Below are positions 1 to 13,618 of a stretch of 13,618 bases of DNA, one piece after another; positions within the stretch are counted from its first letter, which is position 1, and every line of letters starts with the position of its first letter. The notes under the pieces are model-generated. The model did no database searches. It saw only the letters and a program-made list of their open reading frames with translations, and was not told the DNA's origin. The stretch lies in IMG/VR virus record IMGVR_UViG_3300028532_000077; one strand, given 5' to 3'. This DNA is from a virus (Duplodnaviria > Heunggongvirae > Uroviricota > Caudoviricetes). The translations under genes and the position numbers were made by a program.

Positions 1-111
1 ACTGCCTGATGTCAGAACAGTATTTTGATGAATTGCCAAGGTTACAATGGCACAAATGCGGCACAGGAGGAAACGTGGTGTATTTAAATATGGGGTAACT
101 CTTTGATTTTA

Positions 112-131
112 ATGGTGCCGATAATAGGAGT
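112..131. repeat. attL-type direct repeat (tRNA 3'-end copy)
   Basis: ATGGTGCCGATAATAGGAGT is identical to 13482-13501; it duplicates the 3'-terminal 19 nt of the tRNA-Thr gene at the other end of the window. Confidence 0.8.
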
Positions 132-273
132 AAAACACTCGATTAATCTCGTGTTAATGCCATCACCTACGACCATTACTAATTGATTGAATCTTATAGA
201 AAAATCATCATTTTCTATGCGTCACAATCAATTTTCACATTACAAACGCTCCGACACTTTAGCCGGAGATTTT

Positions 274-1551
274 ATGAGATACAAGCCTAACCAATACTTA
301 ATCTGTGATTCTTACGGTAACTACTATTTGAGGATCACGTTGCCTGTGTATATGCAGCCCTTTTTTGAAGGAAAAAGGACGTTTGTCAGAAGTCTGCACA
401 CAAGTAATCTTCGTGTTGCACGTAGAAAGCGTGATCAGATTGCAGATGAATACCATTGCTTACGGGAGAGTGTTGCCCCTGTAAACAGCACAATAGAAAA
501 CACGCTGGAACTGTTACGCAGTAAGGCTAAATACGCCAAAACAGCTACCAGAGTGCAAGATACAGCGTCTTCGTGTCCGTCATTGCTTAAAATTCTTGAA
601 ATCTACCTGACAATTAACAGCACGAAGAAGAAGCCAGCCACTTTAGCTAAGGCAAGAAAAGCGGTAGAGATGTTTCTCTCCTACCGTAAAAAGCCTGATA
701 TTGCATTGCAAGATGTAAGCCGCACCACTGTTACAGGCTGGATTGAACACATGCAAAAAACTCTTTCACAACAATCAATTGCAAATTATATCAGCCCAAT
801 GGCCCAGCTATGGGAATTAGCTTCATCACGTTACCACGATGCGCCAGAAAGGGCGCTCTCCCCCTGGCGAGGGCATAGGCTTGATGTGGCACAAAGTAGA
901 GAGAGCTACGAGGCATTTTCTAACAAAGAGCTATTGCAGGTGTTGCAAGTATTTTCCGGTAATTCAGCAGAAAACAAAGAAATGACGGCTTTGTGTCTTA
1001 TCGGTTTATATACAGGTATGCGGATCAATGAGATAGCAAGTCTCACAATAGACGATGTGAAAGAGATCGAAGGTGTGCTGTGTTTTGAAATCACACAGGG
1101 AAAAACGAAAGCTGCGGCACGTCTTGTGCCTGTGCATAGCCTTATCACTCCATTGGTGTTATCTCTTCGTGAAAAGCCTCACAATGGCTTTTTGTTCTAT
1201 CACGCCAGCATTACAGAGCGTGCTGACGGTAAACGCTCTACGTGGCATACACAACGATTTACAAGAGCTAAACGAAAGGCTTTAGGGGAAAAGGGAACAG
1301 AAAGGAAAGTGTTTCATTCTCTGAGACACGGAGTAGCACAGCTTCTTGATCGAAATCAAATTCCAGAGGACCGCATAGCTTTAATTTTGGGCCATCAGCG
1401 CGGCAATACAGAAACATTCCGCACATATAGCAAGAATGCAGCTTCTCCAGTAGAGCTTAAAAAATATATTGAGCTTTTACGCTACCCTGAAATAGAGAAA
1501 GGCTTATCAATCAATAAAAAATCAAATTTAAGGCGTAAAACAACGCCATAG
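274..1551 (+). CDS. int: Tyrosine recombinase / phage-type integrase
   Basis: C-terminal catalytic signature visible in translation: LYTGMRINE (Arg), HSLRH (His-x-x-Arg), LGHQRGNTETFRTY (His ... Tyr nucleophile). N-terminus YGNYYLRITLPVY...GKRTFVRSL resembles the arm-binding domain of phage integrases. Start chosen at ATG 274 with GGAG 5 nt upstream; ORF is open from TTG 187, ATG 217 also possible. Confidence 0.9.
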   Translation: MRYKPNQYLICDSYGNYYLRITLPVYMQPFFEGKRTFVRSLHTSNLRVARRKRDQIADEYHCLRESVAPVNSTIENTLELLRSKAKYAKTATRVQDTASSCPSLLKILEIYLTINSTKKKPATLAKARKAVEMFLSYRKKPDIALQDVSRTTVTGWIEHMQKTLSQQSIANYISPMAQLWELASSRYHDAPERALSPWRGHRLDVAQSRESYEAFSNKELLQVLQVFSGNSAENKEMTALCLIGLYTGMRINEIASLTIDDVKEIEGVLCFEITQGKTKAAARLVPVHSLITPLVLSLREKPHNGFLFYHASITERADGKRSTWHTQRFTRAKRKALGEKGTERKVFHSLRHGVAQLLDRNQIPEDRIALILGHQRGNTETFRTYSKNAASPVELKKYIELLRYPEIEKGLSINKKSNLRRKTTP

Positions 1552-1561
1552 ACGTAATAAG

Positions 1562-1594
1562 GAGGCTTCAACATAGATTGGTAGCCTCTTTTAT
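1562..1594 (+). terminator. Putative weak intrinsic terminator downstream of int
   Basis: GAGGCT (1562-1567) / AGCCTC (1583-1588) inverted repeat followed by TTTTAT; stem is short and loop is 15 nt. Confidence 0.3.
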
Positions 1595-1625
1595 GATTAT
1601 CTCGCTACATCGTTCTTTATAGGGA

Positions 1626-2282
1626 TTATTTCACTTCTCCGTCATACGTCGGAAGGGTGTCTTTAGTGGTGCTGGCTGTTCCTGCATTGGTTGGCACTCG
1701 GCTTTTTACCTGTCCGCCTGTGCTCTTAGGTGATGCGGTCTTTATAGCAATAGCGTTAGTAGTTGCATAACTCACTAATCTTATCTGTTCGAACTGCAAA
1801 TCAAACTGTAAAGCTGATTCTGTTTTATATTCGTAGTCAATGCCTGTCAGAATCATATTATCAAACGTCTTATGCTCTGTGCTTACAATAATAGGCTGTC
1901 TGGCATTCATTATTTCATCAAGATAAGCAATAGCCTGTGAACACCTGTTACCGTTCACCCCTGCACTTGATAGCATATCACCACGTAATGCTAATGGTGT
2001 TTCTGTAATAATGCCTGAAAGCATAAGTTTATTATTCTTGATCCTGACATTATCAGATACATCATTACCATCCTGCACAGGATACGATGTAACATCGGCA
2101 GAACGTGAAACCTTAGTTGCCGGAACAGCGTCAAAAGTAATAGCTTTATAACTGGCTATCGTTGATGCATTTTCGTTATTCAGGTTGCTACATATAATGG
2201 CAAATCCGTTATCAGATTTAACCTTGCTGTTAGATGTATTAATGTTAGATGTGCTGTTGATCTGACTTTCTTTGATAGCCAT
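1626..2282 (-). CDS. Hypothetical protein (218 aa), last gene of the virion-like operon; possible minor structural protein
   Basis: Long ORF with AAGGA Shine-Dalgarno about 10 nt upstream of ATG; lies 73 nt downstream of the 633-aa gene on the same strand; Ser/Thr/Asn-rich sequence with no recognisable catalytic motif. Confidence 0.7.
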   Translation of the reverse strand: MAIKESQINSTSNINTSNSKVKSDNGFAIICSNLNNENASTIASYKAITFDAVPATKVSRSADVTSYPVQDGNDVSDNVRIKNNKLMLSGIITETPLALRGDMLSSAGVNGNRCSQAIAYLDEIMNARQPIIVSTEHKTFDNMILTGIDYEYKTESALQFDLQFEQIRLVSYATTNAIAIKTASPKSTGGQVKSRVPTNAGTASTTKDTLPTYDGEVK

Positions 2283-2355
2283 TTATATTAATCCTTGTGT
2301 AATGAGCGGAAAGCAATAAATATTGCCCCCGCTTTATTATTAGTTATCGTTAAAC

Positions 2356-4257
2356 TTAGTTAACGCTACTCTGTCCTGACAACGTGCTAAGAATCAGATT
2401 CGAACTAAACTGATTGTTGTTCGCTCTGATCTCAGTGCGGATTAAATCCTGAAAGCCGGGACCGTTAGGGATGACGTTAACAGAGATCATATCACTCGGC
2501 ACCGTAACCTGTGCATTCACGTTAACAGGAGTTGCGTATTGACGTTGTAGGCTTACAGTCGGCTGATAGGCTTCTGCTTTACGTGCAACAAGGGTTGATC
2601 CGTAGCTGTTAGCATTGCCATTAATTAAATCAGTCCACCACCCTGGAACGCCGGACTGTGTTTCCTCACCGCGCACAATACGCCCTACATCTTTCGTATC
2701 GAGTCCAGTTGCATAACGAATACCTTCATTGATAATCGTTGATGGCGACCATTCCCCATCTGTAACAGCGTCCATAACCTTTTGTGTCTCAGGTCTGTTA
2801 TCATTCTCACCACGGCTAAGATGTTTATTAATCCAGCTTGTGATTTGATTCCCGTAAGAAGTCATAGAGGTCAGTAATACAGCGCCTTGTTTAGCCAAAT
2901 CCCCGAACGATGCACCAACACCATAAGCTGCATTCTGTAAGGCTTTGCTTTCTTCCGGTTTGAGTGCTGGCATGTTGGCTATGCCATCAAAGAAGCCCAA
3001 AATAGCCTGATTCGATAGTCCATCTGTCAGACGGTCAAAGGCTGTAGCTGTCTTGTTAGCTGCGCGATATTGCTCTTTCTGTGCTTCTGTCAGTAGCTGC
3101 CCGTTGTTTTCCATATCAACCATCGTTTTACGGAACTCTTCCCCATCACGGGAAAACATCTTGAGATAATGGCTGGCATCGTCTGCTAATGGTTCGATCA
3201 GGGATATGATGGCTTCTTTAGTCATTCCTCGGCGTTCACCTTCTCTCACCACGTCTTGCAGGAGTTGCAGCGGTCGCCCCTGGTAGGAAGCTATCTTATC
3301 TTTGTTCCATGCAAAGGCATTCTGAATATCATTTAATGATCCTTCCCCGCCTCGCCACTCTTTTTTCTTACTATCCCATTCAGCAGTTCGGCTTTGATGA
3401 CCAATGCGTTCGTTTAAGTCTTTGATATTGTCAGTGGTCTTGTCCACGCTTGCACTTGATACACCGTTTGCCCTCCCCCAATTAACCATTGCAGCCACCT
3501 GGTTGGAGTCTGCGCCTACCAGATCGCTCATCTTCTGCAATTCCATACGTTCACGGGCTTTTTCCATTCCAGCAGATACAGCCATACTTCCTAAGCCAAC
3601 GGCAGCGCCGCCGATAATGCCACCAACACCGCCCATCATTAACGCGCCACCGCCGCTAACACCTTCTTTGTGGAGCTTCTTAGAAGTAACTGGATATACA
3701 CCCCCAGCGGCAGCATTACGACGCGTAGCAGCGGCTGCGGCTCGTCTTTCTAATGTGATGCGGTCACGGATCAGGGCATTCATCTTCGCTTGCGATATAG
3801 CGCCGGATTCATAGAGGCGGGTTTGTTCCTTAATGTAACGTAGAGCATCGTGATATTTCTTAATATCCATCCCTTCGCCATAGCGGGAATTGTTCTTGAT
3901 GCCTTGTAACTGGCGATATGATGCAAGGCGCTTGATCTCTGCCTTTTCAGCAATTGAGGCTTGTTTAGCCTGTGCTTTAGCGAGGTTTTTAGCTTCCTGT
4001 AGCTTCTGTTTAGTGCTGGCTTTAGATGCCTGTGTCTCAGATTTAACAGCCCGCTTAACATGCTGATCATGCTGGCGCTGAATCTCTTTTCCCAGCCTCT
4101 GTAAATCTTTCTGACGTGCTGCCGCCACTTGCACAGGTTTGATCCCCTGCATCTTCTTTTGTAGCTTATCCACTTCATTCTTAGCTTTCTGTAAGCTCTT
4201 GAAATCAGTGGTAAATGTCACAACATTACTAATTCGTGAGGCGGTAATTTCTAACAT
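2356..4257 (-). CDS. Coiled-coil / glycine-zipper protein (633 aa), tape-measure-like or ejection-protein-like
   Basis: N-terminal ~170 aa are K/Q/A/E-rich heptad-like (LQKAKNEVDKLQKK..., KQKLQEAKNLAKAQAKQ); central hydrophobic Gly-rich segment GGGALMMGGVGGIIGGAAVGLGSMAVSAGM as seen in phage tape-measure and pilot/ejection proteins; no enzymatic motif recognised. Confidence 0.75.
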   Translation of the reverse strand: MLEITASRISNVVTFTTDFKSLQKAKNEVDKLQKKMQGIKPVQVAAARQKDLQRLGKEIQRQHDQHVKRAVKSETQASKASTKQKLQEAKNLAKAQAKQASIAEKAEIKRLASYRQLQGIKNNSRYGEGMDIKKYHDALRYIKEQTRLYESGAISQAKMNALIRDRITLERRAAAAATRRNAAAGGVYPVTSKKLHKEGVSGGGALMMGGVGGIIGGAAVGLGSMAVSAGMEKARERMELQKMSDLVGADSNQVAAMVNWGRANGVSSASVDKTTDNIKDLNERIGHQSRTAEWDSKKKEWRGGEGSLNDIQNAFAWNKDKIASYQGRPLQLLQDVVREGERRGMTKEAIISLIEPLADDASHYLKMFSRDGEEFRKTMVDMENNGQLLTEAQKEQYRAANKTATAFDRLTDGLSNQAILGFFDGIANMPALKPEESKALQNAAYGVGASFGDLAKQGAVLLTSMTSYGNQITSWINKHLSRGENDNRPETQKVMDAVTDGEWSPSTIINEGIRYATGLDTKDVGRIVRGEETQSGVPGWWTDLINGNANSYGSTLVARKAEAYQPTVSLQRQYATPVNVNAQVTVPSDMISVNVIPNGPGFQDLIRTEIRANNNQFSSNLILSTLSGQSSVN

Positions 4258-4291
4258 GTTAATTGTTTCCCTGTATTATGATTATTGTTTG

Positions 4292-4489
4292 TTATTGTTT
4301 TTTAGAGCAATAATATTGGATTGCCTCAAAAGTGCTGCACCCAGTCTGAAACACACGCTGCCGCACATTATTTGCATCAATTGAAAGCATTCTGCATAAG
4401 GCACTGACATTGATTATTGAGTCATCGCTAATAGCTGCCAGTTCTTTTACAGCCTTAAGAATAAAGGATTGTGGGTTTTCTGTATTCAT
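4292..4489 (-). CDS. Small hypothetical protein (65 aa)
   Basis: ORF between the 343-aa and 633-aa genes on the same strand; weak purine-rich RBS (GAGAGAAAACC); no motif recognised. Confidence 0.45.
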   Translation of the reverse strand: MNTENPQSFILKAVKELAAISDDSIINVSALCRMLSIDANNVRQRVFQTGCSTFEAIQYYCSKKQ

Positions 4490-4640
4490 TGGTTTTCTCT
4501 CACATATATATTTTTATTTGGGTTTGTAGACAGTAGAAAAACAAAAAGGGCAAAGAGATTCGTTACTGTATTTGCGCCTACAGGTTAGTTAATCCCTTTA
4601 CCCTTATTGCCCCGATGGGGAATCGTCTATTAACGCTTTA

Positions 4641-5672
4641 TTACGCAGCAGATCCGAAGATGATAGCTTGCGGAATGTTGTTTACTGGCAGATAAGATGT
4701 CTCAGTAACCACAGATGGGAATTGGAATTCATCCTTGATTAGATATTGGTGATGCAACACGGCATCTTGACCTAACTCAGCATGACGCACACCAACGCCG
4801 CTATGAAGCTGGTAACACTGTGCCGCTTTATCCATTACCGGAACAATTGCGAAACCGTTCTCTCCGATGTGAGCAACAATCTCAGGAAACATTGACACAT
4901 CAATAACAGTGATCCCACCAATCTGGAAAGAGTCATAGGCTGGGTTAGAATCAACCATACGGGTAAACAGGGCCGTAGCACTCGCATCACCTGCATATTT
5001 CACCATGTCACTGATCAGCGGGTTAGATGACAAACCATCAGCAGCAGCGCCAGCAGCAAAGATAATTACACCAGTTCGCTTTGCAGCAAGACCAGACCCC
5101 AGCTTTTCACTCTGTAAGCGCACCGCTTTACGAATAGCAAGGAACGGGTTAACAGTAGTCGATGCAAAGTCGATAGCGGGTACCGTGGTTTTAGCCTGAC
5201 CGTCGAGGAAGTCGAGATCACCTTGTCCGGCATATTCAGATTCAACTTTCAGTCCCAGCAGCGCGGTAATCAGATCCACTTCAACACGGTTTGCGTGTGA
5301 ACGGTAATGAGCCTCAGAGAAATCATTAACCGCTACCAGCATAGCATCAGAACGGTTTGGATATTGGCGGCTGTATTGTTCCAGGTCACGAGAAGTAACA
5401 GCGTTAATACTGCCGACGTGTTTCATCTGGAAAAGTTTGTTTGACCATTCCTGACGTTTAGAAGCGTTCCAGTCGCTTTGAGCGTAAGGCGAGGTTTCCC
5501 CGGCTACCTGCACAAACTGCTCAATCAGGTCGGTAAGAAGAATGCTGTTTTCTGTATGATATTGCACATCGAACAGATCGAGATTAGTAATCAGGGTATT
5601 AAGTGCATTCTCATAAGCAAATGGAGTTACTACCGCAGTATTAACGCCAAAATATGTTGATAAATCATTCAT
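4641..5672 (-). CDS. Putative major capsid-like protein (343 aa)
   Basis: Size and position match the major capsid gene of lambda-like head modules (about 340 aa, immediately after an about 120-aa gene); AAGGAAAATAAT RBS; mixed alpha/beta composition with no nucleotide-binding or catalytic motif. Assignment is from context only. Confidence 0.6.
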   Translation of the reverse strand: MNDLSTYFGVNTAVVTPFAYENALNTLITNLDLFDVQYHTENSILLTDLIEQFVQVAGETSPYAQSDWNASKRQEWSNKLFQMKHVGSINAVTSRDLEQYSRQYPNRSDAMLVAVNDFSEAHYRSHANRVEVDLITALLGLKVESEYAGQGDLDFLDGQAKTTVPAIDFASTTVNPFLAIRKAVRLQSEKLGSGLAAKRTGVIIFAAGAAADGLSSNPLISDMVKYAGDASATALFTRMVDSNPAYDSFQIGGITVIDVSMFPEIVAHIGENGFAIVPVMDKAAQCYQLHSGVGVRHAELGQDAVLHHQYLIKDEFQFPSVVTETSYLPVNNIPQAIIFGSAA

Positions 5673-5686
5673 TATTATTTTCCTTG

Positions 5687-6070
5687 TTAAGTCGTAGGGA
5701 TCGCAAGTTCTTCATAACCAGCAATTACAAAGCCGAGAGATTGCAGTTTTGCAATAACACTTGCCTTTTCCATGCTGTTAAATTCAATCCCATCTTCAGC
5801 CAGAATAACGAAAGTAGGATGTGCAACCACTACGCTTTCCTGTCCTTCATAAGCCGGTTCAACTACTACGTGAGCAATATCAGATGCGGTTGTTGCTTTG
5901 GTGCCATCGGCTTTCAGCAAAGCCCCGACAATAAGATCGTCAGTGAGAGGTGAAGCCAGTTTGACGAGGCGATCTTGCAGCACTGGATCAGCAGCGTAAG
6001 CTACTACCTTACAGCGTGAACGGGAGTTATCCGCATTCACTGCTTTTAATTTTCCATATGGGTTAGCCAT
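5687..6070 (-). CDS. Putative head decoration / scaffold-like protein (127 aa)
   Basis: Stop lies 14 nt from the start of the 343-aa gene; nearly identical AAGGAAAATAAT RBS context; size and position resemble gpD-type decoration proteins upstream of major capsid genes. Context only. Confidence 0.5.
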   Translation of the reverse strand: MANPYGKLKAVNADNSRSRCKVVAYAADPVLQDRLVKLASPLTDDLIVGALLKADGTKATTASDIAHVVVEPAYEGQESVVVAHPTFVILAEDGIEFNSMEKASVIAKLQSLGFVIAGYEELAIPTT

Positions 6071-6074
6071 AAGA

Positions 6075-6272
6075 TTATTTTCCTTTCAGTTGTTTAATTT
6101 TAGATTTAAGGGCATCAGCAAGACTAACCGCATCAGCCGATTTAAATAATTGAGCAGTGGTAGAACGAAGACTTTCGGGAGTAACTCCCAACAGTGCGGC
6201 AACCTTAATGAGGTTTTCATCACTAACAATCATCGTTTCCCCGTCTTTGCTGATAATCATTTCTTGTTTCAT
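6075..6272 (-). CDS. Small hypothetical protein (65 aa from ATG 6272; ORF open to 6314)
   Basis: First gene of the leftward virion-like operon; AGGAA 8 nt upstream of ATG 6272; stop is 4 nt before the next start; the longer ORF start at 6314 would run into an upstream hairpin. Confidence 0.55.
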   Translation of the reverse strand: MKQEMIISKDGETMIVSDENLIKVAALLGVTPESLRSTTAQLFKSADAVSLADALKSKIKQLKGK

Positions 6273-7266
6273 AAATAACGTTCCTGTTAGTGCCAGACAA
6301 ATAAAAAGCCCCAATGCCGTAAGAGGTTAATTCTGACCAGCAAAGGGGCTTTAACGTGCGGGCAATTACATAATTGATAAGTTAAACTATAAGAGGATTA
6401 AACATATCAGCAAATACACTTTTTAAATATACTTGATGATATGCTTAAAGAGTGAATATCAGACCTTAGAAAGGAAGGCTCTTAGGAGTTTGCCACTGGA
6501 ATCACTAAGATCTGATATTCTGGGTGCGGTGGCTAACCGCTGCCTGTTTTTGCTGTGGATGCAACAAAGTAAGGCTTTAAGGAATCACTATTCCAATTCT
6601 CATCTACTCACAGATCAAATTTTAATAGGATTAACTACACCAACAATAATCTACCGTTTCAGAAAAAGCGTTTTTACAACCAAAGATTATAGATTTGCAG
6701 TCTATAAAACCCGTTTTGCTATCAATATTTCCAAAGGTTATTGCACAATTCTTAGCTAAACTCTCTACTTGCGGCTAACGCTACGCAGATGATAGTTTTT
6801 TGACAACAACTTAATAGATTATTCTGTTACTAACTTCTGTCATTAAATAAGAGTTTAATGATGTTAGTAAATAGTTATAAAATATAACTATCAGTGTAAG
6901 GCTCTTTAATGTTTTCGGACAAAATAAGGAGCTTTAGGATAAGCATAGATGAAAAATAAGAGCGGGAAGGGCAAGGAGATAACACCTACCCGCTTTTATC
7001 AAAATTAAGCACAATGCCTAACAACATTCATCAACACAACGTAGAAACAATCAACAATCAAAGAGGGAGTTATGATTATTCTAAAACTTCTTGAGAGATG
7101 GAAGGTAATATTTGTTAGAGGTTAATGCCACTCAACCCTTGAGGCTATCACCTTCCATATGCAGGGATTTATGACAGTAGAAGGATTAACACCAGTCAAA
7201 ACCTTTTTATCTACCCCTAATATCATTATATAATGAAATCGCTATAAATGCAAATGATTTTCATTG

Positions 7267-7575
7267 TCATTTAGAGAAAATAGCACTTTTTGCTAAATCA
7301 TCTACTAATTGCTGAATCTCTTCACTTGCAGCCTTTAACGTGCTGGCGGTGTCTGTGATGGTTTGAGTACACAGCCTGACATCGTCCTTAGATAGCTCTA
7401 AATCGCTCACCAGAGAGATGAAATCGTCAAGGCTTACATTCACCTTCATTAAGCTACTAACGCATTGAGAGAGCGTGTAATCGCATAAATCTGAATAGGC
7501 TTGATTGATACGTGTCTGTAGGGCGATCATCCGATCCGAAAGAGTGTCCATAACTTCCAGAATGTTGTCTGTCAT
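7267..7575 (-). CDS. Hypothetical small acidic helical protein (102 aa)
   Basis: ATG overlaps the stop of the upstream ORF (ATGA coupling at 7572-7575); AGGAG upstream; no motif recognised. Confidence 0.65.
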   Translation of the reverse strand: MTDNILEVMDTLSDRMIALQTRINQAYSDLCDYTLSQCVSSLMKVNVSLDDFISLVSDLELSKDDVRLCTQTITDTASTLKAASEEIQQLVDDLAKSAIFSK

Positions 7576-7844
7576 TGTGCAATCTCTCCTTGATCTGCTG
7601 ATTCCATCTCTTGCTGAATCTGTTTAGCCTTGTTTAGTGCAATCTGTAGCGGTATACGATAGGTTGCAATGTCATCCAGCACATCATCAAGCAAGGCAAA
7701 ATCATTTTCTTCTTTTGCTCGTTCAGCCAGTGAAATAAACACTTCTGCAAGTTGTTTTGCTTCTTTAAAAAATGTTGTTTCTAATAGTTGATAGTTAATC
7801 ATTATTTTTCCTTTTTCGATTATTTTCATTGGGCGCTTATACAT
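7572..7844 (-). CDS. Hypothetical small helical protein (90 aa; likely true start at 7802, 76 aa)
   Basis: In-frame ATG at 7802 has a good AAGGA RBS at 7-nt spacing, whereas the ATG at 7844 has GGGAG only 1 nt away; translationally coupled to the downstream 102-aa ORF. Confidence 0.65.
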   Translation of the reverse strand: MYKRPMKIIEKGKIMINYQLLETTFFKEAKQLAEVFISLAERAKEENDFALLDDVLDDIATYRIPLQIALNKAKQIQQEMESADQGEIAQ

Positions 7845-7859
7845 ACTCCCATCATTTTA

Positions 7860-8243
7860 TTAGTTAGAACGTTTGTTAGAAGCTAATGTATCTTCTAAAT
7901 GAGCCATCAGATCGACTTCCGATGCACCACCTACACAATTATTGAAAGCGTTAAATCCCAAAAAATGATGATAGGAGCTAAACCCTAAAAGTTGCCAACG
8001 CTTCAGAGTGCCATCAGAAATTATTGTTTGTTTTCTTGTTCTTGGGCGAAAGTAAACGCCTGGCATTGACTGGATTATTTCTAATTCTTTATTACTTAAT
8101 TCAGGGGATTCTATTTCAAGAATAAATATTATCTCTTCCCCTGGAATTTCATTATTGGTATGTGTCGGTGGACGTTGTCTTTTTGAATTGAAATTACTGT
8201 TTTTTTCAATACGTTTTAAGTTATTCTTTTTCTTTCTTCCCAT
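7860..8243 (-). CDS. Hypothetical protein with basic N-terminus (127 aa)
   Basis: GAGGG RBS 5 nt upstream of ATG; N-terminus MGRKKKNNLKRIEKNSNFNSKRQR is strongly basic (possible nucleic-acid binding); no catalytic motif recognised. Confidence 0.65.
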   Translation of the reverse strand: MGRKKKNNLKRIEKNSNFNSKRQRPPTHTNNEIPGEEIIFILEIESPELSNKELEIIQSMPGVYFRPRTRKQTIISDGTLKRWQLLGFSSYHHFLGFNAFNNCVGGASEVDLMAHLEDTLASNKRSN

Positions 8244-8378
8244 TTTCCCTCTTTTTATGTGGATTATAAAAACTTAATGCCATAGTTACGATGAATATCG
8301 CCATAAATGCACTTGCCATATGTATTGCCCGATCTGTTGTTACTGATTGTTTGTGATGTTATAAATCATTTATTCTCC

Positions 8379-9047
8379 TTAGAATGGTATTGAATCGTAT
8401 ATTTCACTTTTTTCTCTTAGAGATATTATCAGATCGTGAAAAGCCTGTTTCTCAAGATAGATATTCTTTGAATCTAATGCTCGTTTTACAAAATCTTCTG
8501 TTTCTTCGTGCGGTGGTTTCTTCTTATCAAGGGAAAGAAGCCAAGTAAAAATTTCGGGCCGCTCAGGGAACTCTGATTCCTGTGTTTCTTCTTCAATGAT
8601 GATTTCTGAAACATTCAATATTTCATTAGATTCGTCTTCTTTCTCAGAAGGATCAGGTAGTGATGACTCTCCAGGGGGAGTAATATGTGCATCTGTGAAT
8701 GGTAATGCTTTATAGAGTGATGTTTGCCCGTCCCGAGCCTCTACAGAAAGAACTCCCATATCAACAAACATATTTATAATATTGCGAACCTGGCGATCAC
8801 TAACCATTCCAATATTAGATAATGTTTTTTGAGTGGCGTAACATTCTTGCCCTTGTTCATTGAATCCAGCTATATAGCTATAGATTTCAACGGCTGGCAG
8901 TGTAGCGGTGTATTCATTACCTGACGGTGAGAACCACTTTTTAAACATCTTCAACCACTGCTCAACGACTACATATTTTTGTTTACCATCTTTCTGATTT
9001 AGACATTTGGCTTTCGCTTCGGCAATTGTTTTGATATTTTTGATCAT
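8379..9047 (-). CDS. Winged-HTH DNA-binding protein (222 aa), candidate replication initiator or regulator
   Basis: Strong AGGAGG RBS before ATG 9047; segment YATQKTLSNIGMVSDRQVRNIINMFVDMGVLSVEARDGQTSLY has the pattern of a winged helix-turn-helix; acidic C-terminal tail (EDESNEILNVSEIIIEEETQESE). Confidence 0.75.
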   Translation of the reverse strand: MIKNIKTIAEAKAKCLNQKDGKQKYVVVEQWLKMFKKWFSPSGNEYTATLPAVEIYSYIAGFNEQGQECYATQKTLSNIGMVSDRQVRNIINMFVDMGVLSVEARDGQTSLYKALPFTDAHITPPGESSLPDPSEKEDESNEILNVSEIIIEEETQESEFPERPEIFTWLLSLDKKKPPHEETEDFVKRALDSKNIYLEKQAFHDLIISLREKSEIYDSIPF

Positions 9048-9171
9048 TTAGTTCCTCCTTTGTAAGGACTGTAATTAGTAATTCATTAACAAGTTTTGGA
9101 ATTGATTTCCCTTCTGCCTTTGCACGATTTAACAACGCGTTATAAGTTGCAGAATCAAAATTAATATTCAT
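8983..9171 (-). CDS. Ribbon-helix-helix (CopG/Arc-like) DNA-binding protein (62 aa)
   Basis: MNINFDSATYNALLNRAKAEGKSIPKLVNELLITVL fits the beta-strand then two-helix RHH pattern; GGAGAAGGAG RBS; 3' end overlaps the start of the wHTH gene by 65 nt in another frame. Confidence 0.65.
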   Translation of the reverse strand: MNINFDSATYNALLNRAKAEGKSIPKLVNELLITVLTKEELNDQKYQNNCRSESQMSKSERW

Positions 9172-9194
9172 TTGGTTTTCTCCTTCTCCTGTTA

Positions 9195-9371
9195 TTATTC
9201 TTTCTCTGCTTTACGCAGTTCATCAATAATTTTTAGTGCATCGTCAAAACATTTTTCACGCTCTGGATAACCACAGCGTCGCGCTGTGTTCCTATTCATT
9301 CTTACCCTAAAGCGGTTGATCTCACCACGTTTCCAGGCTTCAACTACATCTTGAGAAGTGAAATACTTCAC
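9195..9371 (-). CDS. Small hypothetical protein (58 aa, GTG start), first gene of the regulatory operon; not in the supplied ORF track
   Basis: GTG at 9371..9369 preceded by a perfect AGGAGG at about 8 nt; in-frame to TAA at 9197..9195; basic protein (…RFRVRMNRNTARRCGYPERE…). Confidence 0.5.
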   Translation of the reverse strand: MKYFTSQDVVEAWKRGEINRFRVRMNRNTARRCGYPEREKCFDDALKIIDELRKAEKE

Positions 9372-9494
9372 TAATTAACCTCCTATTCTATTTGGTTAAA
9401 AGAAAAAGACACCTTGCAAGCCTCTTGGGCTTCAAAGTGCGGTGCATTGGTTTAATTATTTAGAGGATAGGAATGTTTTCCTGCCCCTAATATT

Positions 9495-9523
9495 ACTTTA
9501 CCATAACTAAAGGCTTTTGTCAA
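9495..9523 (-). promoter_or_regulatory. Candidate sigma70 promoter for the leftward regulatory operon
   Basis: On the minus strand: TTGACA (9523..9518), 17-bp spacer, TAAAGT (9500..9495); about 120 nt upstream of the GTG at 9371. Confidence 0.4.
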
Positions 9524-9787
9524 CCCCCACCCATAAAATATTGATCATTTTTCAGTATGTTATGATTTTGCTTAGCAATTCGTGCTCTTCTGTGTGATGC
9601 TATTCTTCCTTATTCTCTAAAACGCGTTCTAACGAGGTTTTGATAAAAACAATACATTCCCTTATGTAATGACAGTTTAGCTCGCCTACGGCTTGATTTA
9701 AGCGGTAGAAACTTATTTAACCTTCAACTACTAAAACCATTCTTTTTTGTTTGTTGTTGGTTGTTGTCTGTGTCTATGTGCTAACAT

Positions 9788-10060
9788 CGCTAACGCGTAG
9801 CACACAAGGTTATTGCACTCGTCAGAGTATTGCACAATAGATTTTCTCTTAAATAGATTGATGATCGTTAGATTGGCGTAAGCCTCATCAATGGAACTAT
9901 TGAAGCGCACAGCGCATAGACACTAACAACCATTCGCTTACGCTCAGGTTATTGCACAAGTAAATTTCAATCGTTAGATGGTAGTTAGTTAATTATCGTT
10001 CTGCGCACAGCGCAAGACTATTTAGCCTTACGCAAGCCGTAGGCTATTTGCACATAGTAG
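9788..10060. repeat. Modular imperfect tandem duplication (about 100-bp period) with recurring short motifs
   Basis: TCGTTAGAT at 9865 and 9971; GCGCACAGCGCA at 9905 and 10003; GGTTATTGCAC at 9808 and 9947 with variants at 9827 and 10043; GCTAACGC at 9788. Confidence 0.6.
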
Positions 10061-10200
10061 ATTACATATTCGTTGTGAGCGGCATTAGCGAACATAGATC
10101 TACTAACTAACATCAACAAACAAAAACTATGTGTTATGACAAGCAGTCTAACGACTAACACTCTAACTTGTGCAAGGTTCTGGCGAATGCCAATAGATTA

Positions 10201-10235
10201 AGGGATAGTCGTTAGACTCCCTAACGGGTATCCCT
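10201..10235. repeat. Nested perfect inverted repeat (stem-loop)
   Basis: AGGGATA gt CGTTAG actcc CTAACG gg TATCCCT: outer 7-bp and inner 6-bp perfect stems; followed by about 60 bp of AT-rich DNA (10236-10295). Confidence 0.6.
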
Positions 10236-10295
10236 ATAATTATTCTTATAAAGATAAAAAAGAATTATATTATATAGTTTAATTGTAGTATTGTC

Positions 10296-10394
10296 GGAAA
10301 TCATTTCCTAGGTGATAGGAACTCATTTCCTAGGTAGGTAGGAAACCACTTCCACGGTTATTTCCTAAATAGATCGGAACTCATTTCCCAGGTG
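10296..10394. repeat. Iteron-like array: four 19-bp direct repeats, each with internal dyad symmetry
   Basis: GGAAATCATTTCCTAGGTG (10296), GGAACTCATTTCCTAGGTA (10318), GGAAACCACTTCCACGGTT (10341), GGAACTCATTTCCCAGGTG (10376); spacing 22, 23 and 35 bp; each copy contains GGAA-N5-TTCC. Confidence 0.7.
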
Positions 10395-10860
10395 TTATTT
10401 ATACTTATCGGGTATCAGACTTGATAGGGGTAGCTCACAGTGACCTACCGTTACATCCAATCATCACATAACATCTGTGCAATGATCTTCTAAAAGTGTT
10501 TCTTGCTACCAAAATTAAACATCTAAAACAGGCTTAAATTCAATGTAATTGATGATTAATCCCTGTGTAATTCCTACGTAAAAATCCAATGAAAAGTAGC
10601 TTAAAAAGTGCAATGTTAGCTTTCTTCACTTTTGCGTCATCATCAGCAAAGCCTTATGTTATGCGGCATATAGCGCATCACTGCAAAATTGTTGCTCAAT
10701 AAACGTTCTATCATTTGTCGAACAAGTTCTTTCACGTGTTGAAAATTTATGTTTAAATTTGCTTTCAATCTTTAATGTGCAATCACTATCAACATAAAAA
10801 TAAAAAACCTTCTATTATATTTCATAGCATACAAAAGTCAATAGAAGCCCTCTCGTGCTC

Positions 10861-11244
10861 CTACGTAAAAAATCCACCACTTTTCCCCTTATACATCAAC
10901 TCAAGGCGTTCTATGTGTTCCTTAGTGCATATTACGATTATTATGTTAAATGGATTTTGGACTATATTTTGACCTGCACCCGCATAAACACTGGTTTCAT
11001 CGCTTACAGCCCTTGTGAGACGTGGTGCTGTTTCTAGCATCTGATCCGACATAAAACCGATCATTCTCGTGTTTAGTGAAAGTTTAGTGAGATACATTAC
11101 AGAAAGGCTTTCTGTGTAATGATTTAATAGGTAAAAACGATGTTGATTACGCAAGAAAATTCCTTGCTGATATTTGGGGATTCTGGATTTTCCAGATCGG
11201 GGGGCGGTGAAAATCGCGTTAAGCACTTCTCGCAATCTAGCCAT
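10861..11244 (-). CDS. Questionable ORF (127 aa)
   Basis: Open frame only; no purine-rich RBS before the ATG (CCCTTCCC context); translation has no recognisable features. Listed because nothing else occupies this interval. Confidence 0.2.
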   Translation of the reverse strand: MARLREVLNAIFTAPRSGKSRIPKYQQGIFLRNQHRFYLLNHYTESLSVMYLTKLSLNTRMIGFMSDQMLETAPRLTRAVSDETSVYAGAGQNIVQNPFNIIIVICTKEHIERLELMYKGKSGGFFT

Positions 11245-11260
11245 AAGGGAAGGGATAAAG

Positions 11261-11300
11261 GTATTTAGATGTATTTATAGCTATTTATGGCTATTTATTT
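11261..11300. repeat. Four tandem 10-bp AT-rich repeats (helical phasing)
   Basis: GTATTTAGAT / GTATTTATAG / CTATTTATGG / CTATTTATTT in exact 10-bp register. Confidence 0.5.
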
Positions 11301-11460
11301 TTTATTTACCTTAATTTAAAAATAGCCTTATAAATCAATAAGATACAGGACTATCTGTTTATATTTTGATCAATTAAATCAAGTTTAATACCCTTAAACC
11401 ACCTGAAAATAACCTTAAATACCCCAATAATTAATTTTAACGATTCCTGTGCTCTCTCCT

Positions 11461-11531
11461 ACTTTGCAAAAAGGCAAAAAAGCCCATAGAGGCACAAAAA
11501 TATTAAAACCAATAACTCAATAATGCCTCTA
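11461..11531 (-). terminator. Putative terminator downstream of the 183-aa gene
   Basis: Perfect 8-bp inverted repeat TAGAGGCA (11487-11494) / TGCCTCTA (11524-11531); on the minus strand the hairpin is followed by a U-rich tract (GGGCUUUUUUGCCUUUUUGC). The 29-nt loop is long, so only moderate support. Confidence 0.35.
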
Positions 11532-11549
11532 CAAGAGCTTCTCTAACTG

Positions 11550-12101
11550 TTATTTTTGATTGAGCTTACATCGATCCCATTGTTCTGTCGTTCTTGTGAT
11601 ACGATCGCTTATTGCAAAATTTAATAGCCAAGAATCATAAGCATAAACCTTGCTTTTATCATCTGCCATCATAAACTTGCCGTTAGCATTCAGTTTTGGC
11701 GATATCAAATATGTTCCATTTAATCTGTTAGCCTTGAAGCTATCTGCATATAAAGTTACTTGTGCGTATCCCTGAACACGTAATGCCCCTAAACGTCCGT
11801 TTTCGATTGATGCAATAGAGTATTGGCAAAGATAATTTTTGGCAGCAGGAGTCGTTTTCACTCCTTCAGTTTTTCGTGAATTATTTGATTGCGAGCTTCG
11901 AATAGAGGATGAAGGATAAGAGTATGAATGATTTTTATAAGATGAAGGGGCATAAGAGCCAATCCGGCACGTCTTACCAACAGCTATACACGAGTTACCA
12001 CAAGGTATTCCTTTTTTGCAGTTTTTAGCAACTGCGGTAGAAGTTCCCCCTACAAACAACGTTGTAAAAATCATCATCCTCACAAATGCAGACCTGCGCA
12101 T
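11550..12101 (-). CDS. Secreted Cys-motif protein of unknown function (183 aa)
   Basis: Strong GGGAGG RBS 5 nt before ATG; N-terminal signal peptide (MRRSAFVRMMIFTTLFVGGTSTAVA, Ala-x-Ala cleavage context); mature N-terminus C-KKGIP-C-GNS-C-IAVGKT-C has four spaced cysteines; then a Ser/Tyr-rich linker. Confidence 0.8.
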   Translation of the reverse strand: MRRSAFVRMMIFTTLFVGGTSTAVAKNCKKGIPCGNSCIAVGKTCRIGSYAPSSYKNHSYSYPSSSIRSSQSNNSRKTEGVKTTPAAKNYLCQYSIASIENGRLGALRVQGYAQVTLYADSFKANRLNGTYLISPKLNANGKFMMADDKSKVYAYDSWLLNFAISDRITRTTEQWDRCKLNQK

Positions 12102-12390
12102 ATAACCTCCCTTTTTAGATTATTCTTATGCTATACACTTGCTTAAAAAAATAAAAGTGCCCTCTAACCTTTATCGTTCTCCATCACAATTTGAGAAGTA
12201 AGAGCAGCAACCTCAAGCGATGATCACGTTTGCGCCGATTTCAGAGAAAAAGACAGTAACTGAACTCACTATGAAGGCTAAACGTATCTTTACACTTGAT
12301 GAAAACGTTCAAAAAACAACCTAACCCCAAAATTCAACAAATAACAACATATTGTTTTTAAAAGAAAATTAAATCTACATCAAATATTGG

Positions 12391-12419
12391 TTGACGTAGA
12401 TTGAGGTGAATAGTAGACT
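12391..12419 (+). promoter_or_regulatory. Candidate sigma70 promoter for the small plus-strand ORF
   Basis: TTGACG (12391-12396), 17-bp spacer, TAGACT (12414-12419). Confidence 0.35.
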
Positions 12420-12495
12420 ATTAGGGTAAATTGCCATTATTGCAACATCATTTAATGCATGTTCTAATCCTCCTATCCCAAAACCGGAGGAAGTT

Positions 12496-12654
12496 ATGCA
12501 TTTACTTTCAAAACATCTTCACACTATTCACTTTCTCGTTATTGATGTATTCATTGTGGCTATTAGTTACCGCATTTGCATCGCTTCCAGTGAAGAGATG
12601 GACGCTGTTGCAATTATTGCTCAAGCAATGGCGATGTTAACTAAACGACTTTAA
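12496..12654 (+). CDS. Small protein (52 aa) with a hydrophobic core
   Basis: ATG 12496 has GGAGG 5 nt upstream; encodes MHLLSKHLHTIHFLVIDVFIVAISYRICIASSEEMDAVAIIAQAMAMLTKRL; the SD can pair with TCCTCC 13 nt upstream (12468-12473). This frame differs from the 12431..12640 ORF in the supplied track. Confidence 0.4.
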   Translation: MHLLSKHLHTIHFLVIDVFIVAISYRICIASSEEMDAVAIIAQAMAMLTKRL

Positions 12655-12668
12655 TAATTTCACTATCA

Positions 12669-12710
12669 GGCGCATAAACACATCTTTGATCGCTGGATGT
12701 GTTATGCGCC
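12669..12710. terminator. Strong hairpin between convergent small genes (candidate bidirectional terminator)
   Basis: GGCGCATAAACACATC (12669-12684) pairs with GATGTGTTATGCGCC (12696-12710): about 15 bp with one bulge and an 11-nt loop. No long T-run on either side, so termination efficiency is uncertain. Confidence 0.5.
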
Positions 12711-12720
12711 TACTGGTGAT

Positions 12721-12873
12721 TCAATCCTTAAGCCATTTCAACTCACTAAGGAGTTTTCTTTCTTCGTTCTCTCTCTGTTTACGCTCTAGCCAGGCTTTTC
12801 CTTCTGGCGTAGACAGGAACTTACGAGCGTGAATCTTGCGGTTATTACGTTTGATAGCTGCAATGTTTTTCAT
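12721..12873 (-). CDS. Small basic protein (50 aa); not in the supplied ORF track
   Basis: ATG at 12873..12871 with AGAGG 7 nt upstream; encodes MKNIAAIKRNNRKIHARKFLSTPEGKAWLERKQRENEERKLLSELKWLKD; stop TGA at 12723..12721. Confidence 0.4.
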   Translation of the reverse strand: MKNIAAIKRNNRKIHARKFLSTPEGKAWLERKQRENEERKLLSELKWLKD

Positions 12874-13481
12874 CGTGTGCCTCTGTATTCATATGAAAAT
12901 TAACAAGTTACATACTACACAGGGAGACTACGCATAAAACACAATACAAGTAAAGATACATTTTCAAGACAATAGGAGCCATAAAGCGCCTTTGATGGGC
13001 TACCCCAAAAAATAAGCGCCGTAGGCGTATCCACTAAAAAGGGCTTTTTCACAAAAGCTATGAAGTCTTAGCAGTTCTTCTCTTATCAGGCACCCGTTGT
13101 ACTCCGGTGGACGAAACCGTGCTAGAGCTTGATTCTTTCCCGATCAAGTTAGGTTTTGAAGAGGTGGGCTTTAATCCACTATGCACTTAAAACTACTCTT
13201 CCCATCATTTAGCCTGTTTATCCTCTGCAACGTCATCTCGACGTGTAGCATCATTGGACACCGCGCCAGGTGTGGAACATCTTGCTAAGAGTTTTGGTAG
13301 AAGGTTTAGAGACGGTGGCACGTCTTCCAGCTTCAAAGGAACTTGTTACGAGGTTGAGCCTGGGAACTACTCGCCCATACGTGTTACACTACCAAAGCCC
13401 ATAACAACGTATAGGCGTTTGTAAGTGATAACAGAAGATACAATTTCTTAGAGAAGCTAAGCTAAGTTATTGATTTTCTTG

Positions 13482-13501
13482 ATGGTGCCGATAATAGGAG
13501 T
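13482..13501. repeat. attR-type direct repeat overlapping the tRNA-Thr 3' end
   Basis: Identical to 112-131. Confidence 0.8.
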
Positions 13502-13558
13502 CGAACCTACGACCTTCGCATTACGAATGCGCTGCTCTACCAACTGAGCTATGCCGGC
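13483..13558 (-). tRNA. tRNA-Thr (anticodon CGU)
   Basis: Reverse complement is GCCGGCATAGCTCAGTTGGTAGAGCAGCGCATTCGTAATGCGAAGGTCGTAGGTTCGACTCCTATTATCGGCACCA: 76-nt cloverleaf with D-stem GCTC/GAGC, anticodon loop TTCGTAA (CGT), T-stem GTAGG/CCTAT with TTCGACT loop, encoded CCA. Confidence 0.93.
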
Positions 13559-13618
13559 AAGACCATTTGCTTCAATTTTTGCGTGCTGAAATCAGGATTT
13601 CACCGGCGCTAAAGCTTA

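Follow-up and report, generated by a model that had tools for sequence, protein, structure and literature searches.

A 13.4-kb integrative island at an Escherichia coli tRNA-Thr gene is a probable satellite of virulent Stephanstirmvirinae phages

The window analysed here, a stretch of 13,618 nucleotides, carries an island of about 13.4 kb at a tRNA-Thr(CGT) gene (positions 13483-13558, minus strand). The island is bounded by an exact 20-bp direct repeat, ATGGTGCCGATAATAGGAGT; the distal att core (112..131) lies beside the integrase gene and the tRNA-proximal core (13482..13501) overlaps the 3' end of the tRNA gene. Beyond the 20-mer the likeness extends to 25 of 28 positions, and by our own arithmetic the chance expectation for such exact 20-mers in 13.6 kb is about 1e-4. 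The tyrosine integrase gene (274..1551, plus strand) encodes DUF6538, SAM-like and catalytic domains and matched PF00589 (Phage_integrase, 4e-17), PF20172 (4e-9) and phrog_1 (1e-32); its frame is open from a TTG at 187, and 274 is the position that matches the RefSeq start in a relative, L001. These results bear out an earlier note on this DNA, which had described perfect 20-bp repeats, one of them over the tRNA 3' end, as the limits of an integrase-bearing island of this size.

The same note had suggested a search for an empty tRNA-Thr site. Such a site was found: many complete E. coli genomes have window 1-131 and 13502-13558 joined without interruption (98.9% identity), among them that of strain GE3, where the gene order is paoD, LysR fragment, thrW, proA and the island is absent. 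The island has its own recombinase and att sites and is missing from related genomes, as expected of a discrete integrative element. Exact searches of viral and metagenome contigs for the predicted attP junction gave zero matches, and the IMG/VR matches to the island were prophage-region predictions from isolate genomes.

The block of virion-like genes recognised previously was found to encode a major capsid protein, a decoration-sized protein, a tape measure and a tail-tube initiator, all on the minus strand. These capsid and tail-core genes occupy 4.7 kb. The structural genes are 25-63% identical to, and syntenic with, those of the Stephanstirmvirinae (phi92, phAPEC8), which are virulent T=13 myoviruses of ~150 kb, and the phage-like order is retained, with decoration followed by capsid and tape measure followed by tube initiator. 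Protein roles for the island homologues follow the phi92 structure paper (PMC13450770).

The 343-aa major capsid protein (4641..5672) is of the lambda gpE/HK97-fold type (phrog_29, 1e-4), and its relatives at 42-48% identity bear PF03864 and are named major capsid protein E. Pairwise comparison with the phAPEC8 capsid protein gave 25% identity over 179 aa (E 3e-4), a weak but significant relationship, the capsid protein of the Yersinia member matched the phage protein over its full length (E 1e-12), and PDB profile matches were weak, to capsid chains that included Phi92_gp124. Capsid dN/dS was 0.08-0.14 across the family, a sign of purifying selection. The gene immediately upstream, in the position of phage gp115/gp123 (132/130 aa), encodes a 127-aa candidate cement or decoration protein (5687..6070), assigned via position and size only. 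Its profile match to phrog_2680 ('head decoration', E 0.07) was weak, as was its colinear hhalign alignment (E 0.0096), and its AF2 model was unusable (pLDDT 42); the gene is kept in nearly all members, with dN/dS mostly 0.09-0.3.

The first gene of the capsid operon (6075..6272, minus strand) encodes 65 aa and has an alignable ORF of equal size and position in 11 of 11 loci. In the Yersinia member the corresponding protein (96 aa) shares 41% identity over its match to the N-terminal 91 aa of the phage head scaffold (E 2e-13), and the window's own product had zero detectable similarity to that scaffold; a mini-scaffold is a possible role. Twenty-eight nucleotides before the operon's start codon, a G+C-rich hairpin with a T-run is followed by a TAACA-N5-GTTA motif (6276..6345, minus strand). 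The hairpin and T-run were present in nine of 11 family loci, with differing stem sequences, and the motif is conserved, with a second copy at an upstream promoter in L005, L015 and L016. Its inferred role is that of a terminator gate or an operator.

Between the capsid and tape measure genes lies a conserved 65-aa protein (4292..4489, minus strand), with homologues at the matching position in L005, L016, L015 and L011 and zero similarity to phAPEC8 gp105. The tape measure homologue (2356..4257, 633 aa; phrog_16051, 3.6e-72), found in all family members, shares 32% identity with its phAPEC8 counterpart over 450 aa, and its tblastn matches were mostly to Stephanstirmvirinae-type phages of ~150 kb. 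It is colinear with the phage proteins from the conserved N-terminus (MLEI..VTF) to the C-terminus (LS.LSGQSS) and is without a charged insertion of ~30-45 aa that the phage tape measures carry. The tube initiator homologue ('Dit-like'/'baseplate'; 1626..2282; Pfam Dit_like, 5e-28) is 63% identical to phAPEC8 gp103, encoded directly 3' of the phage tape measure gene; its counterparts are a PaulScherrer product annotated 'tail tube initiator protein' and phi92 gp135 (PMC13450770). Among the family loci it occurs only in the window, L005 and L016 lineages.

The Walker A patterns [AG]xxxxGK[ST] and GxxGxGK were absent from every stop-to-stop frame of at least 30 aa. The 20 largest predicted ORFs (47-633 aa), scanned with Pfam, PHROGs and NCBIfam, gave no match to any family of terminases, portals, proteases, primases, helicases or lysis proteins, and no sheath, tube or baseplate wedge genes were found in the profile scans of island ORFs. 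The earlier note had seen no P-loop ORF, had judged terminase, helicase, primase, portal and lysis genes to be absent and had named terminase, portal or primase homologues as evidence against its reading; the searches agreed with it on each count. An incomplete virion and packaging gene set is a generic mark of a phage satellite, and the island has this property. The claimed lack of an NTPase held for this island and failed for the family, since in two relatives, L010 and L018, the replication slot is occupied by a DEAD/ResIII helicase-like protein of ~490 aa. Likewise, the claimed compactness applied to the structural block (1626-6314) and the regulatory block (7267-9371) and did not extend to about 4 kb, roughly a third of the island, that has no convincing ORF (6315-7266, 9372-10860 and 12102-13481).

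Two further minus-strand genes encode proteins without an assigned function. An accessory (cargo) protein of 183 aa (11550..12101) matched phrog_2578 and phrog_14768, both of unknown function (E 1e-17), had no PADLOC match and, on our reading of the translation, begins with a hydrophobic stretch resembling a signal sequence. A conserved 127-aa protein with a basic N-terminus (7860..8243) has homologues in seven other loci and formed only 31 representative clusters among 1.84 billion proteins; Pfam, PHROG, PADLOC and PDB searches gave zero assignment, and the AF2 model had a pLDDT of 57.

The replicon comprises a replication-initiator-like protein, Rep (8379..9047, minus strand, 222 aa; PF13730, 6e-5; phrog_270, phrog_186 and phrog_8102, replication initiation), and four 22-23-bp iterons with the core GGAAnTCATTTCC, which form a candidate origin of replication (10292..10393). 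The N-terminal domain of Rep is a winged helix of the HTH_36 or phage O-DnaD-like type, and an ATPase is absent. Similar iterons accompany a Rep 72% identical to that of the window in L005, whereas L001 has another Rep allele and a different five-copy array in the same place; the iterons switch together with the Rep allele.

A core of integrase, tape measure, capsid and decoration-like protein recurs as islands of 10-13 kb. The shared core and gene order, with intact ORFs, were found at 10 other loci in ten enterobacterial genera, with hosts in Klebsiella, a second E. coli lineage, Citrobacter, Buttiauxella, Kluyvera, Phytobacter, Scandinavium, Raoultella and Yersinia, and the structural module was present in 295 of 5,426 complete E. 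coli genomes. Integrase homologues lie at the same island end in every member. The relatives occupy other integration sites, such as tRNA-Gly in Klebsiella, and one copy is plasmid-borne. The same genes within a much larger intact prophage had been named as contrary evidence; the relatives examined were 10-13-kb islands bordered by ordinary chromosomal genes, and none had a larger prophage around them.

Two stretches of island DNA are 93-98% identical to Stephanstirmvirinae phages, which points to recent DNA exchange with them. One (8635-8952), within the Rep gene, is 93% identical to Phapecoctavirus phages, and the other (9019-9185) is 98% identical to Justusliebigvirus phages. The latter overlaps the gene for a 62-aa probable small transcriptional regulator (8983..9171, minus strand; weak phrog_11622 'transcriptional regulator'), which has 98% amino acid identity (53 aa) to bas60_0101 of PaulScherrer, a Justusliebigvirus, and which we read as a putative ribbon-helix-helix protein. 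The phi92-like genus Justusliebigvirus appears to be the best helper match for the window.

A packaging-signal candidate of ~75 bp (11168..11245, plus strand) matches the inner edge of the helper direct terminal repeat. Positions 11196-11241 share 91% identity with phi92 318-363 over 46 nt (E 1e-7 in a search of 2.3 Gb), and 61 phage records were matched. The phi92 terminal repeat is taken from its GenBank annotation (1-343, 343 bp), which places the repeat boundary, GCGTTA/AGCAC, between window positions 11221 and 11222. A second island lineage bears the Phapecoctavirus version of the edge. The edge variants differ in step with phage genus, and the phi92, PaulScherrer and Phapecoctavirus forms all occur among islands whose capsid genes are 99-100% identical. 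In the island a match was found to the inner (right) edge alone and none to the left edge, and in contig searches the packaging-like site occurred only on long chromosomal contigs.

The Phapecoctavirus phage Mt1B1_P17 encodes a protein, QNJ49226, with two winged-helix domains and an endonuclease-like C-terminus. Residues 1-105 share 99-100% identity with the Rep allele found in L001-type islands, and residues 119-210 are 88-90% identical to the window Rep (Rep residues 30-122). The C-terminus matched phrog_681 endonuclease (2e-18) and, below Pfam thresholds, MUG113 (4e-4) and T5orf172 (0.04); among its tblastn matches are proteins from other phages annotated as homing or GIY-YIG endonucleases. 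In the ICP1 nuclease Odn, the DNA-binding part is copied from the PLE initiator RepA and fused to a T5orf172/GIY-YIG domain (PMC8263062). The domain architecture of QNJ49226 fits such an origin-directed nuclease, an activity that is predicted here.

Structural homology to one virulent lineage, the copy of the terminal-repeat edge and the phage nuclease strengthen a satellite reading, and the island is probably an integrated phage satellite with virulent Stephanstirmvirinae (phi92/phAPEC8-type coliphages) as helpers. The earlier note had favoured a maintained, non-autonomous, satellite-like island over a decaying prophage, and the recurrent core, the capsid dN/dS of 0.08-0.14 and the empty site are in agreement with it. 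That the island is the remnant of a larger prophage with few structural genes left is very unlikely: the ~4 kb of poorly coding DNA, the interruption of some short ORFs near the tRNA end relative to relatives and the prophage-like label given by IMG/VR pipelines would suit a remnant, but the reduced gene set and its order are kept over ten genera with intact ORFs and a dN/dS of about 0.1, zero relatives lie inside a larger prophage, the two att repeats match exactly, an unoccupied site was found, and the homologous phages are strictly virulent 150-kb myoviruses without an integrase module. It is highly improbable that the island is a self-sufficient miniature temperate virus with unrecognised packaging or portal proteins among its unannotated ORFs. 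Roughly ten ORFs without an assignable function would favour such a virus, but all except the cargo protein are smaller than 130 aa, and sheath, tube, portal and baseplate wedge are absent despite the contractile-tail-type tape measure and tube initiator. The P-loop is absent from all ORFs, and every tailed-phage packaging ATPase known to us requires one.

The diverged capsid, tape measure and tube initiator might instead be dominant-negative decoys against Stephanstirmvirinae assembly, encoded by a resident, unpackaged anti-phage island that spreads only via ordinary recombination or generalised transduction. Such an island would fit the limitation of the structural homologues to components that co-assemble with helper proteins and the failure of the contig searches to find packaged or circular forms, and the apparent phage counter-measure shows conflict, not necessarily hitch-hiking. 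Island-borne interference with tail assembly has a precedent (PMC11364771). The decoy explanation accounts neither for the copy of the terminal-repeat edge and its tracking of phage variants nor for an island that has an integrase, att sites and a Rep-iteron replicon of its own and occupies several integration sites, and we consider it unlikely. To our knowledge, all well-studied satellites combine interference and hitch-hiking; since the two coexist in them, the decoy explanation is more a subset of the satellite model than an alternative to it.

Under the satellite model, we infer excision, packaging and small capsids. The island would reside at thrW between its 20-bp att cores with its own tyrosine integrase, a step with computational support, until helper infection led to excision and to replication from the four iterons (10292-10393) via the winged-helix initiator; borrowed replisome proteins are proposed because the island has no ATPase of its own. 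One operon would supply the small protein, the cement-like protein, the HK97-type capsid protein, the 65-aa protein, the tape measure and the tube initiator. The capsid module would form shells sized for 13.4 kb on the helper portal, protease and scaffold, with which a capsid protein ~25% identical to the helper's would have to function, and at the centre of the helper baseplate the helper pair would give way to the island's tape measure and tube initiator. The island tape measure keeps helper-like N- and C-termini and is nearly equal in length. Helper terminase would then recognise the ~75-bp edge copy (11168-11245), with a predicted cut at 11221/11222, and package island units. Some helpers may counter through the Phapecoctavirus fusion of two Rep domains to a GIY-YIG-type endonuclease, presumably cutting the island origin.

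We conclude that the island most probably belongs to a new satellite family; no paper describing it was found in the literature searched. More tentatively, and with slightly greater doubt than confidence, we propose that both the shell (capsid and cement) and the tail core (tape measure and tube initiator) are replaced and the rest stolen, that packaging proceeds through the copied repeat edge, and that helpers independently evolved a two-headed origin-directed nuclease from two Rep alleles. If true, this would be an arms race in E. coli comparable to that between PLE and ICP1. Phages of the helper type are used for therapy.

PLEs are restricted to V. cholerae and are marked by a large serine recombinase, a RepA_N initiator, TcaP and NixI. 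The present island has a tyrosine recombinase, an HTH_36/phage-O-like rather than a RepA_N initiator and Enterobacteriaceae hosts, and no similarity to PLE genes emerged from any of the general scans. PLE and, on our reading, the present element are 13-18 kb integrative islands dependent on a virulent myovirus; each has a replicon of DNA-binding initiator and iterons that is swapped as a module, and in each case a chimeric nuclease of the helper copies the DNA-binding part of the island initiator (Odn, PMC8263062; here QNJ49226). QNJ49226 differs in having two island-derived domains at 88-100% identity, whereas Odn has one at 42%. According to PMC10945586, PLE takes the ICP1 coat protein and resizes the shell via the scaffold TcaP; in contrast, the capsid protein here is island-encoded, as are a tape measure and a tube initiator.

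Like the cf-PICIs, the island is a small tRNA- or chromosome-integrated element of Enterobacteriaceae with its own HK97-fold capsid protein, for which a helper would supply the rest. As Alqurainy et al. (in 2023) and SatelliteFinder are said to define them, cf-PICIs encode an entire head set of portal, protease, head-tail connectors and small terminase and take only tails, from temperate helpers. The own-capsid property is shared, whereas portal, prohead protease, connectors and small terminase were undetected in the island (Pfam, PHROGs, NCBIfam), which has tail-core genes and probably virulent helpers. Of the gene set of classical PICIs (int, alpA, a primase-replicase module and the packaging-redirection genes terS, ppi, rpp and cpm) only the integrase was found in it; its initiator is an O/DnaD-like winged helix without primase or helicase, and there were no AlpA or TerS matches.

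The P4-like satellites are also integrative, of 10-13 kb, with their own integrase and replication functions; they carry a helper packaging signal (cos in P4, a candidate terminal-repeat edge here) and a capsid-surface protein (Psu in P4, a cement-like candidate here). P4 resizes the helper capsid protein via Sid and has a gene for a large primase-helicase. Searches of the island (Pfam, PHROGs, NCBIfam) gave no match to sid, psu, delta, epsilon, alpA or alpha, and the likely helper of the island differs in being virulent, with direct terminal repeats. The PICMIs of Vibrionaceae, as presented in PMC10803314, are small integrative satellites of virulent phages, as the island is proposed to be; their reduced gene content is described there as without capsid-remodelling genes, whereas the island devotes 4.7 kb to capsid and tail-core genes.

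The single tRNA of the window, tRNA-Thr(CGT), was located at 13483-13558 on the minus strand by ARAGORN and Rfam; the Rfam scan of the window returned nothing else. A 28-nt repeat pair was detected by a repeat finder at 109-136 and 13479-13506, the central 20 nt of which, ATGGTGCCGATAATAGGAGT, are identical at 112-131 and 13482-13501, with the right copy overlapping the 3' end of the tRNA. An empty-site query, made by fusing window 1-131 to 13502-13618, was searched against complete E. coli genomes. The fused junction was contiguous in many of these genomes (98.9% identity), and in E. coli GE3 the gene order was paoD, a LysR fragment, thrW and proA with nothing intervening. The 13.4-kb stretch is therefore a discrete insertion at thrW, which is also the integration site of P22/Sf-type phages. 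These results confirmed the position at tRNA-Thr and the perfect 20-bp repeats described in the earlier note, and supplied the unoccupied tRNA-Thr site that it had expected in related strains.

Several other features of the boundaries were recorded. The 60 nt past the 5' end of the tRNA (13559-13618) did not match the thrW-proA spacer of L001, a related E. coli island, and past 13558 there was no alignment in any complete E. coli genome; the host or local context of the window differs from the reference arrangement. Window 13061-13421 is conserved among the islands and is open on both strands in two of them, L029 (91 codons) and L039 (104 codons), with non-ATG starts; both the window and L001 have an interrupted frame. 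Its interpretation as a pseudogene was disfavoured because both strands are open and the starts are non-ATG, and the region is probably an att arm or other non-coding DNA. The 166-kb plasmid NZ_CP126938.1 of APEC strain E19019 carries a further copy, which spans window 123-13501 at 96% identity and is broken by IS3 elements, besides the one on the chromosome. Other strains with the island include ATCC 43886, MFDS1001074 and O157:H16 98-3133.

Scans of the 20 largest ORFs against Pfam, PHROGs and NCBIfam identified the integrase, which was the sole NCBIfam match, and no terminase, portal, protease, primase, helicase, sheath, tube or lysis gene; a regular-expression scan of all six frames of the window found no Walker A motif, and PADLOC reported no defence genes. 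The absence of P-loop proteins and of terminase, portal, primase, helicase and lysis genes, previously judged by eye, thus held up. The description of the island as compact was accurate for 1626-6314 and 7267-9371, but not for approximately 4 kb (6315-7266, 9372-10860 and 12102-13481) in which there was no convincing gene.

The structural genes, all on the minus strand, point to one group of phages. A 218-aa tube-initiator homologue (1626-2282; Pfam Dit_like, 5e-28) is 63% identical to phAPEC8 gp103, and the phage gene that follows the tape measure is annotated as a tail tube initiator. The adjacent 633-aa tape measure homologue (2356-4257; phrog_16051, 3.6e-72) shares 32% identity over 450 residues with the 662-aa phAPEC8 tape measure, and its tblastn matches were mostly to ~150-kb myoviruses (Phapecoctavirus, Justusliebigvirus and relatives). 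In a seven-way alignment the island and phage tape measures were colinear and had common ends (N-terminal MLEI..VTF..D..S, C-terminal LS.LSGQSS); a charged insertion of ~30-45 aa in the phage proteins was missing from the island proteins. The 343-aa major capsid protein (4641-5672) was assigned through its 42-48% identity to relatives with a PF03864 domain and the name major capsid protein E. Its match to the 333-aa phAPEC8 capsid protein was weak but significant (25% over 179 aa, E 3e-4), and a PDB profile search gave weak matches to capsid chains, Phi92_gp124 among them.

Directly upstream of the capsid gene is a 127-aa cement or decoration candidate (5687-6070). A decoration gene of 130-132 aa likewise lies immediately upstream of the capsid gene in phi92/phAPEC8-type phages; profile-profile comparison of the two proteins gave E 0.0096 at a probability of 4%, the PDB profile search with the island protein yielded nothing informative, and its AF2 model, built from shallow E. 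coli alignments, had a pLDDT of 42. Cryo-EM of phi92 identified gp123 as the cement protein, gp124 as the T=13 capsid protein and gp135 as a hexamer on the hub, around the C-terminus of the tape measure (PMC13450770). On the basis of the phage gene order and these roles, the island would have two interacting pairs (cement/capsid and tape measure/tube initiator), arranged as in the phage. The window copy of the small first ORF of the capsid operon showed no similarity to the phage head scaffold, nor did the 65-aa ORF resemble phAPEC8 gp105.

Related islands were surveyed among contigs encoding capsid homologues, with one genome scanned per species. A conserved order was found: variable regulatory and replication genes, a ~127-aa protein, a non-coding gap, a small ORF, a ~125-aa protein, the capsid gene, a ~65-aa ORF, the tape measure, an optional tube initiator and a DUF6538 integrase. 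It was present in Klebsiella, a second E. coli lineage (at another site), Citrobacter, Buttiauxella, Kluyvera, Phytobacter, Scandinavium, Raoultella and Yersinia. The Yersinia capsid protein gave a full-length match to a phage capsid (E 1e-12), and the small upstream ORF of this member shared 41% identity with the N-terminal 91 residues of the phage head scaffold. The conserved ~127-aa protein fell into 31 small unannotated clusters in an exhaustive HMMER search, had no Pfam or PDB assignment, and gave an AF2 model with a pLDDT of 57 from shallow E. coli alignments.

Two readings that tie the island to a larger prophage were weighed against this survey. If it were part of a much larger intact prophage, some relative should have the same genes in that setting; the surveyed islands were always flanked by ordinary chromosomal genes and none lay within a larger prophage. 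Decay of a prophage is at odds with the persistence of one arrangement across genera and with dN/dS values of 0.08-0.14 for the capsid gene in unsaturated pairs (mostly 0.09-0.3 for the 125-aa gene); the structural genes of the window and L001 are nearly identical, making dN/dS uninformative for that pair. The view that the element is maintained was thereby upheld. Of 5,426 complete E. coli genomes, 295 had the structural module, with at least 80% of it present in 86. In the O104:H4 outbreak strains NC_018658.1 and NZ_HF572917.1 the capsid half was present (98% identical over window 4242-6272) without a window-type tape measure or tube-initiator half, which suggests that the two halves recombine independently.

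DNA shared with the phages was found at two kinds of location. By megablast against phage genomes, window 8635-8952 and 9019-9185 were 93-98% identical to Phapecoctavirus and Justusliebigvirus, where the counterparts sit in blocks of small early genes; a 62-aa ORF (8983-9171) was 98% identical to bas60_0101 of phage PaulScherrer, and other small genes were common to several related islands and phi92/phAPEC8-type phages. The right third of the island, which is poor in genes, matched 61 phage records in a sensitive blastn search; these were predominantly of Stephanstirmvirinae type (with Escherichia, Justusliebigvirus, Klebsiella and Citrobacter labels) and included four phi92-sized records labelled Campylobacter. 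The matched block was window 11196-11241 (91% over 46 nt, E 1e-7), extending to 11168-11245 in Klebsiella phages. In phi92 it corresponds to 318-363. That record gives the left direct terminal repeat as 1-343 and the right copy is identical, so that the conserved block straddles the inner repeat edge, ...GAAAATCGCGTTA/AGCAC..., where the slash marks the edge. Since the bases at this edge are identical in the island, the cut is predicted to fall between 11221 and 11222. For the left edge of the phi92 repeat, no counterpart was found in the window.

At the same relative position and orientation, the island of the second E. coli lineage (L005) has a block that shares 81% identity with the equivalent part of Phapecoctavirus genomes, where it lies no more than a few hundred bases from an end of the record. 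In a six-way alignment of this edge the window grouped with phi92 and PaulScherrer, and L005 with Ro121lw and KKP3954; TGATATTTG and CGTTAAGC were invariant. Of the islands with capsid genes 99-100% identical to that of the window, one had the exact phi92 variant, one the PaulScherrer variant and one the Phapecoctavirus variant. We infer that the copied edge would serve as a packaging signal suited to the local helper. Searches of viral and metagenome contigs did not find the predicted attP junction (13481 joined to 132), and they placed the packaging-like site in long contigs only.

Two further observations concern terminal repeats. A Klebsiella island at tRNA-Gly (L002, 5956-6001) had a weak 46-nt match, 87.5% identical (E 1e-4), to T5-like (Epseptimavirus) phages. 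The matched stretch belongs to the long terminal repeat of these phages and, for several records, is ~500 bp or less from the record start; the tape measure of this island is phAPEC8-like. A Fur-box-like sequence lies beside a promoter-like site at window 7225-7265 (minus strand), downstream of a 102-aa ORF, and near-consensus Fur boxes occur within the terminal-repeat region of the phages, immediately to the left of the packaging-like block (phage records L024, ~262-290, and L021, PaulScherrer, 44718-44743).

The replication slot is modular. In the window it encodes a 222-aa winged-helix initiator (Rep) without an ATPase, and elsewhere initiators of 189 or ~275 aa or a ~490-aa DEAD/ResIII helicase-like protein; because of the latter, the lack of an NTPase holds for the window but is not a defining trait of the family. 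Four iterons of 22-23 bp lie at 10292-10393. Those of L005, whose Rep is 72% identical to the window Rep, are similar, and L001 has a different Rep allele with five different iterons in the same place (array at L001 14412-14550). The palindromic iteron core GGAAnTCATTTCC resembles a hairpin core, GGCGGGAAACCATTTCCCGCC, present in at least six copies in PaulScherrer (L021 34426-42821) between the promoter and ribosome-binding site of early genes; the likeness may be due to chance or may mark a site for a shared regulator.

Some phages of the putative helper group encode a chimeric protein related to these initiators. QNJ49226 (328 aa, Phapecoctavirus Mt1B1_P17) combines a pair of HTH_36 winged helices with a C-terminal domain matching phrog_681 'endonuclease' (2e-18) and, below threshold, Pfam MUG113 and T5orf172; in tblastn the C-terminal domain matched proteins of T5-like, jumbo and other phages that are annotated as homing or GIY-YIG endonucleases. 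The first DNA-binding region (residues 1-105) shares 99-100% identity with the N-terminus of the L001-type Rep, the second (residues 119-210) shares 88-90% with the window-type Rep, and the linker GESSLPDPSEKE is common to QNJ49226 and island Rep. Full-length proteins of this type were found in six phage records; phages muut and inny, like Mt1B1_P17, are positive for the nuclease. The architecture, an initiator-derived DNA-binding part joined to a nuclease, is that of ICP1 Odn, in which a domain 42% identical to the PLE RepA_N is joined to a T5orf172 nuclease that cuts the PLE origin at iterons (PMC8263062). As a putative counter-measure, the phage nuclease appears to be directed against both replicon types together.

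Upstream of the first capsid-operon gene, by 25-45 nt, nine of 11 loci had a G+C-rich hairpin with a T-run, the stem sequences differing, followed by a TAACA-N5-6-GTTA motif that was repeated at an upstream promoter in three loci. This weakly suggests gated read-through or an operator. TAACA-N5-GTTA was rejected as a shared late promoter, there being no enrichment upstream of phage genes, and a stretch of 18 nt identical between the island and a phage intergenic region was attributed to a terminator tail. A 14-nt motif, AGGTTATTGCACAA, occurs four times, with one copy in the gap upstream of the capsid operon (6735-6748) and three in the early regulatory region (9807-9820, 9824-9837 and 9946-9959); a pair at 122-bp spacing is kept in L001 and L005, and the copies are a candidate operator set.

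Taken together, these data make it likely that the island is a satellite of Stephanstirmvirinae phages, which supports the phage-satellite-like interpretation of the earlier note and sharpens it to a particular group of helpers; the individual mechanistic steps are held with less confidence. To our knowledge, satellites of strictly virulent phages comprise very few systems (PLE-ICP1, PICMIs and MiniFlayer), and the characterised E. coli satellites (P4-like, PICIs and cf-PICIs) all have temperate helpers. Phages of the phi92/phAPEC8 group are popular for therapy and are represented in the BASEL collection. If the reading is correct, ~5% of complete E. coli genomes harbour a parasite of this group, the carriers including relatives in O104:H4 outbreak strains, with related islands in many other Enterobacteriaceae, and the islands would be expected to alter the host range, burst size and gene transfer of these phages. 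The phage nuclease would exemplify the Odn strategy independently for a second time, its donor sequences being near-identical and still identifiable. The unusual gene content, a capsid protein without a portal together with a tape measure and tube initiator, bears on the extent to which a satellite can replace parts of a virion, and also on DNA recognition by terminases that make direct terminal repeats.

The literature searched, which left out most subscription journals, held no description of the island, of Stephanstirmvirinae satellites or of an Odn-like gene of coliphages; since this coverage is incomplete, no claim of priority is made for the island. Its gene content falls outside the definitions of P4-like satellites, PICIs, cf-PICIs, PLEs and PICMIs. 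The PLE is closest in working, given the inferred virulent helper, the modular Rep-iteron replicon and the Odn-like response of the phage, and the cf-PICIs resemble the island in having their own capsid protein. Three features set the island apart from all five: a capsid protein unaccompanied by a portal, a tape measure together with a tube initiator, and a copied terminal-repeat edge.

Follow-up and report, generated by a model that had tools for sequence, protein, structure and literature searches.

Phage-type capsid and tail-core genes in an integrative element of Escherichia coli, a probable satellite of phi92-like myophages

Introduction

Among the described phage satellites, cfPICIs carry complete sets of head and packaging genes (TerS, portal, protease and head-tail adaptors) together with alpA and Pri-Rep, and have no tail genes. 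PLE of Vibrio cholerae encodes no major capsid protein (MCP) of its own and no genes for a tape measure protein (TMP) or tail tube initiator, the coat protein of its helper ICP1 being re-sized by the external scaffold TcaP (PDB 8g1r). In SaPIbov5-type PICIs small capsids result from Ccm, an HK97-fold protein of the satellite that is homologous to the helper MCP and acts with it and with packaging functions of the PICI.

The locus investigated here, contained in a stretch of 13,618 nucleotides (the window; IMG/VR record IMGVR_UViG_3300028532_000077), shares features with each of these systems, as far as can be read from its genes. Like cfPICIs (integrative, ~12-15 kb), the island is predicted to encode its own HK97-fold MCP and to depend on a helper for tails, but it lacks TerS, portal, protease, adaptors, alpA and Pri-Rep, contains genes for a TMP and a tube initiator and has virulent myophages as candidate helpers, in contrast to the temperate phages used by cfPICIs. 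With PLE it would have in common the parasitism of a virulent myophage (ICP1 in case of PLE), a RepA-type initiator and an origin of cognate repeats, the modular swapping of this replicon and helper phages whose T5orf172-based nucleases bear the DNA-binding domain of the satellite; unlike PLE, it encodes an MCP, a TMP and an initiator, and there is no sequence relationship between the genes of the two. In function, the head unit has its closest precedent in SaPIbov5-type PICIs with Ccm, although hosts and helpers differ (Staphylococcus siphophages) and that system involves neither decoration nor tail genes. The source lineage of the module appears to be the phi92-like phages (PaulScherrer/Bas60; phi92, PDB 21uy and 21vq), where the corresponding genes stand in the same order and code for proteins of similar size (decoration protein 130 aa, MCP 333-343 aa, TMP 635-662 aa, tube initiator 236 aa). 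In contrast to these phages, the island retains, of ~35 structural genes, only these two pairs and adds two small HTH-like genes that are absent from those positions in the phages.

The island family is not new. A short bioinformatic description centred on a nuclease arms race lists 224 putative satellites of this kind (Barth, Dunham and Seed, 2023; PMC10448857), including the near-identical islands in CP024256.1, CP051001.1, CP035870.1 and CP022664.1, with coordinates covering our matches; the att string of the island also stands in its Table S6, where apparent element lengths range from 11.5 to 14.8 kb. In the sections of that paper considered here, the elements are described as carrying MCP, decoration, TMP and baseplate component genes and a tyrosine integrase beside a tRNA, as having no terminase, protease, alpA, adaptors or Pri-Rep, and as sharing a RepA-like domain with phage T5orf172 nucleases; the HTH_36 protein is read as RepA, the target of Odn-like nucleases, and a comparison with cfPICIs is likewise drawn. 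By these sections it is the same element, without a difference in kind, and its interpretation as a satellite was reached there independently. The statement of a first-pass annotation that the locus matches none of the P4-like, PICI, cfPICI and PLE families is sustained; the arrangement has, however, already been described as a putative new satellite family.

Results

The window holds a mobile island of ~13.4 kb from E. coli with att repeats at both ends and tRNA-Thr (thrW) as its target:

109..136, no strand: attL, a 28-nt direct repeat with the 20-nt identical core ATGGTGCCGATAATAGGAGT, copying the 3' end of tRNA-Thr
187..1551, plus strand: tyrosine integrase (PF00589 4e-17, DUF6538, Phage_int_SAM_5; phrog_1 1e-32)
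13479..13558, minus strand: tRNA-Thr(CGT) at 13483-13558, the integration target, with attR (13479-13506) overlapping its 3' end

Both repeats are 89% identical (direct-repeat search, family D4), the tRNA is called by ARAGORN and Rfam, and the empty site is found in K-12, where sequences from both window ends are contiguous. In RefSeq the integrase is assigned an internal start, resulting in 425 aa, and labelled tyrosine-type recombinase/integrase. A search of viral and metagenome contigs did not recover the attP junction TTTTCTTGATGGTGCCGATAATAGGAGTAAAACACTCG. In IMG/VR, most matches to the island are provirus predictions in the genomes of isolates and not particle data. Profile scans of the ORFs of the att-bounded island revealed no genes for terminase, portal, protease, scaffold, neck, sheath, tube or baseplate wedge, confirming the earlier remark that the head and tail genes usually accompanying such a module are missing. 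Similarly, no packaging determinant (TerS, pac, cos) was identified in the island and none of its proteins matched a PADLOC defence family.

Between positions 1626 and 6272, the minus strand contains six co-directional ORFs, all at the coordinates initially assigned to them and all found again in RefSeq in an island that is 97-98% identical; most of them are labelled hypothetical there. In the order of transcription, the region comprises:

6273..7254, minus strand: sigma70-like promoter (7254-7225, TTTGCA-18-TATAAT) and leader, 5' of the module
6075..6272, minus strand: small1, 65 aa, HTH-like, conserved C-terminal IKQLKGK (family alignment, RefSeq 198-nt CDS)
5687..6070, minus strand: decoration-like protein, 127 aa (like the phage decoration protein in size and location; weak profile matches)
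4641..5672, minus strand: predicted MCP, 343 aa, lambda gpE / PF03864 type (profile, fold and alignment evidence)
4532..4610, minus strand: terminator-like hairpin and U-run at the boundary of head and tail units, a long stem followed by UUUUUGUUUUU
4292..4489, minus strand: small2, 65 aa, HTH-like (family alignment motif; co-varies with TMP and initiator)
2356..4257, minus strand: predicted TMP, 633 aa, homolog of phi92 gp134 (phrog_16051 3.6e-72)
1626..2282, minus strand: predicted tail tube initiator of 218 aa, Dit-like (PF21821 Dit_like 5.2e-28) and homologous to phi92 gp135

This late module consists of two cassettes, a head unit (small1, decoration-like protein, HK97-fold MCP) and a tail unit (small2, TMP, tail tube initiator), which recombine and are each swapped independently. 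The hairpin, contained in a fold of 4485-4645 on the minus strand (z = -2.8), is located in a 151-nt gap that also harbours the recombination breakpoints between lineages. Upstream of the module, the promoter matches the consensus at 10 of 12 positions in a promoter scan, and the ~950-nt leader is without a convincing ORF and shows a hairpin (6295-6312) at its 3' end, ~30 nt ahead of the module; a comparable ORF-poor gap is present in other island lineages. An 18-mer of the leader, GGGGCTTTTTATTTGTCT, is identical to the terminator that separates the genes for TMP and initiator in the phage, but its BLAST E is only 0.14.

The genes of the 127-aa and 343-aa proteins are separated by 14 nt, as first described, and share the ribosome binding site context AAGGAAAATAAT, whose only two copies in the window precede these two genes. 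The 343-aa protein, for which an HK97-type capsid fold had been conjectured, is predicted to be an HK97-fold MCP and a distant homolog of phi92 gp124. This assignment is based on the independent match of 11 of 15 members of its family to PF03864, a domain found in its homologs at 42-48% identity, on an hhalign comparison with the PaulScherrer MCP (E 2.8e-5, 228 columns) and on an AF2 model which, although of low confidence (pLDDT 53, pTM 0.56), in Foldseek retrieves HK97 capsid proteins as all of its significant matches (best 6.8e-9), including lambda and, among the best, the coat protein of ICP1 from small capsids of the PLE type (8g1r). Residues 25-338 align end to end with residues 23-336 of the MCP of phage 05F01 at ~23% identity, and bridging sequences connect the protein with the MCPs of Stephanstirmvirinae. 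A tblastn search of 50,697 phage genomes gave no lambda-like match and found as sole matches the MCPs of Aeromonas myophages (25% identity). Two motifs are identical to the helper MCP in protein and differ at synonymous sites, as expected of retained interfaces.

For the 127-aa protein, the proposed role in decoration is weakly reflected in its sequence. Its gene is placed as that of the 130-aa phage decoration protein, immediately upstream of the MCP, but its profile matches (phrog_2680 0.068, phrog_4146 0.018) compare poorly to those of a genuine phage decoration protein (6.7e-39 and 1.2e-3). The alignment with Phi92_gp123 covers equivalent residues at E 0.98, hhalign yields E 0.011 but a probability of only 4%, and the AF2 model was unusable; we consider the protein tentatively as decoration-like. 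The two small ORFs, previously placed within the virion-protein-like module, look like HTH proteins and not like structural parts. Small1, which measures 65 aa when read from its ATG (6272) and 79 aa if an upstream TTG is used, displays the motif VAALLGVTPESLR in its family alignment (A6) and sub-threshold matches to HTH_3 and HTH_8, and does not resemble the scaffold protein of the phage. Small2 shows the motif VSALCRMLSIDANNVRQR (A5), its family members have sub-threshold matches to DUF2089-HTH (0.0011) and Sigma70_r4_2 (0.014), and it bears no similarity to the 75-aa phage protein in the corresponding position; in the island types L022 and L007 it is 95% identical, following their TMP.

The 633-aa protein matches Phi92_gp134 (6.7e-49) and can be aligned over its whole length with the TMP of phage 05F01 (635 aa, 26.5% identity); its C-terminal ~420 aa share 29-40% with phage TMPs. 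It contains a charged helical N-terminal part and a Gly/Ala-rich zipper (around residues 199-230), in keeping with its first description as a coiled-coil/glycine-zipper protein, and is a tape measure protein by homology. Since satellite TMPs (605-633 aa) are nearly as long as those of helpers (635-662 aa), changing the length of the tail is not an obvious purpose for them. The 218-aa protein, scoring 98 bits for PF21821 (cutoff 24.2 bits), matching Phi92_gp135 (PDB 21vq) at 1.1e-68 and sharing 60-63% identity with annotated tail tube initiators of ~130 Stephanstirmvirinae phages, is a predicted Dit-like tail tube initiator; its gene is absent in Klebsiella-type islands.

Taken in order, the island genes match gp123/gp124 and gp134/gp135 of phi92, a member of the Stephanstirmvirinae, which are virulent myophages of ~150 kb. 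The gene order is the same in PaulScherrer, whose nine intervening genes and all other genes are missing from the island. The template is in this respect phi92-like (decoration-MCP, followed at a distance by TMP-tube initiator) and not lambda-like, as the first-pass annotation had assumed. All three types of tail unit found in islands have their best matches in Stephanstirmvirinae, for the Klebsiella island in Klebsiella phages among them. With identities between island and phage of ~23% for the MCP, 26-36% for the TMP and 60-63% for the initiator, the structural genes are anciently diverged, collinear homologs. By contrast, other island DNA points to recent exchange with phi92-like phages, affecting nuclease genes (8635-8952, 93.5% identical to those of phages Mt1B1_P17, muut and inny) and an early gene (9019-9185, 98.2% identical to PaulScherrer and 97.6% to VEcB). 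These segments lie in the remaining part of the island:

7860..8243, minus strand: i127b, family-core protein, 127 aa, basic N-terminus, conserved in island type L007 (49%) and in L004 (37%)
8379..9047, minus strand: RepA-like winged-helix initiator/regulator, 222 aa, HTH_36 (PF13730 5.8e-5; PHROG replication-initiator families 3.5e-6)
8983..9171, minus strand: i62, small protein, 98% identical to a Justusliebigvirus early gene
9195..9371, minus strand: i58, small protein of the family core with 58 aa, identity of 64-79% in island types L004 and L007
9670..10397, no strand: control/origin region, inverted-repeat-rich conserved non-coding DNA (9670-10290) followed by repeats

The coding DNA for the N-terminus of the RepA-like protein is common to phage T5orf172 nuclease genes, the Mt1B1_P17 nuclease combining two HTH_36 domains with T5orf172/MUG113. 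The protein is allelic with other HTH_36 proteins (L001, L022), and the 22-nt repeats, four palindromic copies of which (10292-10397) follow an AT-rich block (10235-10290), change along with it. Folding of the control/origin region gave z = -5.6 for one strand and -6.4 for the other; the region has no Rfam match and is 91-98% identical between lineages whose MCP genes share 65-79%. The sequence is that of an element with att sites, an integrase and a putative RepA-like winged-helix protein with cognate repeats. Of the small proteins, i62 (98% to bas60_0101 in tblastn) resembles the transcriptional regulator family phrog_11622 (0.0097), i58 has no family match in profile scans and i127b none in Pfam, PHROG, PADLOC, NCBIfam or PDB.

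All six module genes are under purifying selection, with dN/dS values of 0.05-0.22 (MCP 0.05-0.2, TMP 0.15-0.22, initiator 0.08, small2 0.05, 127-aa gene 0.14). The module recurs with the same architecture in Escherichia, Klebsiella, Cronobacter, Citrobacter and Enterobacter at a protein divergence of 40-60%, and no internal stops were encountered in any examined copy. These homologs across Enterobacteriaceae, the uninterrupted frames and the low dN/dS indicate that the ORFs are real and not chance. The head unit is carried by 242 of 5,426 complete E. coli genomes and is at least 99% identical in 214 unrelated genomes among the 242. Some island copies are broken by IS elements.

Discussion

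The described properties suggest that the island is probably a complete integrative satellite of ~13.4 kb that exploits virulent phi92-like myophages (Justusliebigvirus, Phapecoctavirus and relatives) and combines a shell and tail core of its own with helper parts, a parasitism suggested by the capsid-shell and tail-core genes copied long ago from these phages. Upon infection by a helper, the island would excise and replicate from its own origin, with RepA recruiting replication proteins of host or helper. Expression of the module would then allow its MCP and decoration-like protein to assemble on the portal, scaffold and protease of the helper into a shell sized for ~11-15 kb, which from genome size we estimate at about T=4, compared to a much larger helper head, and which the helper terminase would fill with satellite DNA. 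Satellite TMP and tube initiator may enter contractile tails that are otherwise made by the helper, on its baseplate hubs, giving particles with a satellite-encoded shell and tail core and all other parts stolen, and the yield of the helper should drop as parts are diverted. We favour the idea of the tail unit as an exchangeable, helper-matching cassette, although this is the least certain step of the mechanism.

The same homology could be used for poisoning. If MCP, decoration-like protein, TMP and initiator served mainly as dominant-negative decoys that join and poison the heads and tails of infecting phi92-like phages, the island would protect the population as an anti-phage interference island and would itself be poorly packaged. 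The identity of the initiator (60%) and of the TMP C-terminal ~420 aa (29-40%) and the conserved MCP motifs would suffice to engage helper assembly, the island has no identified packaging gene or site, its attP junction is not found in public contigs, and phage nucleases apparently target its replicon, implying that it harms those phages. However, a pure decoy would have no use for a replicon, for att sites and their integrase or for a full-length, strongly constrained MCP with a decoration-like partner, no PADLOC defence family is matched, and the near-identity of the head unit in 214 unrelated genomes together with the swapping of cassettes indicates frequent horizontal transfer, which makes this explanation unlikely. 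Both activities are moreover compatible, as the characterized satellites PLE, SaPI and P4 interfere and transfer.

Participation of two kinds of helper, or of a separate head helper such as a temperate phage with lambda-like portal and terminase, which in combination with phi92-like tails would lead to chimeric particles, strikes us as distinctly improbable. It would account for the lambda-type PF03864 family of the MCP and the appearance of lambda among its fold matches, for its low identity to Stephanstirmvirinae MCPs compared to the much closer tail unit, and for the independent evolution and swapping of both units. Still, the nearest phage relatives of the MCP, by full-length alignment and bridging sequences, are those of Stephanstirmvirinae, with nothing lambda-like among the searched phage genomes, and the decoration-MCP pairing, the protein sizes and the two conserved motifs fit a phi92-type head module. 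Hardly credible, finally, is the reading as a prophage or captured phage DNA in decay, whose six genes are left over from a larger structural operon and no longer work together, even if most genes are hypothetical in RefSeq, IS elements occur in some copies and the virion gene set is fragmentary. It is effectively refuted by the dN/dS values and by the conservation of a compact module across at least five genera despite 40-60% protein divergence; the integrase and att sites are intact, and the ~23% identity to the phage MCP reflects a divergence far older than any recent deletion. Since the related Stephanstirmvirinae phages are strictly virulent, with genomes of 150 kb, prophage remnants would also be unexpected.

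Collectively, our analysis, which favours a satellite of phi92-like phages, extends the sections of the earlier description considered here (Barth et al., 2023) by the one-to-one correspondence of the putative structural genes with phi92 gp123/124/134/135, by evidence for the predicted MCP fold and by an analysis of selection. It also adds the behaviour of head and tail units as cassettes, a second probable DNA exchange, with Justusliebigvirus, and the existence of initiator-less versions in Klebsiella and K. oxytoca and of a version in Cronobacter.

Boundaries and content of the island

The DNA of the window is that of E. coli and its island is delimited by a 28-nt direct repeat, with copies at 109-136 and 13479-13506, whose empty counterpart is found in K-12, where both ends of the window are contiguous.

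Features of the window, by position
187-1551, tyrosine integrase adjoining one att site (profile matches)
1626-6272, minus strand, module of six genes
4641-5672, minus strand, gene of a 343-aa major capsid protein (MCP), with two motifs (residues 29-41 and 168-177) that nearly equal those of the helper-type MCP, the remainder of the protein being ~20% identical
7254-7225, minus strand, strong sigma70-like promoter (TTTGCA-18-TATAAT)
8379-9047, 222-aa RepA-like protein with an HTH_36 winged helix and weak matches to replication-initiator PHROGs
11550-12101, 183-aa protein with a signal-peptide-like N-terminus (phrog_2578/14768)
13479-13506, attR copy of the repeat, equivalent to the 3' end of tRNA-Thr(CGT) at 13483-13558 (Rfam)

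Rfam scans returned nothing but this tRNA, a match to a C. elegans snoRNA at E 0.085 being noise. The attP junction (TTTTCTTGATGGTGCCGATAATAGGAGTAAAACACTCG) was not found in viral contigs or metagenome contigs, a search that we regard as uninformative, and the IMG/VR loci containing the MCP provide no evidence of encapsidation since they are mostly proviral calls from isolate genomes.

The surroundings and the interior of the island differ between copies. In the O104:H4 outbreak strain 2011C-3493, the island is directly followed by another element with an integrase (L023, 16066-21430), which carries antA/antB antirepressor and Icd-like genes, so that thrW is occupied there by mobile elements in tandem. 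The tRNA-proximal third (10400-13478) is variable, with a 183-aa serine recombinase/resolvase occupying the place of the 11550-12101 protein in the same strain and in the island types L007 and L022. Several copies are broken by insertion sequences (H166-H170; also H41, H45 and H64): the tube-initiator gene is cut in two by ISKpn26 in several O104:H4 strains, and other copies contain ISCro1 (IS66 family) or IS3 elements, so that some islands are probably disabled.

Proteins encoded by the module

The six minus-strand reading frames of the module proposed in the first-pass annotation were all confirmed, and RefSeq annotates the same six genes in a 97-98% identical island. Its description was also accurate with respect to the 14 nt separating the 127-aa from the 343-aa gene, the ribosome-binding context common to both (AAGGAAAATAAT, found exactly twice in the window, ahead of these two genes) and the coiled-coil and glycine-zipper character of the 633-aa protein, whose N-terminal part is charged and helical and whose Gly/Ala zipper spans approximately residues 199-230.

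On the basis of sequence comparison, the 218-aa protein is a Dit-like tail tube initiator, as evident from its match to Pfam PF21821 (Dit_like; 98.1 bits versus a cutoff of 24.2 bits), from PDB searches that identify Phi92_gp135 in the solved phi92 structure (1.1e-68) and the PhiTE tube initiator (8e-7), and from its 60-63% identity to the annotated tail tube initiator of ~130 Stephanstirmvirinae phages. The 633-aa protein is likewise identified by its matches as a tape measure protein (TMP), with similarity to a tape-measure PHROG (3.6e-72) and to Phi92_gp134 (6.7e-49) and an alignment from end to end with the TMP (635 aa) of Klebsiella phage 05F01. Both proteins, for which tape-measure, ejection and tail functions had been considered, are thus assigned to the tail.

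The 343-aa and 127-aa proteins had been proposed to constitute a capsid and decoration pair, of which the former stands and the latter is weak. The assignment of the 343-aa protein as HK97-fold MCP is firmly supported by family Pfam matches, a low-confidence fold model, full-length alignment and bridging sequences. The protein itself has no Pfam match; its relatives at 42-48% identity carry PF03864 (Phage_cap_E, major capsid protein E), which is matched by 11 of 15 family members with a best value of 2.6e-9. Its profile is collinear with the phi92-type MCP over 228 columns (E 2.8e-5) and residues 25-338 align with the 343-aa MCP of 05F01. When an AF2 model of low to modest confidence (pLDDT 53, pTM 0.56) was compared to the PDB with Foldseek, the top 15 matches were all HK97-fold capsid proteins (E 6.8e-9 to 5e-4), with no other fold among them and with PhiTE, the ICP1 coat in PLE-type capsids, Bas63, Sf14, lambda and YSD1 included. 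An exhaustive profile search of the MCP family against 1.84 billion proteins retrieved 60 relatives in all, several of which align full-length to island MCPs and Stephanstirmvirinae MCPs alike; this search was run for the MCP family, the alignment of the decoration-like protein being too shallow to reach phage decoration proteins. The 127-aa protein has the size and position of a phage decoration protein, weakly matches the same two PHROGs as a genuine one and aligns with equivalent residues of Phi92_gp123 at E 0.98. Its hhalign probability is low and an AF2 model from a 10-sequence alignment (pLDDT 44) is too poor for a fold search, and we thus refer to it as decoration-like, a weak designation drawn from profile similarity, size and position.

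The two 65-aa proteins preceding the head and tail genes (6075-6272 and 4292-4489), which had been listed within the virion-protein-like module, appear HTH-like, with corresponding motifs and repeated sub-threshold HTH matches. When their families were compared by hhalign with the phage scaffold and with the 75-aa protein encoded ahead of the phage TMP, no similarity was found, and the idea of a mini-scaffold or a TMP chaperone homologue was dropped for this reason.

The absence of the head and tail genes that usually accompany such a module, already remarked in the first-pass annotation, was borne out by profile scans of those island ORFs that were submitted to Pfam, PHROG and NCBIfam, which detected no terminase, portal, protease, head-tail adaptors, alpA, Pri-Rep or primase-helicase and no sheath, tube, hub or fibre genes. 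A PADLOC scan of ten island proteins detected no defence family.

Relationship to phi92-like phages

The gene order had been likened to that of lambda; it is instead that of phi92-like phages. In the Justusliebigvirus PaulScherrer, the terminase, portal, protease and scaffold genes are followed by those of the decoration protein (130 aa), the MCP (333 aa), nine neck, sheath and tube proteins, the TMP (659 aa), the tube initiator (236 aa), the baseplate and the fibres. The island keeps just two pairs of this series in unchanged order, decoration-MCP and TMP-initiator, and for the rest of the 150-kb phage it contains no protein homologue except for one early gene. In all three island types examined, the best matches of the tail genes are from Stephanstirmvirinae.

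Within the MCP, the sequences LITNLDLFDVQYH and DFASTTVNPF are almost the same as in the phage protein, with the second of them common only to the E. coli island lineages and replaced in those of Klebsiella, Enterobacter and Cronobacter. Because this near-identity of the two motifs is accompanied by differing synonymous sites, the motifs are selectively retained or convergent and not recently converted, and gene conversion as their source is ruled out. We infer that partners encoded by the helper make contact at these motifs.

The island TMPs measure 605-633 aa in every lineage (the window, L004, L007, L012, L022, L026 and L027), compared to 635-662 aa in related phages (L002, L024 and L025). 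The shortfall relative to PaulScherrer is located in the N-terminal coiled-coil (residues ~63-205 of the island versus ~66-248 of the phage protein) and would, at the usual scale of ~0.15 nm of tail per residue, amount to only a few nanometres. Since the island TMPs are just slightly shorter, a change in tail length is not compelling as the purpose of the tail genes.

Two short stretches of non-coding phage DNA have possible counterparts in the island. Positions 6295-6312 equal 14935-14952 of PaulScherrer in 18 of 18 nt (GGGGCTTTTTATTTGTCT), comprising the 3' half and T-run of a terminator-like hairpin. The phage copy separates the TMP gene from that of the tube initiator, with a TTGACA-17-TAAAAT promoter after it, and the island copy lies ~30 nt upstream of the module; with a BLAST E of 0.14, the match may be due to chance. 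A search for a late-promoter motif common to island and phage found none. The second stretch (11200-11241, 42 nt, 88% identical to PaulScherrer 94967-95008) extends in the island over the beginning of a doubtful ORF of 127 aa (10861-11244). In the phage it is part of a long intergenic segment ahead of the gene for a putative DNA-binding protein, and it may constitute a shared regulatory site.

Selection and cassette behaviour

All six module genes are under purifying selection, with dN/dS values that extend from 0.05 (small gene preceding the TMP) and 0.08 (initiator) to 0.12-0.14 (MCP and decoration-like genes) and 0.15 (TMP). These values were derived from the island types L022 and L007, because relatives of 97-99% identity are too similar for robust estimates; what the latter give is in agreement.

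A module of five or six such genes, with an integrase after it, is also found in a second E. coli lineage and in Klebsiella, K. oxytoca and Cronobacter, with relatives of the MCP named from Citrobacter, Enterobacter and Pluralibacter as well; the modules of Klebsiella and K. oxytoca do not contain the initiator. The genes travel as two cassettes, a head unit of the first small gene, the decoration-like gene and the MCP, and a tail unit of the second small gene, the TMP and the initiator, which recombine freely with breakpoints in a 151-nt gap containing a terminator-like hairpin. The head unit of the window is found in 242 of 5,426 complete E. coli genomes and is at least 99% identical in 214 of these, from unrelated lineages. 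The window-type tail unit is present in 104 and an alternative tail unit (at least 80% coverage) in 182. The island is carried by ~4-5% of complete E. coli genomes, including O104:H4 outbreak strains, ST131 and APEC.

Putative replicon region, DNA exchange and conserved non-coding DNA

A segment of the gene for the RepA-like protein that encodes its N-terminal part (8635-8952) is 93.5-93.8% identical to DNA of the phages Mt1B1_P17, muut, inny and BI-EHEC. The gene product of Mt1B1_P17 combines two HTH_36 domains with a T5orf172/MUG113 nuclease domain, whereas its island counterpart contains HTH_36 alone. Islands in which a different HTH_36 protein substitutes for the 222-aa protein also differ in the four palindromic 22-nt repeats (10292-10397), and this joint change suggests that protein and repeats form a cognate protein-site pair. 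The neighbouring gene i62 (62 aa), a weak match to a transcriptional-regulator PHROG, is 98% identical in DNA (8983-9185) to the early gene bas60_0101 of the Justusliebigvirus phages PaulScherrer (76686-76885) and VEcB. Judged by this identity, it is a second and very recent exchange between island and phage, separate from that of the RepA/nuclease genes.

The most conserved part of the island family is the non-coding region 9670-10397, with 91-98% nucleotide identity between lineages, compared to 65-79% for the MCP genes of the same lineages. It is dense in long-range inverted repeats and ends in an AT-rich block followed by the four palindromic repeats; both of its strands fold far better than shuffled sequences (z -5.6 and -6.4) and an Rfam scan of the region gave no match. 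Candidate roles for it are those of an origin, a pac site or a long leader RNA with structure. On the other side of the RepA-like gene, ~950 nt without a convincing ORF extend from the sigma70-like promoter to the first ATG of the module (6273-7254), and gaps of the same kind measure 874 bp in L007 and 521 bp in L004, with a sequence that is not conserved between lineages.

Discussion

The element described here already belongs to a putative satellite family, published as bioinformatic prediction only. [quoted passage not shown] These contain att sites together with a tyrosine integrase adjacent to a tRNA, and their virion genes are those of an MCP, a decoration protein, a TMP and a single baseplate component, with terminase, protease, alpA, adaptors and Pri-Rep described as lacking. 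Their Table S6 lists the genomes with the closest copies of our island (CP024256.1, which is 98.4% identical over 95% of the window, CP051001.1, CP035870.1 and CP022664.1) with coordinates that cover it and with an identical att string. The island shares the properties of this family: a RepA_N-like gene with nucleotide homology to T5orf172 (Odn-like) nuclease genes and no nuclease domain, which in Pfam is named HTH_36 and not RepA_N; att repeats with a tyrosine integrase next to att and tRNA; an MCP, which is firm, and a decoration protein proposed from weak similarity, size and position; a TMP and one baseplate-associated protein with other tail genes lacking; and no terminase, prohead protease, alpA, head-tail adaptors or Pri-Rep. 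No experimental follow-up was found in the literature searched. To the published account, our study adds that the module corresponds one to one with phi92 gp123/124/134/135, and further the support for the MCP from its fold and from bridging sequences and the retained motifs of this protein, purifying selection on six genes and their two-cassette behaviour, versions in other genera, some of them without initiator, the prevalence in complete E. coli genomes, the second DNA exchange with Justusliebigvirus and the highly conserved control region rich in inverted repeats.

The earlier view that the island fits neither P4-like satellites, PICIs, cfPICIs nor PLEs holds, as the gene sets that define these groups are not found. 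Whereas cfPICIs carry, together with an MCP, their own TerS, portal, prohead protease, head-tail adaptor/connector, alpA and Pri-Rep, the island has the MCP alone. The hallmarks of P4-like satellites (sid, psu, delta, alpha primase-helicase, cnr, epsilon) have no PHROG or Pfam match in the island, whose proteins outside of the module are given as at most 222 aa, without primase or helicase. PLEs belong to the Vibrio/ICP1 system and use the external scaffold TcaP without an MCP of their own; in contrast, the island resides in E. coli and encodes its own MCP, and the likeness is in the arms-race logic of replicon and nuclease alone.

We consider the island most likely to be a satellite of virulent phi92-like myophages, in light of its features of an integrative element, repeats that co-vary with a RepA-like gene, recent exchange of DNA with such phages, a constrained helper-derived module for shell and tail core, and the absence of other virion and packaging genes. 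A decayed remnant of a phage is effectively excluded by the purifying selection and the conservation across genera, and a different helper for the head is unlikely in view of the nearest relatives of the MCP. An island acting purely by interference, which in itself we regard as quite improbable, would be compatible with a satellite and does not exclude it. As a satellite, the island would be excised and replicated upon helper infection, and its MCP, probably with the decoration-like protein, would assemble on the portal, scaffold and protease of the helper into a shell fitting a genome of 11-15 kb, for which ~T=4 is an estimate by analogy to the capsids of P4, SaPI and PLE. The helper terminase would package the island DNA, and the island TMP and initiator would enter helper-made tails. 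The cassette-like swapping suggests that the tail units match different helpers. Tentatively, and with some doubt on our side, we propose that both ends of the virion of a virulent 150-kb myophage are re-engineered at once, with a small shell of the island's MCP and decoration protein on a stolen portal and scaffold, an own tail core of tape measure and tube initiator in stolen contractile tails and both units as exchangeable helper-matching cassettes. To our knowledge, no earlier satellite has been shown to supply inner-tail components. If true, the island would be the first one to do so and, after PLE/ICP1, a second experimentally tractable model, in E. coli, of satellites preying on lytic phages.

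Collections for phage therapy make wide use of phi92-like and related large lytic coliphages. The island probably hijacks such phages and cuts their yield, and some of them already carry nucleases that appear aimed at it. Because the family has been published only as bioinformatic prediction, the value of the island now concerns testing rather than discovery. It would serve as E. coli model for satellites of virulent phages and would permit to investigate how a satellite MCP sets a small head on a foreign portal and scaffold, and why a satellite brings its own tape measure and tube initiator.

Follow-up and report, generated by a model that had tools for sequence, protein, structure and literature searches.

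Satellite-encoded tape-measure proteins (TMPs) and chimeric tails were first demonstrated in 2026 in the Vibrio PLEs (Mathur, Boyd et al., Nature 2026, PMC12987554). The PLEs encode their own TMP as part of a TMP/TAC/BhuB module and build chimeric tails with the phage ICP1 (PMC12987554). The ICP1 nuclease Odn, which acts against the PLE, is a chimera of a Rep domain and T5orf172 (PMC8263062). Putative tmp genes have been reported for some cf-PICIs (PMC12987554, Extended Data Fig. 10), and a TMP, a capsid protein and altered tail lengths for the EPIP satellites of Mycolicibacterium (bioRxiv 2025, PMC12822802). For phage phi92, the TMP gp134 comprises 659 aa for a tail of 24 rings, and its residues 631-656 were resolved within the baseplate (PMC13450770).

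The whole stretch of DNA analyzed here, the window, is 13,618 nt long and was found to contain an entire 13.4-kb island in the tRNA-Thr gene (thrW) of E. coli. Annotated E. coli genomes have the island at the same thrW site. The features of the island are listed in Table 1. The att repeats were 89% identical and shared a 19-nt exact core. The Rep-like protein matched HTH_36 with an E value of 6e-5 (23.3 bits, under the Pfam cut-off of 25 bits). Searching the whole window against Rfam returned the tRNA only, and promoter and terminator scans gave sites no commoner than in shuffled sequence. The non-coding stretches 6300-7280 and 9372-10860 had no blastn match among all phages; therefore, no mimic of phage promoters or pac/cos sites was found in these stretches, which counts against the satellite reading proposed below. 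In K-12, thrW is the site of the cryptic prophage CP4-6.

Table 1. Features of the thrW island and of its tape-measure protein, in window coordinates
Feature	Coordinates	Strand	Basis
att repeat, tRNA-distal copy	109..136	.	28-nt direct repeat, matches tRNA-Thr 3' end
Tyrosine integrase (DUF6538 + Phage_integrase)	187..1551	(+)	Pfam, PHROG matches
Tail tube initiator homologue (Dit-like), 218 aa	1626..2282	(-)	Pfam Dit_like E=5e-28
TMP homologue, 633 aa	2356..4257	(-)	PHROG 16051, BLASTP, PDB 21vq_V, full-length alignment, dN/dS
TMP aa 587-633, C-terminal segment ending ...LSTLSGQSSVN	2359..2499	(-)	39% identical to phAPEC8
TMP aa 233-400, conserved central helical domain	3058..3561	(-)	pLDDT 79-90, many invariant residues
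TMP aa 197-232, Gly-rich hydrophobic glycine-zipper-like segment, putative membrane-inserting	3562..3669	(-)	KD19, GxxxG, homologues
TMP aa 42-196, charged predicted-helical 'ruler' region	3670..4134	(-)	Alignment, AF2
TMP aa 1-41, conserved N-terminal motif MLEI..S.I.N.VTF..D..SL..AK...P	4135..4257	(-)	54% identical to phAPEC8
Conserved 65-aa protein between capsid and TMP genes	4292..4489	(-)	Same place in every island examined
HK97-fold major capsid protein homologue, 343 aa	4641..5672	(-)	Pfam relatives, AF2 model
Head decoration (cement)-like protein, 127 aa	5687..6070	(-)	Position, length, 25% alignment to phAPEC8 gp115
Small conserved ORF (65-79 aa) heading structural operon	6075..6314	(-)	Position and sequence kept in sister islands
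Rep-like replication initiator, 222 aa (HTH_36)	8379..9047	(-)	Pfam, PHROG replication-initiation families
Putative small regulator, 62 aa, upstream of and overlapping rep	8983..9171	(-)	Weak PHROG 'transcriptional regulator' match
Four 22-nt iteron-like repeats (GGAAnTCATTTCC cores), putative origin	10292..10393	.	Repeat family D1
tRNA-Thr (CGT, thrW), bears second att copy 13479-13506	13479..13558	(-)	ARAGORN, Rfam, repeat

The ORF 2356-4257 runs on the minus strand from ATG to stop, and an AGGGAAA Shine-Dalgarno-like motif lies ~10 nt 5' of the ATG. The plus-strand translation of the same positions was riddled with stops. An earlier note on this DNA had given the coordinates and the length of 633 aa correctly and had missed the strand. 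Based on strong homology, the product is a phage tail tape-measure protein, which was also the reading named first in that note. The check that the note had proposed, a profile search against TMP families, resulted in a match to PHROG 16051 ('tail length tape measure protein') with an E value of 3.6e-72. The protein also matched phAPEC8 gp104 (32% identity over aa 197-632, E=1e-62, BLASTP) and phi92 gp134 (PDB 21vq_V, E=6.7e-49), and its structural matches in BFVD were mostly named tape measure proteins. The full-length alignment of island and phage TMPs, at 29-34% identity overall, ran end to end with invariant N- and C-terminal motifs. The TMP was matched by 134 phage records; among the matches listed, all were 143-154 kb myovirus genomes and none covered 80% of the query. 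Phage TMPs aligned to island TMPs over ~61-69% only, whereas the island TMPs were alike over their full length. Pfam and NCBIfam gave no significant family for the TMP, and a sub-threshold match to DUF4056 was discarded. The low-confidence AF2 model (mean pLDDT 54) yielded helical-bundle matches only, all non-significant, when compared with the PDB by Foldseek. A length of 633 aa had been considered short for a TMP; it is a normal size for this family, because phAPEC8 gp104 has 662 aa and phi92 gp134 has 659 aa, within a range of 651-662 aa for the phage TMPs.

The order of parts in the island TMP was the same as in the TMPs of Stephanstirmvirinae (phi92 gp134, phAPEC8 gp104, PHROG 16051), namely an N-terminus, a helical region, a Gly/Ala-rich hydrophobic stretch, a central domain and an ...SGQS tail. 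The segment of aa 1-41 was the best conserved one in the comparison of island with phage TMPs. The ruler region was 14% identical to that of phAPEC8, with 57 indel columns, and was shorter than the phage version; among island TMPs from different genera the identity of this island-specific region was 37-47%. Residues 1-196 were rich in A/K/Q/R and helices were predicted from 19 to 183 (AF2 DSSP, pLDDT mostly 50-83). The earlier description of a long coiled coil held for the composition and the predicted helicity but not for a regular heptad register, which a crude scan of the N-terminal region did not detect; a coiled coil in this region is plausible.

The Gly-rich hydrophobic segment GGGALMMGGVGGIIGGAAVGLGSMAVSAGM was present as described earlier. 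It occupies aa 202-231, hence it is preceded by ~200 aa and not by ~170 aa as had been stated. The Kyte-Doolittle 19-residue mean was 1.63 at aa 204-223, which just reaches the classical threshold of 1.6, and did not exceed 0.87 elsewhere in the TMP. This sole strongly hydrophobic stretch of the protein contained 36% Gly and five overlapping GxxxG motifs. In the alignment, the phage TMPs and most of the island homologues had a Gly/Ala-rich hydrophobic stretch at the equivalent place (KD19 of 1.5-1.63). A C-terminal domain had also been proposed, and aa 233-633 indeed hold one confidently predicted helical domain, at aa ~240-390 (pLDDT 79-90). This domain was the best conserved part of the family, and it was common to more distant TMP-like proteins as well. 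Residues S627, G628 and Q629 were invariant in 12 aligned TMP sequences, and aa 587-633 are presumed to be the baseplate-embedded end.

The single Gly-rich segment, with its KD19 of 1.63, might be taken for that of a membrane-active effector, which would insert its glycine zipper into the host membrane and exclude a superinfecting phage or abort the infection; TMPs have also been reported to be toxic and difficult to express (PMC12987554). Such a role is very improbable. The homology covers the whole virion protein from the first to the last residue, including the N-terminal and the baseplate-embedded C-terminal motifs, and a tube initiator is co-encoded. The hydrophobic segment was the least conserved feature across the island alleles compared. 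No PADLOC model was matched by the TMP or by nine other island proteins, and a known anti-phage defence protein was rejected as a candidate. The alternatives offered in the earlier note, a stand-alone ejection protein or a superinfection-exclusion or abortive-infection effector, were left unsupported.

The tube initiator gene lies directly downstream of the TMP gene, the same arrangement as in Stephanstirmvirinae. Its product shared 60-63% identity with the 'tail tube initiator' of Stephanstirmvirinae and matched phi92 gp135 (PDB 21vq_N) with an E value of 1.1e-68. Unlike in these phages, the TMP of the island is found in a 13.4-kb integrative element that lacks genes for a chaperone, a tube, a sheath or a baseplate. 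Among the window ORFs of >=50 aa, none matched the families of tube, sheath, portal or terminase proteins (Pfam, PHROG, NCBIfam). The earlier observation that no tail tube gene is evident nearby was confirmed in this way, though the adjacent tube initiator and the complete integrative island had been overlooked. As for the tail-module context in the window, the chaperone, tube and sheath were not found and only the tube initiator follows the TMP. This bears on the genomic context and not on the family to which the protein belongs. A TMP without a tube gene is a clue to a reduced, satellite-like island rather than a phage. The missing tube gene does not speak against the TMP identity.

Upstream of the TMP gene, the capsid homologue was 42-48% identical to proteins with Pfam Phage_cap_E and had a weak match to PHROG 29. 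Its AF2 model matched phage capsid proteins (phiTE, ICP1, Bas63, lambda gpE) with E values down to 1e-10. The decoration-like protein matched PHROG 2680 with an E value of 0.07, and the product of 5687..6070 was weakly assigned as a putative head decoration protein. The 65-aa protein had no family matches in Pfam and PHROG, and the alignment gave no support for a chaperone or a homologue of phage gp105. Besides the capsid protein, the only ORFs of >222 aa were the TMP and the integrase, and no protease, small terminase, portal or scaffold was recognizable in the island. The virion genes of the island are few and were copied from large lytic phages, and the island is therefore most likely a satellite of these phages. 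We proposed that the island is probably a satellite of virulent Stephanstirmvirinae (phAPEC8- and phi92-like) and that its TMP would be used for building chimeric tails.

The resemblance proposed here between the PLEs and the island is one of architecture and putative function. In both cases a small integrative island with an integrase, att sites and an incomplete virion gene set faces a virulent myovirus. The island has a putative Rep/iteron replicon of its own, consisting of the HTH_36 Rep-like protein and the four 22-nt repeats. Its TMP is a diverged homologue of the TMP of one particular phage lineage and is accompanied by a second protein of the tail core. The PLE11 TMP is 20% identical to that of its phage, while the value for the island TMP is 32%; PLE BhuB is 41% identical to the phage baseplate-core protein, compared with 60-63% for the island tube initiator. 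In both systems, a phage chimeric nuclease carries the DNA-binding domain of the island Rep (Odn, PMC8263062; here the putative nuclease gp053). The differences comprise another host family and another helper family, and the absence of a chaperone or hub protein from the island, which has a tube initiator instead, in some members only. PLE11 virions contain ICP1-encoded capsid proteins (PMC12987554), whereas the island encodes its own capsid and decoration-like proteins. In contrast to the PLEs, the island system is known from sequence, and its functions are all deduced.

Similar comparisons were made with other satellites. The cf-PICIs share with the island an integrative nature, an HK97-fold capsid protein of their own and borrowed tail parts. 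As reportedly described by Alqurainy et al. in 2023, cf-PICIs carry a portal, a protease, terminase subunit(s) and head-tail connectors, which is a full capsid and packaging set. In the island, no portal, protease, terminase or head-tail connectors were detectable (Pfam, PHROG, NCBIfam), and the candidate helpers are virulent myoviruses of ~130-155 kb. Membership in the cf-PICIs was rejected, as only the capsid and decoration-like proteins were found. The EPIPs also have the genes for a TMP and a capsid protein in a satellite; they differ by an actinobacterial host, a temperate helper and a serine integrase, and they encode a small terminase, a scaffold and head-tail adaptors, which the island lacks. 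A P4-like satellite was rejected, as neither Sid/Psu/Delta nor the alpha primase-helicase was found (Pfam, PHROG, NCBIfam).

The TMP had a dN/dS ratio of 0.17 at a dS of 0.34, the ratio of the tube initiator was 0.17 as well, and both were shown to be under purifying selection. This value speaks against the TMP being a decaying, functionless leftover of a defective prophage, an origin to which the missing majority of tail genes, the disruption of some copies by IS elements and the location in thrW, the site of cryptic CP4-6 in K-12, might point. The same compact gene set was kept across at least seven genera and the att sites were intact. The right end of CP4-6 was unrelated to the island, and a relation between the two was rejected. 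The only phage relatives found were myoviruses of ~130-155 kb, classified in or matching Stephanstirmvirinae, and the examined regions of these relatives contained no integrase. In the phages, the capsid and TMP genes are separated by ~5 kb with 11 genes, compared with ~0.4 kb in the island. Taken with this evidence, a prophage remnant is extremely improbable.

Traces of contact with the same phages were also recorded. The gp053 protein of Phapecoctavirus Mt1B1_P17 contains two island Rep DNA-binding domains, which were 99-100% and 88-90% identical to two island alleles. In gp053 they are joined to an endonuclease domain, which was recognized by PHROG 681 (E=2e-18) and, weakly and below threshold, by Pfam MUG113/T5orf172; such a fusion is encoded by some Phapecoctavirus phages. 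It has the design of the ICP1 anti-PLE nuclease Odn. Phage PaulScherrer has ~170 nt of island DNA at ~98% identity, and it holds a 98% identical copy of the 62-aa putative regulator. At the level of sequence, gene exchange between the island and Stephanstirmvirinae phages was demonstrated. The island capsid protein was ~25% identical at best to the phage capsid protein, which counts against the satellite reading.

An apparent counter-weapon of the gp053 type would also be expected if the island were a defence element acting by interference only, with the TMP and the tube initiator as dominant-negative mimics that poison the helper tail assembly and so protect the bacterial population, and no infectious island particles formed. 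Tail assembly is a known defence target, as in the Tai systems (PMC11364771) and in Rta of PLE11 (PMC12987554). The TMP termini that contact helper parts are conserved while the ruler region has diverged, and the island has no recognizable packaging genes. However, an element serving as a decoy alone would require neither a capsid nor a decoration protein, neither a multi-site integrase/att system nor a replicon of its own. Identical modules occur across lineages and sites, yet the island has no conjugation genes, and the lack of a PADLOC match applies here too. Interference as the sole function is unlikely. It is not exclusive of the satellite reading, since the PLE combines interference with the building of chimeric tails.

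For the island as a satellite, the following sequence of events was proposed. Upon phage infection the island would leave thrW and replicate via its own Rep/iteron module. One operon would be expressed, comprising the small ORF, the decoration-like protein, the capsid protein, the 65-aa protein, the TMP and the tube initiator. The TMP has retained an N-terminus, a central domain and an ...SGQS end like those of the phage protein, and therefore it could dock in the helper baseplate hub beside the island tube initiator. The helper tube and sheath would then polymerize round the island TMP, resulting in a chimeric tail whose lumen holds the island TMP in place of the phage one. In the next cell, sheath contraction would eject the TMP, and the Gly-rich segment would enter the inner membrane and aid the DNA conduit. 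A role of a Gly-rich hydrophobic segment in an inner membrane DNA conduit has been proposed for TMPs generally. The segment, which just reaches the Kyte-Doolittle threshold, was weak in Klebsiella-type alleles (KD19 of 1.0-1.2), and both points count against the proposed sequence of events. In total length the island TMP fell 18-29 aa short of the phage TMPs; together with the ~57 gap columns in the ruler, this suggests that the tails may be shorter by about one tube ring. An own TMP would give the island its own tails while competing with the helper tail assembly, and it may let the island escape inhibitors of that assembly. We infer the induction of the island, its packaging and the entry of the TMP into virions. 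A tail assembly chaperone, small terminase, portal and scaffold were not recognized in the island, which counts against the satellite reading.

In a wider proposal, to which an even chance was given, the island would represent an undescribed family of Enterobacteriaceae satellites that parasitize virulent Stephanstirmvirinae myoviruses of ~150 kb. Replacement of just a handful of virion parts (the capsid, the cement and the tape measure protein, in some cases also the tube initiator) would lead to particles with small heads and chimeric tails, and the phages would answer with Odn-like nucleases built from stolen island Rep domains. If true, this would be a second, independently evolved arms race of the PLE/ICP1 type, in a tractable host relevant to phage therapy. 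Tail remodelling would then be a general satellite strategy, employed by an unrelated island family in E. coli and Klebsiella, and an easy genetic system would become available for how a foreign TMP is chosen into a helper tail. Phages of the candidate helper types (phAPEC8-, phi92- and BASEL Bas60-type) are isolated and evaluated for use in therapy and biocontrol. Such islands could reduce phage efficacy or be mobilized among strains.

Islands with this gene order, in which the TMP gene belongs to the core set, were recorded in E. coli, Klebsiella, Citrobacter, Buttiauxella, Scandinavium, Kluyvera and Pseudenterobacter. The full-text literature, as far as it was covered, contained no published description of this island family, and the text supplements of PMC12987554 listed no E. 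coli or Klebsiella elements. The TMP gene was present in 99 of the 5426 complete E. coli genomes (~2%), at several integration sites. An identical TMP/initiator module was found beside capsid modules that were only 20% identical to each other. Most sister islands (the Klebsiella type and the E. coli P0052 type) were without the tube initiator, which counts against the satellite reading. Matches in IMG/VR comprised island copies in contigs of 20-63 kb, fragments of 5.0 and 8.7 kb, and phage contigs of ~150 kb. The scan returned no island-sized complete viral contigs, therefore IMG/VR gives no evidence of packaging, which counts against the satellite reading. One relative assembled as a circle of 14,251 bp with the junction inside the island. 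This circle is an indirect hint at phage-dependent excision, although a plasmid-like or tandem form could have given rise to it instead of excision induced by a helper. Some island copies were broken by IS elements. In public records the TMP gene is labelled 'hypothetical', 'TolA family' or 'MICOS MIC60', and these annotations are misleading.

The 633-aa protein encoded at positions 2356-4257 was identified as a tape measure protein (TMP) because three independent lines agreed. PHROG 16051 ('tail length tape measure protein') was matched at E=3.6e-72, tblastn against 50,697 phage genomes gave matches in 134 records, and gp134 in the solved virion of phage phi92 (PDB 21vq) was recovered as a homologue at E=6.7e-49. 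Among the tblastn matches listed, all were 143-154 kb myoviruses of Escherichia, Klebsiella and relatives (phAPEC8, phi92-like phages and others), and the match was the annotated TMP in every phage record that carried annotation. The phi92 gp134 protein is a trimer with its C-terminal residues 631-656 inside the baseplate (PMC13450770). The BLASTP alignment with gp104 of phAPEC8 (662 aa) started in the Gly-rich stretch and reached the final residues (32% identity, E=1e-62), and in a multiple alignment the protein was homologous to phage TMPs end to end, with the Gly/Ala-rich hydrophobic stretch at the same position in phage TMPs and most island TMPs. Foldseek matches among viral models were mostly named tape measure; no significant match was obtained against the PDB by Foldseek, or in the Pfam and NCBIfam searches. 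The tape-measure reading of the earlier note was thereby upheld and, judged by its sequence, the protein adds a new and diverged member to an already known family of TMPs.

The family was small: of 1.84 billion representative proteins searched with a profile, 177 matched at E<=1e-3, and the remoter of these had the central domain only. Full-length members measured 596-668 aa, therefore 633 aa was a normal size and the earlier reservation that the protein is short for a tape measure was dropped. The alternative of a membrane-active effector, also raised in the earlier note, was considered very improbable, since the protein is homologous to a virion protein over its whole length and had no defence-family match. 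In public RefSeq/GenBank records the TMP was labelled 'hypothetical protein', 'cell envelope integrity TolA family protein' or 'MICOS complex subunit MIC60'. The TolA and MIC60 labels probably arose as artefacts from its helical region of low complexity. In Pseudomonas phage PsgM04F (L002:6161-6343), the conserved TMP N-terminus (MLDINAAKISNVVTF...) was located upstream of the annotated TMP start (6293), and the 5' end is probably missing from the gene model as deposited.

The reading frame itself was real, and it was read from the minus strand. It ran from an ATG preceded by the Shine-Dalgarno-like motif AGGGAAA to a stop codon, and the plus-strand translation of the interval contained many stops. 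The glycine-zipper-like segment noticed previously was present at aa 202-231 as the sole strongly hydrophobic stretch of the protein (Kyte-Doolittle 19-residue mean of 1.63, elsewhere <=0.87), with 36% glycine and five overlapping GxxxG motifs. Residues 1-196 had a high content of A, K, Q and R, and an AlphaFold2 model from a 12-sequence alignment placed helices at 19-183 with moderate confidence; the long coiled coil claimed in the earlier note was unproven, since a simple heptad scan found no regular register. Of the C-terminal domain, the model contained a single confident helical domain at aa ~240-390 (pLDDT 79-90), the remaining C-terminal part being poorly modelled.

Features of the island in the window and segments of its TMP
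Feature	Position	Strand	Observation
att direct repeat, 28 nt	109-136 and 13479-13506		Second copy within tRNA-Thr(CGT)
Tyrosine integrase	187-1551	plus	
Tail tube initiator (Dit-like), 218 aa	1626-2282	minus	Pfam E=5e-28; directly downstream of TMP gene
Conserved ORF, 65 aa			Upstream of TMP
Capsid protein, 343 aa			Upstream of TMP; 42-48% identical to proteins with Pfam Phage_cap_E
Decoration-like protein, 127 aa			Upstream of TMP; size, position, weak alignment to phage head decoration protein
HTH_36 Rep-like protein	8379-9047		
Iteron-like repeats, 22 nt, n=4	10292-10393		Palindromic GGAAnTCATTTCC cores, spacing 22-35 nt, in 1.5-kb non-coding stretch
TMP N-terminus	aa 1-41		54% identity to phAPEC8 TMP
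TMP helical ruler	aa 42-196		14% identity to phAPEC8 TMP, 57 indel columns
TMP central domain	aa 233-400		38% identity to phAPEC8 TMP
TMP C-terminus	aa 587-633		Invariant S-G-Q; 39% identity to phAPEC8 TMP

The window contained a complete integrative island, inserted in E. coli at thrW and flanked by proA and pao genes. CP4-6, the K-12 occupant of the same site, was unrelated to it. The tube initiator had 60-63% identity with the protein named 'tail tube initiator' in the phages with related TMPs and matched phi92 gp135 (PDB 21vq) at E=1.1e-68; its public labels were 'phage baseplate protein' and 'tail fiber protein'. The predicted structure of the 343-aa protein matched HK97-fold capsid proteins with E down to 1e-10. 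The tube, sheath, portal, protease, terminase and chaperone families were matched by none of the window ORFs, in agreement with the previous remark that no tail tube gene was evident nearby. The iteron-like repeats are probably the island replication origin, and a likely candidate target of Rep and of the phage gp053-type protein described below.

The public assembly index recorded the identical TMP in 1,895 blocks. Of 5,426 complete E. coli genomes, 99 carried the gene, which occupied several different places in the chromosome. A recurrent gene order (small regulator, Rep, several small ORFs, decoration, capsid, ~63-aa ORF, TMP, in some cases tube initiator, integrase) was observed in other E. 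coli, Klebsiella, Pluralibacter, Citrobacter, Buttiauxella, Scandinavium, Kluyvera and Pseudenterobacter, in islands carrying TMPs 29-57% identical. The TMP was a core island gene; the tube initiator was confined to some of the E. coli members. The gap between the capsid and TMP genes was ~0.4 kb in islands versus ~5 kb with 11 genes in phages. Comparison with a 91%-identical allele gave a dN/dS of 0.17 at a dS of 0.34 for TMP and tube initiator alike. In a sister island, TMP and tube-initiator genes 99.5-100% identical to those of the window stood beside another capsid/decoration module (L003:7988-9616 vs window 4641-6314); the capsid proteins were 20% identical (E=4e-5) and the integrases 33%. 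The same module beside divergent capsid modules and other integrases points to active recombination among islands, and on sequence grounds the family is built as a mosaic whose modules can be exchanged. That the TMP belongs to a decaying prophage leftover was regarded as extremely improbable, because the element was widespread, its compact gene order was conserved across genera, its genes were under purifying selection and its structure was mosaic.

A relative with a 57% identical TMP (L018, Logan SRR16178778 contig, 14,281 nt) had a terminal overlap of 30 nt and formed a 14,251-bp circle. The junction fell within the island, hence the ends of the element were joined, and the circle may be an episomal or excised form. 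It had no large integrase, only a ~190-aa integrase-like gene.

Among the matches found, phage relatives of all four virion-type island proteins came only from Stephanstirmvirinae-type myoviruses. The 328-aa gp053 of Phapecoctavirus Mt1B1_P17 (L013:2168-3154) contained a tandem pair of Rep-type HTH_36 domains. The first shared 99-100% identity with the N-terminus of the sister islands' 189-aa Rep allele, the second 88-90% with the window Rep allele (DNA-binding domain, window 8682-8960). The C-terminal domain of gp053 matched PHROG 681 'endonuclease' (E=2e-18) and, weakly and below threshold, Pfam MUG113/T5orf172. The same Rep-derived segment was found in phages BI-EHEC, muut and inny. The origin-directed nuclease (Odn) of phage ICP1 combines the replication-initiator DNA-binding domain of PLE, its Vibrio cholerae satellite, with a T5orf172 nuclease and cuts the satellite origin (PMC8263062). 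The architecture of gp053, island Rep DNA-binding domains with an endonuclease-type domain, was thus shared with Odn. Further, Justusliebigvirus PaulScherrer (L014:2470-2710, bas60_0101) and VEcB carried ~170 nt of island DNA at ~98% identity. This stretch (window 8960-9200, minus) comprised an RBS, a 62-aa putative small regulator and the first rep codons, and the PaulScherrer copy might mimic the island regulator. The gp053 Rep domains and the ~170-nt stretch were direct evidence of recent DNA exchange and show that islands and phages encounter one another inside shared cells; the exchanges also suggest antagonism between them.

PLEs have a TMP, a chaperone and a hub protein of their own and form chimeric tails with ICP1 parts, which exclude the phage TMP; PLE transduction is lower without the own TMP (PMC12987554). 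PLE/ICP1 was the nearest system worked out in detail, and by analogy we proposed, as the likeliest mechanism, that the 633-aa protein is the island's own TMP, working as in that system. In the functional steps, all of which we infer, the TMP would dock in the helper baseplate and tail via its conserved termini and central domain and would scaffold polymerisation of the helper tube and sheath, assisted in the window island by the co-encoded tube initiator. The ruler region is island-specific and shorter, therefore the predicted tails would be about one tube ring shorter than those of the helper. At the next infection the TMP would be expelled and its hydrophobic stretch would enter the inner membrane for DNA entry, as was proposed for the phi92 TMP (PMC13450770). 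No chaperone or recognisable packaging gene was found among the window ORFs, the capsid protein was very divergent from that of the phages, and neither pac-like similarity between island and phage DNA nor island-sized contigs from viral particles were found.

Much of the evidence would also fit island proteins that are pure decoys poisoning helper tails, but this would leave unexplained why there are capsid genes and an integrase/att system at several sites, and how the element spread while having no genes for conjugation. Interference as the sole function was hence judged rather improbable, and interference may well operate alongside a satellite role.

By the same analogy, the island would work like PLE, yet it is no PLE. 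Its host and helper families are different, it has a tube initiator where PLE has a chaperone and hub and, unlike PLE, it carries its own capsid and decoration-like genes. Nor is it a capsid-forming PICI (cf-PICI), having no portal, protease, terminase or connectors, or a P4-like satellite, having none of the defining genes. Putative tmp genes are mentioned for some cf-PICIs in a passage of PMC12987554. In the full-text literature searched, the coverage of which was incomplete, no description was found of satellites of these Stephanstirmvirinae-type phages or of the island proteins.

The G+C content was 42-49% over the TMP and capsid genes (2500-5500) versus 34-38% over the replication/regulatory half (6000-13000), which suggests separate origins of the two halves. 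Upstream of the structural operon, ~0.95 kb (6315-7266) had stops in all frames, substitutions without 3-nt periodicity, and no Rfam or phage match. It was 88-92% conserved among islands, including the sister island L003, whose neighbouring capsid gene product was only 20% identical, and may be a regulatory region, packaging site or non-coding RNA. A 183-aa protein (11550-12101, minus) had a signal-peptide-like N-terminus, a Cys-rich stretch and a C-terminal domain matching PHROGs 2578 and 14768 (E~1e-17) as well as proteins of Klebsiella prophages, and may be an accessory cargo protein of the island.

Follow-up and report, generated by a model that had tools for sequence, protein, structure and literature searches.

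The window analyzed here (the whole stretch of 13,618 nucleotides) contains an island of about 13.4 kb that is integrated at thrW, the tRNA-Thr(CGT) gene of Escherichia coli (13483-13558, minus strand), and is bounded by direct att repeats at 109-136 and 13479-13506. In complete genomes the island is flanked by paoD and proA. The integrase gene is the only one that does not lie on its minus strand. Read from right to left, the layout shows a non-coding, ori-like region that holds four iterons of 22 nt (10292-10393), followed by small ORFs, an HTH/replication-initiator-like gene (8379-9047), genes for proteins of 127, 90 and 102 aa, and then the interval that is the subject of this work, upstream of which both the iterons and the initiator-like gene are located. 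The 102-aa protein gene (7267-7575, minus strand) is the last of the early/regulatory block; its product is acidic and helical, is a hypothetical protein in the RefSeq relatives, and has homologs in the same position in other genera. Beyond the interval, the structural operon runs from 6272 down to 1626 on the minus strand, beginning with a 65-aa gene (6075-6272, ATG at 6270-6272) and continuing with genes for a 127-aa protein, a capsid-like protein, a second 65-aa protein, a tape-measure-like (TMP-like) protein and a Dit-like tail protein. The window's capsid-like protein has only a weak PHROG match, and its relatives at 44-48% identity carry PF03864 (the lambda gpE family); a tblastn search of phages with this protein, made in search of a helper, returned no match. 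No portal, terminase or lysis genes are found in the 13-kb island, nor does it encode any recognizable terminase. Nearly all of the island genes are annotated as hypothetical in RefSeq, and literature searches for the island itself or for a comparable leader gave nothing specific.

The interval (6273-7266) is delimited by the ATG of the 65-aa gene on one side and the stop codon of the 102-aa gene on the other. As the flanking genes are read from the minus strand, it follows the 102-aa gene and precedes the structural operon, as had been proposed from the sequence. It is AT-rich (33-39% GC) and, in keeping with the original prediction of a non-coding region of about 0.95 kb, the ORFs in 6250-7300 are short save for one of 108 aa (6433-6759, plus strand). 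That ORF had been described as looking like chance, and it is not credible: among 26 distinct E. coli alleles it is intact only in that of the window itself, and it has no match in Pfam or PHROG. Indels of 1, 2, 6 and 7 nt, including frameshifting ones, are tolerated across the E. coli alleles of the interval, and PGAP places no feature within it in any of the listed genomes. Of 5,426 complete E. coli genomes, about 271 (~5%) carry the interval at full length, with 87-99% identity, and none of them annotates it. In a comparison of 10 diverse E. coli loci, the segment 6764-7354 is 95-99.6% identical, the adjoining structural genes being 63-75% identical; it is the most conserved part of the 3.2 kb compared and has mosaic gene alleles on its flanks. 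That it outconserves the adjacent genes is the opposite of what would be expected of a neutral spacer. A decayed gene or neutral spacer with motifs arising by chance might be imagined from the AT-rich composition and the lone 108-aa ORF; however, a degraded coding sequence is at odds with an ORF that is broken in 25 of the 26 alleles and has no protein-family match, and the superior conservation of the interval, its retention in every related island across genera and the covariation described below already contradict such an origin, which we regard as scarcely credible.

Using the capsid-like protein as an anchor, we located related islands with conserved synteny in at least seven other enterobacterial genera, namely in genomes of Citrobacter, Kluyvera, Buttiauxella, Phytobacter, Scandinavium, Kosakonia and Raoultella, as well as in many metagenome contigs. 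A gap of 558-1002 nt separates the 102-aa-like and 65-aa-like genes in 74 loci from Citrobacter, Kluyvera, Buttiauxella, Phytobacter, Scandinavium and metagenomes. The 37 non-redundant copies of this gap share one layout, with a predicted promoter, a long untranslated stretch and a GC-rich hairpin followed by a U-tract. The leader of E. coli can hardly be aligned with those of the other genera at the level of primary sequence, the sole blastn match between them being confined to 7203-7275, where the 102-aa gene ends and the promoter and first transcribed bases follow (E = 6e-7).

The original prediction of a late promoter is supported, on the strength of consensus and comparison, by a near-consensus sigma-70 site at the distal end of the interval that recurs in the same place in the relatives. 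When searched for hexamers near TTGACA and TATAAT separated by 16-18 nt, the window yields TTTGCA-18-TATAAT (10/12 in the promoter scan), with the -35 hexamer at 7249-7254 and the -10 hexamer at 7225-7230, both on the minus strand. The stop codon of the 102-aa gene lies 12 nt before this -35. A site scoring at least 10/12 is found in 33 of the 37 non-redundant leaders at 10-45 nt past the upstream stop codon, the usual form being TTGACA-17-TAnAAT, often with a TGn extension. The near-consensus leader promoter is probably strong, and transcription would start at the A at 7218, 7 nt after the -10. The -10 hexamer is embedded in the palindrome TCATTATATAATGA (7220-7239), and the -35 is overlapped by a Fur-box-like 19-mer (7250-7268, unstranded) that constitutes a candidate operator. 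This 19-mer matches the Fur-box consensus at 15/19 positions in the window and 16/19 in most E. coli alleles; it is the sole site of at least 15/19 in the window, as against 0.12 expected per shuffled window. Citrobacter-type leaders have a different 15/19 match at the same place, and the other lineages have none. The palindromes over the -10 and the Fur-box-like 19-mer on the -35 in two lineages suggest possible control at the level of the promoter. A conserved TA(t/a/g)(a/g)GG (TAnnGG) occupies approximately +1 to +6, where the lambda counterpart is AACGAT; A2 is present and T6 is absent, and we do not find the signature of a sigma-dependent pause in the leader convincing.

At the other end of the interval, we predict an intrinsic terminator (6297-6352, minus strand) made up of an interrupted 13-bp stem at 6305-6352, with the form AAAGCCCC..UGCUG/CGGCA..GGGGCUUU, that is directly followed on the transcribed strand by the U-tract UUUUUAUUUGU. 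An 8-bp inverted repeat had been noticed here earlier: the repeat itself is real, with AAAGCCCC at 6305-6312 and GGGGCTTT at 6345-6352, and the positions first given for it were one base off. It is the outer stem of the longer hairpin, with the U-tract following it on the minus strand, and we read it as part of the terminator rather than as an operator. The terminator was missed by the scan tool because of its long loop. Two compensatory pairs are seen in its stem (helix 40) among the E. coli alleles, and all 37 leaders have a GC-rich hairpin with a U-tract, at a distance of 25-75 nt ahead of the first structural gene's start codon. The stems vary by lineage, with GGGGC/GCCCC, GGCGAC/GTCGCC, AGCCCC/GGGGTT, GCCGAC/GTTGGC and GGGCTAC/GTAGCCC among the versions. 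In the window, the U-tract and the ATG of the 65-aa gene are 25 nt apart, a gap that contains the ribosome-binding site and is too short for another promoter, and the promoter scan found no promoter-like site in it; hence, transcription of the capsid-tail operon must pass the terminator. A terminator-like hairpin on the plus strand at 6526-6543 was also considered and is better read as helix 33 of the minus-strand RNA.

Between these two signals lies a predicted untranslated leader RNA of about 920 nt (6297-7218, minus strand), whose putative ends are those given above. The minus-strand RNA from 7220 to 6290 has a minimum free energy of -254.4 kcal/mol (z = -8.8 versus dinucleotide shuffles), compared with -225.2 kcal/mol (z = -3.6) for the antisense strand. 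The same bias is seen in nine leaders from other genera, with sense z values between -6 and -14 and, in every case, a stability advantage of 13-43 kcal/mol for the sense strand over the antisense. In an alignment of the 26 E. coli alleles, RNAalifold recovers 314 pairs with 99.0% of the cells paired; 21 pairs are changed on both sides, as against 0-3 in slid controls and with none of 500 shuffles matching this. The covariation is strongest in the hairpins at 6454-6520 and 6398-6448 and in the terminator. The first of these is a 16-bp hairpin (helix 34) with 8 of its 16 pairs changed on both sides, 100% of the cells paired and two fully compensatory alleles; the second is a 23-bp hairpin (helix 37) with three pairs changed on both sides and 99% paired. 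The 5' 450 nt are near-invariant among the E. coli alleles, too much so to display covariation, and the rare substitutions there are of the G-U to A-U or C-G to U-G type, which keep the pairing solely in the minus-strand RNA.

For the leaders of other genera, RNAalifold gave no structure on a MAFFT alignment of 30 non-E. coli sequences because lineage-specific hairpin replacements misalign, and the structure was instead derived by block-wise folding and covariance-model alignment. These leaders share a mid-leader domain that recurs despite quite different sequences, comprising three hairpins: a long bipartite one that bears a 3' bulge of 6-7 nt, one with the stem AAGAGCA/UGCUCUU, and one of the form CC-GUUA-GG. 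The covariance model of this domain recovers 17 divergent leaders, and in their alignment, which was made to the model itself, 94.7% of the cells are paired and 29 of 40 pairs are changed on both sides; slid controls are 36-56% paired, and none of 500 shuffles attains the observed count. Thus, pairs are maintained by compensatory changes beyond the controls in both the E. coli and the non-E. coli alignments. The relatives' covariance model (R1), run against the window with filters off, gave no significant match (best E = 0.11). We therefore do not claim membership of the E. coli-type leader in the relatives' model by sequence or structure, and its homology with them rests on synteny, layout and short collinear blocks. 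Comparative evidence establishes the predicted leader as a strand-specific, covarying RNA, as it does the non-coding status, the conservation and the promoter and terminator signatures of the interval, and the lack of a second promoter-like site. The earlier expectation of control sites and possibly a non-coding RNA is thus supported by a conserved predicted terminator and a 0.9 kb strand-specific structured RNA, supported by covariation, between it and the promoter.

Several individual elements of the predicted fold can be followed along the minus strand. The 5'-terminal hairpin AGGGGUAGAU...AUCCCU (7163-7218; helices 1-3) starts at the predicted +1, and its 5' arm is a sequence block conserved across genera; its one-sided changes keep G-U/A-U pairs that are valid solely in the minus-strand RNA (columns 70-72 with 77-79). 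It is followed by a long hairpin (7098-7158; helices 5 and 6) with a 13-bp outer stem, AUGGAAGGUGAUA/UAUUACCUUCCAU, and a 7-bp inner stem, which is invariant among the E. coli alleles and has a CU-rich single strand after it. The GC-rich bipartite hairpin AGCGGG.../...CCCGCU (6955-7000; helix 16), succeeded by CUUAUUUUUC, is the positional counterpart of the covariation-supported long hairpin of the other genera; it is possibly an internal terminator, the scan tool making no call there. The next hairpin, UAAAGCUCCUUA.../...UUAAAGAGCCUUA (6897-6936; helices 17 and 18), corresponds in position to the AAGAGCA/UGCUCUU hairpin of the relatives, which is boxA-like. Of the 30 non-E. coli leaders, about half have an exact GCTCTTTA at the corresponding aligned site in mid-leader, and most of the remainder have a variant of it with one mismatch; the relatives' leaders have the form (C/U)GCUCUUUA followed by the small CC-GUUA-GG hairpin. 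Their boxA-like GCUCUUUA sits within a hairpin arm, and covariation alters the octamer; the boxA-like site of the window is merely GCUCCUUA, which has one mismatch and lies on the opposite hairpin arm. Two AU-rich hairpins follow (6871-6891 and 6827-6870; helices 20-22), and then a GUUA-tetraloop hairpin, GCG-UA-GC-GUUA-GC-CGC (6771-6786), the sole site of alignment between the relatives' model and the window, at the non-significant E value of 0.11; the CC-GUUA-GG hairpin is conserved in the leaders of the other genera. The reverse complement of the tetraloop hairpin contains GCTAACGC, which thus makes up its loop and stem in the minus-strand RNA. This octamer had been reported as common to the interval and the other non-coding region: it does recur at 9789-9796, its position in the interval being 6774-6781 rather than 6775-6782, and as two copies arise in 7 of 200 shuffles, the repeat is weak on its own.

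The other sharing that had been noted holds up better. The 14-mer AGGTTATTGCACAA (6735-6748, unstranded; core GTGCAATAA on the minus strand) recurs in the ori-like region at 9946-9959, with 2-mismatch copies at 9807 and 9824, and none of 200 shuffles reaches the four sites seen in the window. The copy in the leader is altered in 15 of the 26 alleles and deleted in L009. The 14-mer is probably a protein-binding site, and a dispensable one. A site of this kind, common to the leader and the ori-like region, is what might be expected if the conserved block acted as DNA, either as a cos/pac packaging site or as a recombination linker between modules, with the RNA structure being incidental. Such a role would suit an island without a recognizable terminase, which needs a packaging signal matching a helper, and also the high conservation of 6764-7354 between mosaic alleles. 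However, the 14-mer itself is changed or missing in many alleles, substitutions keep G-U pairs that are valid solely in the minus-strand RNA, the sense strand always folds better, and stems are swapped between lineages for different but complementary sequences. Moreover, blastn of the interval against 50,697 phage records yields no match at E <= 1e-5 and noise alone at E <= 10, and no lambda-type cosN occurs in the window within one mismatch, matches with 2-3 mismatches being at chance level. We hence consider a DNA-level role for the block improbable, though a short DNA site could be embedded within the leader.

The interval is most likely a transcription unit, well supported by the comparisons, in which a strong promoter and a terminator bracket about 0.9 kb of untranslated, folded RNA ahead of the capsid/tail genes. 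Our best reading, which we hold to be somewhat probable, is that it separates the early/replication genes from the capsid-tail operon of a satellite-like island as a control region, serving as a late-operon control leader such that the virion genes are expressed solely on read-through of the terminator. Under such a scheme, the strong sigma-70 promoter past the 102-aa gene would start transcription on the minus strand at about 7218, and the polymerase would make the densely folded untranslated leader RNA of ~0.9 kb before reaching the intrinsic terminator (6352-6297), whose end is 25 nt short of the first structural gene. In the resting state, this terminator would stop most transcripts, and the internal hairpin near 6950 perhaps some, yielding a terminated non-coding RNA with the virion genes off. 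These genes would be turned on once the polymerase becomes resistant to the terminator or gets past it by some other means, the trigger being a factor, encoded by the island or a helper phage, that acts on the promoter-proximal region or on the leader RNA. From this arrangement we infer efficient termination and a regulated read-through with its trigger, as we do the ends of the leader transcript. The candidates for such a factor that we sought gave little: we found no homolog of Q, N or any other antiterminator; the upstream 102-, 90- and 127-aa proteins have no antiterminator match in Pfam, NCBIfam or PHROG; and searches of the neighboring small proteins for an antiterminator or regulator by Pfam, PHROG, NCBIfam and PDB sequence comparisons returned nothing usable. 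The AF2 model of the basic 127-aa protein, built with 14 homologs, has a pLDDT of 52.7 and is unusable. The heavy folding may have a further role. Long untranslated transcripts in enterobacteria are Rho targets, from which boxA affords protection (PMC7665894). Unprotected RNAs of this kind are subject to Rho, and the dense folding may be a means of shielding the long untranslated leader from it.

The 0.55-1 kb of conserved structure exceeds what a switch between a promoter and a terminator needs, and hence the RNA probably does more. One form of this idea is that the RNA is itself the main product, a free-standing structured ncRNA of 0.55-1 kb acting in trans, for instance by targeting transcripts or proteins of a helper phage or the host, or by contributing to particle assembly, with the terminator merely setting its 3' end and control in cis being secondary. 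The conserved length and structure, the near-consensus and probably strong promoter, and the near-invariance of the 5' 450 nt in E. coli even beside replaced, divergent alleles of the flanking genes are all compatible with such a product. On the other hand, the terminator directly adjoins the first structural gene in every lineage, and this constancy of position speaks for control in cis; a search for complementarity between the leader and the other parts of the island found none; and the strong sequence divergence between genera would be unusual for an RNA that recognizes a conserved partner. On balance, we view a mainly trans-acting RNA as rather unlikely, though roles in trans and in cis are not mutually exclusive. 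If the RNA were the main product, it would represent a new class, as it has no match in Rfam. The covariance-model scan that had been suggested for structured RNAs detected no Rfam 15 family in the leader of the window (E <= 1), and the leaders of five related loci are likewise without a match (E <= 0.1). Apart from the tRNA-Thr gene, Rfam yields only two chance matches in the window, both sub-threshold. Returning to the late-operon control leader that we favor, it is a candidate new RNA family in a control region of an already known type. More tentatively, it could exemplify an undescribed class of large (0.55-1.0 kb) multi-hairpin RNAs specific to an undescribed family of Enterobacteriaceae satellite-like islands with capsid and tail genes; these RNAs would be made from a strong promoter in the resting state and would have a function of their own beyond termination. 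This function would be, for example, the binding or sensing of a helper-phage factor to render the polymerase terminator-resistant, or an action in trans on the helper.

The closest parallel to the proposed arrangement is the lambda late region, in which the Q stop codon is followed 43 nt later by PR', the 6S RNA and the large-loop terminator tR', about 600 nt before gene S. As in the PR'-6S-tR' unit, the last early gene is followed within tens of nt by a strong, constitutive-looking sigma-70 promoter, the first late gene is preceded by an untranslated leader with a large-loop intrinsic terminator, and no other promoter serves the late genes. Unlike lambda, the island lacks a Q homolog, a clear -10-like pause element, and portal, terminase and lysis genes in its 13 kb. 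Further, the terminator is ~190 nt from the start in lambda but at the end of a ~0.9 kb leader here, this leader being far longer and densely structured with covariation; dense covarying structure is not a known feature of the lambda leader. A second parallel is the immunity leader of the satellite P4, where a constitutive promoter produces an untranslated RNA (the PLE transcript and CI RNA) whose structure governs premature termination. Both are satellite leaders whose structure would govern termination ahead of genes. However, the P4 leader controls replication genes, whereas that of the island precedes virion genes and is several times longer, and we noticed no internal complementarity of the seqA/seqB/seqC type in it. 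The C4/CI antisense RNA models (RF01695 and RF01394) and IsrK likewise have no match in the window (E <= 1) or in the five related loci (E <= 0.1). The Nus/boxA and N-nut systems (lambda nut, rrn and CRISPR leaders) also involve long untranslated transcripts, and the relatives of the island carry a boxA-like site with a hairpin. Yet that octamer is a hairpin arm changed by covariation, with the copy in the window having a mismatch and lying on the other arm, and Nus complexes chiefly affect Rho termination, the conserved terminator of the island being an intrinsic one. Finally, in its 0.5-1 kb of dense conserved structure and its location in a phage-related, tRNA-integrated island, the leader resembles the large phage and prophage RNAs GOLLD and ROOL and other giant ncRNAs such as OLE, HEARO and raiA. 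The models of all five (GOLLD, ROOL, HEARO, OLE and raiA) are without a match in the window or the leaders of its relatives. The island leader also differs from these RNAs in having no Rfam match, in its enterobacterial hosts, in its fixed place upstream of a structural operon, in ending at a terminator, and in its poor conservation of primary sequence between genera.

Phage satellites time the building of their particles by reading signals of a helper phage. The known satellite switches are either protein activators, as with P2 Ogr on P4 promoters and late activators on SaPIs, or the small CI RNA of P4. Here, a widespread element that is annotated as hypothetical proteins alone appears to gate its capsid/tail genes via a very long structured leader RNA. 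If confirmed, this would add a new RNA family to the catalogue, offer a compact natural case of long-range termination control in enterobacteria, and provide a handle on the trigger, and hence the helper, of an uncharacterized satellite family. More generally, the large, seemingly "empty" intergenic regions of mobile islands can be the most constrained parts of these elements.

The island is about 13.4 kb long and is inserted at thrW, with paoD on one side and proA on the other. It is bounded by direct repeats (109-136 and 13479-13506) that match the 3' part of tRNA-Thr(CGT), the gene for which lies at 13483-13558. It codes for an integrase, a replication-initiator-like HTH protein, a gpE-family capsid protein, and TMP-like and Dit-like proteins; no portal, terminase or lysis genes occur in its gene set. 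This gene set did not fit any satellite family that we found described. The capsid-like protein (4641-5672) had no tblastn match at E <= 1e-3 among 50,697 phage records, and its relatives at 44-48% identity contain PF03864. At least two alleles of it exist among the E. coli islands, with a mutual identity of only about 56-83%.

The predicted promoter of the leader, the putative untranslated structured RNA ahead of the capsid/tail operon, is associated with two kinds of candidate operator. One is a Fur-box-like site (7250-7268; 15/19 match), which overlaps the -35 element, is the top-scoring site of its kind in the entire window, and reaches 16/19 in most of the E. coli alleles of the leader region. 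The Citrobacter-type leaders have another such 15/19 match in the same position, and none was found at this promoter position in lineages besides the E. coli and Citrobacter types. The other is a TAAC-N6/7-GTTA dyad, which lies in the spacer and -10 region of approximately half of the 37 non-redundant leader promoters, those of loci L012, L019 and L054-L089; its symmetry hints that a dimeric regulator may bind there. The leader also has, some 270 nt in, a GC-rich hairpin (6955-7000, minus strand) with CUUAUUUUUC directly after it. This could act as an internal terminator and set free a short RNA consisting of the invariant 5' domain, although it was not among the terminators called by the scan tool. 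Insertions of IS1 and IS3 have truncated or interrupted the island in some strains: H35 carries IS1 inside the leader, in E. coli HH107 (locus L005) the leader's distal half has given way to an insertion, and locus L004 is likewise disrupted. Such insertions provide natural mutants. The Buttiauxella locus (L013) has a TPP riboswitch at its edge (positions 11420-11504 of that locus), which is of host origin and has nothing to do with the island.

The second large non-coding region (9372-10860) is probably a replication origin. Four iterons of 22 nt each lie at 10292-10393, and a GTGCAATAA(cct) core is present in three copies (9807-9959). The region also has a CGC-GUUA-GCG hairpin sequence (9788-9797, minus strand), several inverted repeats and additional repeats resembling TTGCACA. 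Two stretches, 8635-8952 and 9019-9185, which fall inside the HTH/rep-like gene and the neighboring 62-aa ORF, share 93-98% DNA identity with the lytic Justusliebigvirus (phi92-like) coliphages muut, inny, Mt1B1_P17 and PaulScherrer. This nucleotide-level identity points to a recent exchange between such phages and the island, and may be a clue to its helper phage.

Follow-up and report, generated by a model that had tools for sequence, protein, structure and literature searches.

The recurrent ATT(G/A)CAC motif of a phage-satellite-like Escherichia coli island is a constrained, oriented element best explained as part of a replication module

Our results indicated that the motif ATT(G/A)CAC(A), which recurs in the stretch of DNA analysed here (the window; 13,618 nucleotides in full), is a genuine, constrained cis element that is enriched, conserved and patterned in orientation, linked to the Rep module, and independent of the types of Rep and RHH protein that accompany it. 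It is best explained as belonging to the replication module and not to the operons. With a probability of roughly 40%, we tentatively read the boxes as oriented accessory sites at an iteron-type origin, where they would be occupied by a family-wide factor, either a host protein or the island's own conserved 58-aa protein.

The window corresponds to a 13.4-kb, phage-satellite-like island at tRNA-Thr in E. coli, parts of which were found in ~745 of 5,426 complete E. coli genomes (~14%). This island family has been without annotation so far. The tail genes are similar to those of phi92-like phages, and the family appears to be a satellite of these lytic phages. One relative, L003, is a different island, with GmrSD, another integrase and no structural genes, that retains Rep, RHH, the 58-aa gene and the motif arrays. 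With the Rfam 15 covariance models, tRNA-Thr was the sole pass, and no model matched in 6273-7266 or 9372-11550 at E <= 1.

Enrichment held up against a shuffled background, as the first-pass annotation had expected: ATTGCAC occurs 10 times in the window versus 2.77 +/- 1.76 in dinucleotide shuffles, and none of 200 shuffles reached 10. The form ATT[GA]CAC was found 8 times in the non-coding DNA right of 9371 (0.73 +/- 0.87 expected) and 11, 10 and 7 times in the L002, L003 and L007 lineages (0.80, 0.62 and 0.85 expected), the count being exceeded in 0/1000 shuffles in each case. An unbiased ranking of strand-specific 6-mers common to three right-arm lineages placed GTGTAA and TGTAAT at the top, and the sole 12-mer with three occurrences in the window is AGGTTATTGCAC. 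The motif is non-palindromic, with a core of 7-8 nt that extends to 14 nt in the window lineage (as AGGTTATTGCACAA); 47 non-redundant sites give the consensus aATTRCACa, and G and A replace each other at homologous sites. The reverse heptamers listed earlier at 7577, 10477, 10608 and 10777 are all present, as is GTGCAA at 10170, while copies at 5561 (+) and 7637 (-) had been missed; the intragenic copies (5561, 7577 and 7637) amount to nothing above chance.

Within the 950-nt non-coding region A, one + copy, AGGTTATTGCACAA (6735-6748), stands isolated, 464 nt ahead of where the structural genes begin. Its exact form GGTTATTGCACAA lies at 6736-6748 and again at 9947-9959, as had been reported, the second time in the ~2-kb non-coding region B. 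The left arm of region B carries, on the + strand, AGGTTATTGCACTC (9807-9820, with the two-mismatch form GGTTATTGCACTC at 9808), AGAGTATTGCACAA (9824-9837, with the two-mismatch form GAGTATTGCACAA starting at 9825, not at 9827 as first listed), AGGTTATTGCACAA (9946-9959) and the degenerate AGGCTATTTGCACA (10041-10054). The last, listed earlier at 10043, has a 1-nt insertion and is nevertheless a true homologous copy, because in L017 and L018 a recombinant joint, TCAGGTTATTGCAC followed by ATAGT, fuses this variant with the 9951 copy. The left-arm copies belong to degenerate, mutually homologous units of 95-122 nt whose number varies by unequal recombination; unit 2, which the 9946-9959 copy opens, is lost or fused in relatives via inter-repeat recombination. 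On the - strand, the right arm carries ATTGCACA (10476-10483), ATTACACA inside CCCTGTGTAATTCC (10564-10571), ATTGCAC (10608-10614), ATTGCACA again (10776-10783) and a further match ATTACACA (11113-11120). Neighbouring boxes are unevenly spaced, by 17, 122 and 96 nt in the left arm and by 88, 43, 169 and 337 nt in the right arm.

Several boxes are conserved as footprints amid diverged flanks, namely ATTGCACAA, CTGTG[CT]AATG and CC[CT]TGTGTAATTCC. At the 9824-9837 copy, ATTGCACAA is invariant, and the flanks of allele 2 have diverged to ~75% identity. Clear conserved footprints also mark the right arm, where CTGTG[CT]AATG is kept at 10476-10483 and the flanks have otherwise diverged. Conservation is poor at the 10608 copy, which varies among relatives and is weakly constrained, and at the 9812 copy (9807-9820), which reads ATTGCAT in allele 2 and TTACAC in L018. 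Left arms of the L002 type are unalignable to the window; nevertheless, AATTACAC(G/A)A recurs in them three to five times at the corresponding position.

Between the two arms lies what we infer, from its iterons, AT-richness and Rep-like gene, to be the core of an iteron-type origin spanning region B. An AT-rich stretch (10236-10291), presumably the DNA unwinding element, is followed by four 22-bp iterons TCGGAAnTCATTTCCTAGGT (10292-10395, +; spacing 22, 23 and 35 nt). The Rep-like protein (8379-9047, -) matches Pfam HTH_36 and PHROG replication-initiator families; its N-terminal wHTH is variable and its conserved C-terminus ends in IYDSIPF. Iteron type tracks wHTH type in 18 of 18 loci checked, so this protein would bind the 22-bp iterons. 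The motif itself occurs with Rep wHTH types I, II, III and IV. Rep iterons are directly repeated, 17-22 bp long and helically spaced beside the AT-rich element; the motif does not represent them, given its 7-8-nt core, its spacing of 17, 122 and 96 nt and its use in both orientations, and the 22-bp repeats fit that role instead; nor does it represent cognate Rep sites, as the same cluster accompanies all four wHTH types and only the 22-bp repeats switch. Region B also holds the palindrome GCGCACAGCGCA twice (9905-9916 and 10003-10014); downstream of the second copy come a hairpin, one copy of the motif and GTGAGCGG. The palindrome GCGCACAGCGCA is present in 36/36 family members, unalignable left arms included, and its longer form TGCGCACAGCGCAA in 32/36.

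The orientation of the boxes with respect to this core is shared across the family, also by members with unalignable left arms. In 35/36 members, + copies lie to the left and - copies to the right of the AT-rich stretch and four 22-bp iterons, at 440-900 nt and 1020-2500 nt, respectively, from the start of the 58-aa gene. L002-type loci have one - copy within the left array; the window likewise has one reversed left-arm copy (GTGCAA at 10170), and a few loci have an extra + copy ~130 or ~2400-2560 nt from the 58-aa gene start. The orientation bias gave Fisher p values of 0.018 for the window and 0.024 for both L002 and L003, and was non-significant in L007 because of two + copies on the right side.

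Under the accessory-site reading, several boxes per arm would point inward to the AT-rich stretch and then the four Rep-bound iterons, and a putative common box-binding factor would help to assemble or orient the initiation complex, much as DnaA-box arrays flank the P1 plasmid origin or type I repeats link ori and crr in P4. The 58-aa protein (9195-9371, -), encoded beside region B, is a candidate binder; it is the sole small protein conserved in all family members and was modelled as a three-helix bundle, for which structural matches were uninformative. Counting against the origin-box reading are the irregular spacing, unlike that of cooperative arrays, the poorly conserved copies, the right-side + copies of L007 and the reversed left-arm copy of the window (10170) and of L002-type loci, as well as the structural-operon leader copy at a distance of 3.07 kb and the -10 overlaps seen in six relatives.

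These last two observations lead to a rather unlikely alternative, in which the boxes are regulatory DNA sites, operators or distant enhancer-like elements, through which one island regulator (perhaps the 58-aa protein, with the RHH and wHTH proteins as less likely candidates) co-controls the structural and regulatory operons. The first-pass annotation had proposed such a protein, measuring its sites at distances from the operon starts that we reproduced (464 nt from 6272; 437-576 nt from 9371). What stands of this, besides the constraint on the motif as a cis element, is the 14-mer at both places: it is all that the region-A copy has in common with region B (E = 0.007), without flanking homology, and is thus an isolated, site-like match, so that one factor could touch both. 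Moreover, six relatives (L010, L017, L019, L022, L094 and L095) have a + copy lying across the spacer and -10 of their regulatory promoter (TTGACA-N17-..CTGTGCAATAAT), which hints at a transcriptional role, and strong terminator-like hairpins with U-tracts just upstream of the first genes of both operons (-16.2 and -30.1 kcal/mol) make a common control step plausible.

Use of the motif by the RHH or wHTH protein to control both operons is not supported. The regulatory promoter of the window (TTGACA-17-TAAAGT, 9495-9523, -), whose -35 is invariant in 12 diverse loci, has no motif copy of its own, and the cluster sits 290-530 nt upstream of its -35, so the sites do not adjoin the promoter. The region-A copy lies ~480 nt downstream of the sole promoter-like site of region A. 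It is limited to the region-A type of one subfamily: + copies are missing from region A in L002, L007, L008 and L009 (with one - TTACAC match in L008), and the two alleles, GGTTATTGCACAA and GTTTATTGCACCA, do not covary with the region-B cluster. The RHH and wHTH proteins, named earlier as proteins to test for binding, do not fit such a role, given that the wHTH covaries with the iterons and that RHH types a, b and c all accompany the same cluster. The motif is independent of Rep and RHH types, its arrays are kept in L003, which lacks the structural operon, and it does not behave as a shared switch of the two operons.

It is also possible, if improbable, that the boxes are low-affinity DnaA boxes, in which case host DnaA-ATP would fill the arrays flanking the iterons and cooperate with Rep. 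The relaxed DnaA box is TTWTNCACA, and TT-R-CACA corresponds to its positions 3-9, with the tolerated G/A falling at N; left-arm copies TATTGCACA fit 8 of 9 positions. Compared with the DnaA box TTATCCACA or the relaxed form, the motif fits at positions 3-9 only. No TTWTNCACA match was found in region B of the 12 loci checked; A occupies position 2, where DnaA wants T, at 31 of the 47 sites, and position 1 shows no bias towards T. A strong anchor box is absent and the spacing is irregular. Precedent comes from P1 and RK2, with orientation-dependent arrays at both ends of iteron origins (PMC4980987).

We give equally little weight to the view that the boxes serve as strand-specific signals for loading or priming at a satellite origin, one firing solely upon infection by a phi92-like lytic phage, with the Rep tail as recruiter. 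The C-terminal tail of the Rep-like protein (...IYDSIPF or ...EDFDIPF) is similar to the acidic tip of SSB from E. coli (MDFDDDIPF); when bound to the iterons, it might recruit SSB partners (PriA, primase) or parts of the phage replisome to the boxes, and the copy in the structural leader might tie the expression of late genes to replication, on the pattern of P4 ori-crr. If true, this would represent a new origin architecture and a new family of virulent-phage satellites. The motif does not appear to be a signal copied from a phi92-like helper (promoter, pac or ori), as the word is neither clustered nor enriched in phage PaulScherrer: in the 140 of 150 kb covered, its density was 0.43 per kb, no 1.5-kb window held more than 4 copies, and the long form was absent. 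The early promoters of PaulScherrer are of the ordinary sigma-70 type, and region B had zero blastn matches among 50,697 phage records.

An element acting at the RNA level is doubtful to a similar degree. It would consist of UUGUGCAAUAACCU in the leftward leaders, or of AUURCACA in RNAs converging on the core, as a nut/put-like or P4-immunity-like loading or processing site tied to read-through at the terminators in the two operon leaders. Besides the terminator-like hairpins noted above, the position of the region-A copy within a long, highly conserved, structured leader is consistent with this, and so is a strong, conserved leftward promoter-like site (10841-10814) that places the copy at 10776-10783 at ~+23 (~23-30 nt downstream). 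Region 9735-10135 has a folding z of -3.7, but both strands fold equally well and hairpins adjoin boxes at background level (24%). The left cluster lies upstream of the regulatory promoter and hence outside that leader; complementarity between + and - copies spans just 8-9 nt, and no Rfam family matched.

That the copies have no function, as relics of a degenerate tandem duplication (units of ~100-120 nt) hitch-hiking with the region, is very unlikely: the homologous left-arm units, their changes in number and the decay of some copies fit it, but the word is enriched in unalignable arms and in opposite orientation on the other side, the region-A copy lacks flanking homology, and footprints are conserved inside diverged flanks.

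The phi92-like lytic phages are present in phage therapy collections, and sorting origin words from switch words is a first step towards a mini-replicon, the trigger and phage interference. The family also offers a natural example of Rep-iteron specificity cassettes combined with another box that does not vary, which makes a direct search for its binder feasible.

Compared with known systems, the boxes resemble lambda nut and HK022 put as a short element before two operons that both start with terminators, but no boxA/boxB-like structure was found, and the main cluster is upstream of the promoter and not in the transcript. The RHH protein Omega of pSM19035 recognizes WATCACW heptads in contiguous arrays at promoters; the island boxes share with these a polar subsite of 7 bp that ends in CAC and is used directly and inverted, next to an RHH gene, but they are dispersed, and the box stays constant while RHH type varies. 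Similar to the iterons of the pPS10, R6K, F and lambda origins, repeats adjoin an AT-rich stretch in a Rep-encoding module, although in the island it is the repeats at 10292-10395 that covary with Rep, and not the ATTGCAC boxes.

In iteron plasmids, arrays of host-factor boxes lie at both origin ends and their orientation matters; like P1 oriR and RK2 oriV, the island combines Rep-bound iterons and an AT-rich element with shorter oriented boxes grouped on both sides (PMC4980987). Unlike those of P1 and RK2, its boxes misfit DnaA consensus positions 1-2, none being canonical, and are spaced tens to hundreds of nt apart. The island differs from P4 in having no alpha-type primase-helicase, in carrying separate true iterons for its Rep-like protein, and in that its distant copy is single and restricted to one subfamily, with initiator specificity tracking other repeats. 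In the ori and crr of P4, itself a phage satellite, the octamer TGTTCACC of the type I repeats is bound by the alpha protein, and this short word lies in direct repeats of ~120 bp and again kilobases away, the two sites acting jointly in replication; the island shows a similar layout, with degenerate units of 95-122 nt and an exact 14-mer 3.07 kb away.

The window holds an integrated island. A 23-bp direct repeat marks its two ends (109-131 and 13479-13501), and the second repeat copy lies within tRNA-Thr(CGT). The order from left to right is a tyrosine integrase; a leftward structural operon encoding Dit-like/tail-tube-initiator, tape-measure-like, and capsid-like proteins along with three small ORFs; a non-coding region of about 950 nt (region A, 6273-7266); a leftward regulatory operon; and a second non-coding region upstream of it (region B, 9372 to about 11550, a limit chosen because ORF 10861-11244 is not called in RefSeq relatives). 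The rightmost, promoter-proximal genes of the regulatory operon encode a 222-aa wHTH protein (Rep-like, with profile matches to replication-initiator and DnaD-like families), an RHH protein, and a 58-aa protein (p58). In an Rfam scan of the whole window, the tRNA alone passed. Of 5,426 complete E. coli genomes, about 745 contain parts of the island region, located at thrW or another tRNA gene, and region B was unannotated in every one of them. Literature searches found no description of the island family or of the motif, and a search of genome contigs with the Rep protein returned only two loci, both close. One island copy (L098) resides in the IncF conjugative plasmid NZ_CP126938.1 (36028-48947), with its region B interrupted by an IS3 element.

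The motif ATTGCAC is real and functional-looking. Its enrichment, proposed in the first-pass annotation, held against a shuffled background (10 copies vs. 2.77 ± 1.76; 10 reached in 0/200 shuffles). The motif positions reported there were all correct within 2 nt, and the heptamer copies listed were accurate but two had been missed. The only 12-mer with three copies in the window is AGGTTATTGCAC. The variant at 10041 carries a 1-nt insertion yet is homologous, since a recombinant joint linking this variant with the 9951 copy is present in two relatives, L017 and L018.

Comparison with relatives generalised the motif to an oriented box with the consensus aATTRCACa (47 non-redundant sites), outside which there is little information; homologous sites swap G and A (e.g., caaggttaTT(G/A)CACtcg). 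Between the left and the right arm of region B lie an AT-rich stretch (10236-10291) and then the iterons of a presumed origin core, four helically spaced 22-bp repeats (10292-10395). In 35 of 36 family loci, "+" copies lie left of the iterons and "-" copies right, the exception being L007 with two "+" copies on the right; L002-type loci include one reversed copy in the left array, and a few loci have additional "+" copies about 130 nt or about 2400-2560 nt from the start of the 58-aa gene. Box counts per region were 8-11, compared with 0.6-0.85 expected, and were reached by 0/1000 shuffles. Orientation was associated with side in the window (Fisher, p = 0.018) and in L002 and L003 (p = 0.024), but not significantly in L007. 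The left arms of L002, L003, L009, and 11 IMG/VR loci cannot be aligned with the window, yet at the equivalent place they contain three to five copies of AATTACAC(G/A)A. For the right arm, an unbiased ranking of strand-specific 6-mers common to three lineages was headed by GTGTAA and TGTAAT. Alignments showed CTGTG[CT]AATG and CC[CT]TGTGTAATTCC to be preserved although the right arms have otherwise diverged, and ATTGCACAA to be preserved in a second left-unit allele whose flanks are only about 75% identical. Constraint does not extend to every copy: the 10608 copy is variable, and at 9812 allele 2 reads ATTGCAT.

The left-arm copies sit within degenerate units, two to three in number and 95-122 nt long, which share an identical block order (ATTGCACAA, ATCGTTAGAT, GCGCACAGCGCA, CTTACGC) with variable spacers; neither TRF nor MAFFT returned a clean tandem repeat. 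Units have been lost or fused in relatives, with breakpoints inside the repeated blocks (9799/9919, 9873/9970, 9921/10003, and 9969/10048). Many relatives also have an additional unit of ~145 nt at window 9675-9705 (L001 10333-10477; TTTAGCTCGCC...TTTAAGGGG...), so that unit copy number varies in the left part of region B as well. The block GCGCACAGCGCA (window 9905-9916 and 10003-10014) was found in 36/36 family members, even where its flanks are unalignable, and its longer form TGCGCACAGCGCAA in 32/36. It is followed in constant order by a hairpin of differing sequence, a TTRCAC box, and GTGAGCGG; another factor, a dimeric one, probably binds at this block.

When the Rep-like protein was aligned from 18 loci, its C-terminal half was conserved, whereas the N-terminal wHTH domain fell into five unrelated types. 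The repeat in the block equivalent to 10287-10430 changes exactly with this type: GGAAnTCATTTCC accompanies type I, GTAAC-N5-CGTTAC-type repeats (seen in the alignment) type II, TAACAGwwTTCTGT type III, CTCACAGTGACCTA type IV, and GATAGGGGTA type V. Such switching is the signature of a Rep-iteron pair; with the Rep-like gene at window 8379-9047 (-), loci L001-L019 form a clean natural set of specificity cassettes, in which at least five wHTH domains, each with its own 22-bp iteron type, are interchangeable on the conserved C-terminal half. The ATTGCAC cluster, in contrast, is unchanged alongside wHTH types I-IV. It also bears no relation to the small protein adjoining Rep, which is RHH-like in every case but of three types with differing beta-strand residues. 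Control of both leftward operons by the RHH or wHTH protein through the motif, as proposed earlier, is thus unsupported; as the iterons track the wHTH type and the cluster tracks neither protein, neither candidate is the likely binder. The Rep-like C-terminus (window 8379-8405, ...SEIYDSIPF; ...KVYEDFDIPF in L002-type loci, L002 8865-8890) is similar to the acidic E. coli SSB tip, MDFDDDIPF (PMC7913777); by mimicking the SSB tail, it may recruit SSB-partner proteins to the putative origin.

The L003 locus represents a different island, which has GmrSD and another integrase and lacks structural genes, but it retains Rep, RHH, p58, and both arrays; the boxes therefore travel with the replication module. 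The evidence places them in that module, as inward-pointing accessory boxes on either side of the iteron core. The one copy in region A (6735-6748) shares exactly 14 nt with region B (E = 0.007), has no homology in its flanks, and so looks like a site rather than a duplicated segment. It is confined to one region-A type, its two alleles do not track the region-B cluster, and no equivalent was found in region A of L002, L007, L008, or L009.

A role of the boxes in transcription is favoured by one observation: in L010, L017, L019, L022, L094, and L095, a "+" copy overlaps the spacer and -10 of the regulatory promoter. This promoter has a -35 (TTGACA, 9523-9518) invariant in 12 diverse loci and a TAAAGT -10 with TG upstream; the cluster of the window lies 290-530 nt upstream of it. 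As sigma-70 promoter elements themselves, the boxes have no consistent -35 or -10 partner, and a copy belongs to an extended -10 of the regulatory promoter in some relatives only. The boxes may also act in RNA. A "hairpin then box" signal, as at relaxase/primase signals, was considered as well: several copies do come after hairpins, one of which has two compensatory pairs between alleles, but the association was not significant, because hairpins of at least 6 bp occur within 10 nt of 24% of random positions.

Both leftward operons have a terminator-like hairpin and U-tract directly upstream of the first gene: 9398-9440 (-) in the regulatory operon (-16.2 kcal/mol, invariant in 12 diverse loci) and 6296-6352 (-) in the structural operon (-30.1 kcal/mol, z = -4.5). 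This suggests read-through control of both. Region A is nearly invariant in 18 loci across about 360 nt (window 6790-7150), and the arms of a 16-bp hairpin at 6454-6520 (-) differ wholly between two alleles while remaining complementary, which suggests that a structured leader or a non-coding RNA follows a promoter-like site (7254-7225) on its downstream side.

When window 1626-4257 was compared with Justusliebigvirus PaulScherrer (L099 12934-15739), the island Dit-like protein was 60.5% identical to the phage tail tube initiator, and the tape-measure-like protein was 29% identical to that of the phage. Given this similarity, the island resembles a satellite of lytic phi92-like phages (Stephanstirmvirinae), with its own tail-length and capsid genes. 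The word is not a signal of the likely helper phages, as neither PaulScherrer nor the Mt1B1_P17 fragment showed such a signal: in the 140 of 150 kb of PaulScherrer scanned, word density was 0.43 per kb, against 3.7 per kb for region B, and neither a word cluster nor the long form occurred. The early promoters of this phage are ordinary sigma-70. Mt1B1_P17 gp053 (L013 19634-20620) has an unrelated C-terminus preceded by two of the island Rep specificity domains, first type III and then type I, at 93% nucleotide identity, and PaulScherrer bas60_0101 (L012 19968-20153) is 98% identical in nucleotide sequence to the RHH gene of the island. Such genes may serve the phages as decoys against the satellite, or the satellite may have acquired its domains from them. 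Six PaulScherrer early-gene leaders (L012 27708, 30321, 31202, 33510, 35244, and 36103) contain the hairpin GCGGGAAATGGTTTCCCGC, whose core GGAAACCATTTCC resembles the island type I iteron GGAAACCACTTCC / GGAAATCATTTCC.

With regard to candidate binders, MarA/Rob box, NtrC, sigma-54, EcoKI, and LexA-type sites, compared by eye through their consensus sequences, do not fit all copies. The sole small protein conserved in all loci is p58 (60-100% identity), which is known only from Escherichia and has a predicted three-helix-bundle fold (pLDDT 88) without an informative relative in structural comparison. Canonical DnaA boxes were not found in region B of 12 loci. The box does correspond to positions 3-9 of the relaxed DnaA consensus, its variable position coinciding with the consensus N, but DnaA requires T at position 2, where 31 of 47 sites have A; DnaA may therefore bind with low affinity. 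Inward-pointing boxes flanking an iteron core are like, in kind, the DnaA-box layout of P1 and RK2, from which such an arrangement is already known (PMC4980987), and they also recall P4 ori/crr.

What the first reader, a model, noticed from the sequence alone, without database searches (positions are those of the whole stretch)
7267..8243. Translationally coupled trio of small proteins of unknown function
Three ORFs (127, ~76-90 and 102 aa) sit at the distal end of the regulatory operon; the last two overlap by ATGA. One has a strongly basic N-terminus and two are acidic and helical, with no recognisable motif. In satellites this position often holds helper-interference or derepression factors; in defense islands, small antiphage or anti-defense proteins. 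They are the best candidates here for a novel accessory function.
Basis: inference. Interest (0 to 1): 0.5.

Follow-up and report, generated by a model that had tools for sequence, protein, structure and literature searches.

The report
Conserved small-protein block of a phage satellite
The three small genes are real, and they form a conserved core block (not optional cargo) of what looks like an undescribed E. coli satellite of large lytic phAPEC8/phi92-type phages; one protein borrows a module from a helper-phage protein, but what the block does is still only inferred.

Summary
Three minus-strand ORFs are present: A 7860-8243 (127 aa, basic disordered N-terminus), B 7572-7802 (76 aa, not 90) and C 7267-7575 (102 aa). 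B and C are acidic and helical, and they overlap by ATGA. None matches Pfam, NCBIfam or PADLOC, none has a fold match, and none has a tblastn hit in 50,697 phage genomes.

The window is a 13.4-kb att-flanked island at thrW. Its tape-measure, Dit-like, capsid and decoration genes mirror phAPEC8 gp104, gp103, gp114 and gp115. A Phapecoctavirus encodes an Odn-like protein that carries two copies of the island Rep DNA-binding domain.

The trio lies at the distal end of the early, replication operon. Together with an overlooked 32-codon membrane-peptide ORF, it keeps this position in Escherichia, Klebsiella, Winslowiella and metagenomic relatives. It stays there whichever of two unrelated replication proteins and two capsid types the island carries.

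A's residues 80-106 match a conserved small phage protein encoded next to nrdA (hhalign 96.6%).

Best reading (0.42): early, non-enzymatic, helper-directed binding proteins. Rival readings are a late-gene switch, packaging or assembly helpers, replication accessories, and a toxin-antitoxin pair. Function is untested.

The parts
7860..8243 (-). Gene A, 127 aa. It has a basic disordered N-terminal arm (residues 1-38), an acidic SPELSxxELEIIQSM segment, a GVYFRPRTRK motif, and a C-terminal module (residues ~80-106, WQLLGF..HHFLGFNAFNN) shared with a small conserved helper-type phage protein.
   Evidence: charge; E. coli homologues; AF2, pLDDT 58.6; 35 clusters, family motifs; phrog_5488 in 8 of 24 members; phage protein upstream of nrdA, hhalign 96.6%, E 5e-10; phAPEC8 gp158 is the best hit; dN/dS 0.16
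7572..7802 (-). Gene B, 76 aa, acidic (pI 4.3), predicted to be three helices. The 90-aa reading from 7844 is unlikely. Two deeply diverged allelic types exist (the window type, and a 67-aa B' type at 32% identity). They are exchanged as a cassette with breakpoints at about 7542 and 7791.
   Evidence: (AAGGA site before 7802); B' part of the model, pLDDT ~90; the B profile finds the L026 homologue, E 3.8e-8
7267..7575 (-). Gene C, 102 aa, acidic (pI 4.1), predicted to be a long alpha-helical hairpin. The loop carries a variable ELS repeat, and dN/dS is raised (0.53).
   Evidence: weak phrog_4122 hit, 1e-4
7572..7575 (-). ATGA overlap of B's stop (TGA, 7574-7572) with C's start (ATG, 7575-7573). 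Relatives use TAATG (a 1-nt overlap) instead.
8221..8319 (-). Overlooked 32-codon ORF (MASAFMAIFIVTMALSFYNPHKKRENGKKEKE): one hydrophobic segment plus a basic tail. It overlaps A's start by 23 nt in another frame. An ORF of the same character, without sequence similarity, sits at the same place in 7 of 8 divergent lineages.
8340..8369 (-). Nine-codon remnant (MIYNITNNQ) of gene D. D is an 85-89-aa gene, judged winged-helix-like by eye, that lies between rep and A in most relatives. Here it is deleted in frame between two 'NIT/ITNNQ' repeats.
   Evidence: weak HTH_65 hit for the L026 counterpart
8379..9371 (-). Upstream genes of the same operon: r58 (9195-9371), RHH-like r62 (8983-9171), and Rep (8379-9047). 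Rep has an HTH_36 DNA-binding N-terminal domain and a C-terminus ending ...YDSIPF.
9495..9523 (-). Sigma-70-like promoter (TTGACA, 17 nt spacer, TAAAGT with an upstream TG), the likely start of the early operon. This is a consensus match only.
6296..7266 (-). AT-rich spacer (35% GC) between C and the capsid module. It ends in a terminator-like hairpin (6305-6352, -24 kcal/mol, z -3.5) with a U-run, about 25 nt before the capsid-module start at 6272. Canonical terminators occupy the same place in five distant relatives.

Best explanation
A, B and C are real genes. Together with a 32-codon membrane-peptide ORF and, in relatives, a small gene D that looks winged-helix-like, they form the promoter-distal block of the early (replication) operon of a 13.4-kb integrative island at thrW. 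The island has the hallmarks of a satellite of Stephanstirmvirinae lytic myoviruses (phAPEC8/phi92 type).

The block is a conserved core module of this island family. I infer that its products are small, non-enzymatic binding proteins. They would be made early after induction and would act on helper-phage or host machinery (takeover or interference), rather than on the island's own replication or capsid proteins.

A would work as an adaptor or mimic. Its disordered basic N-terminal arm is joined to a C-terminal module that it shares with a small conserved helper-type phage protein (phAPEC8 gp158 type, encoded next to nrdA), so it could occupy that protein's partner. B and C would be co-translated acidic all-helical proteins, probably acting as a pair.

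Shown: the genes, their conservation and synteny, their independence from other modules, and the shared A module. Inferred: the timing, the targets, the B-C complex, and the direction of the effect.
For: 1. The island is satellite-like.
- It has 20-bp att repeats at 112-131 and 13482-13501, at the 3' end of tRNA-Thr.
- It has an integrase, Rep plus an iteron array at 10294-10397, and only a subset of structural genes.
- Those genes match phAPEC8: Dit-like/gp103 5.6e-77, tape measure/gp104 3e-62, capsid/gp114 1e-3, decoration/gp115 0.06.
- DNA segments are 93-98% identical to segments in Phapecoctavirus and Justusliebigvirus phages.
- A Phapecoctavirus protein carries two Rep-type DNA-binding domains plus a weak T5orf172/MUG113 domain. 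This is the same logic as ICP1 Odn against PLE (PMC8263062).

2. Same-strand, tightly spaced genes run from a promoter-like site at 9523 through rep to C, with no predicted terminator in between.

3. The trio is kept in this position in E. coli lineages that share only 22-50% identity, and in Klebsiella, Winslowiella and metagenome relatives.

4. It is kept with two unrelated replication proteins: a 222-aa HTH_36 initiator, or a 485-492-aa helicase-like protein.

5. Near-identical trio alleles occur with two capsid modules that are mutually undetectable by tblastn, and with three tape-measure/Dit alleles. The partners are therefore unlikely to be the island's own Rep, capsid or tail proteins.

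6. A residues 80-106 align with a small phage protein found in 238 phage genomes of about 115-150 kb, those seen being mostly Vequintavirinae-type myoviruses (hhalign 96.6%, E 5e-10). It lies directly upstream of nrdA in the three genomes inspected, including phAPEC8 gp158.

7. The evolutionary pattern fits an interface under conflict: mosaic alleles with cassette breakpoints at gene borders, two old B types maintained in different lineages, and a raised dN/dS for C (0.53, against 0.07-0.2 for neighbouring genes).

8. By position, genes downstream of replication genes in the same operon of SaPIs and PLE include helper-interference and redirection factors (established knowledge of those systems, from memory).
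Against: - There is no functional homologue for any of the three. The mechanism therefore rests on position and evolutionary pattern.
- The function of the phage gp158-type protein is itself unknown, and its match to phAPEC8 is weak (E 0.008 among 2356 ORFs).
- B and C show no clear co-variation. L018 and L020 have near-identical C but different B types. A tight B-C complex is thus supported only by the conserved overlap.
- The raised dN/dS of C could be relaxed constraint on a coiled coil.
- Natural deletions and fusions of A and B are common (P0046, P0047, P0210, P0211, L005, L011). The genes are therefore dispensable in the resting state, and some copies are decaying.
- Mobilisation of the island by any phage has not been shown.
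Confidence: 0.42

Rival explanations
1. Late-gene switch. The trio, chiefly A, would turn on the island's morphogenetic operon. Transcription entering the 950-nt spacer stops at the conserved terminator just upstream of the first capsid-module gene. A, with its arginine/lysine-rich disordered N-terminal arm, would act like a lambda N-type processive antiterminator, or as an activator, possibly with B-C as cofactors.
For: - The trio always lies immediately upstream of the spacer and capsid module.
- A terminator-like hairpin with a U-run lies about 25 nt before the first capsid-module start codon in the window. Canonical terminators occupy the same place in five distant relatives, leaving little room for a promoter after them.
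- A has 7-11 K/R in its first 35 residues in every lineage, and that arm is predicted to be disordered.
- A second terminator-like site follows the capsid gene.
Against: - No nut/boxB-like element was identified, and there is no similarity to N, Q or any known regulator.
- The helper itself has terminators between late genes with no promoter after them (phAPEC8), so such sites may simply be leaky attenuators.
- Some relatives have a TATAAATA-like box between the terminator and the start codon (L026, L024, L027), which would allow an independent helper-type late promoter.
- Neither the T4 motif nor the rV5 late motif is enriched in the window.
Confidence: 0.2
2. Morphogenesis or packaging helpers. 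The trio would act on virion assembly: as a scaffold or size determinant for the island's own capsid protein, or as adaptors that redirect the helper's terminase or portal to island DNA, as SaPI CpmA/B and Ppi or PICI Rpp do.
For: - It is adjacent to the capsid module in all relatives. In L026 only 520 bp separate the two, and that stretch holds an opposite-strand gene.
- B and C are small, acidic and all-helical, like many scaffolding proteins.
- The island has no terminase or portal gene, so it must use the helper's.
Against: - Near-identical trio alleles serve two capsid/decoration modules that are mutually undetectable by tblastn. This argues against direct fitting to the island capsid protein.
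- The genes belong to the early operon by arrangement, and a terminator separates them from the capsid genes.
- There is no similarity to any terminase small subunit or scaffold.
- An interaction with the helper's terminase or portal is not excluded.
Confidence: 0.15
3. Replication accessories. Being co-transcribed with Rep, the trio would help load or recruit replication proteins at the island origin.
For: They are in the same operon, directly after rep. Rep appears to recruit partners through an SSB-tail-like C-terminus (...DSIPF).
Against: - The trio is kept unchanged beside two unrelated replication proteins.
- Its alleles are uncoupled from the Rep DNA-binding-domain type.
- The iteron array lies on the far side of the operon, at 10294-10397, not next to the trio.
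Confidence: 0.1
4. B-C is a toxin-antitoxin or abortive-infection pair, or the genes are anti-defence cargo.
For: Two small genes overlap by 1-4 nt, with the upstream one acidic. They sit on a mobile element.
Against: - There are no PADLOC, Pfam or NCBIfam hits.
- The downstream protein is acidic and is a plain helical hairpin, not a known toxin fold.
- C stays intact where B is disrupted or fused (L005, P0211).
- The genes are core to the family, not variable cargo.
Confidence: 0.05

Closest known systems
PLE of Vibrio cholerae (satellite of lytic myovirus ICP1) and its block of small uncharacterised ORFs downstream of repA
   Same: - An integrative island of about 13-18 kb.
- A RepA_N-style initiator with a swappable DNA-binding domain, plus iterons.
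- A strictly lytic myovirus as candidate helper.
- A helper-encoded chimeric protein that reuses the satellite Rep DNA-binding domain next to a T5orf172-type domain (PMC8263062).
- A relative (L020) carries a CapR-domain protein.
- Many small orphan genes follow the replication gene.
   Different: - There is no sequence similarity between the trio and any PLE protein. This was tested only indirectly, through Pfam, PHROGs and tblastn against phages.
- This island has a tyrosine integrase at a tRNA gene.
- It encodes its own capsid, decoration, tape-measure and Dit-like proteins. PLE, as far as I know (from memory), has none of these.
SaPI operon 1 accessory genes (cpmA/cpmB, ptiA/ptiB/ptiM, ppi) and E. 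coli PICI rpp
   Same: They are small proteins encoded after the replication genes in the same induced operon. They act by binding helper proteins (from memory).
   Different: - No homology was found.
- Their helpers are temperate phages, induction is by derepression of a master repressor, and the satellite has terS or redirects cos/pac packaging.
- No repressor, terS or primase was found in this window.
P4 late and early accessory genes (sid-delta-psu; epsilon)
   Same: They are satellite proteins that act on the helper: capsid size, transactivation and derepression.
   Different: No hit to PHROG or Pfam families of Sid, Delta, Psu, Epsilon or the Alpha primase. The helper type and island architecture also differ.
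Lambda N-type antiterminators
   Same: A is about 100-135 aa, with a disordered arginine/lysine-rich N-terminal arm. It lies upstream of terminators that precede later genes.
   Different: There is no sequence similarity, no nut site was identified, and A is not the first gene of its operon. A has a conserved folded-looking C-terminal module shared with a phage protein next to nrdA.
Small conserved protein upstream of nrdA in Vequintavirinae and Stephanstirmvirinae phages (phAPEC8 gp158; ChuuTotoro CHUUTOTORO_01000; PHROG 5488)
   Same: It shares a module of about 28-45 residues with A, (W)xxxGF..H[YF]xG[WF]L..N.L..[DE]VD.L.
   Different: The phage protein is 80-85 aa. It lacks A's basic arm and A's SPxLTxEE / GVYFKPRxRK segments. 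Its function is unknown.

Membership tests
Type II toxin-antitoxin pair (B-C) | Two small co-transcribed genes with overlapping stop and start | tested here: met
   ATGA at 7572-7575; 1-nt overlaps in relatives
Type II toxin-antitoxin pair (B-C) | A recognisable toxin fold or family and an antitoxin DNA-binding domain | tested here: not met
   No Pfam, NCBIfam or PADLOC hit. C is an acidic helical hairpin with no significant fold match.
WXG100 (ESAT-6-like) proteins (C) | A helical hairpin of about 100 aa with W-x-G in the turn, scoring above the family cut-off | tested here: not met
   The hairpin and length fit. However, TIGR03930 scores 14.3 bits against a cut-off of 44.85, and the turn reads LELSKDD with no W-x-G.
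Lambda N-like antiterminator (A) | An N-terminal arginine-rich motif in a disordered protein | tested here: inconclusive
   The arm is basic (10 K/R in the first 30 residues, mostly lysine) and predicted to be disordered. There is no sequence match.
Lambda N-like antiterminator (A) | A cognate nut/boxB RNA site upstream of the terminators that are read through | not tested
   Terminator-like sites were found. No search for a conserved boxB-like hairpin was made.
Satellite capsid scaffold or size determinant (CpmB/Sid/TcaP-like; B and C) | Specific fit to the capsid protein it remodels, expected to show as co-variation with capsid type | tested here: not met
   Near-identical trio alleles occur with capsid type 1 and type 2 modules.
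PLE-like satellite (whole island) | An integrase-bounded island with its own initiator and origin but an incomplete virion gene set | tested here: met
PLE-like satellite (whole island) | Induction, replication and packaging dependent on a lytic helper phage | not testable with these tools
   Only indirect evidence: structural homology to phAPEC8, shared DNA segments, and an Odn-like phage protein.
PICI / SaPI-type island | A master repressor or alpA, a primase-replicase, and terS or packaging-redirection genes | tested here: not met
   None were detected among the window ORFs scanned. Some relatives are annotated with LexA-family or HTH regulators.
Capsid-forming PICI (cf-PICI) | A full head and packaging module (capsid protein, portal, protease, terminase, connectors) and no tail genes | tested here: not met
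   Only capsid and decoration proteins are present. Tape-measure and Dit-like tail genes are present, and no portal or terminase was found.
P4-like satellite | Sid, Delta, Psu, Epsilon and the Alpha primase-helicase | tested here: not met
   No matching PHROG or Pfam family.
A family (new, unnamed): small proteins with SPxL[ST]xEE, GVY[FY]KPRxRK and WQxLGF..HYxGW..FN motifs | All three motifs in order, behind a basic N-terminal arm | tested here: met
   Window A has SPELSNKE, GVYFRPRTRK and WQLLGFSSYHHFLGFNAFNN. The profile finds 35 clusters.

The most novel reading that the evidence does not exclude
The block tmP-A-B-C would be the satellite's helper-coupled switch. A uses a module copied from a conserved helper protein (gp158 type, next to nrdA) to plug into a helper complex. 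Its basic arm binds nucleic acid. Together with the B-C pair, it licenses read-through of the conserved terminator into the island's own capsid and tail genes, while depriving the helper of the same factor. That would be a new class of satellite regulator built by molecular mimicry of a helper protein, in what appears to be a first satellite family for Stephanstirmvirinae- and Vequintavirinae-type lytic coliphages.
Probability: 0.12. Interest if true: 0.8.

Novelty: new variant of a known kind. Interest (0 to 1): 0.55.

Why it matters
Satellites of strictly lytic phages are known in detail essentially from one system, PLE and ICP1. This island family would give E. coli an equivalent. It is present in about 5% of complete E. 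coli genomes and has relatives in Klebsiella and Winslowiella. Its candidate helpers, phAPEC8- and phi92-type phages, are used in therapy and biocontrol.

The trio is the one block that stays constant while the replication, capsid and tail modules are swapped. It is therefore the most likely place for functions common to all members. Candidates are sensing or exploiting the helper, or switching on late genes.

Knowing what it does would show how such islands take over a 150-kb lytic phage. It would also show whether carrying the island protects strains against these phages.

The shared module in A gives a concrete, testable handle: the partner of phage gp158-type proteins.

Tried and rejected
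- **Curated family libraries.** Pfam, PHROGs, NCBIfam and PADLOC scans of A, B and C gave nothing usable. The only hits were a weak phrog_4122 match for C and weak, below-cut-off NCBIfam hits.
- **tblastn against phages.** A, B and C found no real hit in 50,697 phage genomes.
- **Structure prediction.** The model of A was too poor to use (pLDDT 58.6). The natural B'-C fusion P0092 gave a helical model. Its long continuous helix across the junction is probably an artefact of the fusion, so it says nothing about B-C packing.
- **Fold searches.** PDB and BFVD gave only generic helical matches, with E above 0.2. The AFDB library was unavailable.
- **Profile searches of PDB sequences.** Nothing was found beyond designed or repeat proteins.
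- **B and C as paralogues.** MAFFT twice aligned B onto C, but hhalign gave a probability of 3.6%, so this was rejected.
- **Klebsiella 173-aa gene as a B-C fusion.** The B and C profiles do not match it, so this was rejected.
- **Capsid protein in GTDB species representatives.** No relative was found.
- **Helper promoter motifs in the window.** T4 TATAAATA, rV5 TGGTAAAATA and the phAPEC8 'PHIRE' hairpin motif are not enriched or are absent.
- **Rfam.** Only the tRNA was found.
- **The spacer as origin.** There are no iterons in it. The iteron array is at 10294-10397.
- **Literature.** Seven searches found no description of the island or of these proteins. Subscription journals are not covered.
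Full report
**1. The observation**

All three ORFs are on the minus strand.
- A runs 8243 to 7860 (127 aa), behind a GAGGG ribosome-binding site.
- B is listed as 7844 to 7572 (90 aa).
- C runs 7575 to 7267 (102 aa).

B's stop and C's start share ATGA at 7572-7575.

A has pI 9.6, with 10 K/R and 1 D/E in its first 30 residues. B and C have pI 4.3 and 4.1.

B most likely starts at the ATG at 7802, giving 76 aa.
- Only that ATG has a well-spaced AAGGA site.
- The commonest database form is 76 aa, seen on 945 contigs.
- Relatives whose A allele is one codon longer have only 17 nt between A and B, so the 14-codon extension does not exist there.

A and B are 57 nt apart, so in this window only B-C is coupled by overlap.

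The genes are real.
- They keep their order and reading frames in 17 related loci.
- dN/dS is 0.16 for A, 0.07 for B and 0.53 for C. The integrase and capsid genes score about 0.14.
- DNA of the trio region occurs in 293 of 5426 complete E. coli genomes.

**2. What the window is**

The island is bounded by a 20-bp direct repeat at 112-131 and 13482-13501. The second copy is the 3' end of tRNA-Thr(CGT), between the pao genes and proA.

It encodes the following:
- a tyrosine integrase (187-1551);
- on the minus strand, a Dit-like tail protein (1626-2282), a tape-measure protein (2356-4257), a 65-aa protein, a capsid protein (4641-5672), a 127-aa protein and a 65-79-aa protein;
- a 950-bp AT-rich spacer;
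- the trio;
- Rep (8379-9047, HTH_36), an RHH-like protein and a 58-aa protein.

An array of four 22-nt iterons lies at 10294-10397.

I compared the island proteins with the complete phAPEC8 genome.
- The Dit-like protein matches gp103 (5.6e-77).
- The tape-measure protein matches gp104 (3e-62).
- The capsid protein's best hit is the major head protein gp114 (1e-3).
- The 127-aa protein's best hit is the head decoration protein gp115 (0.06).

A distant relative's capsid protein hits Pfam Phage_cap_E.

Two short island segments are 93-98% identical at the DNA level to Phapecoctavirus and Justusliebigvirus phages.

One of those phage genes, Mt1B1_P17 QNJ49226.1 (328 aa), carries two tandem copies of the island Rep DNA-binding domain. 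One copy is of the window type (83% amino-acid identity, E 1e-58). The other is of a second Rep type found in relatives. A C-terminal MUG113/T5orf172 match follows, but it lies below the Pfam cut-offs. ICP1's origin-directed nuclease Odn has the same construction and uses it against PLE (PMC8263062).

Together these features point to a satellite of Stephanstirmvirinae lytic myoviruses. Mobilisation has not been shown. Seven literature searches found no description of the island.

**3. The trio has no known relatives of known function**

- Pfam, NCBIfam and PADLOC give nothing. PHROGs gives only a weak hit of C to an unannotated family.
- tblastn against 50,697 phage genomes finds nothing.
- The large protein database returns only Escherichia proteins without domains. 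The source name 'transporter' on C has no supporting domain.
- AlphaFold2 gives a poor model for A, with residues 1-38 disordered and helices in the C-terminal third.
- For a natural B'-C fusion it gives an all-helical model: B' as three short helices with pLDDT about 90, and C as a long hairpin with pLDDT 60-80.
- Fold searches and PDB profile searches give no significant match.

**4. The trio is core, not cargo**

An exhaustive profile search with A finds 35 clusters. Apart from two repeat-sequence artefacts, they share three features: a basic N-terminal arm, the motifs SPxL[ST]xEE and GVY[FY]KPRxRK, and the motif WQxLGF..HYxGW..FN. They come from Escherichia, Klebsiella aerogenes, Winslowiella iniecta and metagenomes.

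Wherever enough DNA is available the neighbourhood is the same:
- a replication gene;
- one or two small genes that look winged-helix-like (D);
- a short hydrophobic ORF;
- A;
- one or two small acidic helical proteins;
- a spacer;
- then the capsid module, tape measure, Dit and integrase.

B-C overlap by 1 or 4 nt in five lineages, and A-B overlap in two.

The block is kept beside two unrelated replication proteins: the 222-aa HTH_36 initiator, or a 485-492-aa helicase-like protein. Near-identical trio alleles also occur with two capsid/decoration modules that cannot detect each other by tblastn, and with three tape-measure/Dit alleles.

The trio alleles themselves are mosaic.
- A comes in alleles from 47 to 100% identity.
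- C ranges from 22 to 100%.
- B exists in two old types (32% identity). They are swapped as a cassette with breakpoints near 7542 and 7791, and both types occur in deeply separated lineages.

Deletion derivatives are frequent in databases: A-B, B-C, peptide-B and Rep-B fusions.

**5. A new lead on A**

Eight of 24 A-family members match PHROG 5488, a family of unknown function.

A family member finds an 85-aa protein in Vequintavirinae phages, directly upstream of nrdA. That protein occurs in 238 phage genomes.

It aligns with A residues 80-106 at hhalign probability 96.6%, E 5e-10.

In phAPEC8 the best hit of the A profile among all 2356 ORFs is gp158, again the gene next to NrdA (E 0.008).

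A is therefore a composite. It has an island-specific N-terminal part, and a C-terminal module shared with a conserved small protein of the helper type.

**6. Explanation**

The evidence shows a conserved, co-transcribed block of small proteins without enzymatic domains. Its alleles are uncoupled from the island's replication, capsid and tail modules. One member carries a helper-type module.

The simplest reading is that the block's partners lie outside the island, in the helper or the host. On that reading, it serves takeover or interference early in the induced cycle (confidence 0.42).

The main rival is a late-gene switch (0.2).
- A terminator-like hairpin (6305-6352, -24 kcal/mol, z -3.5) with a U-run lies about 25 nt before the first capsid-module start codon.
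- Canonical terminators lie at the same place in five relatives.
- A's basic disordered arm recalls lambda N.
- Against this, no nut site or homology was found, and the helper has similar promoter-less terminators within its own late operons.

The other rivals are weaker.
- Packaging or assembly helpers (0.15) are weakened by the capsid-type independence.
- Replication accessories (0.1) are weakened by the replication-type independence.
- A toxin-antitoxin or defence reading (0.05) lacks any support beyond the overlap.

**7. Novelty**

All three proteins are orphan families. The kind of thing they appear to be, small satellite proteins aimed at the helper, is known from SaPIs, P4 and PLE. The setting and the composite A protein are new as far as the searchable literature shows.

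I score the trio itself at 0.55. The island as a whole, with its apparent Odn-like counterpart in the phage, is the more striking result.

Noticed in passing
window 8635-8952 (Rep N-terminal domain); L028 2134-3120 (phage Mt1B1_P17, MT496970.1 20722-21708): A Phapecoctavirus protein (QNJ49226.1, 328 aa) carries two tandem copies of the island Rep DNA-binding domain, one for each of two Rep types. A weak MUG113/T5orf172 (GIY-YIG-like) domain follows. The architecture parallels ICP1 Odn, the anti-PLE origin-directed nuclease, which suggests a phage counter-measure against this island family.
   Followed up: partly
window 8221-8319 (minus): A 32-codon ORF, MASAFMAIFIVTMALSFYNPHKKRENGKKEKE, has one hydrophobic segment and a basic tail. 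It overlaps A's start out of frame. ORFs of the same character, without sequence similarity, sit at the same spot in 7 of 8 divergent lineages, including Klebsiella. It is probably a real small membrane protein coupled to A.
   Followed up: partly
window 8340-8369 (minus): MIYNITNNQ is the remnant of an 85-89-aa gene (D) that looks winged-helix-like and lies between rep and A in most relatives. This copy of the island has lost it by an in-frame deletion.
   Followed up: partly
window 8379-8400 (Rep C-terminus); L001, L024, L035: Rep proteins of the family end in ...YDSIPF...YDSLPF...RFELPF or ...DSEFIPF. This resembles the acidic-IPF tail of E. coli SSB, which recruits many replication proteins, so Rep may mimic the SSB tail. 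The resemblance is from memory and was not tested.
   Followed up: no
window 10294-10397: Four copies of a 22-nt unit, T.GGAA.TCATTTCC.AGGT, each an internal inverted repeat. This is the likely origin iterons or Rep/regulator binding sites, in a 1.4-kb stretch without convincing genes.
   Followed up: no
window 6296-6352 (minus) and 4500-4560 (minus): A terminator-like hairpin with a U-run lies about 25 nt before the first capsid-module gene, and canonical terminators sit at the same place in L018, L020, L024, L026 and L027. A second terminator-like site follows the capsid gene, as in phAPEC8.
   Followed up: partly
window 1626-6314; L006-L009, L020, L026, L027: The island carries its own decoration, capsid, tape-measure and Dit-like genes, which mirror phAPEC8 gp115, gp114, gp104 and gp103. 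The family has two capsid/decoration types that are mutually undetectable by tblastn, and at least three tape-measure/Dit alleles (26-100% identity). The integrase stays at about 99%.
   Followed up: partly
window 9019-9185; L029 2468-2653 (phage PaulScherrer bas60_0101): The island's RHH-like gene r62 is 98% identical at the DNA level to a 61-aa gene of Justusliebigvirus phages. This indicates recent gene exchange between island and phage.
   Followed up: no
window 7380-7400 (loop of C); P0126, P0141, P0153: The hairpin loop of C carries a variable number of ELS repeats (LELS, LELSELS, LELSELSELS) and small deletions. This is a length polymorphism at the tip of the hairpin.
   Followed up: no
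L020 2282-4623; L018 2459-4072: Cargo regions of relatives hold a CapR-domain protein (PF21817, named after the PLE repressor of ICP1 capsid genes), an Imm_superinfect membrane protein, and a second partial integrase. The cargo differs between islands.
   Followed up: no
L018 10952-11164; L024 10963-11196; L021 3334-3543: An extra 69-77-aa gene (phrog_27862, unknown function) overlaps the end of C in several relatives and is absent from the window.
   Followed up: no
L032-L034 (phAPEC8), e.g. 556-575, 143712-143731: The phAPEC8 sites annotated as 'PHIRE promoters' are a conserved hairpin, GTAGGGCGGCAATGGTGCCGC. In at least some copies it lies just downstream of annotated sigma-70-like promoters, so it looks more like a 5'-leader element than a promoter. 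It is absent from the island.
   Followed up: no

Follow-up and report, generated by a model that had tools for sequence, protein, structure and literature searches.

The repeated motifs found at positions 9788-10060 of the analysed stretch of DNA (13,618 nucleotides, referred to here as the window) appear to form the core of a cis-acting block of about 500 bp (~9744-10241) that lies against the unwinding stretch and the Rep-cognate iterons of a replication origin. Our tentative interpretation is that this block is an origin-proximal accessory or control module, acting in cis and putatively bound by protein. It would consist of about three diverged tandem units of ~100 bp and one inverted partial unit. 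The block is built of repeats, lies beside the origin, is independent of Rep, always retains at least one full unit, and is matched by an analogous block in a second lineage; taken alone, it is a solid cis element. Protein binding, and any effect on replication, we infer.

The repeat structure far exceeds what would be expected by chance. ATCGTTAGAT is found at 9864 and 9970, and GCGCACAGCGCA at 9905 and 10003. AGGTTATTGCAC occurs at 9807 and 9946, AGAGTATTGCAC at 9824 and ATTTGCACA at 10046, and TTACGC is present at 9938 and 10028, with a reversed copy at 9876. TCGTTAGA recurs at 10209 within a hairpin and, reversed, at 10147 and 9628; all five of its copies in the 13.6-kb window lie within 9628-10216, where ~0.4 would be expected if they were evenly spread. 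Three exact 10-12-mers (TATTGCACAA, ATCGTTAGAT and GCGCACAGCGCA) are colinear between the two units, at spacings of 122, 106 and 98 nt. Exact k-mer pairs separated by 80-130 nt number 11 (k=8), 8 (k=9) and 5 (k=10), against shuffle means of 0.23, 0.05 and 0.015, respectively; these counts were reached in none of 2000 dinucleotide shuffles, and none of the other 273-nt tiles of the window came near the pair count of 9788-10060. The words ATTRCAC, CGTTAG and GCGCA are each four- to twelve-fold concentrated in 9600-10800. A global alignment of unit 1 (9829-9950) with unit 2 (9951-10046) gave z = 6.0. The best local alignment of the units covers the 17-nt GCGCACAGCGCA stretch only, the units being poorly alike outside the motifs, and the motif spacing differs between them (36/20, 40/32, 32/24 and 14/20 nt). 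As far as the sequence tells, the duplication is old and rich in indels, not clean.

These results bear on several claims of the preliminary description. Its two units sharing the same ordered motifs were found as described, with every motif in its place. The tandem duplication of ~100 bp stands in so far as the repeats are beyond chance, and it has to be qualified, as the units are diverged and unequally spaced and their local alignment is limited to 17 nt. The copy of TCGTTAGA inside the hairpin at 10209 is confirmed; the reversed copy placed at 10146 in fact starts at 10147. Finally, the view that this is not random intergenic DNA holds, with no plausible ORF, no RefSeq annotation and the repeats just described.

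Read from left to right, the block begins with a T/G-rich boundary arm (9744..9782, plus strand), complementary to 9911-9930 and 10105-10126. It is followed by a pair of ATTGCAC sites (AGGTTATTGCAC and AGAGTATTGCAC, 17 nt apart; 9807..9835, plus strand), which make up the left arm of an inverted repeat (~30 bp) whose partner is 10166-10195; in alleles that we call type b, 34 nt of this region repeat 10167-10200 in inverted orientation (88% identity). Repeat unit 1 (122 nt; 9829..9950, plus strand) contains ATTGCACAA, ATCGTTAGAT, GCGTAA (the reversed site at 9876), GCGCACAGCGCA and TTACGC. Unit 2 (96 nt; 9951..10046, plus strand) contains ATTGCACAA, ATCGTTAGAT, GCGCACAGCGCA and TTACGC, the last in a small hairpin at 10028. 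A degenerate third unit (TTTGCACA ... TTCGTTGTGAGCGG; 10047..10146, plus strand; alignment z = 3.6) shows the same distance from TGTGAGCGG to GCGCACAGCGCA as the block of the second lineage described below, and an A/C-rich right boundary arm occupies 10102..10126 (plus strand). An inverted partial unit, TCTAACGA-N11-ACTTGTGCAA, lies on the minus strand at 10147..10175 and, together with the right arm of the ~30-bp inverted repeat, extends over 10147..10195. The block closes with a hairpin (10196..10241, plus strand; z = -4.1) with an outer stem AGGGATA..TATCCCT and an inner stem CGTTAG-N5-CTAACG. This hairpin overlaps a promoter-like TAGACT-16-TATAAT reading into the origin, and its inner stem is not conserved, TCGTTAGACT being replaced in many relatives by TCAAGGACTC or TCGAAGACT.

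The window is an integrative island of ~13.4 kb at the tRNA-Thr gene (thrW) of E. coli. It is bounded by 20-bp att direct repeats (ATGGTGCCGATAATAGGAGT at 112-131 and 13482-13501), the second of which is the 3' end of tRNA-Thr(CGT), and it encodes a tyrosine integrase (187-1551). In an E. coli chromosome of 98% identity, the island sits between paoD and thrW-proA, and over the block region E. coli ATCC 43886 has exactly the same sequence (100% identity). Exact matches to the IHF consensus number three in the window, and two of them are adjacent to the att repeats (96-108 and, on the minus strand, 13463-13475), as expected for attL and attR. The leftward gene order is Dit-like, tape-measure-like and weak capsid-like genes, small ORFs, and then the replication operon. 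Part of the queried region 9400-10800 is present in 560 of 5426 complete E. coli genomes, and in 352 of the 560 the block is of the window's type (W-type); from searches of further species, hardly any members of the family lie outside Escherichia. Some genomes hold up to five copies of the region, and a 166-kb IncF plasmid carries one complete copy of the island. No DNA similarity to phages or plasmids was found besides copies of the island itself, and no account of the family came up when the literature was searched by topic, motif sequence and protein accession. The island is an uncharacterised E. coli integrative element that looks like a phage satellite.

Coding is absent from 9372 to ~11550, and 9788-10060 falls inside this ~2.2-kb gap, which is without annotation in RefSeq relatives; in the block itself only spurious ORFs were found. 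To the right of the gap the window has a 183-aa ORF (11550-12101, minus strand) with a signal-peptide-like N-terminus. It is unrelated to the 183-aa serine recombinase that adjoins the gap in many relatives (L002:3147-3698, L004, L005 and L007); the window has no recombinase. Some copies have IS3-family insertions within the non-coding gap or adjacent to it (L001:13056-14284; L065:5729-6942). At 9675-9705 the window has lost a segment of ~145-175 nt which is present in most relatives (L001:10271-10460), is flanked by repeated GTTTAGCTCGCC, and holds a terminator-like hairpin on the minus strand. The same replication module is carried by a 7.7-kb mini-island (L064; NZ_CP119011.1 3524000-3532100) consisting of int, an HNH endonuclease, an HTH protein, a serine recombinase, a 1.85-kb gap, the 58-aa gene, the ribbon-helix-helix-like gene and Rep; its insertion site is the thiM TPP riboswitch, duplicated at both ends.

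The block abuts the origin. A 59-bp A+T-rich stretch (10235..10293), a candidate DNA-unwinding element, occupies the same position in all lineages, and next to it are four 22-23-bp iterons (GGAAnTCATTTCCTAGGTnn; 10294..10397, plus strand) cognate to Rep N-domain type 1. Orphan single copies of iteron types 5 and 4 (GGGTATCAGACTTGATAGGGGTAG and CTCACAGTGACCTACC; 10411..10451, plus strand) come after them, and may be traces of past cassette exchange or of cross-talk between co-resident islands. The replication operon (8379..9371, minus strand) starts with a gene for a 58-aa three-helix protein (9195-9371), followed by a ribbon-helix-helix-like ORF (8983-9171), recognised by sequence pattern only and without a family match, and by Rep (8379-9047), a protein of 222 aa with an HTH_36 N-domain and the C-terminus ...IYDSIPF; all three are on the minus strand. 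Upstream, the leader (9372-9705), conserved in nearly all related loci, holds the promoter-like element of the operon, TTGACA-17-TAAAGT (with TG; 9495..9523, minus strand).

The N-terminal domain of Rep is of winged-helix type and falls into five classes. A tandem-repeat scan of ~55 loci paired four of the five classes each with its own tandem iteron consensus: GGAAnTCATTTCC... for type 1, TAACAGnnTTCTGTnGGGGTG for type 2, TAGTTCACAGTGACCTACCCCC for type 4 and GGGTATCAGACTTGATAGGGGTAG for type 5. For type 3 the scan was empty, and TGTAAC-N4/5-TCGTTAC repeats were seen by eye at the iteron position in five loci. The locus thus combines iterons, an adjacent A+T-rich stretch and a cognate Rep gene nearby, as is typical of iteron-type origins. 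Since the iterons co-vary with the Rep N-terminal domain, the locus can be taken as the replication origin, and this assignment, made by sequence comparison, is solid. Rep N-class and iterons are shuffled as cassettes between island backbones. The Rep C-termini read ...EIYDSIPF, ...TIYDSLPF or ...NIYDDFDIPF (window 8379-8402; L007:352-378), and a comparison of Rep with PDB sequences gave no match. The C-terminal tail of E. coli SSB (...DFDDDIPF) is a docking site for PriA, primase, the chi subunit and further partners; by analogy, the Rep C-terminus may be a replisome-recruiting mimic of this tail.

How the block varies among relatives was assessed in loci gathered with the conserved 58-aa gene as an anchor (7 from RefSeq, 2 species-representative and 54 from metagenomes). 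The W-type set comprises 35 loci with 28 distinct sequences. Two units are present in 13 of the 35, one unit in 16, and the remaining 6 have an internal deletion of ~115 nt (9804-9918) that leaves unit 2 intact. The single-unit loci have their junctions at ATCGTTAGAT (7), GCGCACAGCGCA (7) or TTGCACA (2), that is, at each of three shared motifs, which points to recurrent unequal exchange between the units. All the same, each word is kept in at least one copy and in unchanged order in 35/35 loci, and at least one full unit is always retained. The preliminary description had suggested comparing related elements for motif conservation, and this conservation is what the comparison found in every variant. 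In type-b alleles the left part (9714-9860) is ~45% diverged, with ATTGCA persisting at both sites and the hairpin TGTGCTA/TAGCACA replaced by GCGTTA/TAACGC; in type-c alleles TCTAACGA (10147) is deleted and TTACGC is altered. The copy of TCGTTAGA at 10209 is dispensable in relatives.

A second lineage (L007 and others, ~20 loci including the 7.7-kb thiM mini-island) has, at the same position, a block that is nearly unalignable with that of the window. This alternative block is also made of tandem modules (~105 nt), and their copy number is polymorphic too. It contains a single GCGCACAGCGCA, after which come a hairpin, ATTACAC and TGTGAGCGG, spaced as in the window; GCGCACAGCGCA, then ATT(G/A)CAC and TGTGAGCGG, at equal distance, is the sole motif common to the two blocks. 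In this lineage the ATTRCAC sites point one way to the left of the iterons and the opposite way to the right of them. By comparison of the two sequences, the second-lineage block has the same design as that of the window. Wherever a locus extends far enough, one block or the other separates the leader from the A+T-rich stretch, the exception being L019, which aligns over 9372-9404 only, and the orientation of the block is identical in all ~55 loci.

The type of block does not follow the specificity of Rep. Rep N-domains of types 1, 2, 3 and 4 all accompany the W-type block, and, conversely, type-1 Rep with type-1 iterons is also found with the alternative block (L017, L030 and L061). Block type tracks only the backbone lineage, as given by the Rep C-domain type, and this linkage carries no statistical weight because it reflects two or three independent events only. 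We could therefore reject the idea that the block is an iteron or copy-control array of Rep: its units measure ~100 nt, and it stays with N-types 1-4 while the true iterons change.

If the block is an origin accessory, as we tentatively propose, then ATTGCACAA, ATCGTTAGAT, GCGCACAGCGCA and TTACGC would be recognised by a protein, or several proteins, distinct from the Rep N-domain. The binder might be a host factor, a factor of a helper phage, or the conserved 58-aa protein encoded first in the operon, and the array would help or control origin opening or replisome loading from the unwinding-element side of the origin. Some candidate binders could be assessed. A cluster of DnaA boxes was ruled out: no exact TTWTNCACA is present in 9600-10800, and near-boxes with one mismatch are not enriched (32 in the window, where 39 would be expected); three of the 32 are ATTGCACA or TTTGCACA sites. 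No IHF consensus was found within the block. The ribbon-helix-helix-like protein was rejected as the binder, its type following the Rep N-type and not the block type. The 58-aa protein is confidently predicted to form a bundle of three helices (pLDDT 87); comparison of folds gave no informative match and none to a recognisable DNA-binding fold, and searches of Pfam, NCBIfam and PDB sequences gave no match to it.

The preliminary description had read the region as a scaffold for multi-site protein binding. A conserved module with ordered motifs is in line with that proposal. On the other hand, there is no DnaA or IHF signal, and the motifs are spaced and oriented differently from unit to unit and from lineage to lineage, an argument against a rigid multi-protein scaffold. 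Of the particular functions then suggested, an enhancer-like accessory of the origin best fits the position of the block. What speaks against the accessory reading is that one or two units are both tolerated, that several motif copies are dispensable, and that IS elements have inserted in the gap.

The same observations raise the question whether the block has any sequence-specific function. It might be spacer or relic DNA, whose repeats persist by duplication, slippage and lineage linkage. Its variable copy number and the deletion or replacement of its parts in relatives fit this idea, as do the IS insertions; moreover, in the W-type copies the spacers are as invariant as the motifs, so that there is no signal of differential conservation. 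Still, a functionless block would hardly be expected always beside the origin, nor would it be expected to make up about a quarter of a ~2-kb gap which itself amounts to about a quarter of the smallest, 7.7-kb island. Two nearly unalignable lineages sharing a design and the GCGCACAGCGCA ... ATTRCAC ... TGTGAGCGG core, and the survival of the ATTGCA sites in the diverged allele, also speak against it. We thus consider absence of function unlikely.

A different function was suggested by the genes of the island. Its Dit-like protein is 60-63% identical, and its tape-measure-like protein 32-34% identical, to the products of two adjacent tail genes of Phapecoctavirus, and the homologues (window 1626-4257, minus strand) are in the same order as in the phage; the capsid-like gene has no phage match. 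Phapecoctavirus phages, such as nepoznato and phAPEC8, are virulent myoviruses of ~150 kb. The similarity of the tail genes suggests that the island is a satellite of these phages, or a defence interfering with their tails. No ORF resembling a terminase or portal gene was recognised among the window ORFs of at least 55 aa, ~12 of which were scanned against family libraries, so that a satellite would need a borrowed packaging signal. Hence it is conceivable that the block is, or is part of, a site for a Phapecoctavirus-type terminase or another helper factor, in agreement with the packaging or recognition site mentioned in the preliminary description.

The gap does hold sequence shared with the phage terminus. 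An element of ~85 nt (11143..11230, plus strand) is homologous to the inner boundary of the Phapecoctavirus terminal repeat; it is a candidate signal for packaging or cleavage by the helper. The window copy is 67% identical to nepoznato and keeps ATCGCGTT|AAGCACTTCT (11206-11226) across the repeat junction; a second allele (L025 and similar loci) is 82% identical and matched 65 phage records (E = 6e-14). The phage sequence matched does not code for protein. The WPEC4 record begins and ends with the same 328 nt, a terminal repeat known from database records, not from reads, and the island element straddles its inner end; the boundary words are CGCGTT|AAGCAC and ATGTTG|AGCACC. The element is present in ~38 of 53 related loci, in two alleles and with both block types (elsewhere at L069:240-400 and L067:13860-13975). 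The terminus region of nepoznato (63.6-65.3 kb; L067:13600-15300) is a non-coding region of 1.7 kb with three tandem units of 58-77 bp, each composed of GTGCTCAACAT, a variable hairpin and CGCCCCC, followed by long T/G-rich runs; the first of these units coincides with the end of the WPEC4 record.

The block itself resembles this terminus in a few respects. Both have T/G-rich runs and tandem units combining a conserved word with a variable hairpin, and in the type-c allele the T/G-rich arm and the runs next to the phage terminus agree by 85% over 41 nt (z = 6.9). In addition, GTTAGCAC, which is similar to the cut-site word ATGTTG|AGCAC, is found on the minus strand at 9778, just left of 9788-10060. 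However, the arm similarity, to which any homology is limited, is one of low-complexity sequence; words of the GTTAGCAC type number two in the window, with ~0.6 expected by chance, and the copy at 9778 is missing from types b and c. The block words are not clustered in nepoznato, where GCGCACAGCGCA is absent, and a blastn search of the block against 50,697 phage records returned noise only. By sequence, 11143-11230, a genuine phage-homologous element ~1 kb away that occurs with both block types, is a better candidate than the block for a borrowed packaging or cleavage signal, and this lowers the likelihood of packaging for the block. The arm, the single 8-mer and the tandem units with word and hairpin remain as points of resemblance, and a role of the block in helper recognition or packaging seems improbable to us.

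The block might also act as folded nucleic acid, in the form of a transcript with secondary structure or of hairpins that unwound DNA extrudes; it could, for example, signal priming or primosome assembly, or give rise to an origin-activating transcript. The block (9735-10250) has fold z scores of -5.6 (plus strand) and -5.25 (minus strand), and the unrelated alternative block of L007 has -8.96 and -6.3, respectively, against -0.7 for the control leader (9372-9735). Strong self-complementarity is evident in the block, with long-range pairing between the left boundary arm and its two complementary segments and between the second unit and the inverted unit. Homologous hairpins differ in sequence, both in the type-b replacement mentioned above and in AGCCTTAC/GTAGGCT versus CTTCGTGGGCG/CGCCAACGAAG between alleles or lineages; GCGCACAGCGCA itself can form a stem of 4-5 bp with a triloop, and the ends of Rep, ...IYDSIPF or ...YDDFDIPF, resemble the SSB tail.

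On the other hand, 200-nt windows over 9700-9999 gave fold z scores near 0, with no local structure, so the signal stems from long-range inverted repeats. In type a the arm-to-arm duplex that closes the structure reaches z = -3 to -4; it is weaker in the b and c alleles and in the alternative blocks, and the broken inner stem of the hairpin at 10196-10241 in many relatives is likewise unfavourable. Both strands of the window block fold about equally, and in L007 the difference between strands is mostly compositional (shuffle means differ by 13 of 24 kcal/mol). Among 128 predicted pairs of the alternative block there are no compensatory double changes; one-sided changes keep the pair in four cases and break it in two. 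Covariation is of no use here because sequences are 92-98% identical within each block type. There is no convincing sigma-70 promoter upstream on the plus strand, and a described RNA family was rejected for both blocks, as Rfam 15 covariance models gave only tRNA and sub-threshold noise. Given these weaknesses of the structural evidence, we keep folded RNA or DNA as a rival and not as the leading explanation, and regard it as quite unlikely. Most doubtful of all is a combined proposal in which both blocks would be a self-folding module for origin activation or helper sensing, made of extruded DNA or RNA, that recruits the host or helper replisome independently of the Rep/iteron cassette, with the island representing an undescribed family of E. 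coli satellites of Phapecoctavirus.

Several other identities can be set aside more briefly. The partition-like centromere of the preliminary description is unlikely: the island is integrated between att repeats, and no match to a Par family was found among the ~12 ORFs scanned (Pfam, PHROGs and NCBIfam). An invertible DNA switch was rejected; the units are flanked by inverted repeats, but they are never inverted in ~55 loci and the window lacks a recombinase. A res or multimer-resolution site was rejected as well, since in islands with the recombinase gene the block is 1-1.5 kb away from it, and since islands lacking the gene (the window, L001 and L003) have the block as well.

Among known systems, the block, as a putative origin accessory, seems closest in kind to the crr region of phage P4 and the par locus of plasmid pSC101. 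P4 crr is a non-coding cis element that works together with ori, from which it is kilobases away; its direct repeats of ~100-120 bp contain short recognition words, and they carry the same octamer iterons of the alpha initiator as ori. The likeness consists in a satellite replicon having direct repeats of ~100 bp with several words and a separate iteron origin. Unlike crr, the block contains no Rep-cognate iterons, does not co-vary with the DNA-binding domain of Rep, and abuts the origin. We thus rejected a crr-like region proper: direct repeats of ~100 bp are present, yet with no GGAAnTCATTTCC iterons in them, and the block thereby lacks the initiator iterons that define crr. The pSC101 par locus is a protein-free cis locus of ~370 bp beside an iteron origin, with a gyrase site affecting plasmid stability; it is composed of direct and inverted repeats able to form hairpins, and its partial deletions are tolerated, with graded effects. 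The block would share with it the absence of protein coding, the place by an iteron origin, the direct and inverted repeats and the hairpin potential. It differs in showing no sequence similarity and in sitting in an integrated island.

The exchange of Rep/iteron cassettes between otherwise similar elements has its own parallel in PLE of Vibrio cholerae, a satellite of a virulent myovirus, whose origin iterons lie in a large non-coding region and whose RepA has a swappable N-terminal DNA-binding domain, exchanged with the iterons as matched cassettes. The proteins and the hosts are different, and we know of no counterpart in PLE of the array of ~100-bp units beside the origin.

If the block is a working accessory of the origin, it would represent a second layer of cis control, independent of Rep, in a widespread family of islands. 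This family appears to be tied to virulent coliphages of ~150 kb, which are candidates for therapy. The binding partner of the block would then tell us how origin firing works in these islands and, possibly, how the phage is sensed.

What the first reader, a model, noticed from the sequence alone, without database searches (positions are those of the whole stretch)
10201..10394. Candidate replication origin: nested hairpin, AT-rich tract and four dyad-symmetric iterons
A perfectly nested inverted repeat (10201-10235) is followed by ~60 bp of AT-rich DNA and then four 19-bp direct repeats spaced at about two helical turns, each with a GGAA-N5-TTCC dyad. This matches the architecture of iteron origins (lambda ori, plasmid oriV) and of satellite origins. 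Alternatively it is an operator array for a dimeric repressor.
Basis: partly seen in the sequence, partly recalled or inferred. Interest (0 to 1): 0.6.

Follow-up and report, generated by a model that had tools for sequence, protein, structure and literature searches.

The report
Satellite replication origin with swappable iterons
This stretch is most likely the replication origin of a small E. coli phage satellite: four binding sites for the satellite's own initiator protein next to an easily melted AT-rich tract. Some large E. coli phages carry nuclease-like proteins holding near-identical copies of that initiator's DNA-binding domain, which suggests a phage–satellite arms race of the kind so far known only in cholera bacteria.

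Summary
The four GGAA-N5-TTCC dyad repeats (10294-10393) and the AT-rich tract (10234-10293) are real and far beyond chance. The hairpin is imperfect, not conserved and twice deleted in relatives, so it is not part of the device.

The window is an about 13-kb E. coli phage satellite integrated at tRNA-Thr. Across relatives, the repeat array is a cassette between conserved flanks. Five repeat families (R1-R5) pair one-to-one with five types (A-E) of the N-terminal winged-helix domain of the 222-aa protein at 8379-9047. The two neighbouring small proteins do not covary with the repeats. All four domain types scanned (A-D) match phage replication-initiator families. The predicted fold is closest to the N-terminal domain of RepA, the initiator of the Vibrio cholerae satellite PLE.

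Best reading (about 0.68): an iteron origin plus its cognate initiator, with no helicase of its own, as in PLE.

Stephanstirmvirinae phages (phi92-like) are the likely helpers. They encode chimeric proteins with two satellite-type winged-helix domains (83-99% identical) fused to a T5orf172-like endonuclease domain. This mirrors Odn, the origin-directed nuclease of the PLE helper phage ICP1.

Nothing here was tested experimentally. An operator array remains the main rival.

The parts
10294..10393 (+). R1 iteron array. Four direct repeats (10294-10313, 10316-10335, 10339-10358, 10374-10393), each with a GGAA-N5-TTCC dyad, plus a truncated unit at about 10358-10373.
   Evidence: The array is 100% conserved in all loci with the same initiator. 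In elements with other initiator N-domains it is replaced wholesale by other repeat families.
10234..10293 (.). AT-rich tract, the proposed DNA-unwinding element, directly abutting the first iteron.
   Evidence: It is the least stable 60-mer in the window. It is conserved, with small indels, next to the cognate array in all five element types.
10201..10235 (.). Imperfect palindrome (hairpin). Polymorphic and probably not required.
   Evidence: Fold. A 42-bp block containing it is missing in L005 and L008, and a different 30-bp block is missing in L019. The inner stem is not conserved in L012, L013, L014 and L027.
8379..9047 (-). Gene for the 222-aa initiator-like protein. It has a type-A winged-helix DNA-binding domain (about aa 1-122, nt 8682-9047), a disordered acidic linker, and a conserved three-helix C-terminal domain (nt 8379-8564).
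9098..9110 (.). Solitary fifth R1 dyad (GGAATTGATTTCC), 51 bp upstream of the initiator start codon and inside the RHH-like ORF. Possibly an autoregulatory site.
   Evidence: It is present in every type-A element, including the 90%-identical L013 and L014. Types B, C and D have no equivalent cognate site.
10410..10458 (+). Single copies of non-cognate repeat families: R2 (10410-10432, cognate to type E), R4 (10431-10449, cognate to type B) and half an R5 (10449-10456, cognate to type C).
   Evidence: The same families form multi-copy arrays in L031, L019 and L027.
9495..9523 (-). Sigma-70-like promoter (TTGACA-17-TAAAGT with TG) for the operon encoding the 58-aa protein (p58), the RHH-like protein and the initiator.
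   Evidence: The -35 element is conserved in all 13 aligned elements of all types, and no type-specific site sits there.
11196..11241 (+). 46-bp copy of the boundary of the left direct terminal repeat of phi92-like phages. Candidate packaging signal; context for the origin, not part of it.
   Evidence: 91% identity; phi92 terminal repeat is 1-343; the match covers 318-363. It is conserved at 95-100% in satellites of all initiator types that keep this segment.

Best explanation
The AT-rich tract (10234-10293) plus the four R1 dyad iterons (10294-10393) form the vegetative replication origin of an about 13-kb E. coli phage satellite integrated at tRNA-Thr (thrW).

Proposed mechanism:
1. The 222-aa protein encoded at 8379-9047 is the initiator. 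Dimers of its N-terminal winged-helix domain (type A) bind the GGAA-N5-TTCC dyads.
2. The dyads are spaced about two helical turns apart, so the dimers sit on one face of the DNA.
3. The resulting nucleoprotein complex melts the adjacent AT tract.
4. The conserved C-terminal domain recruits a helicase or replisome that the satellite does not encode. The source would be either the host or, as in V. cholerae PLE, the infecting helper phage. The helper here is probably a phi92-like Stephanstirmvirinae phage.

Shown here:
- The repeats and the AT tract exist.
- Repeat family and N-domain type covary one-to-one.
- The protein is initiator-like in sequence and fold.

Inferred:
- Binding of the protein to the repeats.
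- Melting of the AT tract.
- Recruitment of a replisome.
- That the outcome is replication.
For: 1. Covariation. Five N-domain types pair one-to-one with five repeat families:
- A with R1, GGAA-N5-TTCC.
- B with R4, GCTCACAGTGACC, 1 to 8 copies at 22-bp period.
- C with R5, GTAACG-N4-GTTAC.
- D with R3, AACAGAATTCTGT.
- E with R2, TATCA-N4-TGATAGGGG.

2. The N-domain coding segment and the array are two non-adjacent segments about 1.2 kb apart. Both are replaced together, while the DNA between and around them stays 84-98% identical. That points to functional coupling rather than simple linkage.

3. The neighbouring RHH-like and 58-aa proteins do not covary with the repeats.

4. The four N-domain types scanned (A-D) independently match PHROG replication-initiator, O-like and DnaD-like families. 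No repressor family appears.

6. The AT tract abutting the array is the least stable duplex in the window. It is kept next to every array type.

7. The conserved operon promoter carries no type-specific sites.

8. A candidate packaging signal lies elsewhere, at 11196-11241.

9. A distant relative exists as a 13.2-kb circular plasmid record. It has no integrase, it has a wHTH protein matching initiator families, and it has a 23-bp-period repeat array.

10. Phages of the likely helper group encode proteins that combine satellite-type N-domains (83-99% identical) with a T5orf172-like endonuclease domain. In the PLE/ICP1 system, the analogous protein Odn cuts the satellite origin at its iterons (PMC8263062).
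Against: - There is no experimental evidence of replication or of binding.
- The element encodes no helicase, primase or loader.
- No DnaA box or IHF site lies near the array.
- The protein does not reach the Pfam thresholds for RepA_N or Phage_rep_O. HTH_36 scores 23.3 bits, below its cut-off of 25.
- Dyad sites at a 22-23-bp period also describe lambda-type operator arrays.
- Weak promoter-like matches touch the array.
- The strict R1 core also occurs five times in phage muut, just downstream of early promoters. So the type-A domain may be, or may derive from, a transcription-regulatory domain.
- L015 and L016 carry R1 arrays together with non-A initiator genes, although both of those genes are broken.
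- The covariation rests on roughly a dozen distinct elements. Many of the sampled loci are near-identical to each other.
Confidence: 0.68

Rival explanations
1. Operator array. The wHTH protein is a transcription regulator, and the four dyads are operators controlling a promoter in or beside the AT tract, for example an unannotated transcript through the 1.5-kb non-coding region.
For: - Dyad symmetry and a 22-23-bp period resemble lambda OR/OL.
- Promoter-like matches lie at 10297-10269 (minus strand) and 10213-10240 (plus strand).
- The R1 core occurs at a promoter-proximal position in phage muut.
- The extra dyad at 9098 looks like an autoregulatory operator.
Against: - The -35 elements of both candidate promoters fall in variable or deletable DNA.
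- The conserved operon promoter at 9495-9523 has no type-specific site.
- Arrays reach 8 identical tandem units.
- The wHTH gene sits third in the operon, not divergent from it.
- Every PHROG match with an assigned function, for all four N-domain types scanned, falls in the DNA, RNA and nucleotide metabolism category, mostly replication-initiator, O-like or DnaD-like families. None is a repressor.
- The best structural matches are RepA_N-type initiators.
- No gene is annotated in the region across hundreds of genomes.
Confidence: 0.15
2. Phage-interaction site. The array exists mainly to be bound by a phage-encoded winged-helix protein. It would act as a sensor, a decoy or a sponge for the phage nuclease or regulator that carries the same domain. 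Alternatively, the satellite protein mainly acts on the R1-like sites in the phage genome.
For: - Phage proteins carry domains 83-90% identical to type A.
- R1-core palindromes occur downstream of five early promoters in muut, against 0.0 expected.
Against: - It does not explain why the satellite's own N-domain covaries with its own array in all five types.
- It does not explain why the array always abuts a conserved AT tract.
- The R2 (with its GGGG flank), R4 and R5 cores are absent from muut, and R3 is at chance level.
- Only 6 phage records in the collection carry the type-A domain.
Confidence: 0.07
3. Packaging (pac/cos-like) or partition site, recognised by a small-terminase-like or centromere-binding winged-helix protein.
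For: - Small terminases and plasmid centromere binders also use winged-helix domains on repeated sites.
- A plasmid centromere-binding protein (4RS8) appears among the weak Foldseek matches.
Against: - A much better packaging candidate, a 46-bp copy of the phi92 terminal-repeat boundary, lies at 11196-11241 and is conserved across initiator types.
- An integrated element needs no partition system.
- There are no PHROG matches to terminase or partition families.
Confidence: 0.04

Closest known systems
V. cholerae PLE replication module: RepA, a RepA_N-family initiator, plus iterons in a non-coding region (Barth et al. 2019/2020, PMC7145576; Barth et al. 2021, PMC8263062)
   Same: - A satellite of a large lytic myovirus.
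- The initiator has an N-terminal winged-helix DNA-binding domain and no helicase or primase.
- The origin lies in a long non-coding region that holds several repeat families, away from the initiator gene.
- The iterons are semi-palindromic.
- Initiator variants covary with their origins, and the modules are exchanged between elements.
- The helper phage carries a chimeric protein that fuses an initiator-like DNA-binding domain to a T5orf172-type nuclease domain.
- PLE RepA's N-terminal domain (4RO3) is the closest solved structure to the model of this protein.
   Different: - No detectable sequence homology to PLE RepA.
- No Pfam RepA_N match.
- Different host (E. coli) and helper lineage (Stephanstirmvirinae).
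- Tyrosine integrase rather than a serine recombinase.
- Iterons of about 20 bp at a 22-bp period, against about 30 bp in PLE.
- At least five specificity types.
- The phage chimeras carry two satellite-type domains rather than one.
- Nothing here has been tested experimentally.
Bacteriophage lambda ori and O protein
   Same: - Four dyad-symmetric iterons of about 19 bp next to an AT-rich tract.
- The initiator has an N-terminal origin-binding domain of exchangeable specificity and a C-terminal recruitment domain.
- Weak PHROG matches to O-like families.
   Different: - Lambda ori lies inside the O gene. Here the array is 1.25 kb upstream of the initiator gene, in non-coding DNA.
- There is no P-like helicase loader.
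- The window protein has no Pfam Phage_rep_O match.
Iteron plasmids (pPS10, F, P1, R6K) and SaPI/PICI origins
   Same: - Direct repeats in helical phase beside an AT-rich tract.
- Replicon-specific pairing of initiator and iterons.
- A possible autoregulatory site upstream of the initiator gene (9098-9110).
   Different: - No DnaA boxes.
- The initiator is not a Rep_3-type or Pri-Rep helicase protein.
- SaPI/PICI origins lie just downstream of a primase-helicase gene, which this element lacks.
ICP1 Odn (Gp88), the origin-directed nuclease. This comparison is for the phage proteins found in passing.
   Same: - The phage protein fuses a satellite-initiator-like DNA-binding domain to a T5orf172/GIY-YIG-like domain.
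   Different: - Identity to the satellite domain is far higher: 83-99%, against 42% for Odn.
- Two tandem DNA-binding domains of different specificity are present.
- Nuclease activity and target are untested.
- The host phage itself carries R1-core palindromes.

Membership tests
Iteron-type theta origin (general class) | Three or more direct repeats of about 17-22 bp, spaced in helical phase | tested here: met
   Four units with 22-, 23- and 35-bp spacing. Relatives have 22-24-bp periods, or multiples of 11 bp.
Iteron-type theta origin (general class) | Adjacent AT-rich unwinding region | tested here: met
   10234-10293 is the least stable 60-mer of the window. It is conserved beside all five array types.
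Iteron-type theta origin (general class) | Cognate initiator encoded by the same element, specific for its own iterons | tested here: met
   One-to-one covariation of N-domain type and repeat family, with neighbouring proteins excluded. Physical binding was not testable.
Iteron-type theta origin (general class) | Supports initiator-dependent replication | not testable with these tools
   Needs qPCR, marker-frequency analysis or a plasmid replication assay.
Iteron-type theta origin (general class) | Host-factor sites (DnaA boxes, IHF). Common but not universal. | tested here: not met
   No DnaA box (up to 1 mismatch allowed) and no IHF consensus within 10000-10600.
RepA_N initiator family (Pfam PF06970; PLE RepA, pSK41/pTZ2162 RepA) | Match to the RepA_N profile | tested here: not met
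   Pfam scan at E <= 0.01 gives only HTH_36, at 23.3 bits against a cut-off of 25.
RepA_N initiator family (Pfam PF06970; PLE RepA, pSK41/pTZ2162 RepA) | N-terminal domain with the DnaD-NTD/RepA_N winged-helix fold | tested here: inconclusive
RepA_N initiator family (Pfam PF06970; PLE RepA, pSK41/pTZ2162 RepA) | Semi-palindromic iterons | tested here: met
   All five repeat families have dyad cores.
Lambda O / ori-lambda | Origin located inside the initiator gene | tested here: not met
   The array lies 1.25 kb upstream of the gene, in non-coding DNA.
Lambda O / ori-lambda | Phage_rep_O domain | tested here: not met
   No Pfam match for the window protein. Only weak PHROG O-like matches.
Repressor/operator array (lambda OR/OL type) | Sites overlap the promoter of the regulated operon | tested here: not met
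   The conserved operon promoter at 9495-9523 has no type-specific site. The promoter-like matches touching the array are not conserved.
Repressor/operator array (lambda OR/OL type) | Regulator of repressor type, usually transcribed divergently from its target | tested here: not met
   The gene is third in the same-strand operon. PHROG matches are initiator families.
Odn-type origin-directed nuclease (phage proteins muut gp154, Mt1B1_P17 QNJ49226, inny, BI-EHEC) | DNA-binding domain homologous to a satellite initiator domain | tested here: met
   Type A 83-90%, type D 104 of 105 residues, type C 88%, type E 97-100%.
Odn-type origin-directed nuclease (phage proteins muut gp154, Mt1B1_P17 QNJ49226, inny, BI-EHEC) | T5orf172/GIY-YIG-type nuclease domain | tested here: inconclusive
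   phrog_681 endonuclease at 2e-18. Pfam MUG113 at 22.5 bits for muut gp154 (cut-off 22.3) but 21.2 for the Mt1B1_P17 protein. T5orf172 at 15 bits is below its cut-off of 20.
Odn-type origin-directed nuclease (phage proteins muut gp154, Mt1B1_P17 QNJ49226, inny, BI-EHEC) | Cuts the satellite origin in an iteron-dependent way | not testable with these tools
   Needs nuclease assays.

The most novel reading that the evidence does not exclude
E. coli hosts a counterpart of the V. cholerae PLE/ICP1 arms race.
- A widespread family of about 13-kb satellites of phi92-like (Stephanstirmvirinae) lytic phages replicates from this iteron origin. DNA from its non-coding region matches 745 of 5426 complete E. 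coli genomes.
- The phages have repeatedly captured the satellites' initiator DNA-binding domains, two at a time, onto a T5orf172-type nuclease in order to cut the origin.
- That attack drives the satellites to swap initiator-domain and iteron cassettes among at least five specificities.
- On this reading, the R1 array in this window is the target of the nucleases of phages muut, inny, Mt1B1_P17 and BI-EHEC.
- Type B is the commonest satellite type and has no close phage copy, so it would be the current escape type.
Probability: 0.45. Interest if true: 0.85.

Novelty: new member of a known kind. Interest (0 to 1): 0.72.

Why it matters
If correct, this gives a defined origin and initiator pair for a satellite family that appears undescribed in the literature searched and is common in E. 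coli. The satellite depends on large lytic phages, not on temperate ones.

It would also show that the PLE/ICP1 logic has evolved independently outside Vibrio, in the most tractable host. That logic has three parts: an initiator-only replicon, exchangeable origin specificity, and phage nucleases that mimic the initiator.

The five natural specificity cassettes, and the phage chimeras with near-identical domains, amount to a ready-made experiment on how DNA-binding specificity and counter-defence co-evolve.

It bears on phage therapy too. phi92-like and phAPEC8-like phages are therapy candidates, and resident satellites could block them or be spread by them.

Tried and rejected
- Rfam scan of the window. 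Only the tRNA passed; nothing in the non-coding region.
- BLAST of the 1.5-kb non-coding region against phages. No match.
- Scan of one genome per species for relatives of the initiator. Only 2 loci, so cross-species sampling by that route failed.
- Profile search of solved structures by sequence. Only weak generic HTH matches.
- DnaA-box and IHF searches. Nothing near the array.
- GGAATGTTTTCC at 9470-9481, near the operon promoter, as a type-A operator. Rejected: it is present in type B and C elements and absent from some type A elements.
- RHH-like and 58-aa proteins as the iteron binders. Rejected: the same alleles occur with different repeat families.
- The hairpin as an origin component. 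Rejected.
- Iterons as a packaging site. Judged unlikely once the phi92 terminal-repeat copy was found at 11196-11241.
- IMG/VR scan for the array. It returned only prophage-type contigs that appear to derive from isolate genomes, so it gives no evidence of packaging into virions.
- tblastn of the capsid-like protein against phages. No match.
- Eight literature searches. None found a description of this satellite family or of Odn-like proteins in E. coli phages. The library holds open-access papers only.

Full report
**1. Observation**

The region was read directly. Four direct repeats of about 20 bp start at 10294, 10316, 10339 and 10374. Each has a GGAA-N5-TTCC dyad. The window holds five such dyads against 0.16 expected, and no shuffle of 200 reaches five.

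- Spacing is 22, 23 and 35 bp. The long gap holds a truncated unit.
- The 60 bp before the array (10234-10293, 13% G+C) is the least stable duplex of the whole 13.6-kb window.
- The inverted repeat 10201-10235 folds well as single-stranded DNA (z = -5.3). It is not perfect: it has one G-G mismatch and one G-T pair.
- The fifth dyad lies at 9098-9110.

**2. What the window is**

Exact-protein look-ups and E. coli genome searches place the sequence in E. coli, between paoD and tRNA-Thr (thrW)/proA. The element is about 13 kb.

- It has a tyrosine integrase at one end.
- It has one long minus-strand gene set: a 58-aa protein (p58), an RHH-like protein, a 222-aa winged-helix (wHTH) protein, several small ORFs, a capsid-like protein, a tape-measure protein and a Dit-like baseplate protein.
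- It has no helicase, primase, terminase or portal gene. It therefore has the make-up of a phage satellite.
- The 1.5 kb between 9372 and 10860 has no annotated gene in RefSeq records. DNA similar to it occurs in 745 of 5426 complete E. coli genomes.
- Rfam finds nothing there.

**3. Comparative anatomy**

In elements with the identical 222-aa protein, the array is 100% conserved. A 42-bp block containing the hairpin is cleanly missing in two of them. A different 30-bp deletion removes the hairpin in L019. In L012, L013, L014 and L027 the inner stem is broken without compensating changes. The hairpin is therefore not a required part.

In more distant elements the left flank, the AT tract and the right flank (…CCGTTACATCC…) are kept. 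The array between them is replaced by other repeat families with dyad cores and a period of about 22 bp.

The 222-aa protein is modular. Its N-terminal winged-helix domain comes in unrelated types. Types A to D share the acidic linker and the C-terminal domain. Type E, found later, has a different C-terminus.

| N-domain type | Repeat family | Core sequence | Copies seen |
|---|---|---|---|
| A | R1 | GGAA-N5-TTCC | 2-4 |
| B | R4 | GCTCACAGTGACC | 1-8 |
| C | R5 | GTAACG-N4-GTTAC | 4-5 |
| D | R3 | AACAGAATTCTGT | 4-6 |
| E | R2 | TATCA-N4-TGATAGGGG | 5 |

- The only mixed cases, L015 and L016, have an IS-truncated and a frameshifted initiator gene respectively.
- The RHH-like and 58-aa proteins do not follow the repeats. 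One RHH allele occurs with R3, R4 and R5. The 58-aa protein is 95-98% identical across elements with R1, R3, R4 and R5.
- The N-domain coding segment and the array are about 1.2 kb apart. Both lose all nucleotide similarity between types, while the DNA between and around them stays 84-98% identical. This is the pattern expected for a DNA-binding domain and its binding sites.

**4. What kind of protein**

- The four N-domain types scanned (A-D) independently match PHROG families annotated as replication initiation protein, O-like initiator or DnaD-like loader. No repressor family appears.
- Pfam gives only HTH_36, just under its threshold.
- An AlphaFold model has a confident N-domain, a disordered linker and a small helical C-domain.
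- Foldseek against the PDB ranks 4RO3 first and second. It also lists the plasmid RepA_N initiators 4PQL, 4PT7 and 5KBJ, and DnaD.
- 4RO3 is the N-terminal domain of RepA, the replication initiator of the V. cholerae satellite PLE (PMC7145576).
- The margins over generic winged-helix regulators are small. The fold evidence is supportive, not decisive.

**5. Other features bearing on function**

- No DnaA box or IHF site is near the array.
- The operon promoter (9495-9523) is conserved in all types and carries no type-specific site.
- The promoter-like matches touching the array have their -35 elements in variable or deletable DNA.
- The solitary R1 dyad at 9098-9110 is present in every type-A element and only there. 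It could be an autoregulatory site.

**6. Link to phages**

- A 46-bp stretch at 11196-11241 is 91% identical to phi92-like phages. It matches exactly across the inner boundary of the left direct terminal repeat: the phi92 repeat is 1-343 and the match covers 318-363.
- That stretch is conserved in satellites of all initiator types.
- The Dit-like protein is 60-63% identical to proteins of the same phage group.
- tblastn of the initiator against phages found its type-A domain, at 83-90% identity, inside proteins of about 330 aa in Stephanstirmvirinae phages.
- These phage proteins consist of two tandem winged-helix domains plus a C-terminal T5orf172/MUG113-like endonuclease domain (phrog_681, 2e-18).

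| Phage | First domain | Second domain |
|---|---|---|
| Mt1B1_P17 | Type D (104 of 105 residues identical) | Type A (83%) |
| BI-EHEC | Not compared separately; the whole protein is 90.5% identical to the Mt1B1_P17 protein | Type A (90%) |
| inny | Type C (88%) | Type A (89%) |
| muut | Type E (97-100% to E. coli satellite proteins) | Type A (89%) |

- Type B is the commonest type in E. coli. It has only 29-36% similarity to any phage copy.
- This is the architecture of ICP1 Odn. Odn mimics PLE RepA's DNA-binding domain and cuts the PLE origin at its iterons. PLE escapes by changing its iterons or by exchanging its replication module (PMC8263062).

**7. A complication**

The muut genome was fetched whole and scanned. 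The strict R1 core occurs five times, against 0.0 expected.

- Each occurrence is the centre of a longer palindrome, GGCGGGAAACCA(T/C)TTCCCGCC.
- Each palindrome sits between a sigma-70-like promoter and the start of a small early gene.
- They look like copies of one repeated cassette, so the chance of at least one independent match is about 0.035.
- The type-A domain may therefore also have, or derive from, a regulatory role in the phage.
- If active, the phage nuclease must spare these single sites. This is unexplained.

**8. Mechanism and rivals**

The best-supported reading is an iteron origin.

- Initiator dimers sit on four in-phase dyads.
- They melt the adjacent AT tract.
- The conserved C-domain recruits a replisome that the satellite lacks.
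- The array as the cognate binding site of the 222-aa protein: about 0.9.
- The array as the replication origin: about 0.68.

Rivals:

- Operator array, 0.15.
- A site that mainly serves interaction with phage winged-helix proteins, 0.07.
- Packaging or partition site, 0.04.

A distant relative recorded as a 13.2-kb circular plasmid has no integrase. It has an initiator-like wHTH protein and a 23-bp-period array, which fits autonomous replication by this kind of module.

**9. Novelty**

The design is known from PLE, lambda and iteron plasmids.

What is new:

- The element family and its host.
- The probable helper lineage.
- Five interchangeable specificity cassettes.
- Phage chimeras that carry two satellite-derived domains.

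Eight full-text searches found no description of any of this. The library covers open-access papers only.

**10. Limits**

- Everything rests on sequence comparison.
- Many sampled loci are close relatives.
- Binding, replication, helper identity and nuclease activity are all untested.

Noticed in passing
window 11196-11241: A 46-bp stretch is 91% identical to phi92-like phages. It spans the inner boundary of their left direct terminal repeat (phi92 positions 318-363; the repeat is 1-343). It is conserved at 95-100% in satellites of all initiator types that keep this segment. It is a likely packaging-signal mimic and points to Stephanstirmvirinae as helper phages.
   Followed up: partly
L029:2135-3133 (phage muut gp154), L030:2168-3154 (phage Mt1B1_P17 QNJ49226.1); also phages inny and BI-EHEC: These phage proteins have two tandem winged-helix domains, each 83-100% identical to a different satellite initiator N-domain type (E+A, D+A, C+A). 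The domains are fused to a T5orf172/MUG113-like endonuclease domain. This mirrors ICP1 Odn, which targets the PLE origin.
   Followed up: partly
phage muut MN850573.1 positions 66500, 67359, 69368, 71677, 72256 (L041): The strict R1 core GGAA[AC][CT]CA[CT]TTCC occurs five times, against 0.0 expected. Each copy is the centre of the palindrome GGCGGGAAACCA(T/C)TTCCCGCC, between a sigma-70-like promoter and the start of a small early gene. Its meaning for the type-A domain is unknown.
   Followed up: partly
window 10410-10458: Directly after the R1 array come single copies of R2 (cognate to type E), R4 (type B) and half an R5 (type C). Every element examined carries such solitary non-cognate repeats in the same order. 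They may be relics of cassette exchange, or they may have a function, for example as side-by-side targets for two-domain phage proteins.
   Followed up: no
window 9830, 9952, 10048 (+ strand) versus 10169, 10476, 10776 (- strand); TGTGYAAT also at 10564 and 11113: The motif TTGCACA / TGTGYAAT is enriched (11 against 3.0 expected, and 10 against 1.5 expected). Its orientation flips across the origin region. Related ATTACACA repeats recur in the non-coding regions of relatives.
   Followed up: no
L039 = CP148565.1 (whole record): This is a 13,238-bp circular E. coli 'plasmid' record with capsid, tape-measure, baseplate and tail-completion genes and no integrase. It has a 298-aa wHTH protein matching initiator families and a 23-bp-period repeat array at 6686-6758 inside a 2.3-kb non-coding region. 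It may be an extrachromosomal relative of this satellite type.
   Followed up: partly
window 1626-2282 and 4641-5672: The Dit-like protein is 60-63% identical to proteins of Stephanstirmvirinae phages. The capsid-like protein has no tblastn match in 50,697 phage records, although some alleles in relatives match Pfam Phage_cap_E.
   Followed up: partly
window 9684-10165: There are several long-range inverted and direct repeats. Examples: GCGCACAGCGCA at 9905 and 10003; GCCTACGGCTTG at 9684 paired with CAAGCCGTAGGC at 10033; and 22-nt arms at 9744 and 10105. They are not consistently nested and their role is unknown.
   Followed up: no
L013, L014 (tRNA-Gly near yecR/actS), L015 (tRNA-Leu), L004, L005 and others: The same satellite backbone sits at different tRNA sites with different integrase alleles. 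The segment to the right of the origin is variable: a resolvase gene, a 183-aa secreted-looking protein, or IS elements.
   Followed up: no
window 6330-7267 and 11272-11298: A second stretch of about 0.9 kb has no convincing ORF, between the early and the structural genes. There is also a TATTTATAGC tandem repeat (2.7 copies) just after the terminal-repeat mimic.
   Followed up: no

Follow-up and report, generated by a model that had tools for sequence, protein, structure and literature searches.

A swappable cargo gene of an E. coli island encodes a predicted periplasmic protein that joins a four-cysteine module to a phage-related beta-barrel

We found that the open reading frame at 11550..12101 on the minus strand of a 13,618-nucleotide stretch of DNA (hereafter, the window) is a genuine gene kept by purifying selection. 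It is also true swappable cargo, that is, an accessory gene of the "moron" type, and it is both widely travelled and well conserved. Its product is an uncharacterised protein that shows all the features of a Sec-exported protein and would be located in the periplasm. It is built from two modules, a short four-cysteine motif and a C-terminal domain predicted to be a beta-barrel, neither of which has a curated family, and both of which are met repeatedly among the accessory genes of temperate phages. As such, mobile elements with a secreted accessory protein in their cargo slot are familiar. Our best guess as to its function, which we put forward tentatively, is that the protein acts at the level of the cell envelope, where it would exclude or block an incoming phage or an injected wall hydrolase.

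The window corresponds to a phage-related island of ~13.5 kb, which in E. coli lies between a truncated LysR gene (beside the pao operon) and tRNA-Thr(CGT) (beside proA). The island encodes a tyrosine integrase, Dit-like and tape-measure-like proteins, a capsid protein resembling lambda gpE and a protein resembling replication initiators, and the cargo gene sits at the tRNA end, opposite the integrase. Neither a portal nor a terminase gene was detected, and the island is at most a putative satellite. Scanning the window against Rfam returned the tRNA only, and a literature search for a description of this island family gave nothing relevant. Using the capsid gene as a marker (at least 95% nucleotide identity), we recovered it in 234 of 5426 complete E. 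coli genomes, the island family being present in ~4%. The features on which the analysis rests are as follows.

187..1551, plus strand: tyrosine integrase at the opposite end of the island from the cargo (PF00589, PHROG 1).
10746..12214, no strand assigned: replaceable cargo cassette of ~1.5 kb, holding the gene and an unannotated 127-aa ORF (10861-11244), delimited by blastn breakpoints against islands L026 and L027.
11467..11545, minus strand: probable intrinsic terminator, a hairpin and then a U-rich tract directly 3' of the stop codon (RNA fold).
11550..12101, minus strand: coding sequence of 183 codons plus stop (stop at 11550-11552), equal to RefSeq WP_001323651.1, 'hypothetical protein'.
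11553..11846, minus strand: predicted C-terminal beta-barrel, residues 86-183, with conserved C92 and C178 and a TEQW motif (AlphaFold2, PHROG 2578/14768).
11847..11957, minus strand: Ser/Tyr-rich low-complexity linker, residues 49-85 (composition, pLDDT about 40).
11958..12026, minus strand: four-cysteine module, residues 26-48, KNCKKGIPCGNSCIAVGKTCRIG, beginning 1-3 residues past the predicted cleavage site (invariant columns, dN/dS 0.05).
12027..12101, minus strand: putative signal peptide, residues 1-25, MRRSAFVRMMIFTTLFVGGTSTAVA (n/h/c layout, with likely cleavage after Ala25).
12106..12113, minus strand: Shine-Dalgarno sequence AAGGGAGG, 4 nt 5' of the ATG (read from the sequence).
13483..13558, minus strand: tRNA-Thr(CGT), at which the island is integrated, on its cargo side (sequence, Rfam).

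The boundaries of the cassette were given by two sister islands, L026 and L027, found in O104:H4 and in strain JX21CE33, whose core is 97-99% identical to that of the window island. Both match the window at 95-99% on either flank and carry a serine recombinase in place of window positions ~10746-12214; JX21CE33 adds a YecR lipoprotein gene beside the recombinase. The window allele was present in 99 E. coli genomes, as against 234 with the capsid gene, and a divergent allele was present in 32, which brings the genomes with any copy of the gene to 131 of 5426 complete ones. In the 99 genomes the allele is at least 99% identical, most of the matches listed being 100% identical over the full length. 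We noticed that shortened copies are also annotated in E. coli, namely P0234 (61 aa), P0041 (120 aa) and P0062 (90 aa). An earlier, sequence-only reading of this DNA had proposed that the gene is cargo, to be judged by its variability among related islands. This proposal was borne out by the near-identical sister islands with a serine recombinase instead and by the uneven distribution of the allele. That reading had set against its own proposal the case of a housekeeping periplasmic protein. No such homology appeared, as searches of Pfam and NCBIfam with the protein gave no match and, of the complete E. coli genomes, only the 131 above contain the gene. A search for inverted repeats flanking the cassette, of the kind expected for a recombinase-controlled invertible segment, found only short, weak pairs. 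A cargo slot with clear swap boundaries is thus located in a poorly described island family.

In at least ten genera, related islands likewise have a homolog near the tRNA. It is the first gene at the tRNA end in the islands of E. coli B27, Enterobacter, Klebsiella, Serratia and Kosakonia, and species-representative genomes of Scandinavium, Citrobacter, Pseudenterobacter, Buttiauxella and Kluyvera have it as well. Across genera, the homolog shares 61-70% identity with the window, whereas the capsid gene shares 45-48% and the tape-measure-like gene 26-34%. The main clade of homologs is 79-100% identical internally, and the window allele forms a divergent branch at 64-70%. Such cross-genus comparison suggested a conserved core gene of the island family, a candidate reading that the sister E. 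coli islands lacking the gene ruled out. One distant homolog (37% identity) is surrounded by ordinary chromosomal genes.

These related loci also contain partner genes. In 10 of 13 the next gene encodes a 165-residue secreted protein, 88-100% identical across genera, and in the three loci checked this gene begins 23 nt past the homolog. In Klebsiella, it is SieB (PF14163, E 2.6e-25) that is encoded 27 nt downstream, and a small tyrosine or serine recombinase lies further along in most related loci. Searching the window by tblastn for SieB, the 165-aa secreted protein and the tyrosine or serine recombinase revealed no trace of these partner genes, which the window either never had or lost cleanly. 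The gene had been described as stand-alone. The description fits the E. coli allele but not the family, in which most related islands have a second gene 23-27 nt downstream.

We then considered whether the reading frame is a real gene. Its product is identical to that of the annotated RefSeq CDS WP_001323651.1 (183 aa). The sequence AAGGGAGG, at 12106-12113 and 4 nt before the ATG, agrees with the strong ribosome-binding site claimed for it. Within this window the gene also sits apart, as had been stated: 305 bp separate it from the next ORF downstream, a hairpin follows the stop codon, and a terminator-like site lies on the 5' side at 12372-12402. The hairpin at 11467..11545 has a dG of -29.7 kcal/mol and a z-score of -3.56, and none of 200 shuffled sequences was equally stable. 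Incidentally, a simple terminator scan overlooked it because its loop is long. Scanning for promoters near the gene gave only weak -35/-10 matches, none of consensus grade. In a codon alignment of 14 homologs, dN/dS was 0.27 for the whole gene and differed between its parts, being 0.05 for the Cys motif, 0.24 for the barrel, 0.41 for the linker and 0.58 for the signal peptide.

The leader has the layout of a signal peptide, as claimed by the sequence-only reading: Arg2, Arg3 and Arg8 in the n-region, a hydrophobic h-region (MMIFTTLFVGG, Kyte-Doolittle peak 2.28) and a c-region TSTAVA/KN with Ala at -3 and -1 (A23-V24-A25/K26, the slash marking the predicted cut). Homologs have leaders of different sequence and the same n/h/c layout. 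Judging from these residues, signal peptidase I would cut after Ala25. The lipobox [LVI][ASTVI][GAS]C is absent, the stretch up to and including the first Cys (C28) being V-A-K-N-C; likewise, the consensus at the first Cys among 124 carriers of the motif, A-[AQ]-K-N-C, has no lipobox. Further along, residues 49-85 form the Ser/Tyr-rich linker that had been noticed, with 12 Ser and 4 Tyr among 37 residues, and its length varies among homologs. Lys and Arg (24) far outnumber Asp and Glu (9) in the mature protein, which makes it strongly basic.

The cysteines of the N-terminal module are spaced C28-x5-C34-x3-C38-x6-C45, exactly the C-x5-C-x3-C-x6-C pattern first read from the sequence. This is not a chance pattern, because 124 other proteins share the four Cys together with G31, G35 and I39 without exception and the dN/dS of the motif is 0.05. 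A profile search of 1.84 billion representative proteins returned 603 matches, which divided the Cys module from the barrel. The module, with the consensus A-[AQ]-K-N-C-K-K-G-[IQK]-P-C-G-N-[ST]-C-I-[SA]-x-x-K-[TV]-C-[RH]-[IV]-G, was found in >700 protein clusters. It lies at residues 18-32 in 151 of 174 carriers, hence directly behind the signal peptide. The carriers are otherwise unrelated: behind the module comes a stretch rich in Ser, Thr and Pro, and the domains beyond this stretch are not related to each other. In a set of 122 carriers, SH3_3 was present in 20, SH3_4 in 9 and an Ada-type zinc domain in 5; SNase, Excalibur and GW domains were each seen a few times. Some secreted peptides of 42-90 residues have the module by itself or as tandem copies. 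AlphaFold2 run with a 73-sequence alignment predicted a short beta-hairpin (pLDDT 83 for residues 31-40 and 75 for residues 41-50), and the module is probably a beta-hairpin locked by two disulfides that would form in the periplasm. No Pfam or NCBIfam model covers it.

Behind the linker, AlphaFold2 (30 homologs) predicted a nine-strand antiparallel barrel for residues 86-180 at pLDDT 94-97, and gave no confident structure for residues 1-82. We observed that two further conserved cysteines, C92 and C178, which the sequence-only reading had not mentioned, bracket this domain. In the predicted structure C92 is on the first strand and C178 on the last, and a disulfide between them would close the barrel. 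Residues 86-181 matched PHROG 2578 (E 1.4e-17) and PHROG 14768 (E 7e-17), every matching PHROG being annotated 'unknown function'. Across 17 diverse barrel domains the invariant positions are C9, Y11, P52, T89, Q91, W92 and C95 (alignment numbering).

Fold searches yielded only generic small barrels. The scores were Cap15 8.3, Brucella PhiA (a lysozyme-type hydrolase inhibitor) 7.7, OmpW 7.4, NHBA 7.0, TbpB 7.0, PliC 6.4, ACP 6.2 and BtaiB (a type VI secretion immunity protein) 5.9, those of the lysozyme inhibitors PhiA and PliC being weak. Foldseek against the PDB gave nothing at E <= 1e-3, and matches in BFVD were small uncharacterised phage proteins, some of them named lipoproteins (E 6e-7 to 7e-4). 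A profile of the barrel alignment run against PDB sequences met only a chance sortase match (E 1.1), and a word-indexed search for homologs of the barrel turned up nothing beyond fragments of the family itself. The predicted fold is thus compatible with a periplasmic binder or inhibitor and names none in particular. The whole protein had no family at E <= 0.01 in PADLOC-DB v2, and a literature search for the Cys motif string and the RefSeq accessions matched no paper. Whatever the function, the analysis delimits two building blocks that lack annotation, a four-cysteine leader module and a small barrel with conserved cysteines, and both could become family models.

Each of the two modules was met in phage genomes at accessory positions. 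A lambdoid prophage encodes a barrel-only relative between its N and cI genes. Proteins in which the barrel is followed by a variable C-terminal domain are encoded between the tape-measure gene and the arc/antirepressor (arc/ant) immunity region; at this site the C-terminal domain is IalB-like in a siphovirus-type prophage and matches PHROG 13318/3917 in Klebsiella phage ST11-VIM1phi8.1. As for the Cys module, the P2-like Pseudoalteromonas phage C5a has a Cys-module-SH3 protein between replication gene A (gpA) and the portal gene. The interval between gpA and gpQ is a known defence hotspot of P2-like phages (PMC9122126). The island cassette resembles the hotspots of that study: it is variable, adjoins a conserved landmark of a mobile element and is exchanged between elements that are nearly identical. 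However, the island is neither P4-like nor P2-like; it has gpE-like capsid, tape-measure-like and Dit-like genes, and an antiviral role of its cargo is only a candidate.

In the exclusion reading, the protein would be exported by Sec, cut after Ala25, and its six cysteines oxidised in the periplasm. The mature protein would then consist of a 20-residue Cys mini-domain, a flexible Ser/Tyr tether of ~37 residues and a barrel of 95 residues. The barrel would be the working part, binding and blocking a protein at the cell envelope, and the basic Cys module would hold it at an envelope structure. Candidate targets are a tail-tip, tape-measure or wall-degrading protein of an incoming phage, or else a host receptor. 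In this way the protein may shield the island-bearing cell against superinfection or an injected hydrolase. The genomic context favours such an envelope or anti-phage role because SieB is the neighbour in Klebsiella and because relatives of the barrel occupy accessory slots of prophages. Against it stand the lack of homology to any protein of known function, of anything significant in the PDB, of a PADLOC match and of a consensus-grade promoter, and the hhalign probability of 0.1% with E. coli MliC. The distant homolog in a chromosomal setting and the truncated E. coli copies also count against it, as does the missing lipobox, given that envelope exclusion proteins such as Llp and Cor are lipoproteins.

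A bolder idea concerns the Cys module itself. The motif [KRQ]-N-C-K-K-G-x-P-C-G-N-S-C-I-x4-K-x-C might be an unrecognised, widespread anchoring or sorting device that acts after export, a disulfide-locked basic hairpin fixing SH3, nuclease or barrel domains to an envelope polymer or surface. The island would thereby station a phage-derived barrel so as to block helper or competing phages. We regard this combined proposal as rather unlikely.

Other explanations of the protein have to be weighed against envelope exclusion. The barrel might inhibit a peptidoglycan hydrolase (lysozyme) in the manner of PliC, MliC or PhiA, with a loop that enters the active site of a host lysozyme, of a phage tail lysozyme or endolysin, or of a muramidase from type VI or type IV secretion. 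The similar size, the predicted periplasmic location and the cysteine pair on the first and last strands all suit such an inhibitor, but direct comparison argued against it. Of the 17 diverse barrels, none matched PF09864 (MliC) with the cutoff relaxed to E <= 10, an hhalign comparison between the barrel profile and E. coli MliC gave a probability of 0.1%, and the Foldseek search of the PDB was not significant. Members of the MliC/PliC family have the motifs SxSGAxY and YxxxTKG, and these are not visible in the barrel alignment. We consider an inhibitor of this kind unlikely. A part in the life cycle of the island or in interaction with the host appears quite unlikely as well; here the protein would serve particle release or uptake, adhesion, or the binding of a host molecule as do the barrels of NHBA, TbpB and HpuA. 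It is true that the homologs are more conserved than the structural genes of the island (79-100% within the main clade, against 45-48% for the capsid), and a very basic mature protein would suit acidic envelope polymers. Yet the gene is dispensable, being absent from more than half of the E. coli islands with the same core, and the relatives of the barrel in complete phages are at accessory positions, not in morphogenesis modules.

That the protein is an orphan immunity protein, directed against an interbacterial toxin such as a type VI secretion or colicin-type periplasmic effector and borne by a mobile island beside a small recombinase, as in acquired interbacterial defence clusters, seems distinctly improbable. 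The cargo region of the relatives does contain several small exported proteins beside a small tyrosine or serine recombinase, and a periplasmic location, as predicted, would be appropriate against wall-targeting effectors. But no cognate effector gene is nearby, Pfam and NCBIfam show no sequence similarity to known immunity families, the structural score is weak, and the relatives of the barrel are in prophages and not in type VI secretion loci. Finally, the truncated or fragmentary E. coli versions (P0234, P0041 and P0062) and the lack of a strong promoter could point to a decaying, non-functional ORF that hitch-hikes on the island. This is very improbable indeed, given purifying selection in 14 sequences (dN/dS 0.27 overall and 0.05 in the Cys motif), an allele at least 99% identical in 99 genomes, a strong Shine-Dalgarno sequence together with a terminator, and a C-terminal domain predicted with high confidence.

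How, then, does the envelope-exclusion reading compare with known systems? The closest relatives are the phage proteins of PHROG 2578 and 14768 (e.g., QBQ71462.1 of Klebsiella phage ST11-VIM1phi8.1), which have a homologous barrel with the same Y-x-C...TEQW-x2-C signature. Like the barrel protein of the island, they have a signal peptide and are encoded in accessory regions of temperate phages. They differ from it in that their barrel comes directly after the signal peptide, whereas the island protein has the Cys module and the linker in between. In addition, the phage versions add a variable C-terminal domain (IalB-like PF06776, PHROG 2320, 13318, 1848 or 11231), whereas the island protein has nothing behind the barrel. 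If blocking proved true, PHROG 2578 and 14768, which are recurrent in temperate phages of enterobacteria, would gain a function. With PliC/MliC and Brucella PhiA, the likeness is confined to the barrel and to the level of a common fold, and the island protein is no lipoprotein. SieB (PF14163) occupies the same kind of genomic slot as the homolog, which it adjoins in Klebsiella; however, it is an inner-membrane protein unrelated in sequence, and the island protein has no match to PF14163.

The outer-membrane exclusion lipoproteins Llp of phage T5 and Cor of phi80 and N15 have a lipobox cysteine. The island protein has A-K-N before C28 instead of a lipobox, and we found no sequence similarity between it and these proteins. 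The resemblance lies in the type of protein: Llp and Cor are small exported proteins of phage origin that would act by binding an envelope component, as we propose for the island protein. Should the latter indeed block the entry of phages or an enzyme that degrades the wall, the few exclusion factors known so far would be joined by a periplasmic kind that is not a lipoprotein.

The barrel gene, which encodes a predicted exported protein, lies between two short unannotated segments of the window:

11401-11480, short segment, unannotated
12215-12300, short segment, unannotated

Both recur in other E. coli genomes, the former at 83% and the latter at 98.8% identity, and in each case the recurrent copies lie immediately downstream of the gene that encodes the serine recombinase in sister islands. 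The two segments are candidate cassette junctions. A small recombinase gene was located in four related loci (L numbers), as follows:

L026, 17616-18167
L027, 17211-17762
L009, 11602-12162
L020, 13249-13806

In sister islands, this gene is located at the cargo region's inner edge, where some islands carry a serine recombinase (183-185 aa) and others a tyrosine recombinase (186 aa). It may be that the small recombinase of sister islands mediates cassette exchange. We searched the window for remnants of a serine or a tyrosine recombinase, and found neither.

Three further ORFs lie within the cassette or between it and the tRNA:

10861-11244, minus strand, putative 127-aa ORF in the same cassette as the barrel gene, lacking RefSeq annotation
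12496-12654, plus strand, small annotated ORF (52 aa) between cassette and tRNA
12721-12873, minus strand, small annotated ORF (50 aa) between cassette and tRNA

Among the loci compared, the putative 127-aa ORF was seen only in the sister locus L001, and it had no Pfam or PADLOC match. The 52-aa and 50-aa ORFs gave no family matches either, and were kept in sister islands regardless of the type of cassette.

In related loci, the barrel-protein homolog is accompanied by a gene for a 165-aa secreted protein with a weak match to DUF6301:

L005, 10585-11082
L020 and L022, 10591-11088
L004, 6280-6795

This gene, present in 10 of the 13 related loci, starts 23 nt past the homolog in the three loci checked. 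Its product is 88-100% identical between genera, a higher conservation than that of the barrel protein. The window lacks this gene. As to the four-cysteine Cys module, copies were also observed between the domains of two large multi-domain proteins from the profile search, P0097 (1365 aa) and P0145 (612 aa). P0097 includes degenerate copies without the first cysteine, such as DGTPCGDSYISSDKTCRVG. Incidentally, we noticed that some stand-alone Cys-module peptides bear the JGI label 'deoxyribonuclease-1'.

The gene-free stretch 9372-10745 of the window contains four 22-nt iteron-like direct repeats (10292-10393; GATAGGAACTCATTTCCTAGGT and variants). The stretch bearing them is kept among sister islands and lies downstream of a replication-initiator-like gene (8379-9047). 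The repeat region is probably the replication origin of the island. The initiator region (8353-9175) shares only 51% protein identity with L001 12558-13379; the remainder of the L001 island (strain STECUZB006) is 98-99% identical to the window. As judged by sequence comparison, the replication-initiator region is mosaic.

The island also carries a partial morphogenesis set:

1626-6070, genes for a lambda-gpE-like capsid protein, a tape-measure-like protein and a Dit-like protein

The capsid module is separated from the small-gene module by a stretch of ~950 bp (6315-7266), which has no RefSeq-annotated gene and, at 34.6%, the lowest G+C content of the island. The tape-measure-like protein matched PHROG 16051 (E 4e-72) and the Dit-like protein PF21821. 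Of 5426 E. coli genomes, 234 have the capsid gene. We detected no portal, terminase or protease in the island. To our knowledge, this partial set fits no satellite family.

Follow-up and report, generated by a model that had tools for sequence, protein, structure and literature searches.

Among described systems, the closest to the locus studied here are the enterobacterial type I toxin-antitoxin systems hok/sok, tisB/istR-1, zorO/orzO, ibs/sib and ldr/rdl. The 52-aa gene of our locus resembled them in encoding a peptide of about 50 amino acids with one predicted hydrophobic helix, and in having its own apparent promoter, a long leader predicted to sequester the SD, a stable 3' stem-loop and a location on a mobile element. 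Type I toxin mRNAs typically sequester the SD, though such control is shared by other mRNAs. Unlike the products of those systems, the 52-aa peptide lay outside all of their sequence families, the promoter of a candidate antisense or adjacent sRNA was not conserved across its alleles, and toxicity here is only putative. A second comparison is offered by the "morons" of phages and satellites and by the cargo and defence hotspots of P2 and P4-like elements; addiction or abortive-infection modules are common in the cargo slots of mobile islands. The 52-aa gene likewise belonged to an apparently self-contained cassette, equipped with a promoter of its own and a 3' hairpin and oriented opposite to the element's genes, and in related islands the same slot holds restriction-modification, Abi_C and STAND-type ATPase genes. 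To our knowledge, no cargo slot has been described that has a structured RNA and a 50-aa gene as its boundary.

The window, that is, the whole stretch of 13,618 nucleotides that was analysed, contained a phage-related island of 13.4 kb, integrated in E. coli at a tRNA-Thr gene (thrW). The chromosomal setting was that of E. coli, with thrW lying between proA and the pao genes. Profile searches of the proteins encoded on the island identified an integrase, a Dit-like protein and a tape-measure protein, and a major-head family was matched weakly. The island family is not P4-like, its integrase having DUF6538 and SAM-like domains, and EcCIMP1, a PICI known from the literature at the same thrW site, was recognized as a distinct element and set aside. 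No DNA match to the island was found among phage GenBank records, while a DNA search of a plasmid collection matched three records, two of which were actually chromosomes. A RefSeq locus, in E. coli strain PK6, was 99.8% identical to the locus in the window. Neither small ORF was in the annotation track available to the first-pass annotation, as it had stated; in RefSeq, however, both are annotated as hypothetical proteins (WP_000550449.1 and WP_000788776.1). A literature search covering these accessions, thrW islands and satellites, and comparable small-protein systems returned no description of either gene.

We interpret the locus, with a probability of roughly 0.7, as the junction of two independent modules in a tRNA-integrated, phage-related E. 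coli island, and not as a two-gene system (Table 1). In this reading, the ends of the transcripts, what the stem-loop does, the membrane action, any toxicity, and the functions of the RNA and of the 50-aa protein are inferred, as follows. The first module would run away from thrW on the minus strand and would consist of an RNA of about 410 nt, followed by the 50-aa gene under its own apparent promoter. In a family of islands of the Enterobacteriaceae, this unit would mark the end proximal to att, with variable cargo starting right after it, and the 50-aa protein would probably serve as a nucleic-acid-binding regulatory factor of the island. The second module would be a self-contained cargo cassette of about 500 bp (12221-12720) in the opposite orientation, with its own sigma-70 promoter. 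Its mRNA would begin with a leader of about 70 nt in which a hairpin blocks access to both the SD and the start codon, and translation of the peptide would therefore be held low until processing, temperature or an RNA partner opens the leader. The peptide, which combines a single transmembrane-like helix with an amphipathic helix at its C terminus, would most likely act as an accessory factor at the inner membrane, toxin-like or of exclusion type, and the stable stem-loop of the cassette would close the transcript and insulate it from the converging 50-aa transcript.

Table 1. Features of the thrW-proximal end of the island (positions in the window; a full stop marks features given for neither strand)
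Feature	Position	Strand	Basis or remark
att direct repeat	109-136 and 13479-13506		two copies
Invariant 32-bp block TGATCACGTnTGCGCCGATTTCAGAnAAAAAG, left cassette boundary	12221..12252	.	identical in types A, B and C
12-bp inverted repeat overlapping the -35 hexamer	12372..12402	.	read on the minus strand, a terminator-like hairpin with a T-rich tail
Sigma-70-like promoter of the 52-aa gene, TTGACG-17-TAGACT	12391..12419	+	putative promoter, by sequence
Leader hairpin burying the SD and the AUG (12496)	12454..12502	+	MFE fold
52-aa hydrophobic protein gene, allele type A	12496..12654	+	ATG start; ORF conserved across alleles
Antisense promoter-like site in the 3' end of the 52-aa ORF, TTAACA-16-AATAAT	12613..12640	-	10/12 matches
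Strong stem-loop between the convergent genes	12660..12719	.	17-bp inner and 6-bp outer stem
50-aa basic protein gene, conserved in the island family	12721..12873	-	family alignment, purifying selection
Promoter-like site for the 50-aa gene, TTTACT-18-TAGTCT	12925..12954	-	putative, read from sequence
Conserved structured RNA, ~410 nt, roughly 13418 to 13007	13007..13444	-	covariation; ends inferred from sequence
tRNA-Thr(CGU), thrW, integration site	13483..13558	-	tRNA and repeat detection, related-locus comparison

Three divergent alleles of the 52-aa gene (types A, B and C) were found in E. coli, and all three had in common the reading frame, its length, the promoter, the hydrophobic segment and the SD-masking hairpin. 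The frame stayed open over 52-55 codons at amino acid identities down to 38%, and pS exceeded pN both between types A and C (0.79 vs 0.37) and between types A and B (0.35 vs 0.22). The dN/dS between types A and B was about 0.55, only moderately below 1; such a value suits a weakly constrained peptide but is no strong evidence that it is functional. In every allele the best 19-residue Kyte-Doolittle window scored 1.9-2.1, close to Ldr (1.67) and lower than Hok (2.52). By hydropathy the hydrophobic segment was transmembrane-like, and all three alleles had the size (<60 aa) and membrane-type character of type I toxins. An AlphaFold2 single-sequence model consisted of two helices (pLDDT 80). The kept frame and length, the excess of pS over pN and the transmembrane-like segment indicated that the ORF, first noticed for its hydrophobic core, is a real gene that evolves as a protein.

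The 52-aa protein had no match at E <= 1 in Pfam (type A searched) or in NCBIfam (all three alleles searched), and Pfam/NCBIfam profiles of the known type I toxin families (Hok/Gef, Ldr, TisB, Ibs, ShoB, Zor, DinQ and others) gave no significant match. PADLOC matched neither the 52-aa nor the 50-aa protein, and the sole PHROG match of the 52-aa protein, a family without assigned function, was weak (E = 0.025). The 52-aa sequence fell into only three protein clusters, and the family was seen only in Escherichia, which also held both loci recovered by a genome-contig scan. Among 5426 complete genomes, type A/B regions were detected in 276 and type C regions in 53, and about 6% of complete E. coli genomes carry the family; E. 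coli O104:H4 2011C-3493 is one of those with the type A region. The type B and type C copies lacked PGAP annotation; with two of the three allele types unannotated, the family is an example of annotation missing such genes.

The promoter suggested for the 52-aa gene held up by comparison, its arrangement being kept in all three alleles (the same in type B, TTGACA-17-TAAACT in type C); taken singly, the site was at chance level, as five promoter-like sites were found in the region vs 5.9 expected. The SD (GGAGGA, 12486-12491) lay 4 nt 5' of the ATG, and the complementary TCCTCC lay at 12468-12473; both had been reported before, with a spacing of 13 nt that is in fact 12 nt. The MFE fold of the leader (-17.3 kcal/mol, z = -3.15) buried both the SD and the AUG, and none of 200 shuffled sequences was as stable. 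A hairpin containing the SD was predicted in all five allele variants folded, with z-scores that were modest in some alleles (-1.3 to -2.8). The pairing was preserved through sequence changes in three divergent alleles (CCUCC/GGAGG, CUUCC/GGAGG and CCCCCU/AGGGGG, type C using a different helix), and the SD-sequestering hairpin of the first-pass annotation is real, with covariation support drawn from three independent allele lineages only. The predicted fold was of the SD-inaccessible type seen in toxin mRNAs of type I systems.

The cassette containing the 52-aa gene occupied the variable cargo slot of the island. The invariant block at its left boundary occurred once in the window and was constant although the DNA to its left varied, with a serine-recombinase gene at some loci vs the 183-aa minus-strand ORF at others. 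A 34-aa ORF at 12220-12324 was rejected as a gene, as its first 11 codons alone were conserved, these overlapped the invariant block, and it had no SD. At the other boundary, the hairpin between the two ORFs was present and non-random (-32.4 kcal/mol, z = -7.6), with a 17-bp inner and a 6-bp outer stem (Table 1); it had been noted earlier as a 15-bp hairpin. It accompanied the type A and type C cassettes, which are the ones that face the 50-aa gene, and was absent from type B cassettes and from cassette-free islands such as that of APEC O1. On neither strand was the stem-loop followed by the U tract of an intrinsic terminator (UACUGGUGAUUC on the plus strand, UGAUAGUGAAAU on the minus strand), and a terminator consensus scan did not list it. 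It is probably a 3'-end, terminator or insulator element of the cassette, or possibly a stability element. A likeness between the hairpin flank and positions 10964-11004 (repeat D3) was taken as chance.

The arrangement of the cassette also suggested that the 52-aa peptide could be a non-toxic "moron" membrane protein with no antitoxin, for example one that serves superinfection exclusion or modulates a host membrane protein, with the leader acting as a conditional translational switch such as a putative RNA thermometer. The gene's own promoter, its opposite orientation and its position in the cargo slot would suit such a role, as would the frequent phage-defence character of cargo in related islands. 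The SD pairings were G-U-rich or short and moderately stable (whole-leader energies of -13.5 to -18.2 kcal/mol across alleles), consistent with a switch, and no antisense promoter conserved across types A, B and C was found. However, the peptide had no homology to characterised exclusion or regulatory small proteins, and the minus-strand terminator-like element of types A and B would be left unexplained. We treat this explanation as less likely than not.

The same minus-strand element bears on a further explanation, in which the 52-aa cassette alone is a complete type I toxin-antitoxin system, with a membrane toxin and a cis-antisense RNA, and the 50-aa gene is uninvolved. The antisense RNA would start at the minus-strand promoter (12640-12613), end at the hairpin and T tail (12402-12372), and block translation or trigger decay of the mRNA. 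The small hydrophobic peptide, the SD-occluding leader conserved across alleles, and the place of the cassette in a mobile-island cargo slot all agree with this explanation. The best promoter-consensus match in the region was the antisense site in the ORF, and the terminator-like hairpin on the minus strand lay beyond the 5' end of the mRNA and was also kept in type B, whose cassette faces no converging gene. The -35 of the antisense site was not conserved in type B, however, and type C had neither an equivalent site nor the inverted repeat that would form the minus-strand terminator. This repeat, which overlaps the -35 hexamer, could be the terminator of an antisense transcript or equally an operator. 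Promoter-like sites in the region were, moreover, no commoner than in shuffled sequence, and the peptide matched none of the known type I toxin families. Its lack of conservation in the other alleles led us to reject the antisense promoter of type A as proof of a type I system. The peptide may have a type-I-toxin-like role, but we consider a complete type I system in the cassette rather unlikely. The gene would bring to light a further orphan family of small membrane peptides under leader control.

At first pass, the 52-aa and 50-aa proteins, one hydrophobic and the other basic, had been proposed to stabilise the island as a pair, either toxin and antidote or two mutual regulators. The two genes did lie next to each other in convergent orientation in 170 complete E. 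coli genomes, and likewise in 31 loci identified independently through the RNA. However, each gene was widespread without the other. Among 144 loci of the 50-aa gene found via the RNA alone, 113 (about 78%) lacked the 52-aa gene, and about one third of the 52-aa genes were located elsewhere; the type B gene, for example, was carried on a tRNA-Gly island adjoining yecR with no 50-aa gene nearby. Part of the region 12300-12950 was contained in 551 genomes, and BLAST matches stopped at about 12621-12634 and at 12729. The taxonomic ranges also differed, the 50-aa gene being found in several genera vs Escherichia only for the 52-aa family. A type II-like pair would be co-transcribed and co-inherited, and these genes were convergent and independent; in type I systems, contrary to the proposal for the 50-aa protein, the second component is not a protein at all. 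Neither protein matched a toxin or antitoxin family, and the 50-aa gene was tied instead to the RNA upstream of it. A toxin-antidote pair is unsupported because the two genes occur independently, and we regard it as highly improbable. By these comparisons they are two unrelated genes that belong to separate modules.

The 50-aa protein, which faces the 52-aa ORF and was described from the start as highly basic, contained 15 K+R residues and a net charge of +8. Its family comprised 57 protein clusters from E. coli, Shigella, Klebsiella, Enterobacter and Raoultella, with a near-invariant core (KRNNRKIHARKFLxTPEGKAWL). Between E. coli and Klebsiella, the 25-codon core had a pS of 0.77 and a pN of 0.017, which indicated a genuine gene under strong purifying selection across the Enterobacteriaceae. 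The promoter-like site of the gene had a counterpart (TTTACT-18-TAGCCT) at the aligned position of the Klebsiella homologue. AlphaFold2 modelled the protein as a helical hairpin (pLDDT 90.5), for which Foldseek returned no fold match in the PDB, and no usable family was found in Pfam, PHROGs, NCBIfam or PADLOC. A profile search of 1.84 billion representatives recovered the same small family (43 representatives at 50% clustering) and no remote homologues, the extra hits being low-complexity matches within long proteins. Lambda N, an arginine-rich RNA-binding peptide, offers a comparison that serves as a lead only: the 50-aa protein is by analogy also short, very basic and helical, and its gene is the first of its apparent transcription unit, adjoins a structured RNA and has a strong hairpin ahead, although the protein has no sequence or fold match. 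That one or both small ORFs are chance open frames with fortuitous hairpins, as the shortness of the ORFs, the AT-rich DNA, the unannotated type B and C copies and the three clusters of the 52-aa sequence might suggest, is hardly credible against the kept frame and length of the 52-aa gene, the selection on the 50-aa core, and the fold z-scores of the leader and the stem-loop.

Upstream of the 50-aa gene, the conserved RNA had a consensus of 75 pairs, 31 of which showed compensatory double changes. Of the cells in its alignment, 97.8% were paired, vs 31-44% when partners were slid, and the covariation score was 0.353 vs about 0.05, a value that none of 500 shuffles reached. The alignment held 87 G-U cells vs eight A-C cells, and the RNA strand is therefore the minus strand of the window. 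The 3' end was marked by a terminator-like hairpin and T6 at 13007-13027. The match obtained with nhmmer spanned 12959-13444; the same search gave only a weak hit in tRNA-Gly islands and no homologue in L009-L012. Rfam 15 returned no match to an RNA family for the window at E <= 5 or for the Klebsiella and IMG/VR copies at E <= 10, its gathering and E-value modes yielding the tRNA and noise alone. The RNA was found in E. coli and Klebsiella islands and was linked to the 50-aa gene in 160 of 171 complete loci (about 94%), with the 50-aa gene usually the first after it. As 11 of the 171 loci lacked the 50-aa gene, the RNA is not strictly dependent on the 50-aa protein.

In satellite P4, immunity is exerted by the CI RNA, which arises by processing of the early operon's untranslated leader. 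The island RNA resembled that leader in being a long, apparently untranslated, structured RNA at the start of the main transcription direction, with small ORFs after it. Unlike the P4 RNA, it had no C4/CI RNA or other Rfam match. We hold it at even odds that the RNA and the 50-aa protein make up a previously undescribed RNA or RNA-protein module. Such a module would define the att-proximal end of these tRNA-integrating, phage-related islands, whose family is widespread in E. coli, Klebsiella, Enterobacter and Raoultella, and would border their variable cargo and defence slot. The 52-aa cassette would in that case be one cargo among many, and might represent a new orphan type I toxin family. 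Possible roles for such a module include RNA-based immunity or regulation, excision, and packaging. A new structured RNA of about 400 nt is unusual in such thoroughly studied bacteria, and its place at the border of a slot often filled with phage-defence genes raises the question of how these islands are regulated or mobilised. Unrelated cargo followed the 50-aa gene in Klebsiella, Enterobacter and Raoultella, including restriction-modification, nSTAND/AAA ATPase, Abi_C, DUF2971 and HTH protein genes, among others.

Both small ORFs proposed by the first-pass annotation, convergent and 52 and 50 aa long, were present in the window; the suggestion that they form a toxin-antidote or regulatory pair was contradicted by their distribution. 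BLAST matches broke at ~12621-12634 and at 12729. The 50-aa gene was present in APEC O1 without the stem-loop separating the two genes and without the cassette, a ~500-bp unit (12221-12720) that holds the 52-aa gene, and cassettes of allele type B had no 50-aa gene nearby. Among loci with a 50-aa gene that were gathered solely by means of the upstream RNA, a convergent 52-aa gene was also present in 12 of 39 from IMG/VR and 19 of 105 from metagenomes, and it was missing from 113 of all 144. The 50-aa gene, a conserved component of the island, is unrelated to its proposed partner, and the 52-aa gene is a genuine gene in a mobile cassette. We gave this explanation, which covers how the locus is built and that its two genes are independent, a probability of about 0.7. 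The small-ORF finding alone was of modest interest.

Features of the locus and its island; the promoter-like site of the 50-aa gene and both ends of the RNA are predicted from sequence
Feature	Position	Strand	Remarks
Tyrosine integrase	187-1551	plus	
Dit-like protein		minus	
Tape-measure protein		minus	
343-aa protein		minus	weak major-head family match (PHROG E = 1.3e-4), no Pfam match
HTH_36 replication-initiator-like protein		minus	
183-aa ORF	11550-12101	minus	signal-peptide-like N-terminus; matches phrog_2578 and phrog_14768 (PHROGs without assigned function)
Invariant 32-bp block	12221-12252		cassette start
Terminator-like hairpin and T tail, type A	12402-12372	minus	overlaps sense promoter -35
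Promoter-like site TTGACG-17-TAGACT	12391-12419	plus	
Anti-SD TCCTCC	12468-12473	plus	
SD GGAGGA	12486-12491	plus	
SD hairpin pairing, type A			CCUCC/GGAGG
SD hairpin pairing, type A variant			CUUCC/GGAGG, with G-U pair
SD hairpin pairing, type B			CCCCCU/AGGGGG
SD hairpin, type C			different helix, AUACUUU.CUAUUG/CAAUAG.GGGGUAU
52-aa ORF	12496-12654	plus	
Promoter-like site inside 52-aa ORF, type A	12640-12613	minus	10/12 matches
50-aa ORF	12721-12873	minus	
Promoter-like site of 50-aa gene, TTTACT-18-TAGTCT	12954-12925	minus	
Conserved structured RNA, ~410 nt	13007-13444	minus	between thrW and 50-aa gene
RNA start	~13418	minus	after TATCAC -10-like element, 13430-13425
RNA end	~13007	minus	after hairpin and T6 run, 13007-13027
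tRNA-Thr(CGU) gene	13483-13558	minus	

The window is E. coli DNA, with 12300-12950 matched in 551 of 5426 complete E. coli genomes; the PK6 locus lies between paoD/yagU and thrW-proA. The 3' part of the tRNA-Thr(CGU) gene was repeated at 109-136, indicating a ~13.4-kb island integrated in thrW, with the small ORFs at its tRNA-proximal end. All island genes of size other than the integrase were on the minus strand. The island family (window 109-13506 and the related loci L009-L012) is 13-14 kb long and encodes tape-measure and Dit-like proteins; no terminase or portal was recognised in these islands, and the ~348-aa counterparts of the 343-aa protein in L009-L012 had no Pfam hit. Its members are listed as viral contigs in IMG/VR; the family was matched to no described one and may represent satellite-like or defective elements. 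A 1.8-kb stretch (9048-10860) without any ORF of at least 70 aa carried direct repeats of 22 nt, four of them, at 10292-10393, with more short repeats at 9807-9988. This stretch may be a replication origin adjoining the HTH_36 initiator-like gene, and two related islands (L002, L003) had unannotated gaps of 2-2.8 kb at the equivalent position.

Counterparts of both small ORFs at a 99.8% identical RefSeq locus are hypothetical proteins. Protein searches with the 52-aa sequence returned only three clusters, and DNA comparison divided the E. coli copies into three allele types: A, that of the window; type B (~80% DNA identity, 55 aa), in an island at a tRNA-Gly gene adjoining yecR; and type C (38% protein identity, 52 aa), in 53 genomes. 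Types A and B jointly occurred in 276 genomes. Types B and C were unannotated (for example L002 6194-6361, L004 5876-6034 and equivalents); PGAP omits them in ~157 complete E. coli genomes and annotates type A. Start, frame and length were retained in all three types, and synonymous differences exceeded non-synonymous ones both between A and C (pS 0.79, pN 0.37) and between A and B (pS 0.35, pN 0.22). Every allele encoded, at residues ~11-30, a hydrophobic window of transmembrane grade, together with an amphipathic C-terminus that is conserved as D/ExxxxAIIxxxxAxLTKxL; a single-sequence AlphaFold2 model gave two helices. The family was found in Escherichia only and matched no Pfam, PHROG, NCBIfam or PADLOC family.

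The cassette began with a 32-bp block common to all types regardless of the DNA on its left, with no inverted or second copy within the window. In many genomes a serine recombinase gene of the resolvase/invertase type, encoding 179-183 aa (L015 245-796, L002 5302-5853, L004 5010-5549), lay ~60 bp upstream of the block, which might be a recombination site. The 183-aa ORF takes that gene's place in the window island and in L018.

The promoter-like site proposed earlier for the 52-aa gene was kept as TTGACR-17-TARACT in types A, B and C, and was unremarkable alone, as five such sites were found in the region against 5.9 expected. The SD and the TCCTCC able to pair with it were both present, 12 nt apart instead of the 13 first reported, and folding of the leader buried the SD and AUG in a hairpin (12454-12502; -17.3 kcal/mol, z = -3.15). 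An SD-masking hairpin was predicted in all five variants folded, whose sequences differed, and a type C variant had solely pair-preserving changes in the leader helix. This predicted retention across alleles is the strongest backing for the structural observation of the first-pass annotation. The 52-aa finding is of a familiar kind, an orphan small hydrophobic peptide that is controlled through its leader and carried by a mobile element. Two readings of its function were considered, each with a probability well below one half and the two together little above it: the peptide might be an accessory membrane protein that is not toxic and whose leader is conditional or, slightly less probably, a genuine type I toxin paired with a cis-antisense RNA. 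Type A has a minus-strand promoter-like site and terminator-like element, type B kept the terminator-like element but not the promoter, and type C had neither, so a cis-antisense RNA is possible in the window and is not a conserved family feature.

The strong stem-loop reported between the ORFs was recovered at 12660-12719 (-32.4 kcal/mol, z = -7.6), with no U tract after it on either strand. Cassettes of types A and C, both of which face the 50-aa gene, were accompanied by this stem-loop, and those of type B, whose next gene is co-directional, lacked it. Its inferred role is to close off the transcript of the cassette and to shield that transcript from the converging one. In a type A variant one C-G pair became U-G on the plus strand, a single change hinting that the plus-strand RNA would be the folded species.

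Homologues of the 50-aa gene fell into 57 clusters, from E. coli, Shigella, Klebsiella, Enterobacter and Raoultella. The core of the protein, KRNNRKIHARKFLxTPEGKAWL, was nearly unvarying, and 25 core codons compared between E. coli and Klebsiella gave pS 0.77 and pN 0.017. AlphaFold2 modelled a two-helix hairpin (pLDDT 90.5) to which Foldseek found no PDB match, and searching 1.84 billion representatives with a profile returned only 43 sequences and no connection to a larger domain. In every genus, 600-800 nt upstream of the gene were ORF-free and adjoined an att site, often thrW. The genes that follow it were unrelated (type II restriction-modification enzyme, nSTAND/AAA ATPase, Abi_C, DUF2971, HTH proteins, YecR), with resolvase or short integrase genes slightly beyond, indicating that the downstream position is a variable cargo slot, which in the window holds the 52-aa cassette. 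The slot resembles a hotspot for phage defence or cargo; in L005-L008 and L019-L027 its content differed by strain (restriction-modification, Abi_C, nSTAND/AAA ATPase, DUF2971, HTH/DUF3944, YecR).

The structured RNA lies outside 12391-12873, the region first flagged, yet it and the 50-aa gene are linked. From thrW to that gene, the ORF-free sequence was conserved between E. coli and Klebsiella islands with wholly different cargo, and in Enterobacter and Raoultella too. RNAalifold, applied to 15 sequences below 97% identity, gave a consensus of 75 pairs, some of them in long-range helices; compensatory double changes were seen at 31 of the pairs. Paired cells amounted to 97.8%, against 31-44% with partners slid by 1-3 columns, and the covariation score was 0.353 against ~0.05, reached by none of 500 shuffles; deriving the structure from the alignment used to test it favours the structure somewhat, and the score gap and the double-change count were far beyond this effect. 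G-U cells outnumbered A-C cells 87 to 8, so the folded strand is the minus strand, the direction of thrW and the 50-aa gene. No Rfam 15 family matched at E <= 5 or 10, and as far as Rfam 15 and literature searches show, the RNA was not previously described. Being well supported by covariation, it raises the overall interest of the locus. The RNA and the 50-aa protein may recall P4 leader RNA and arginine-rich RNA-binding peptides, likenesses that serve as leads only.

A 25-nt motif of the RNA occurred in 40 IMG/VR contigs, and metagenomes gave at least 120 stretches with a second motif, many of which carry a human gut label. Of the 171 RNA loci with enough downstream sequence, 160 had a gene of the 50-aa family at constant spacing, a few copies being frameshifted, and 11 had other genes beginning straight after the RNA; of the two elements the RNA is therefore the more constant, with the 50-aa gene as its usual, not obligatory, neighbour. 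Among a group of loci (L068, L108, L125, L153, L171 and L186, from metagenomes; also L078, L085 and L167), a subfamily with a different 3' end lacked the 50-aa gene, and a few copies of E. coli type ran into unrelated DNA directly after ...ATGGCTCCTATTG, so the variable slot can start immediately after the RNA. Beside tRNA-Gly in L016 and L017 (2039-2189, minus strand), nhmmer weakly matched the RNA profile over its 3' half (E = 4e-6), and the matching sequence may be a distant variant of the RNA; L002, of the same island type, had no nhmmer hit to the profile. Relative to Klebsiella-type copies, E. coli copies carried a ~44-nt insertion (window 13153-13196) with its own small hairpin (GTGG...CCAC), and L025 had a separate ~60-nt expansion in another helix; both look like variable expansion segments.
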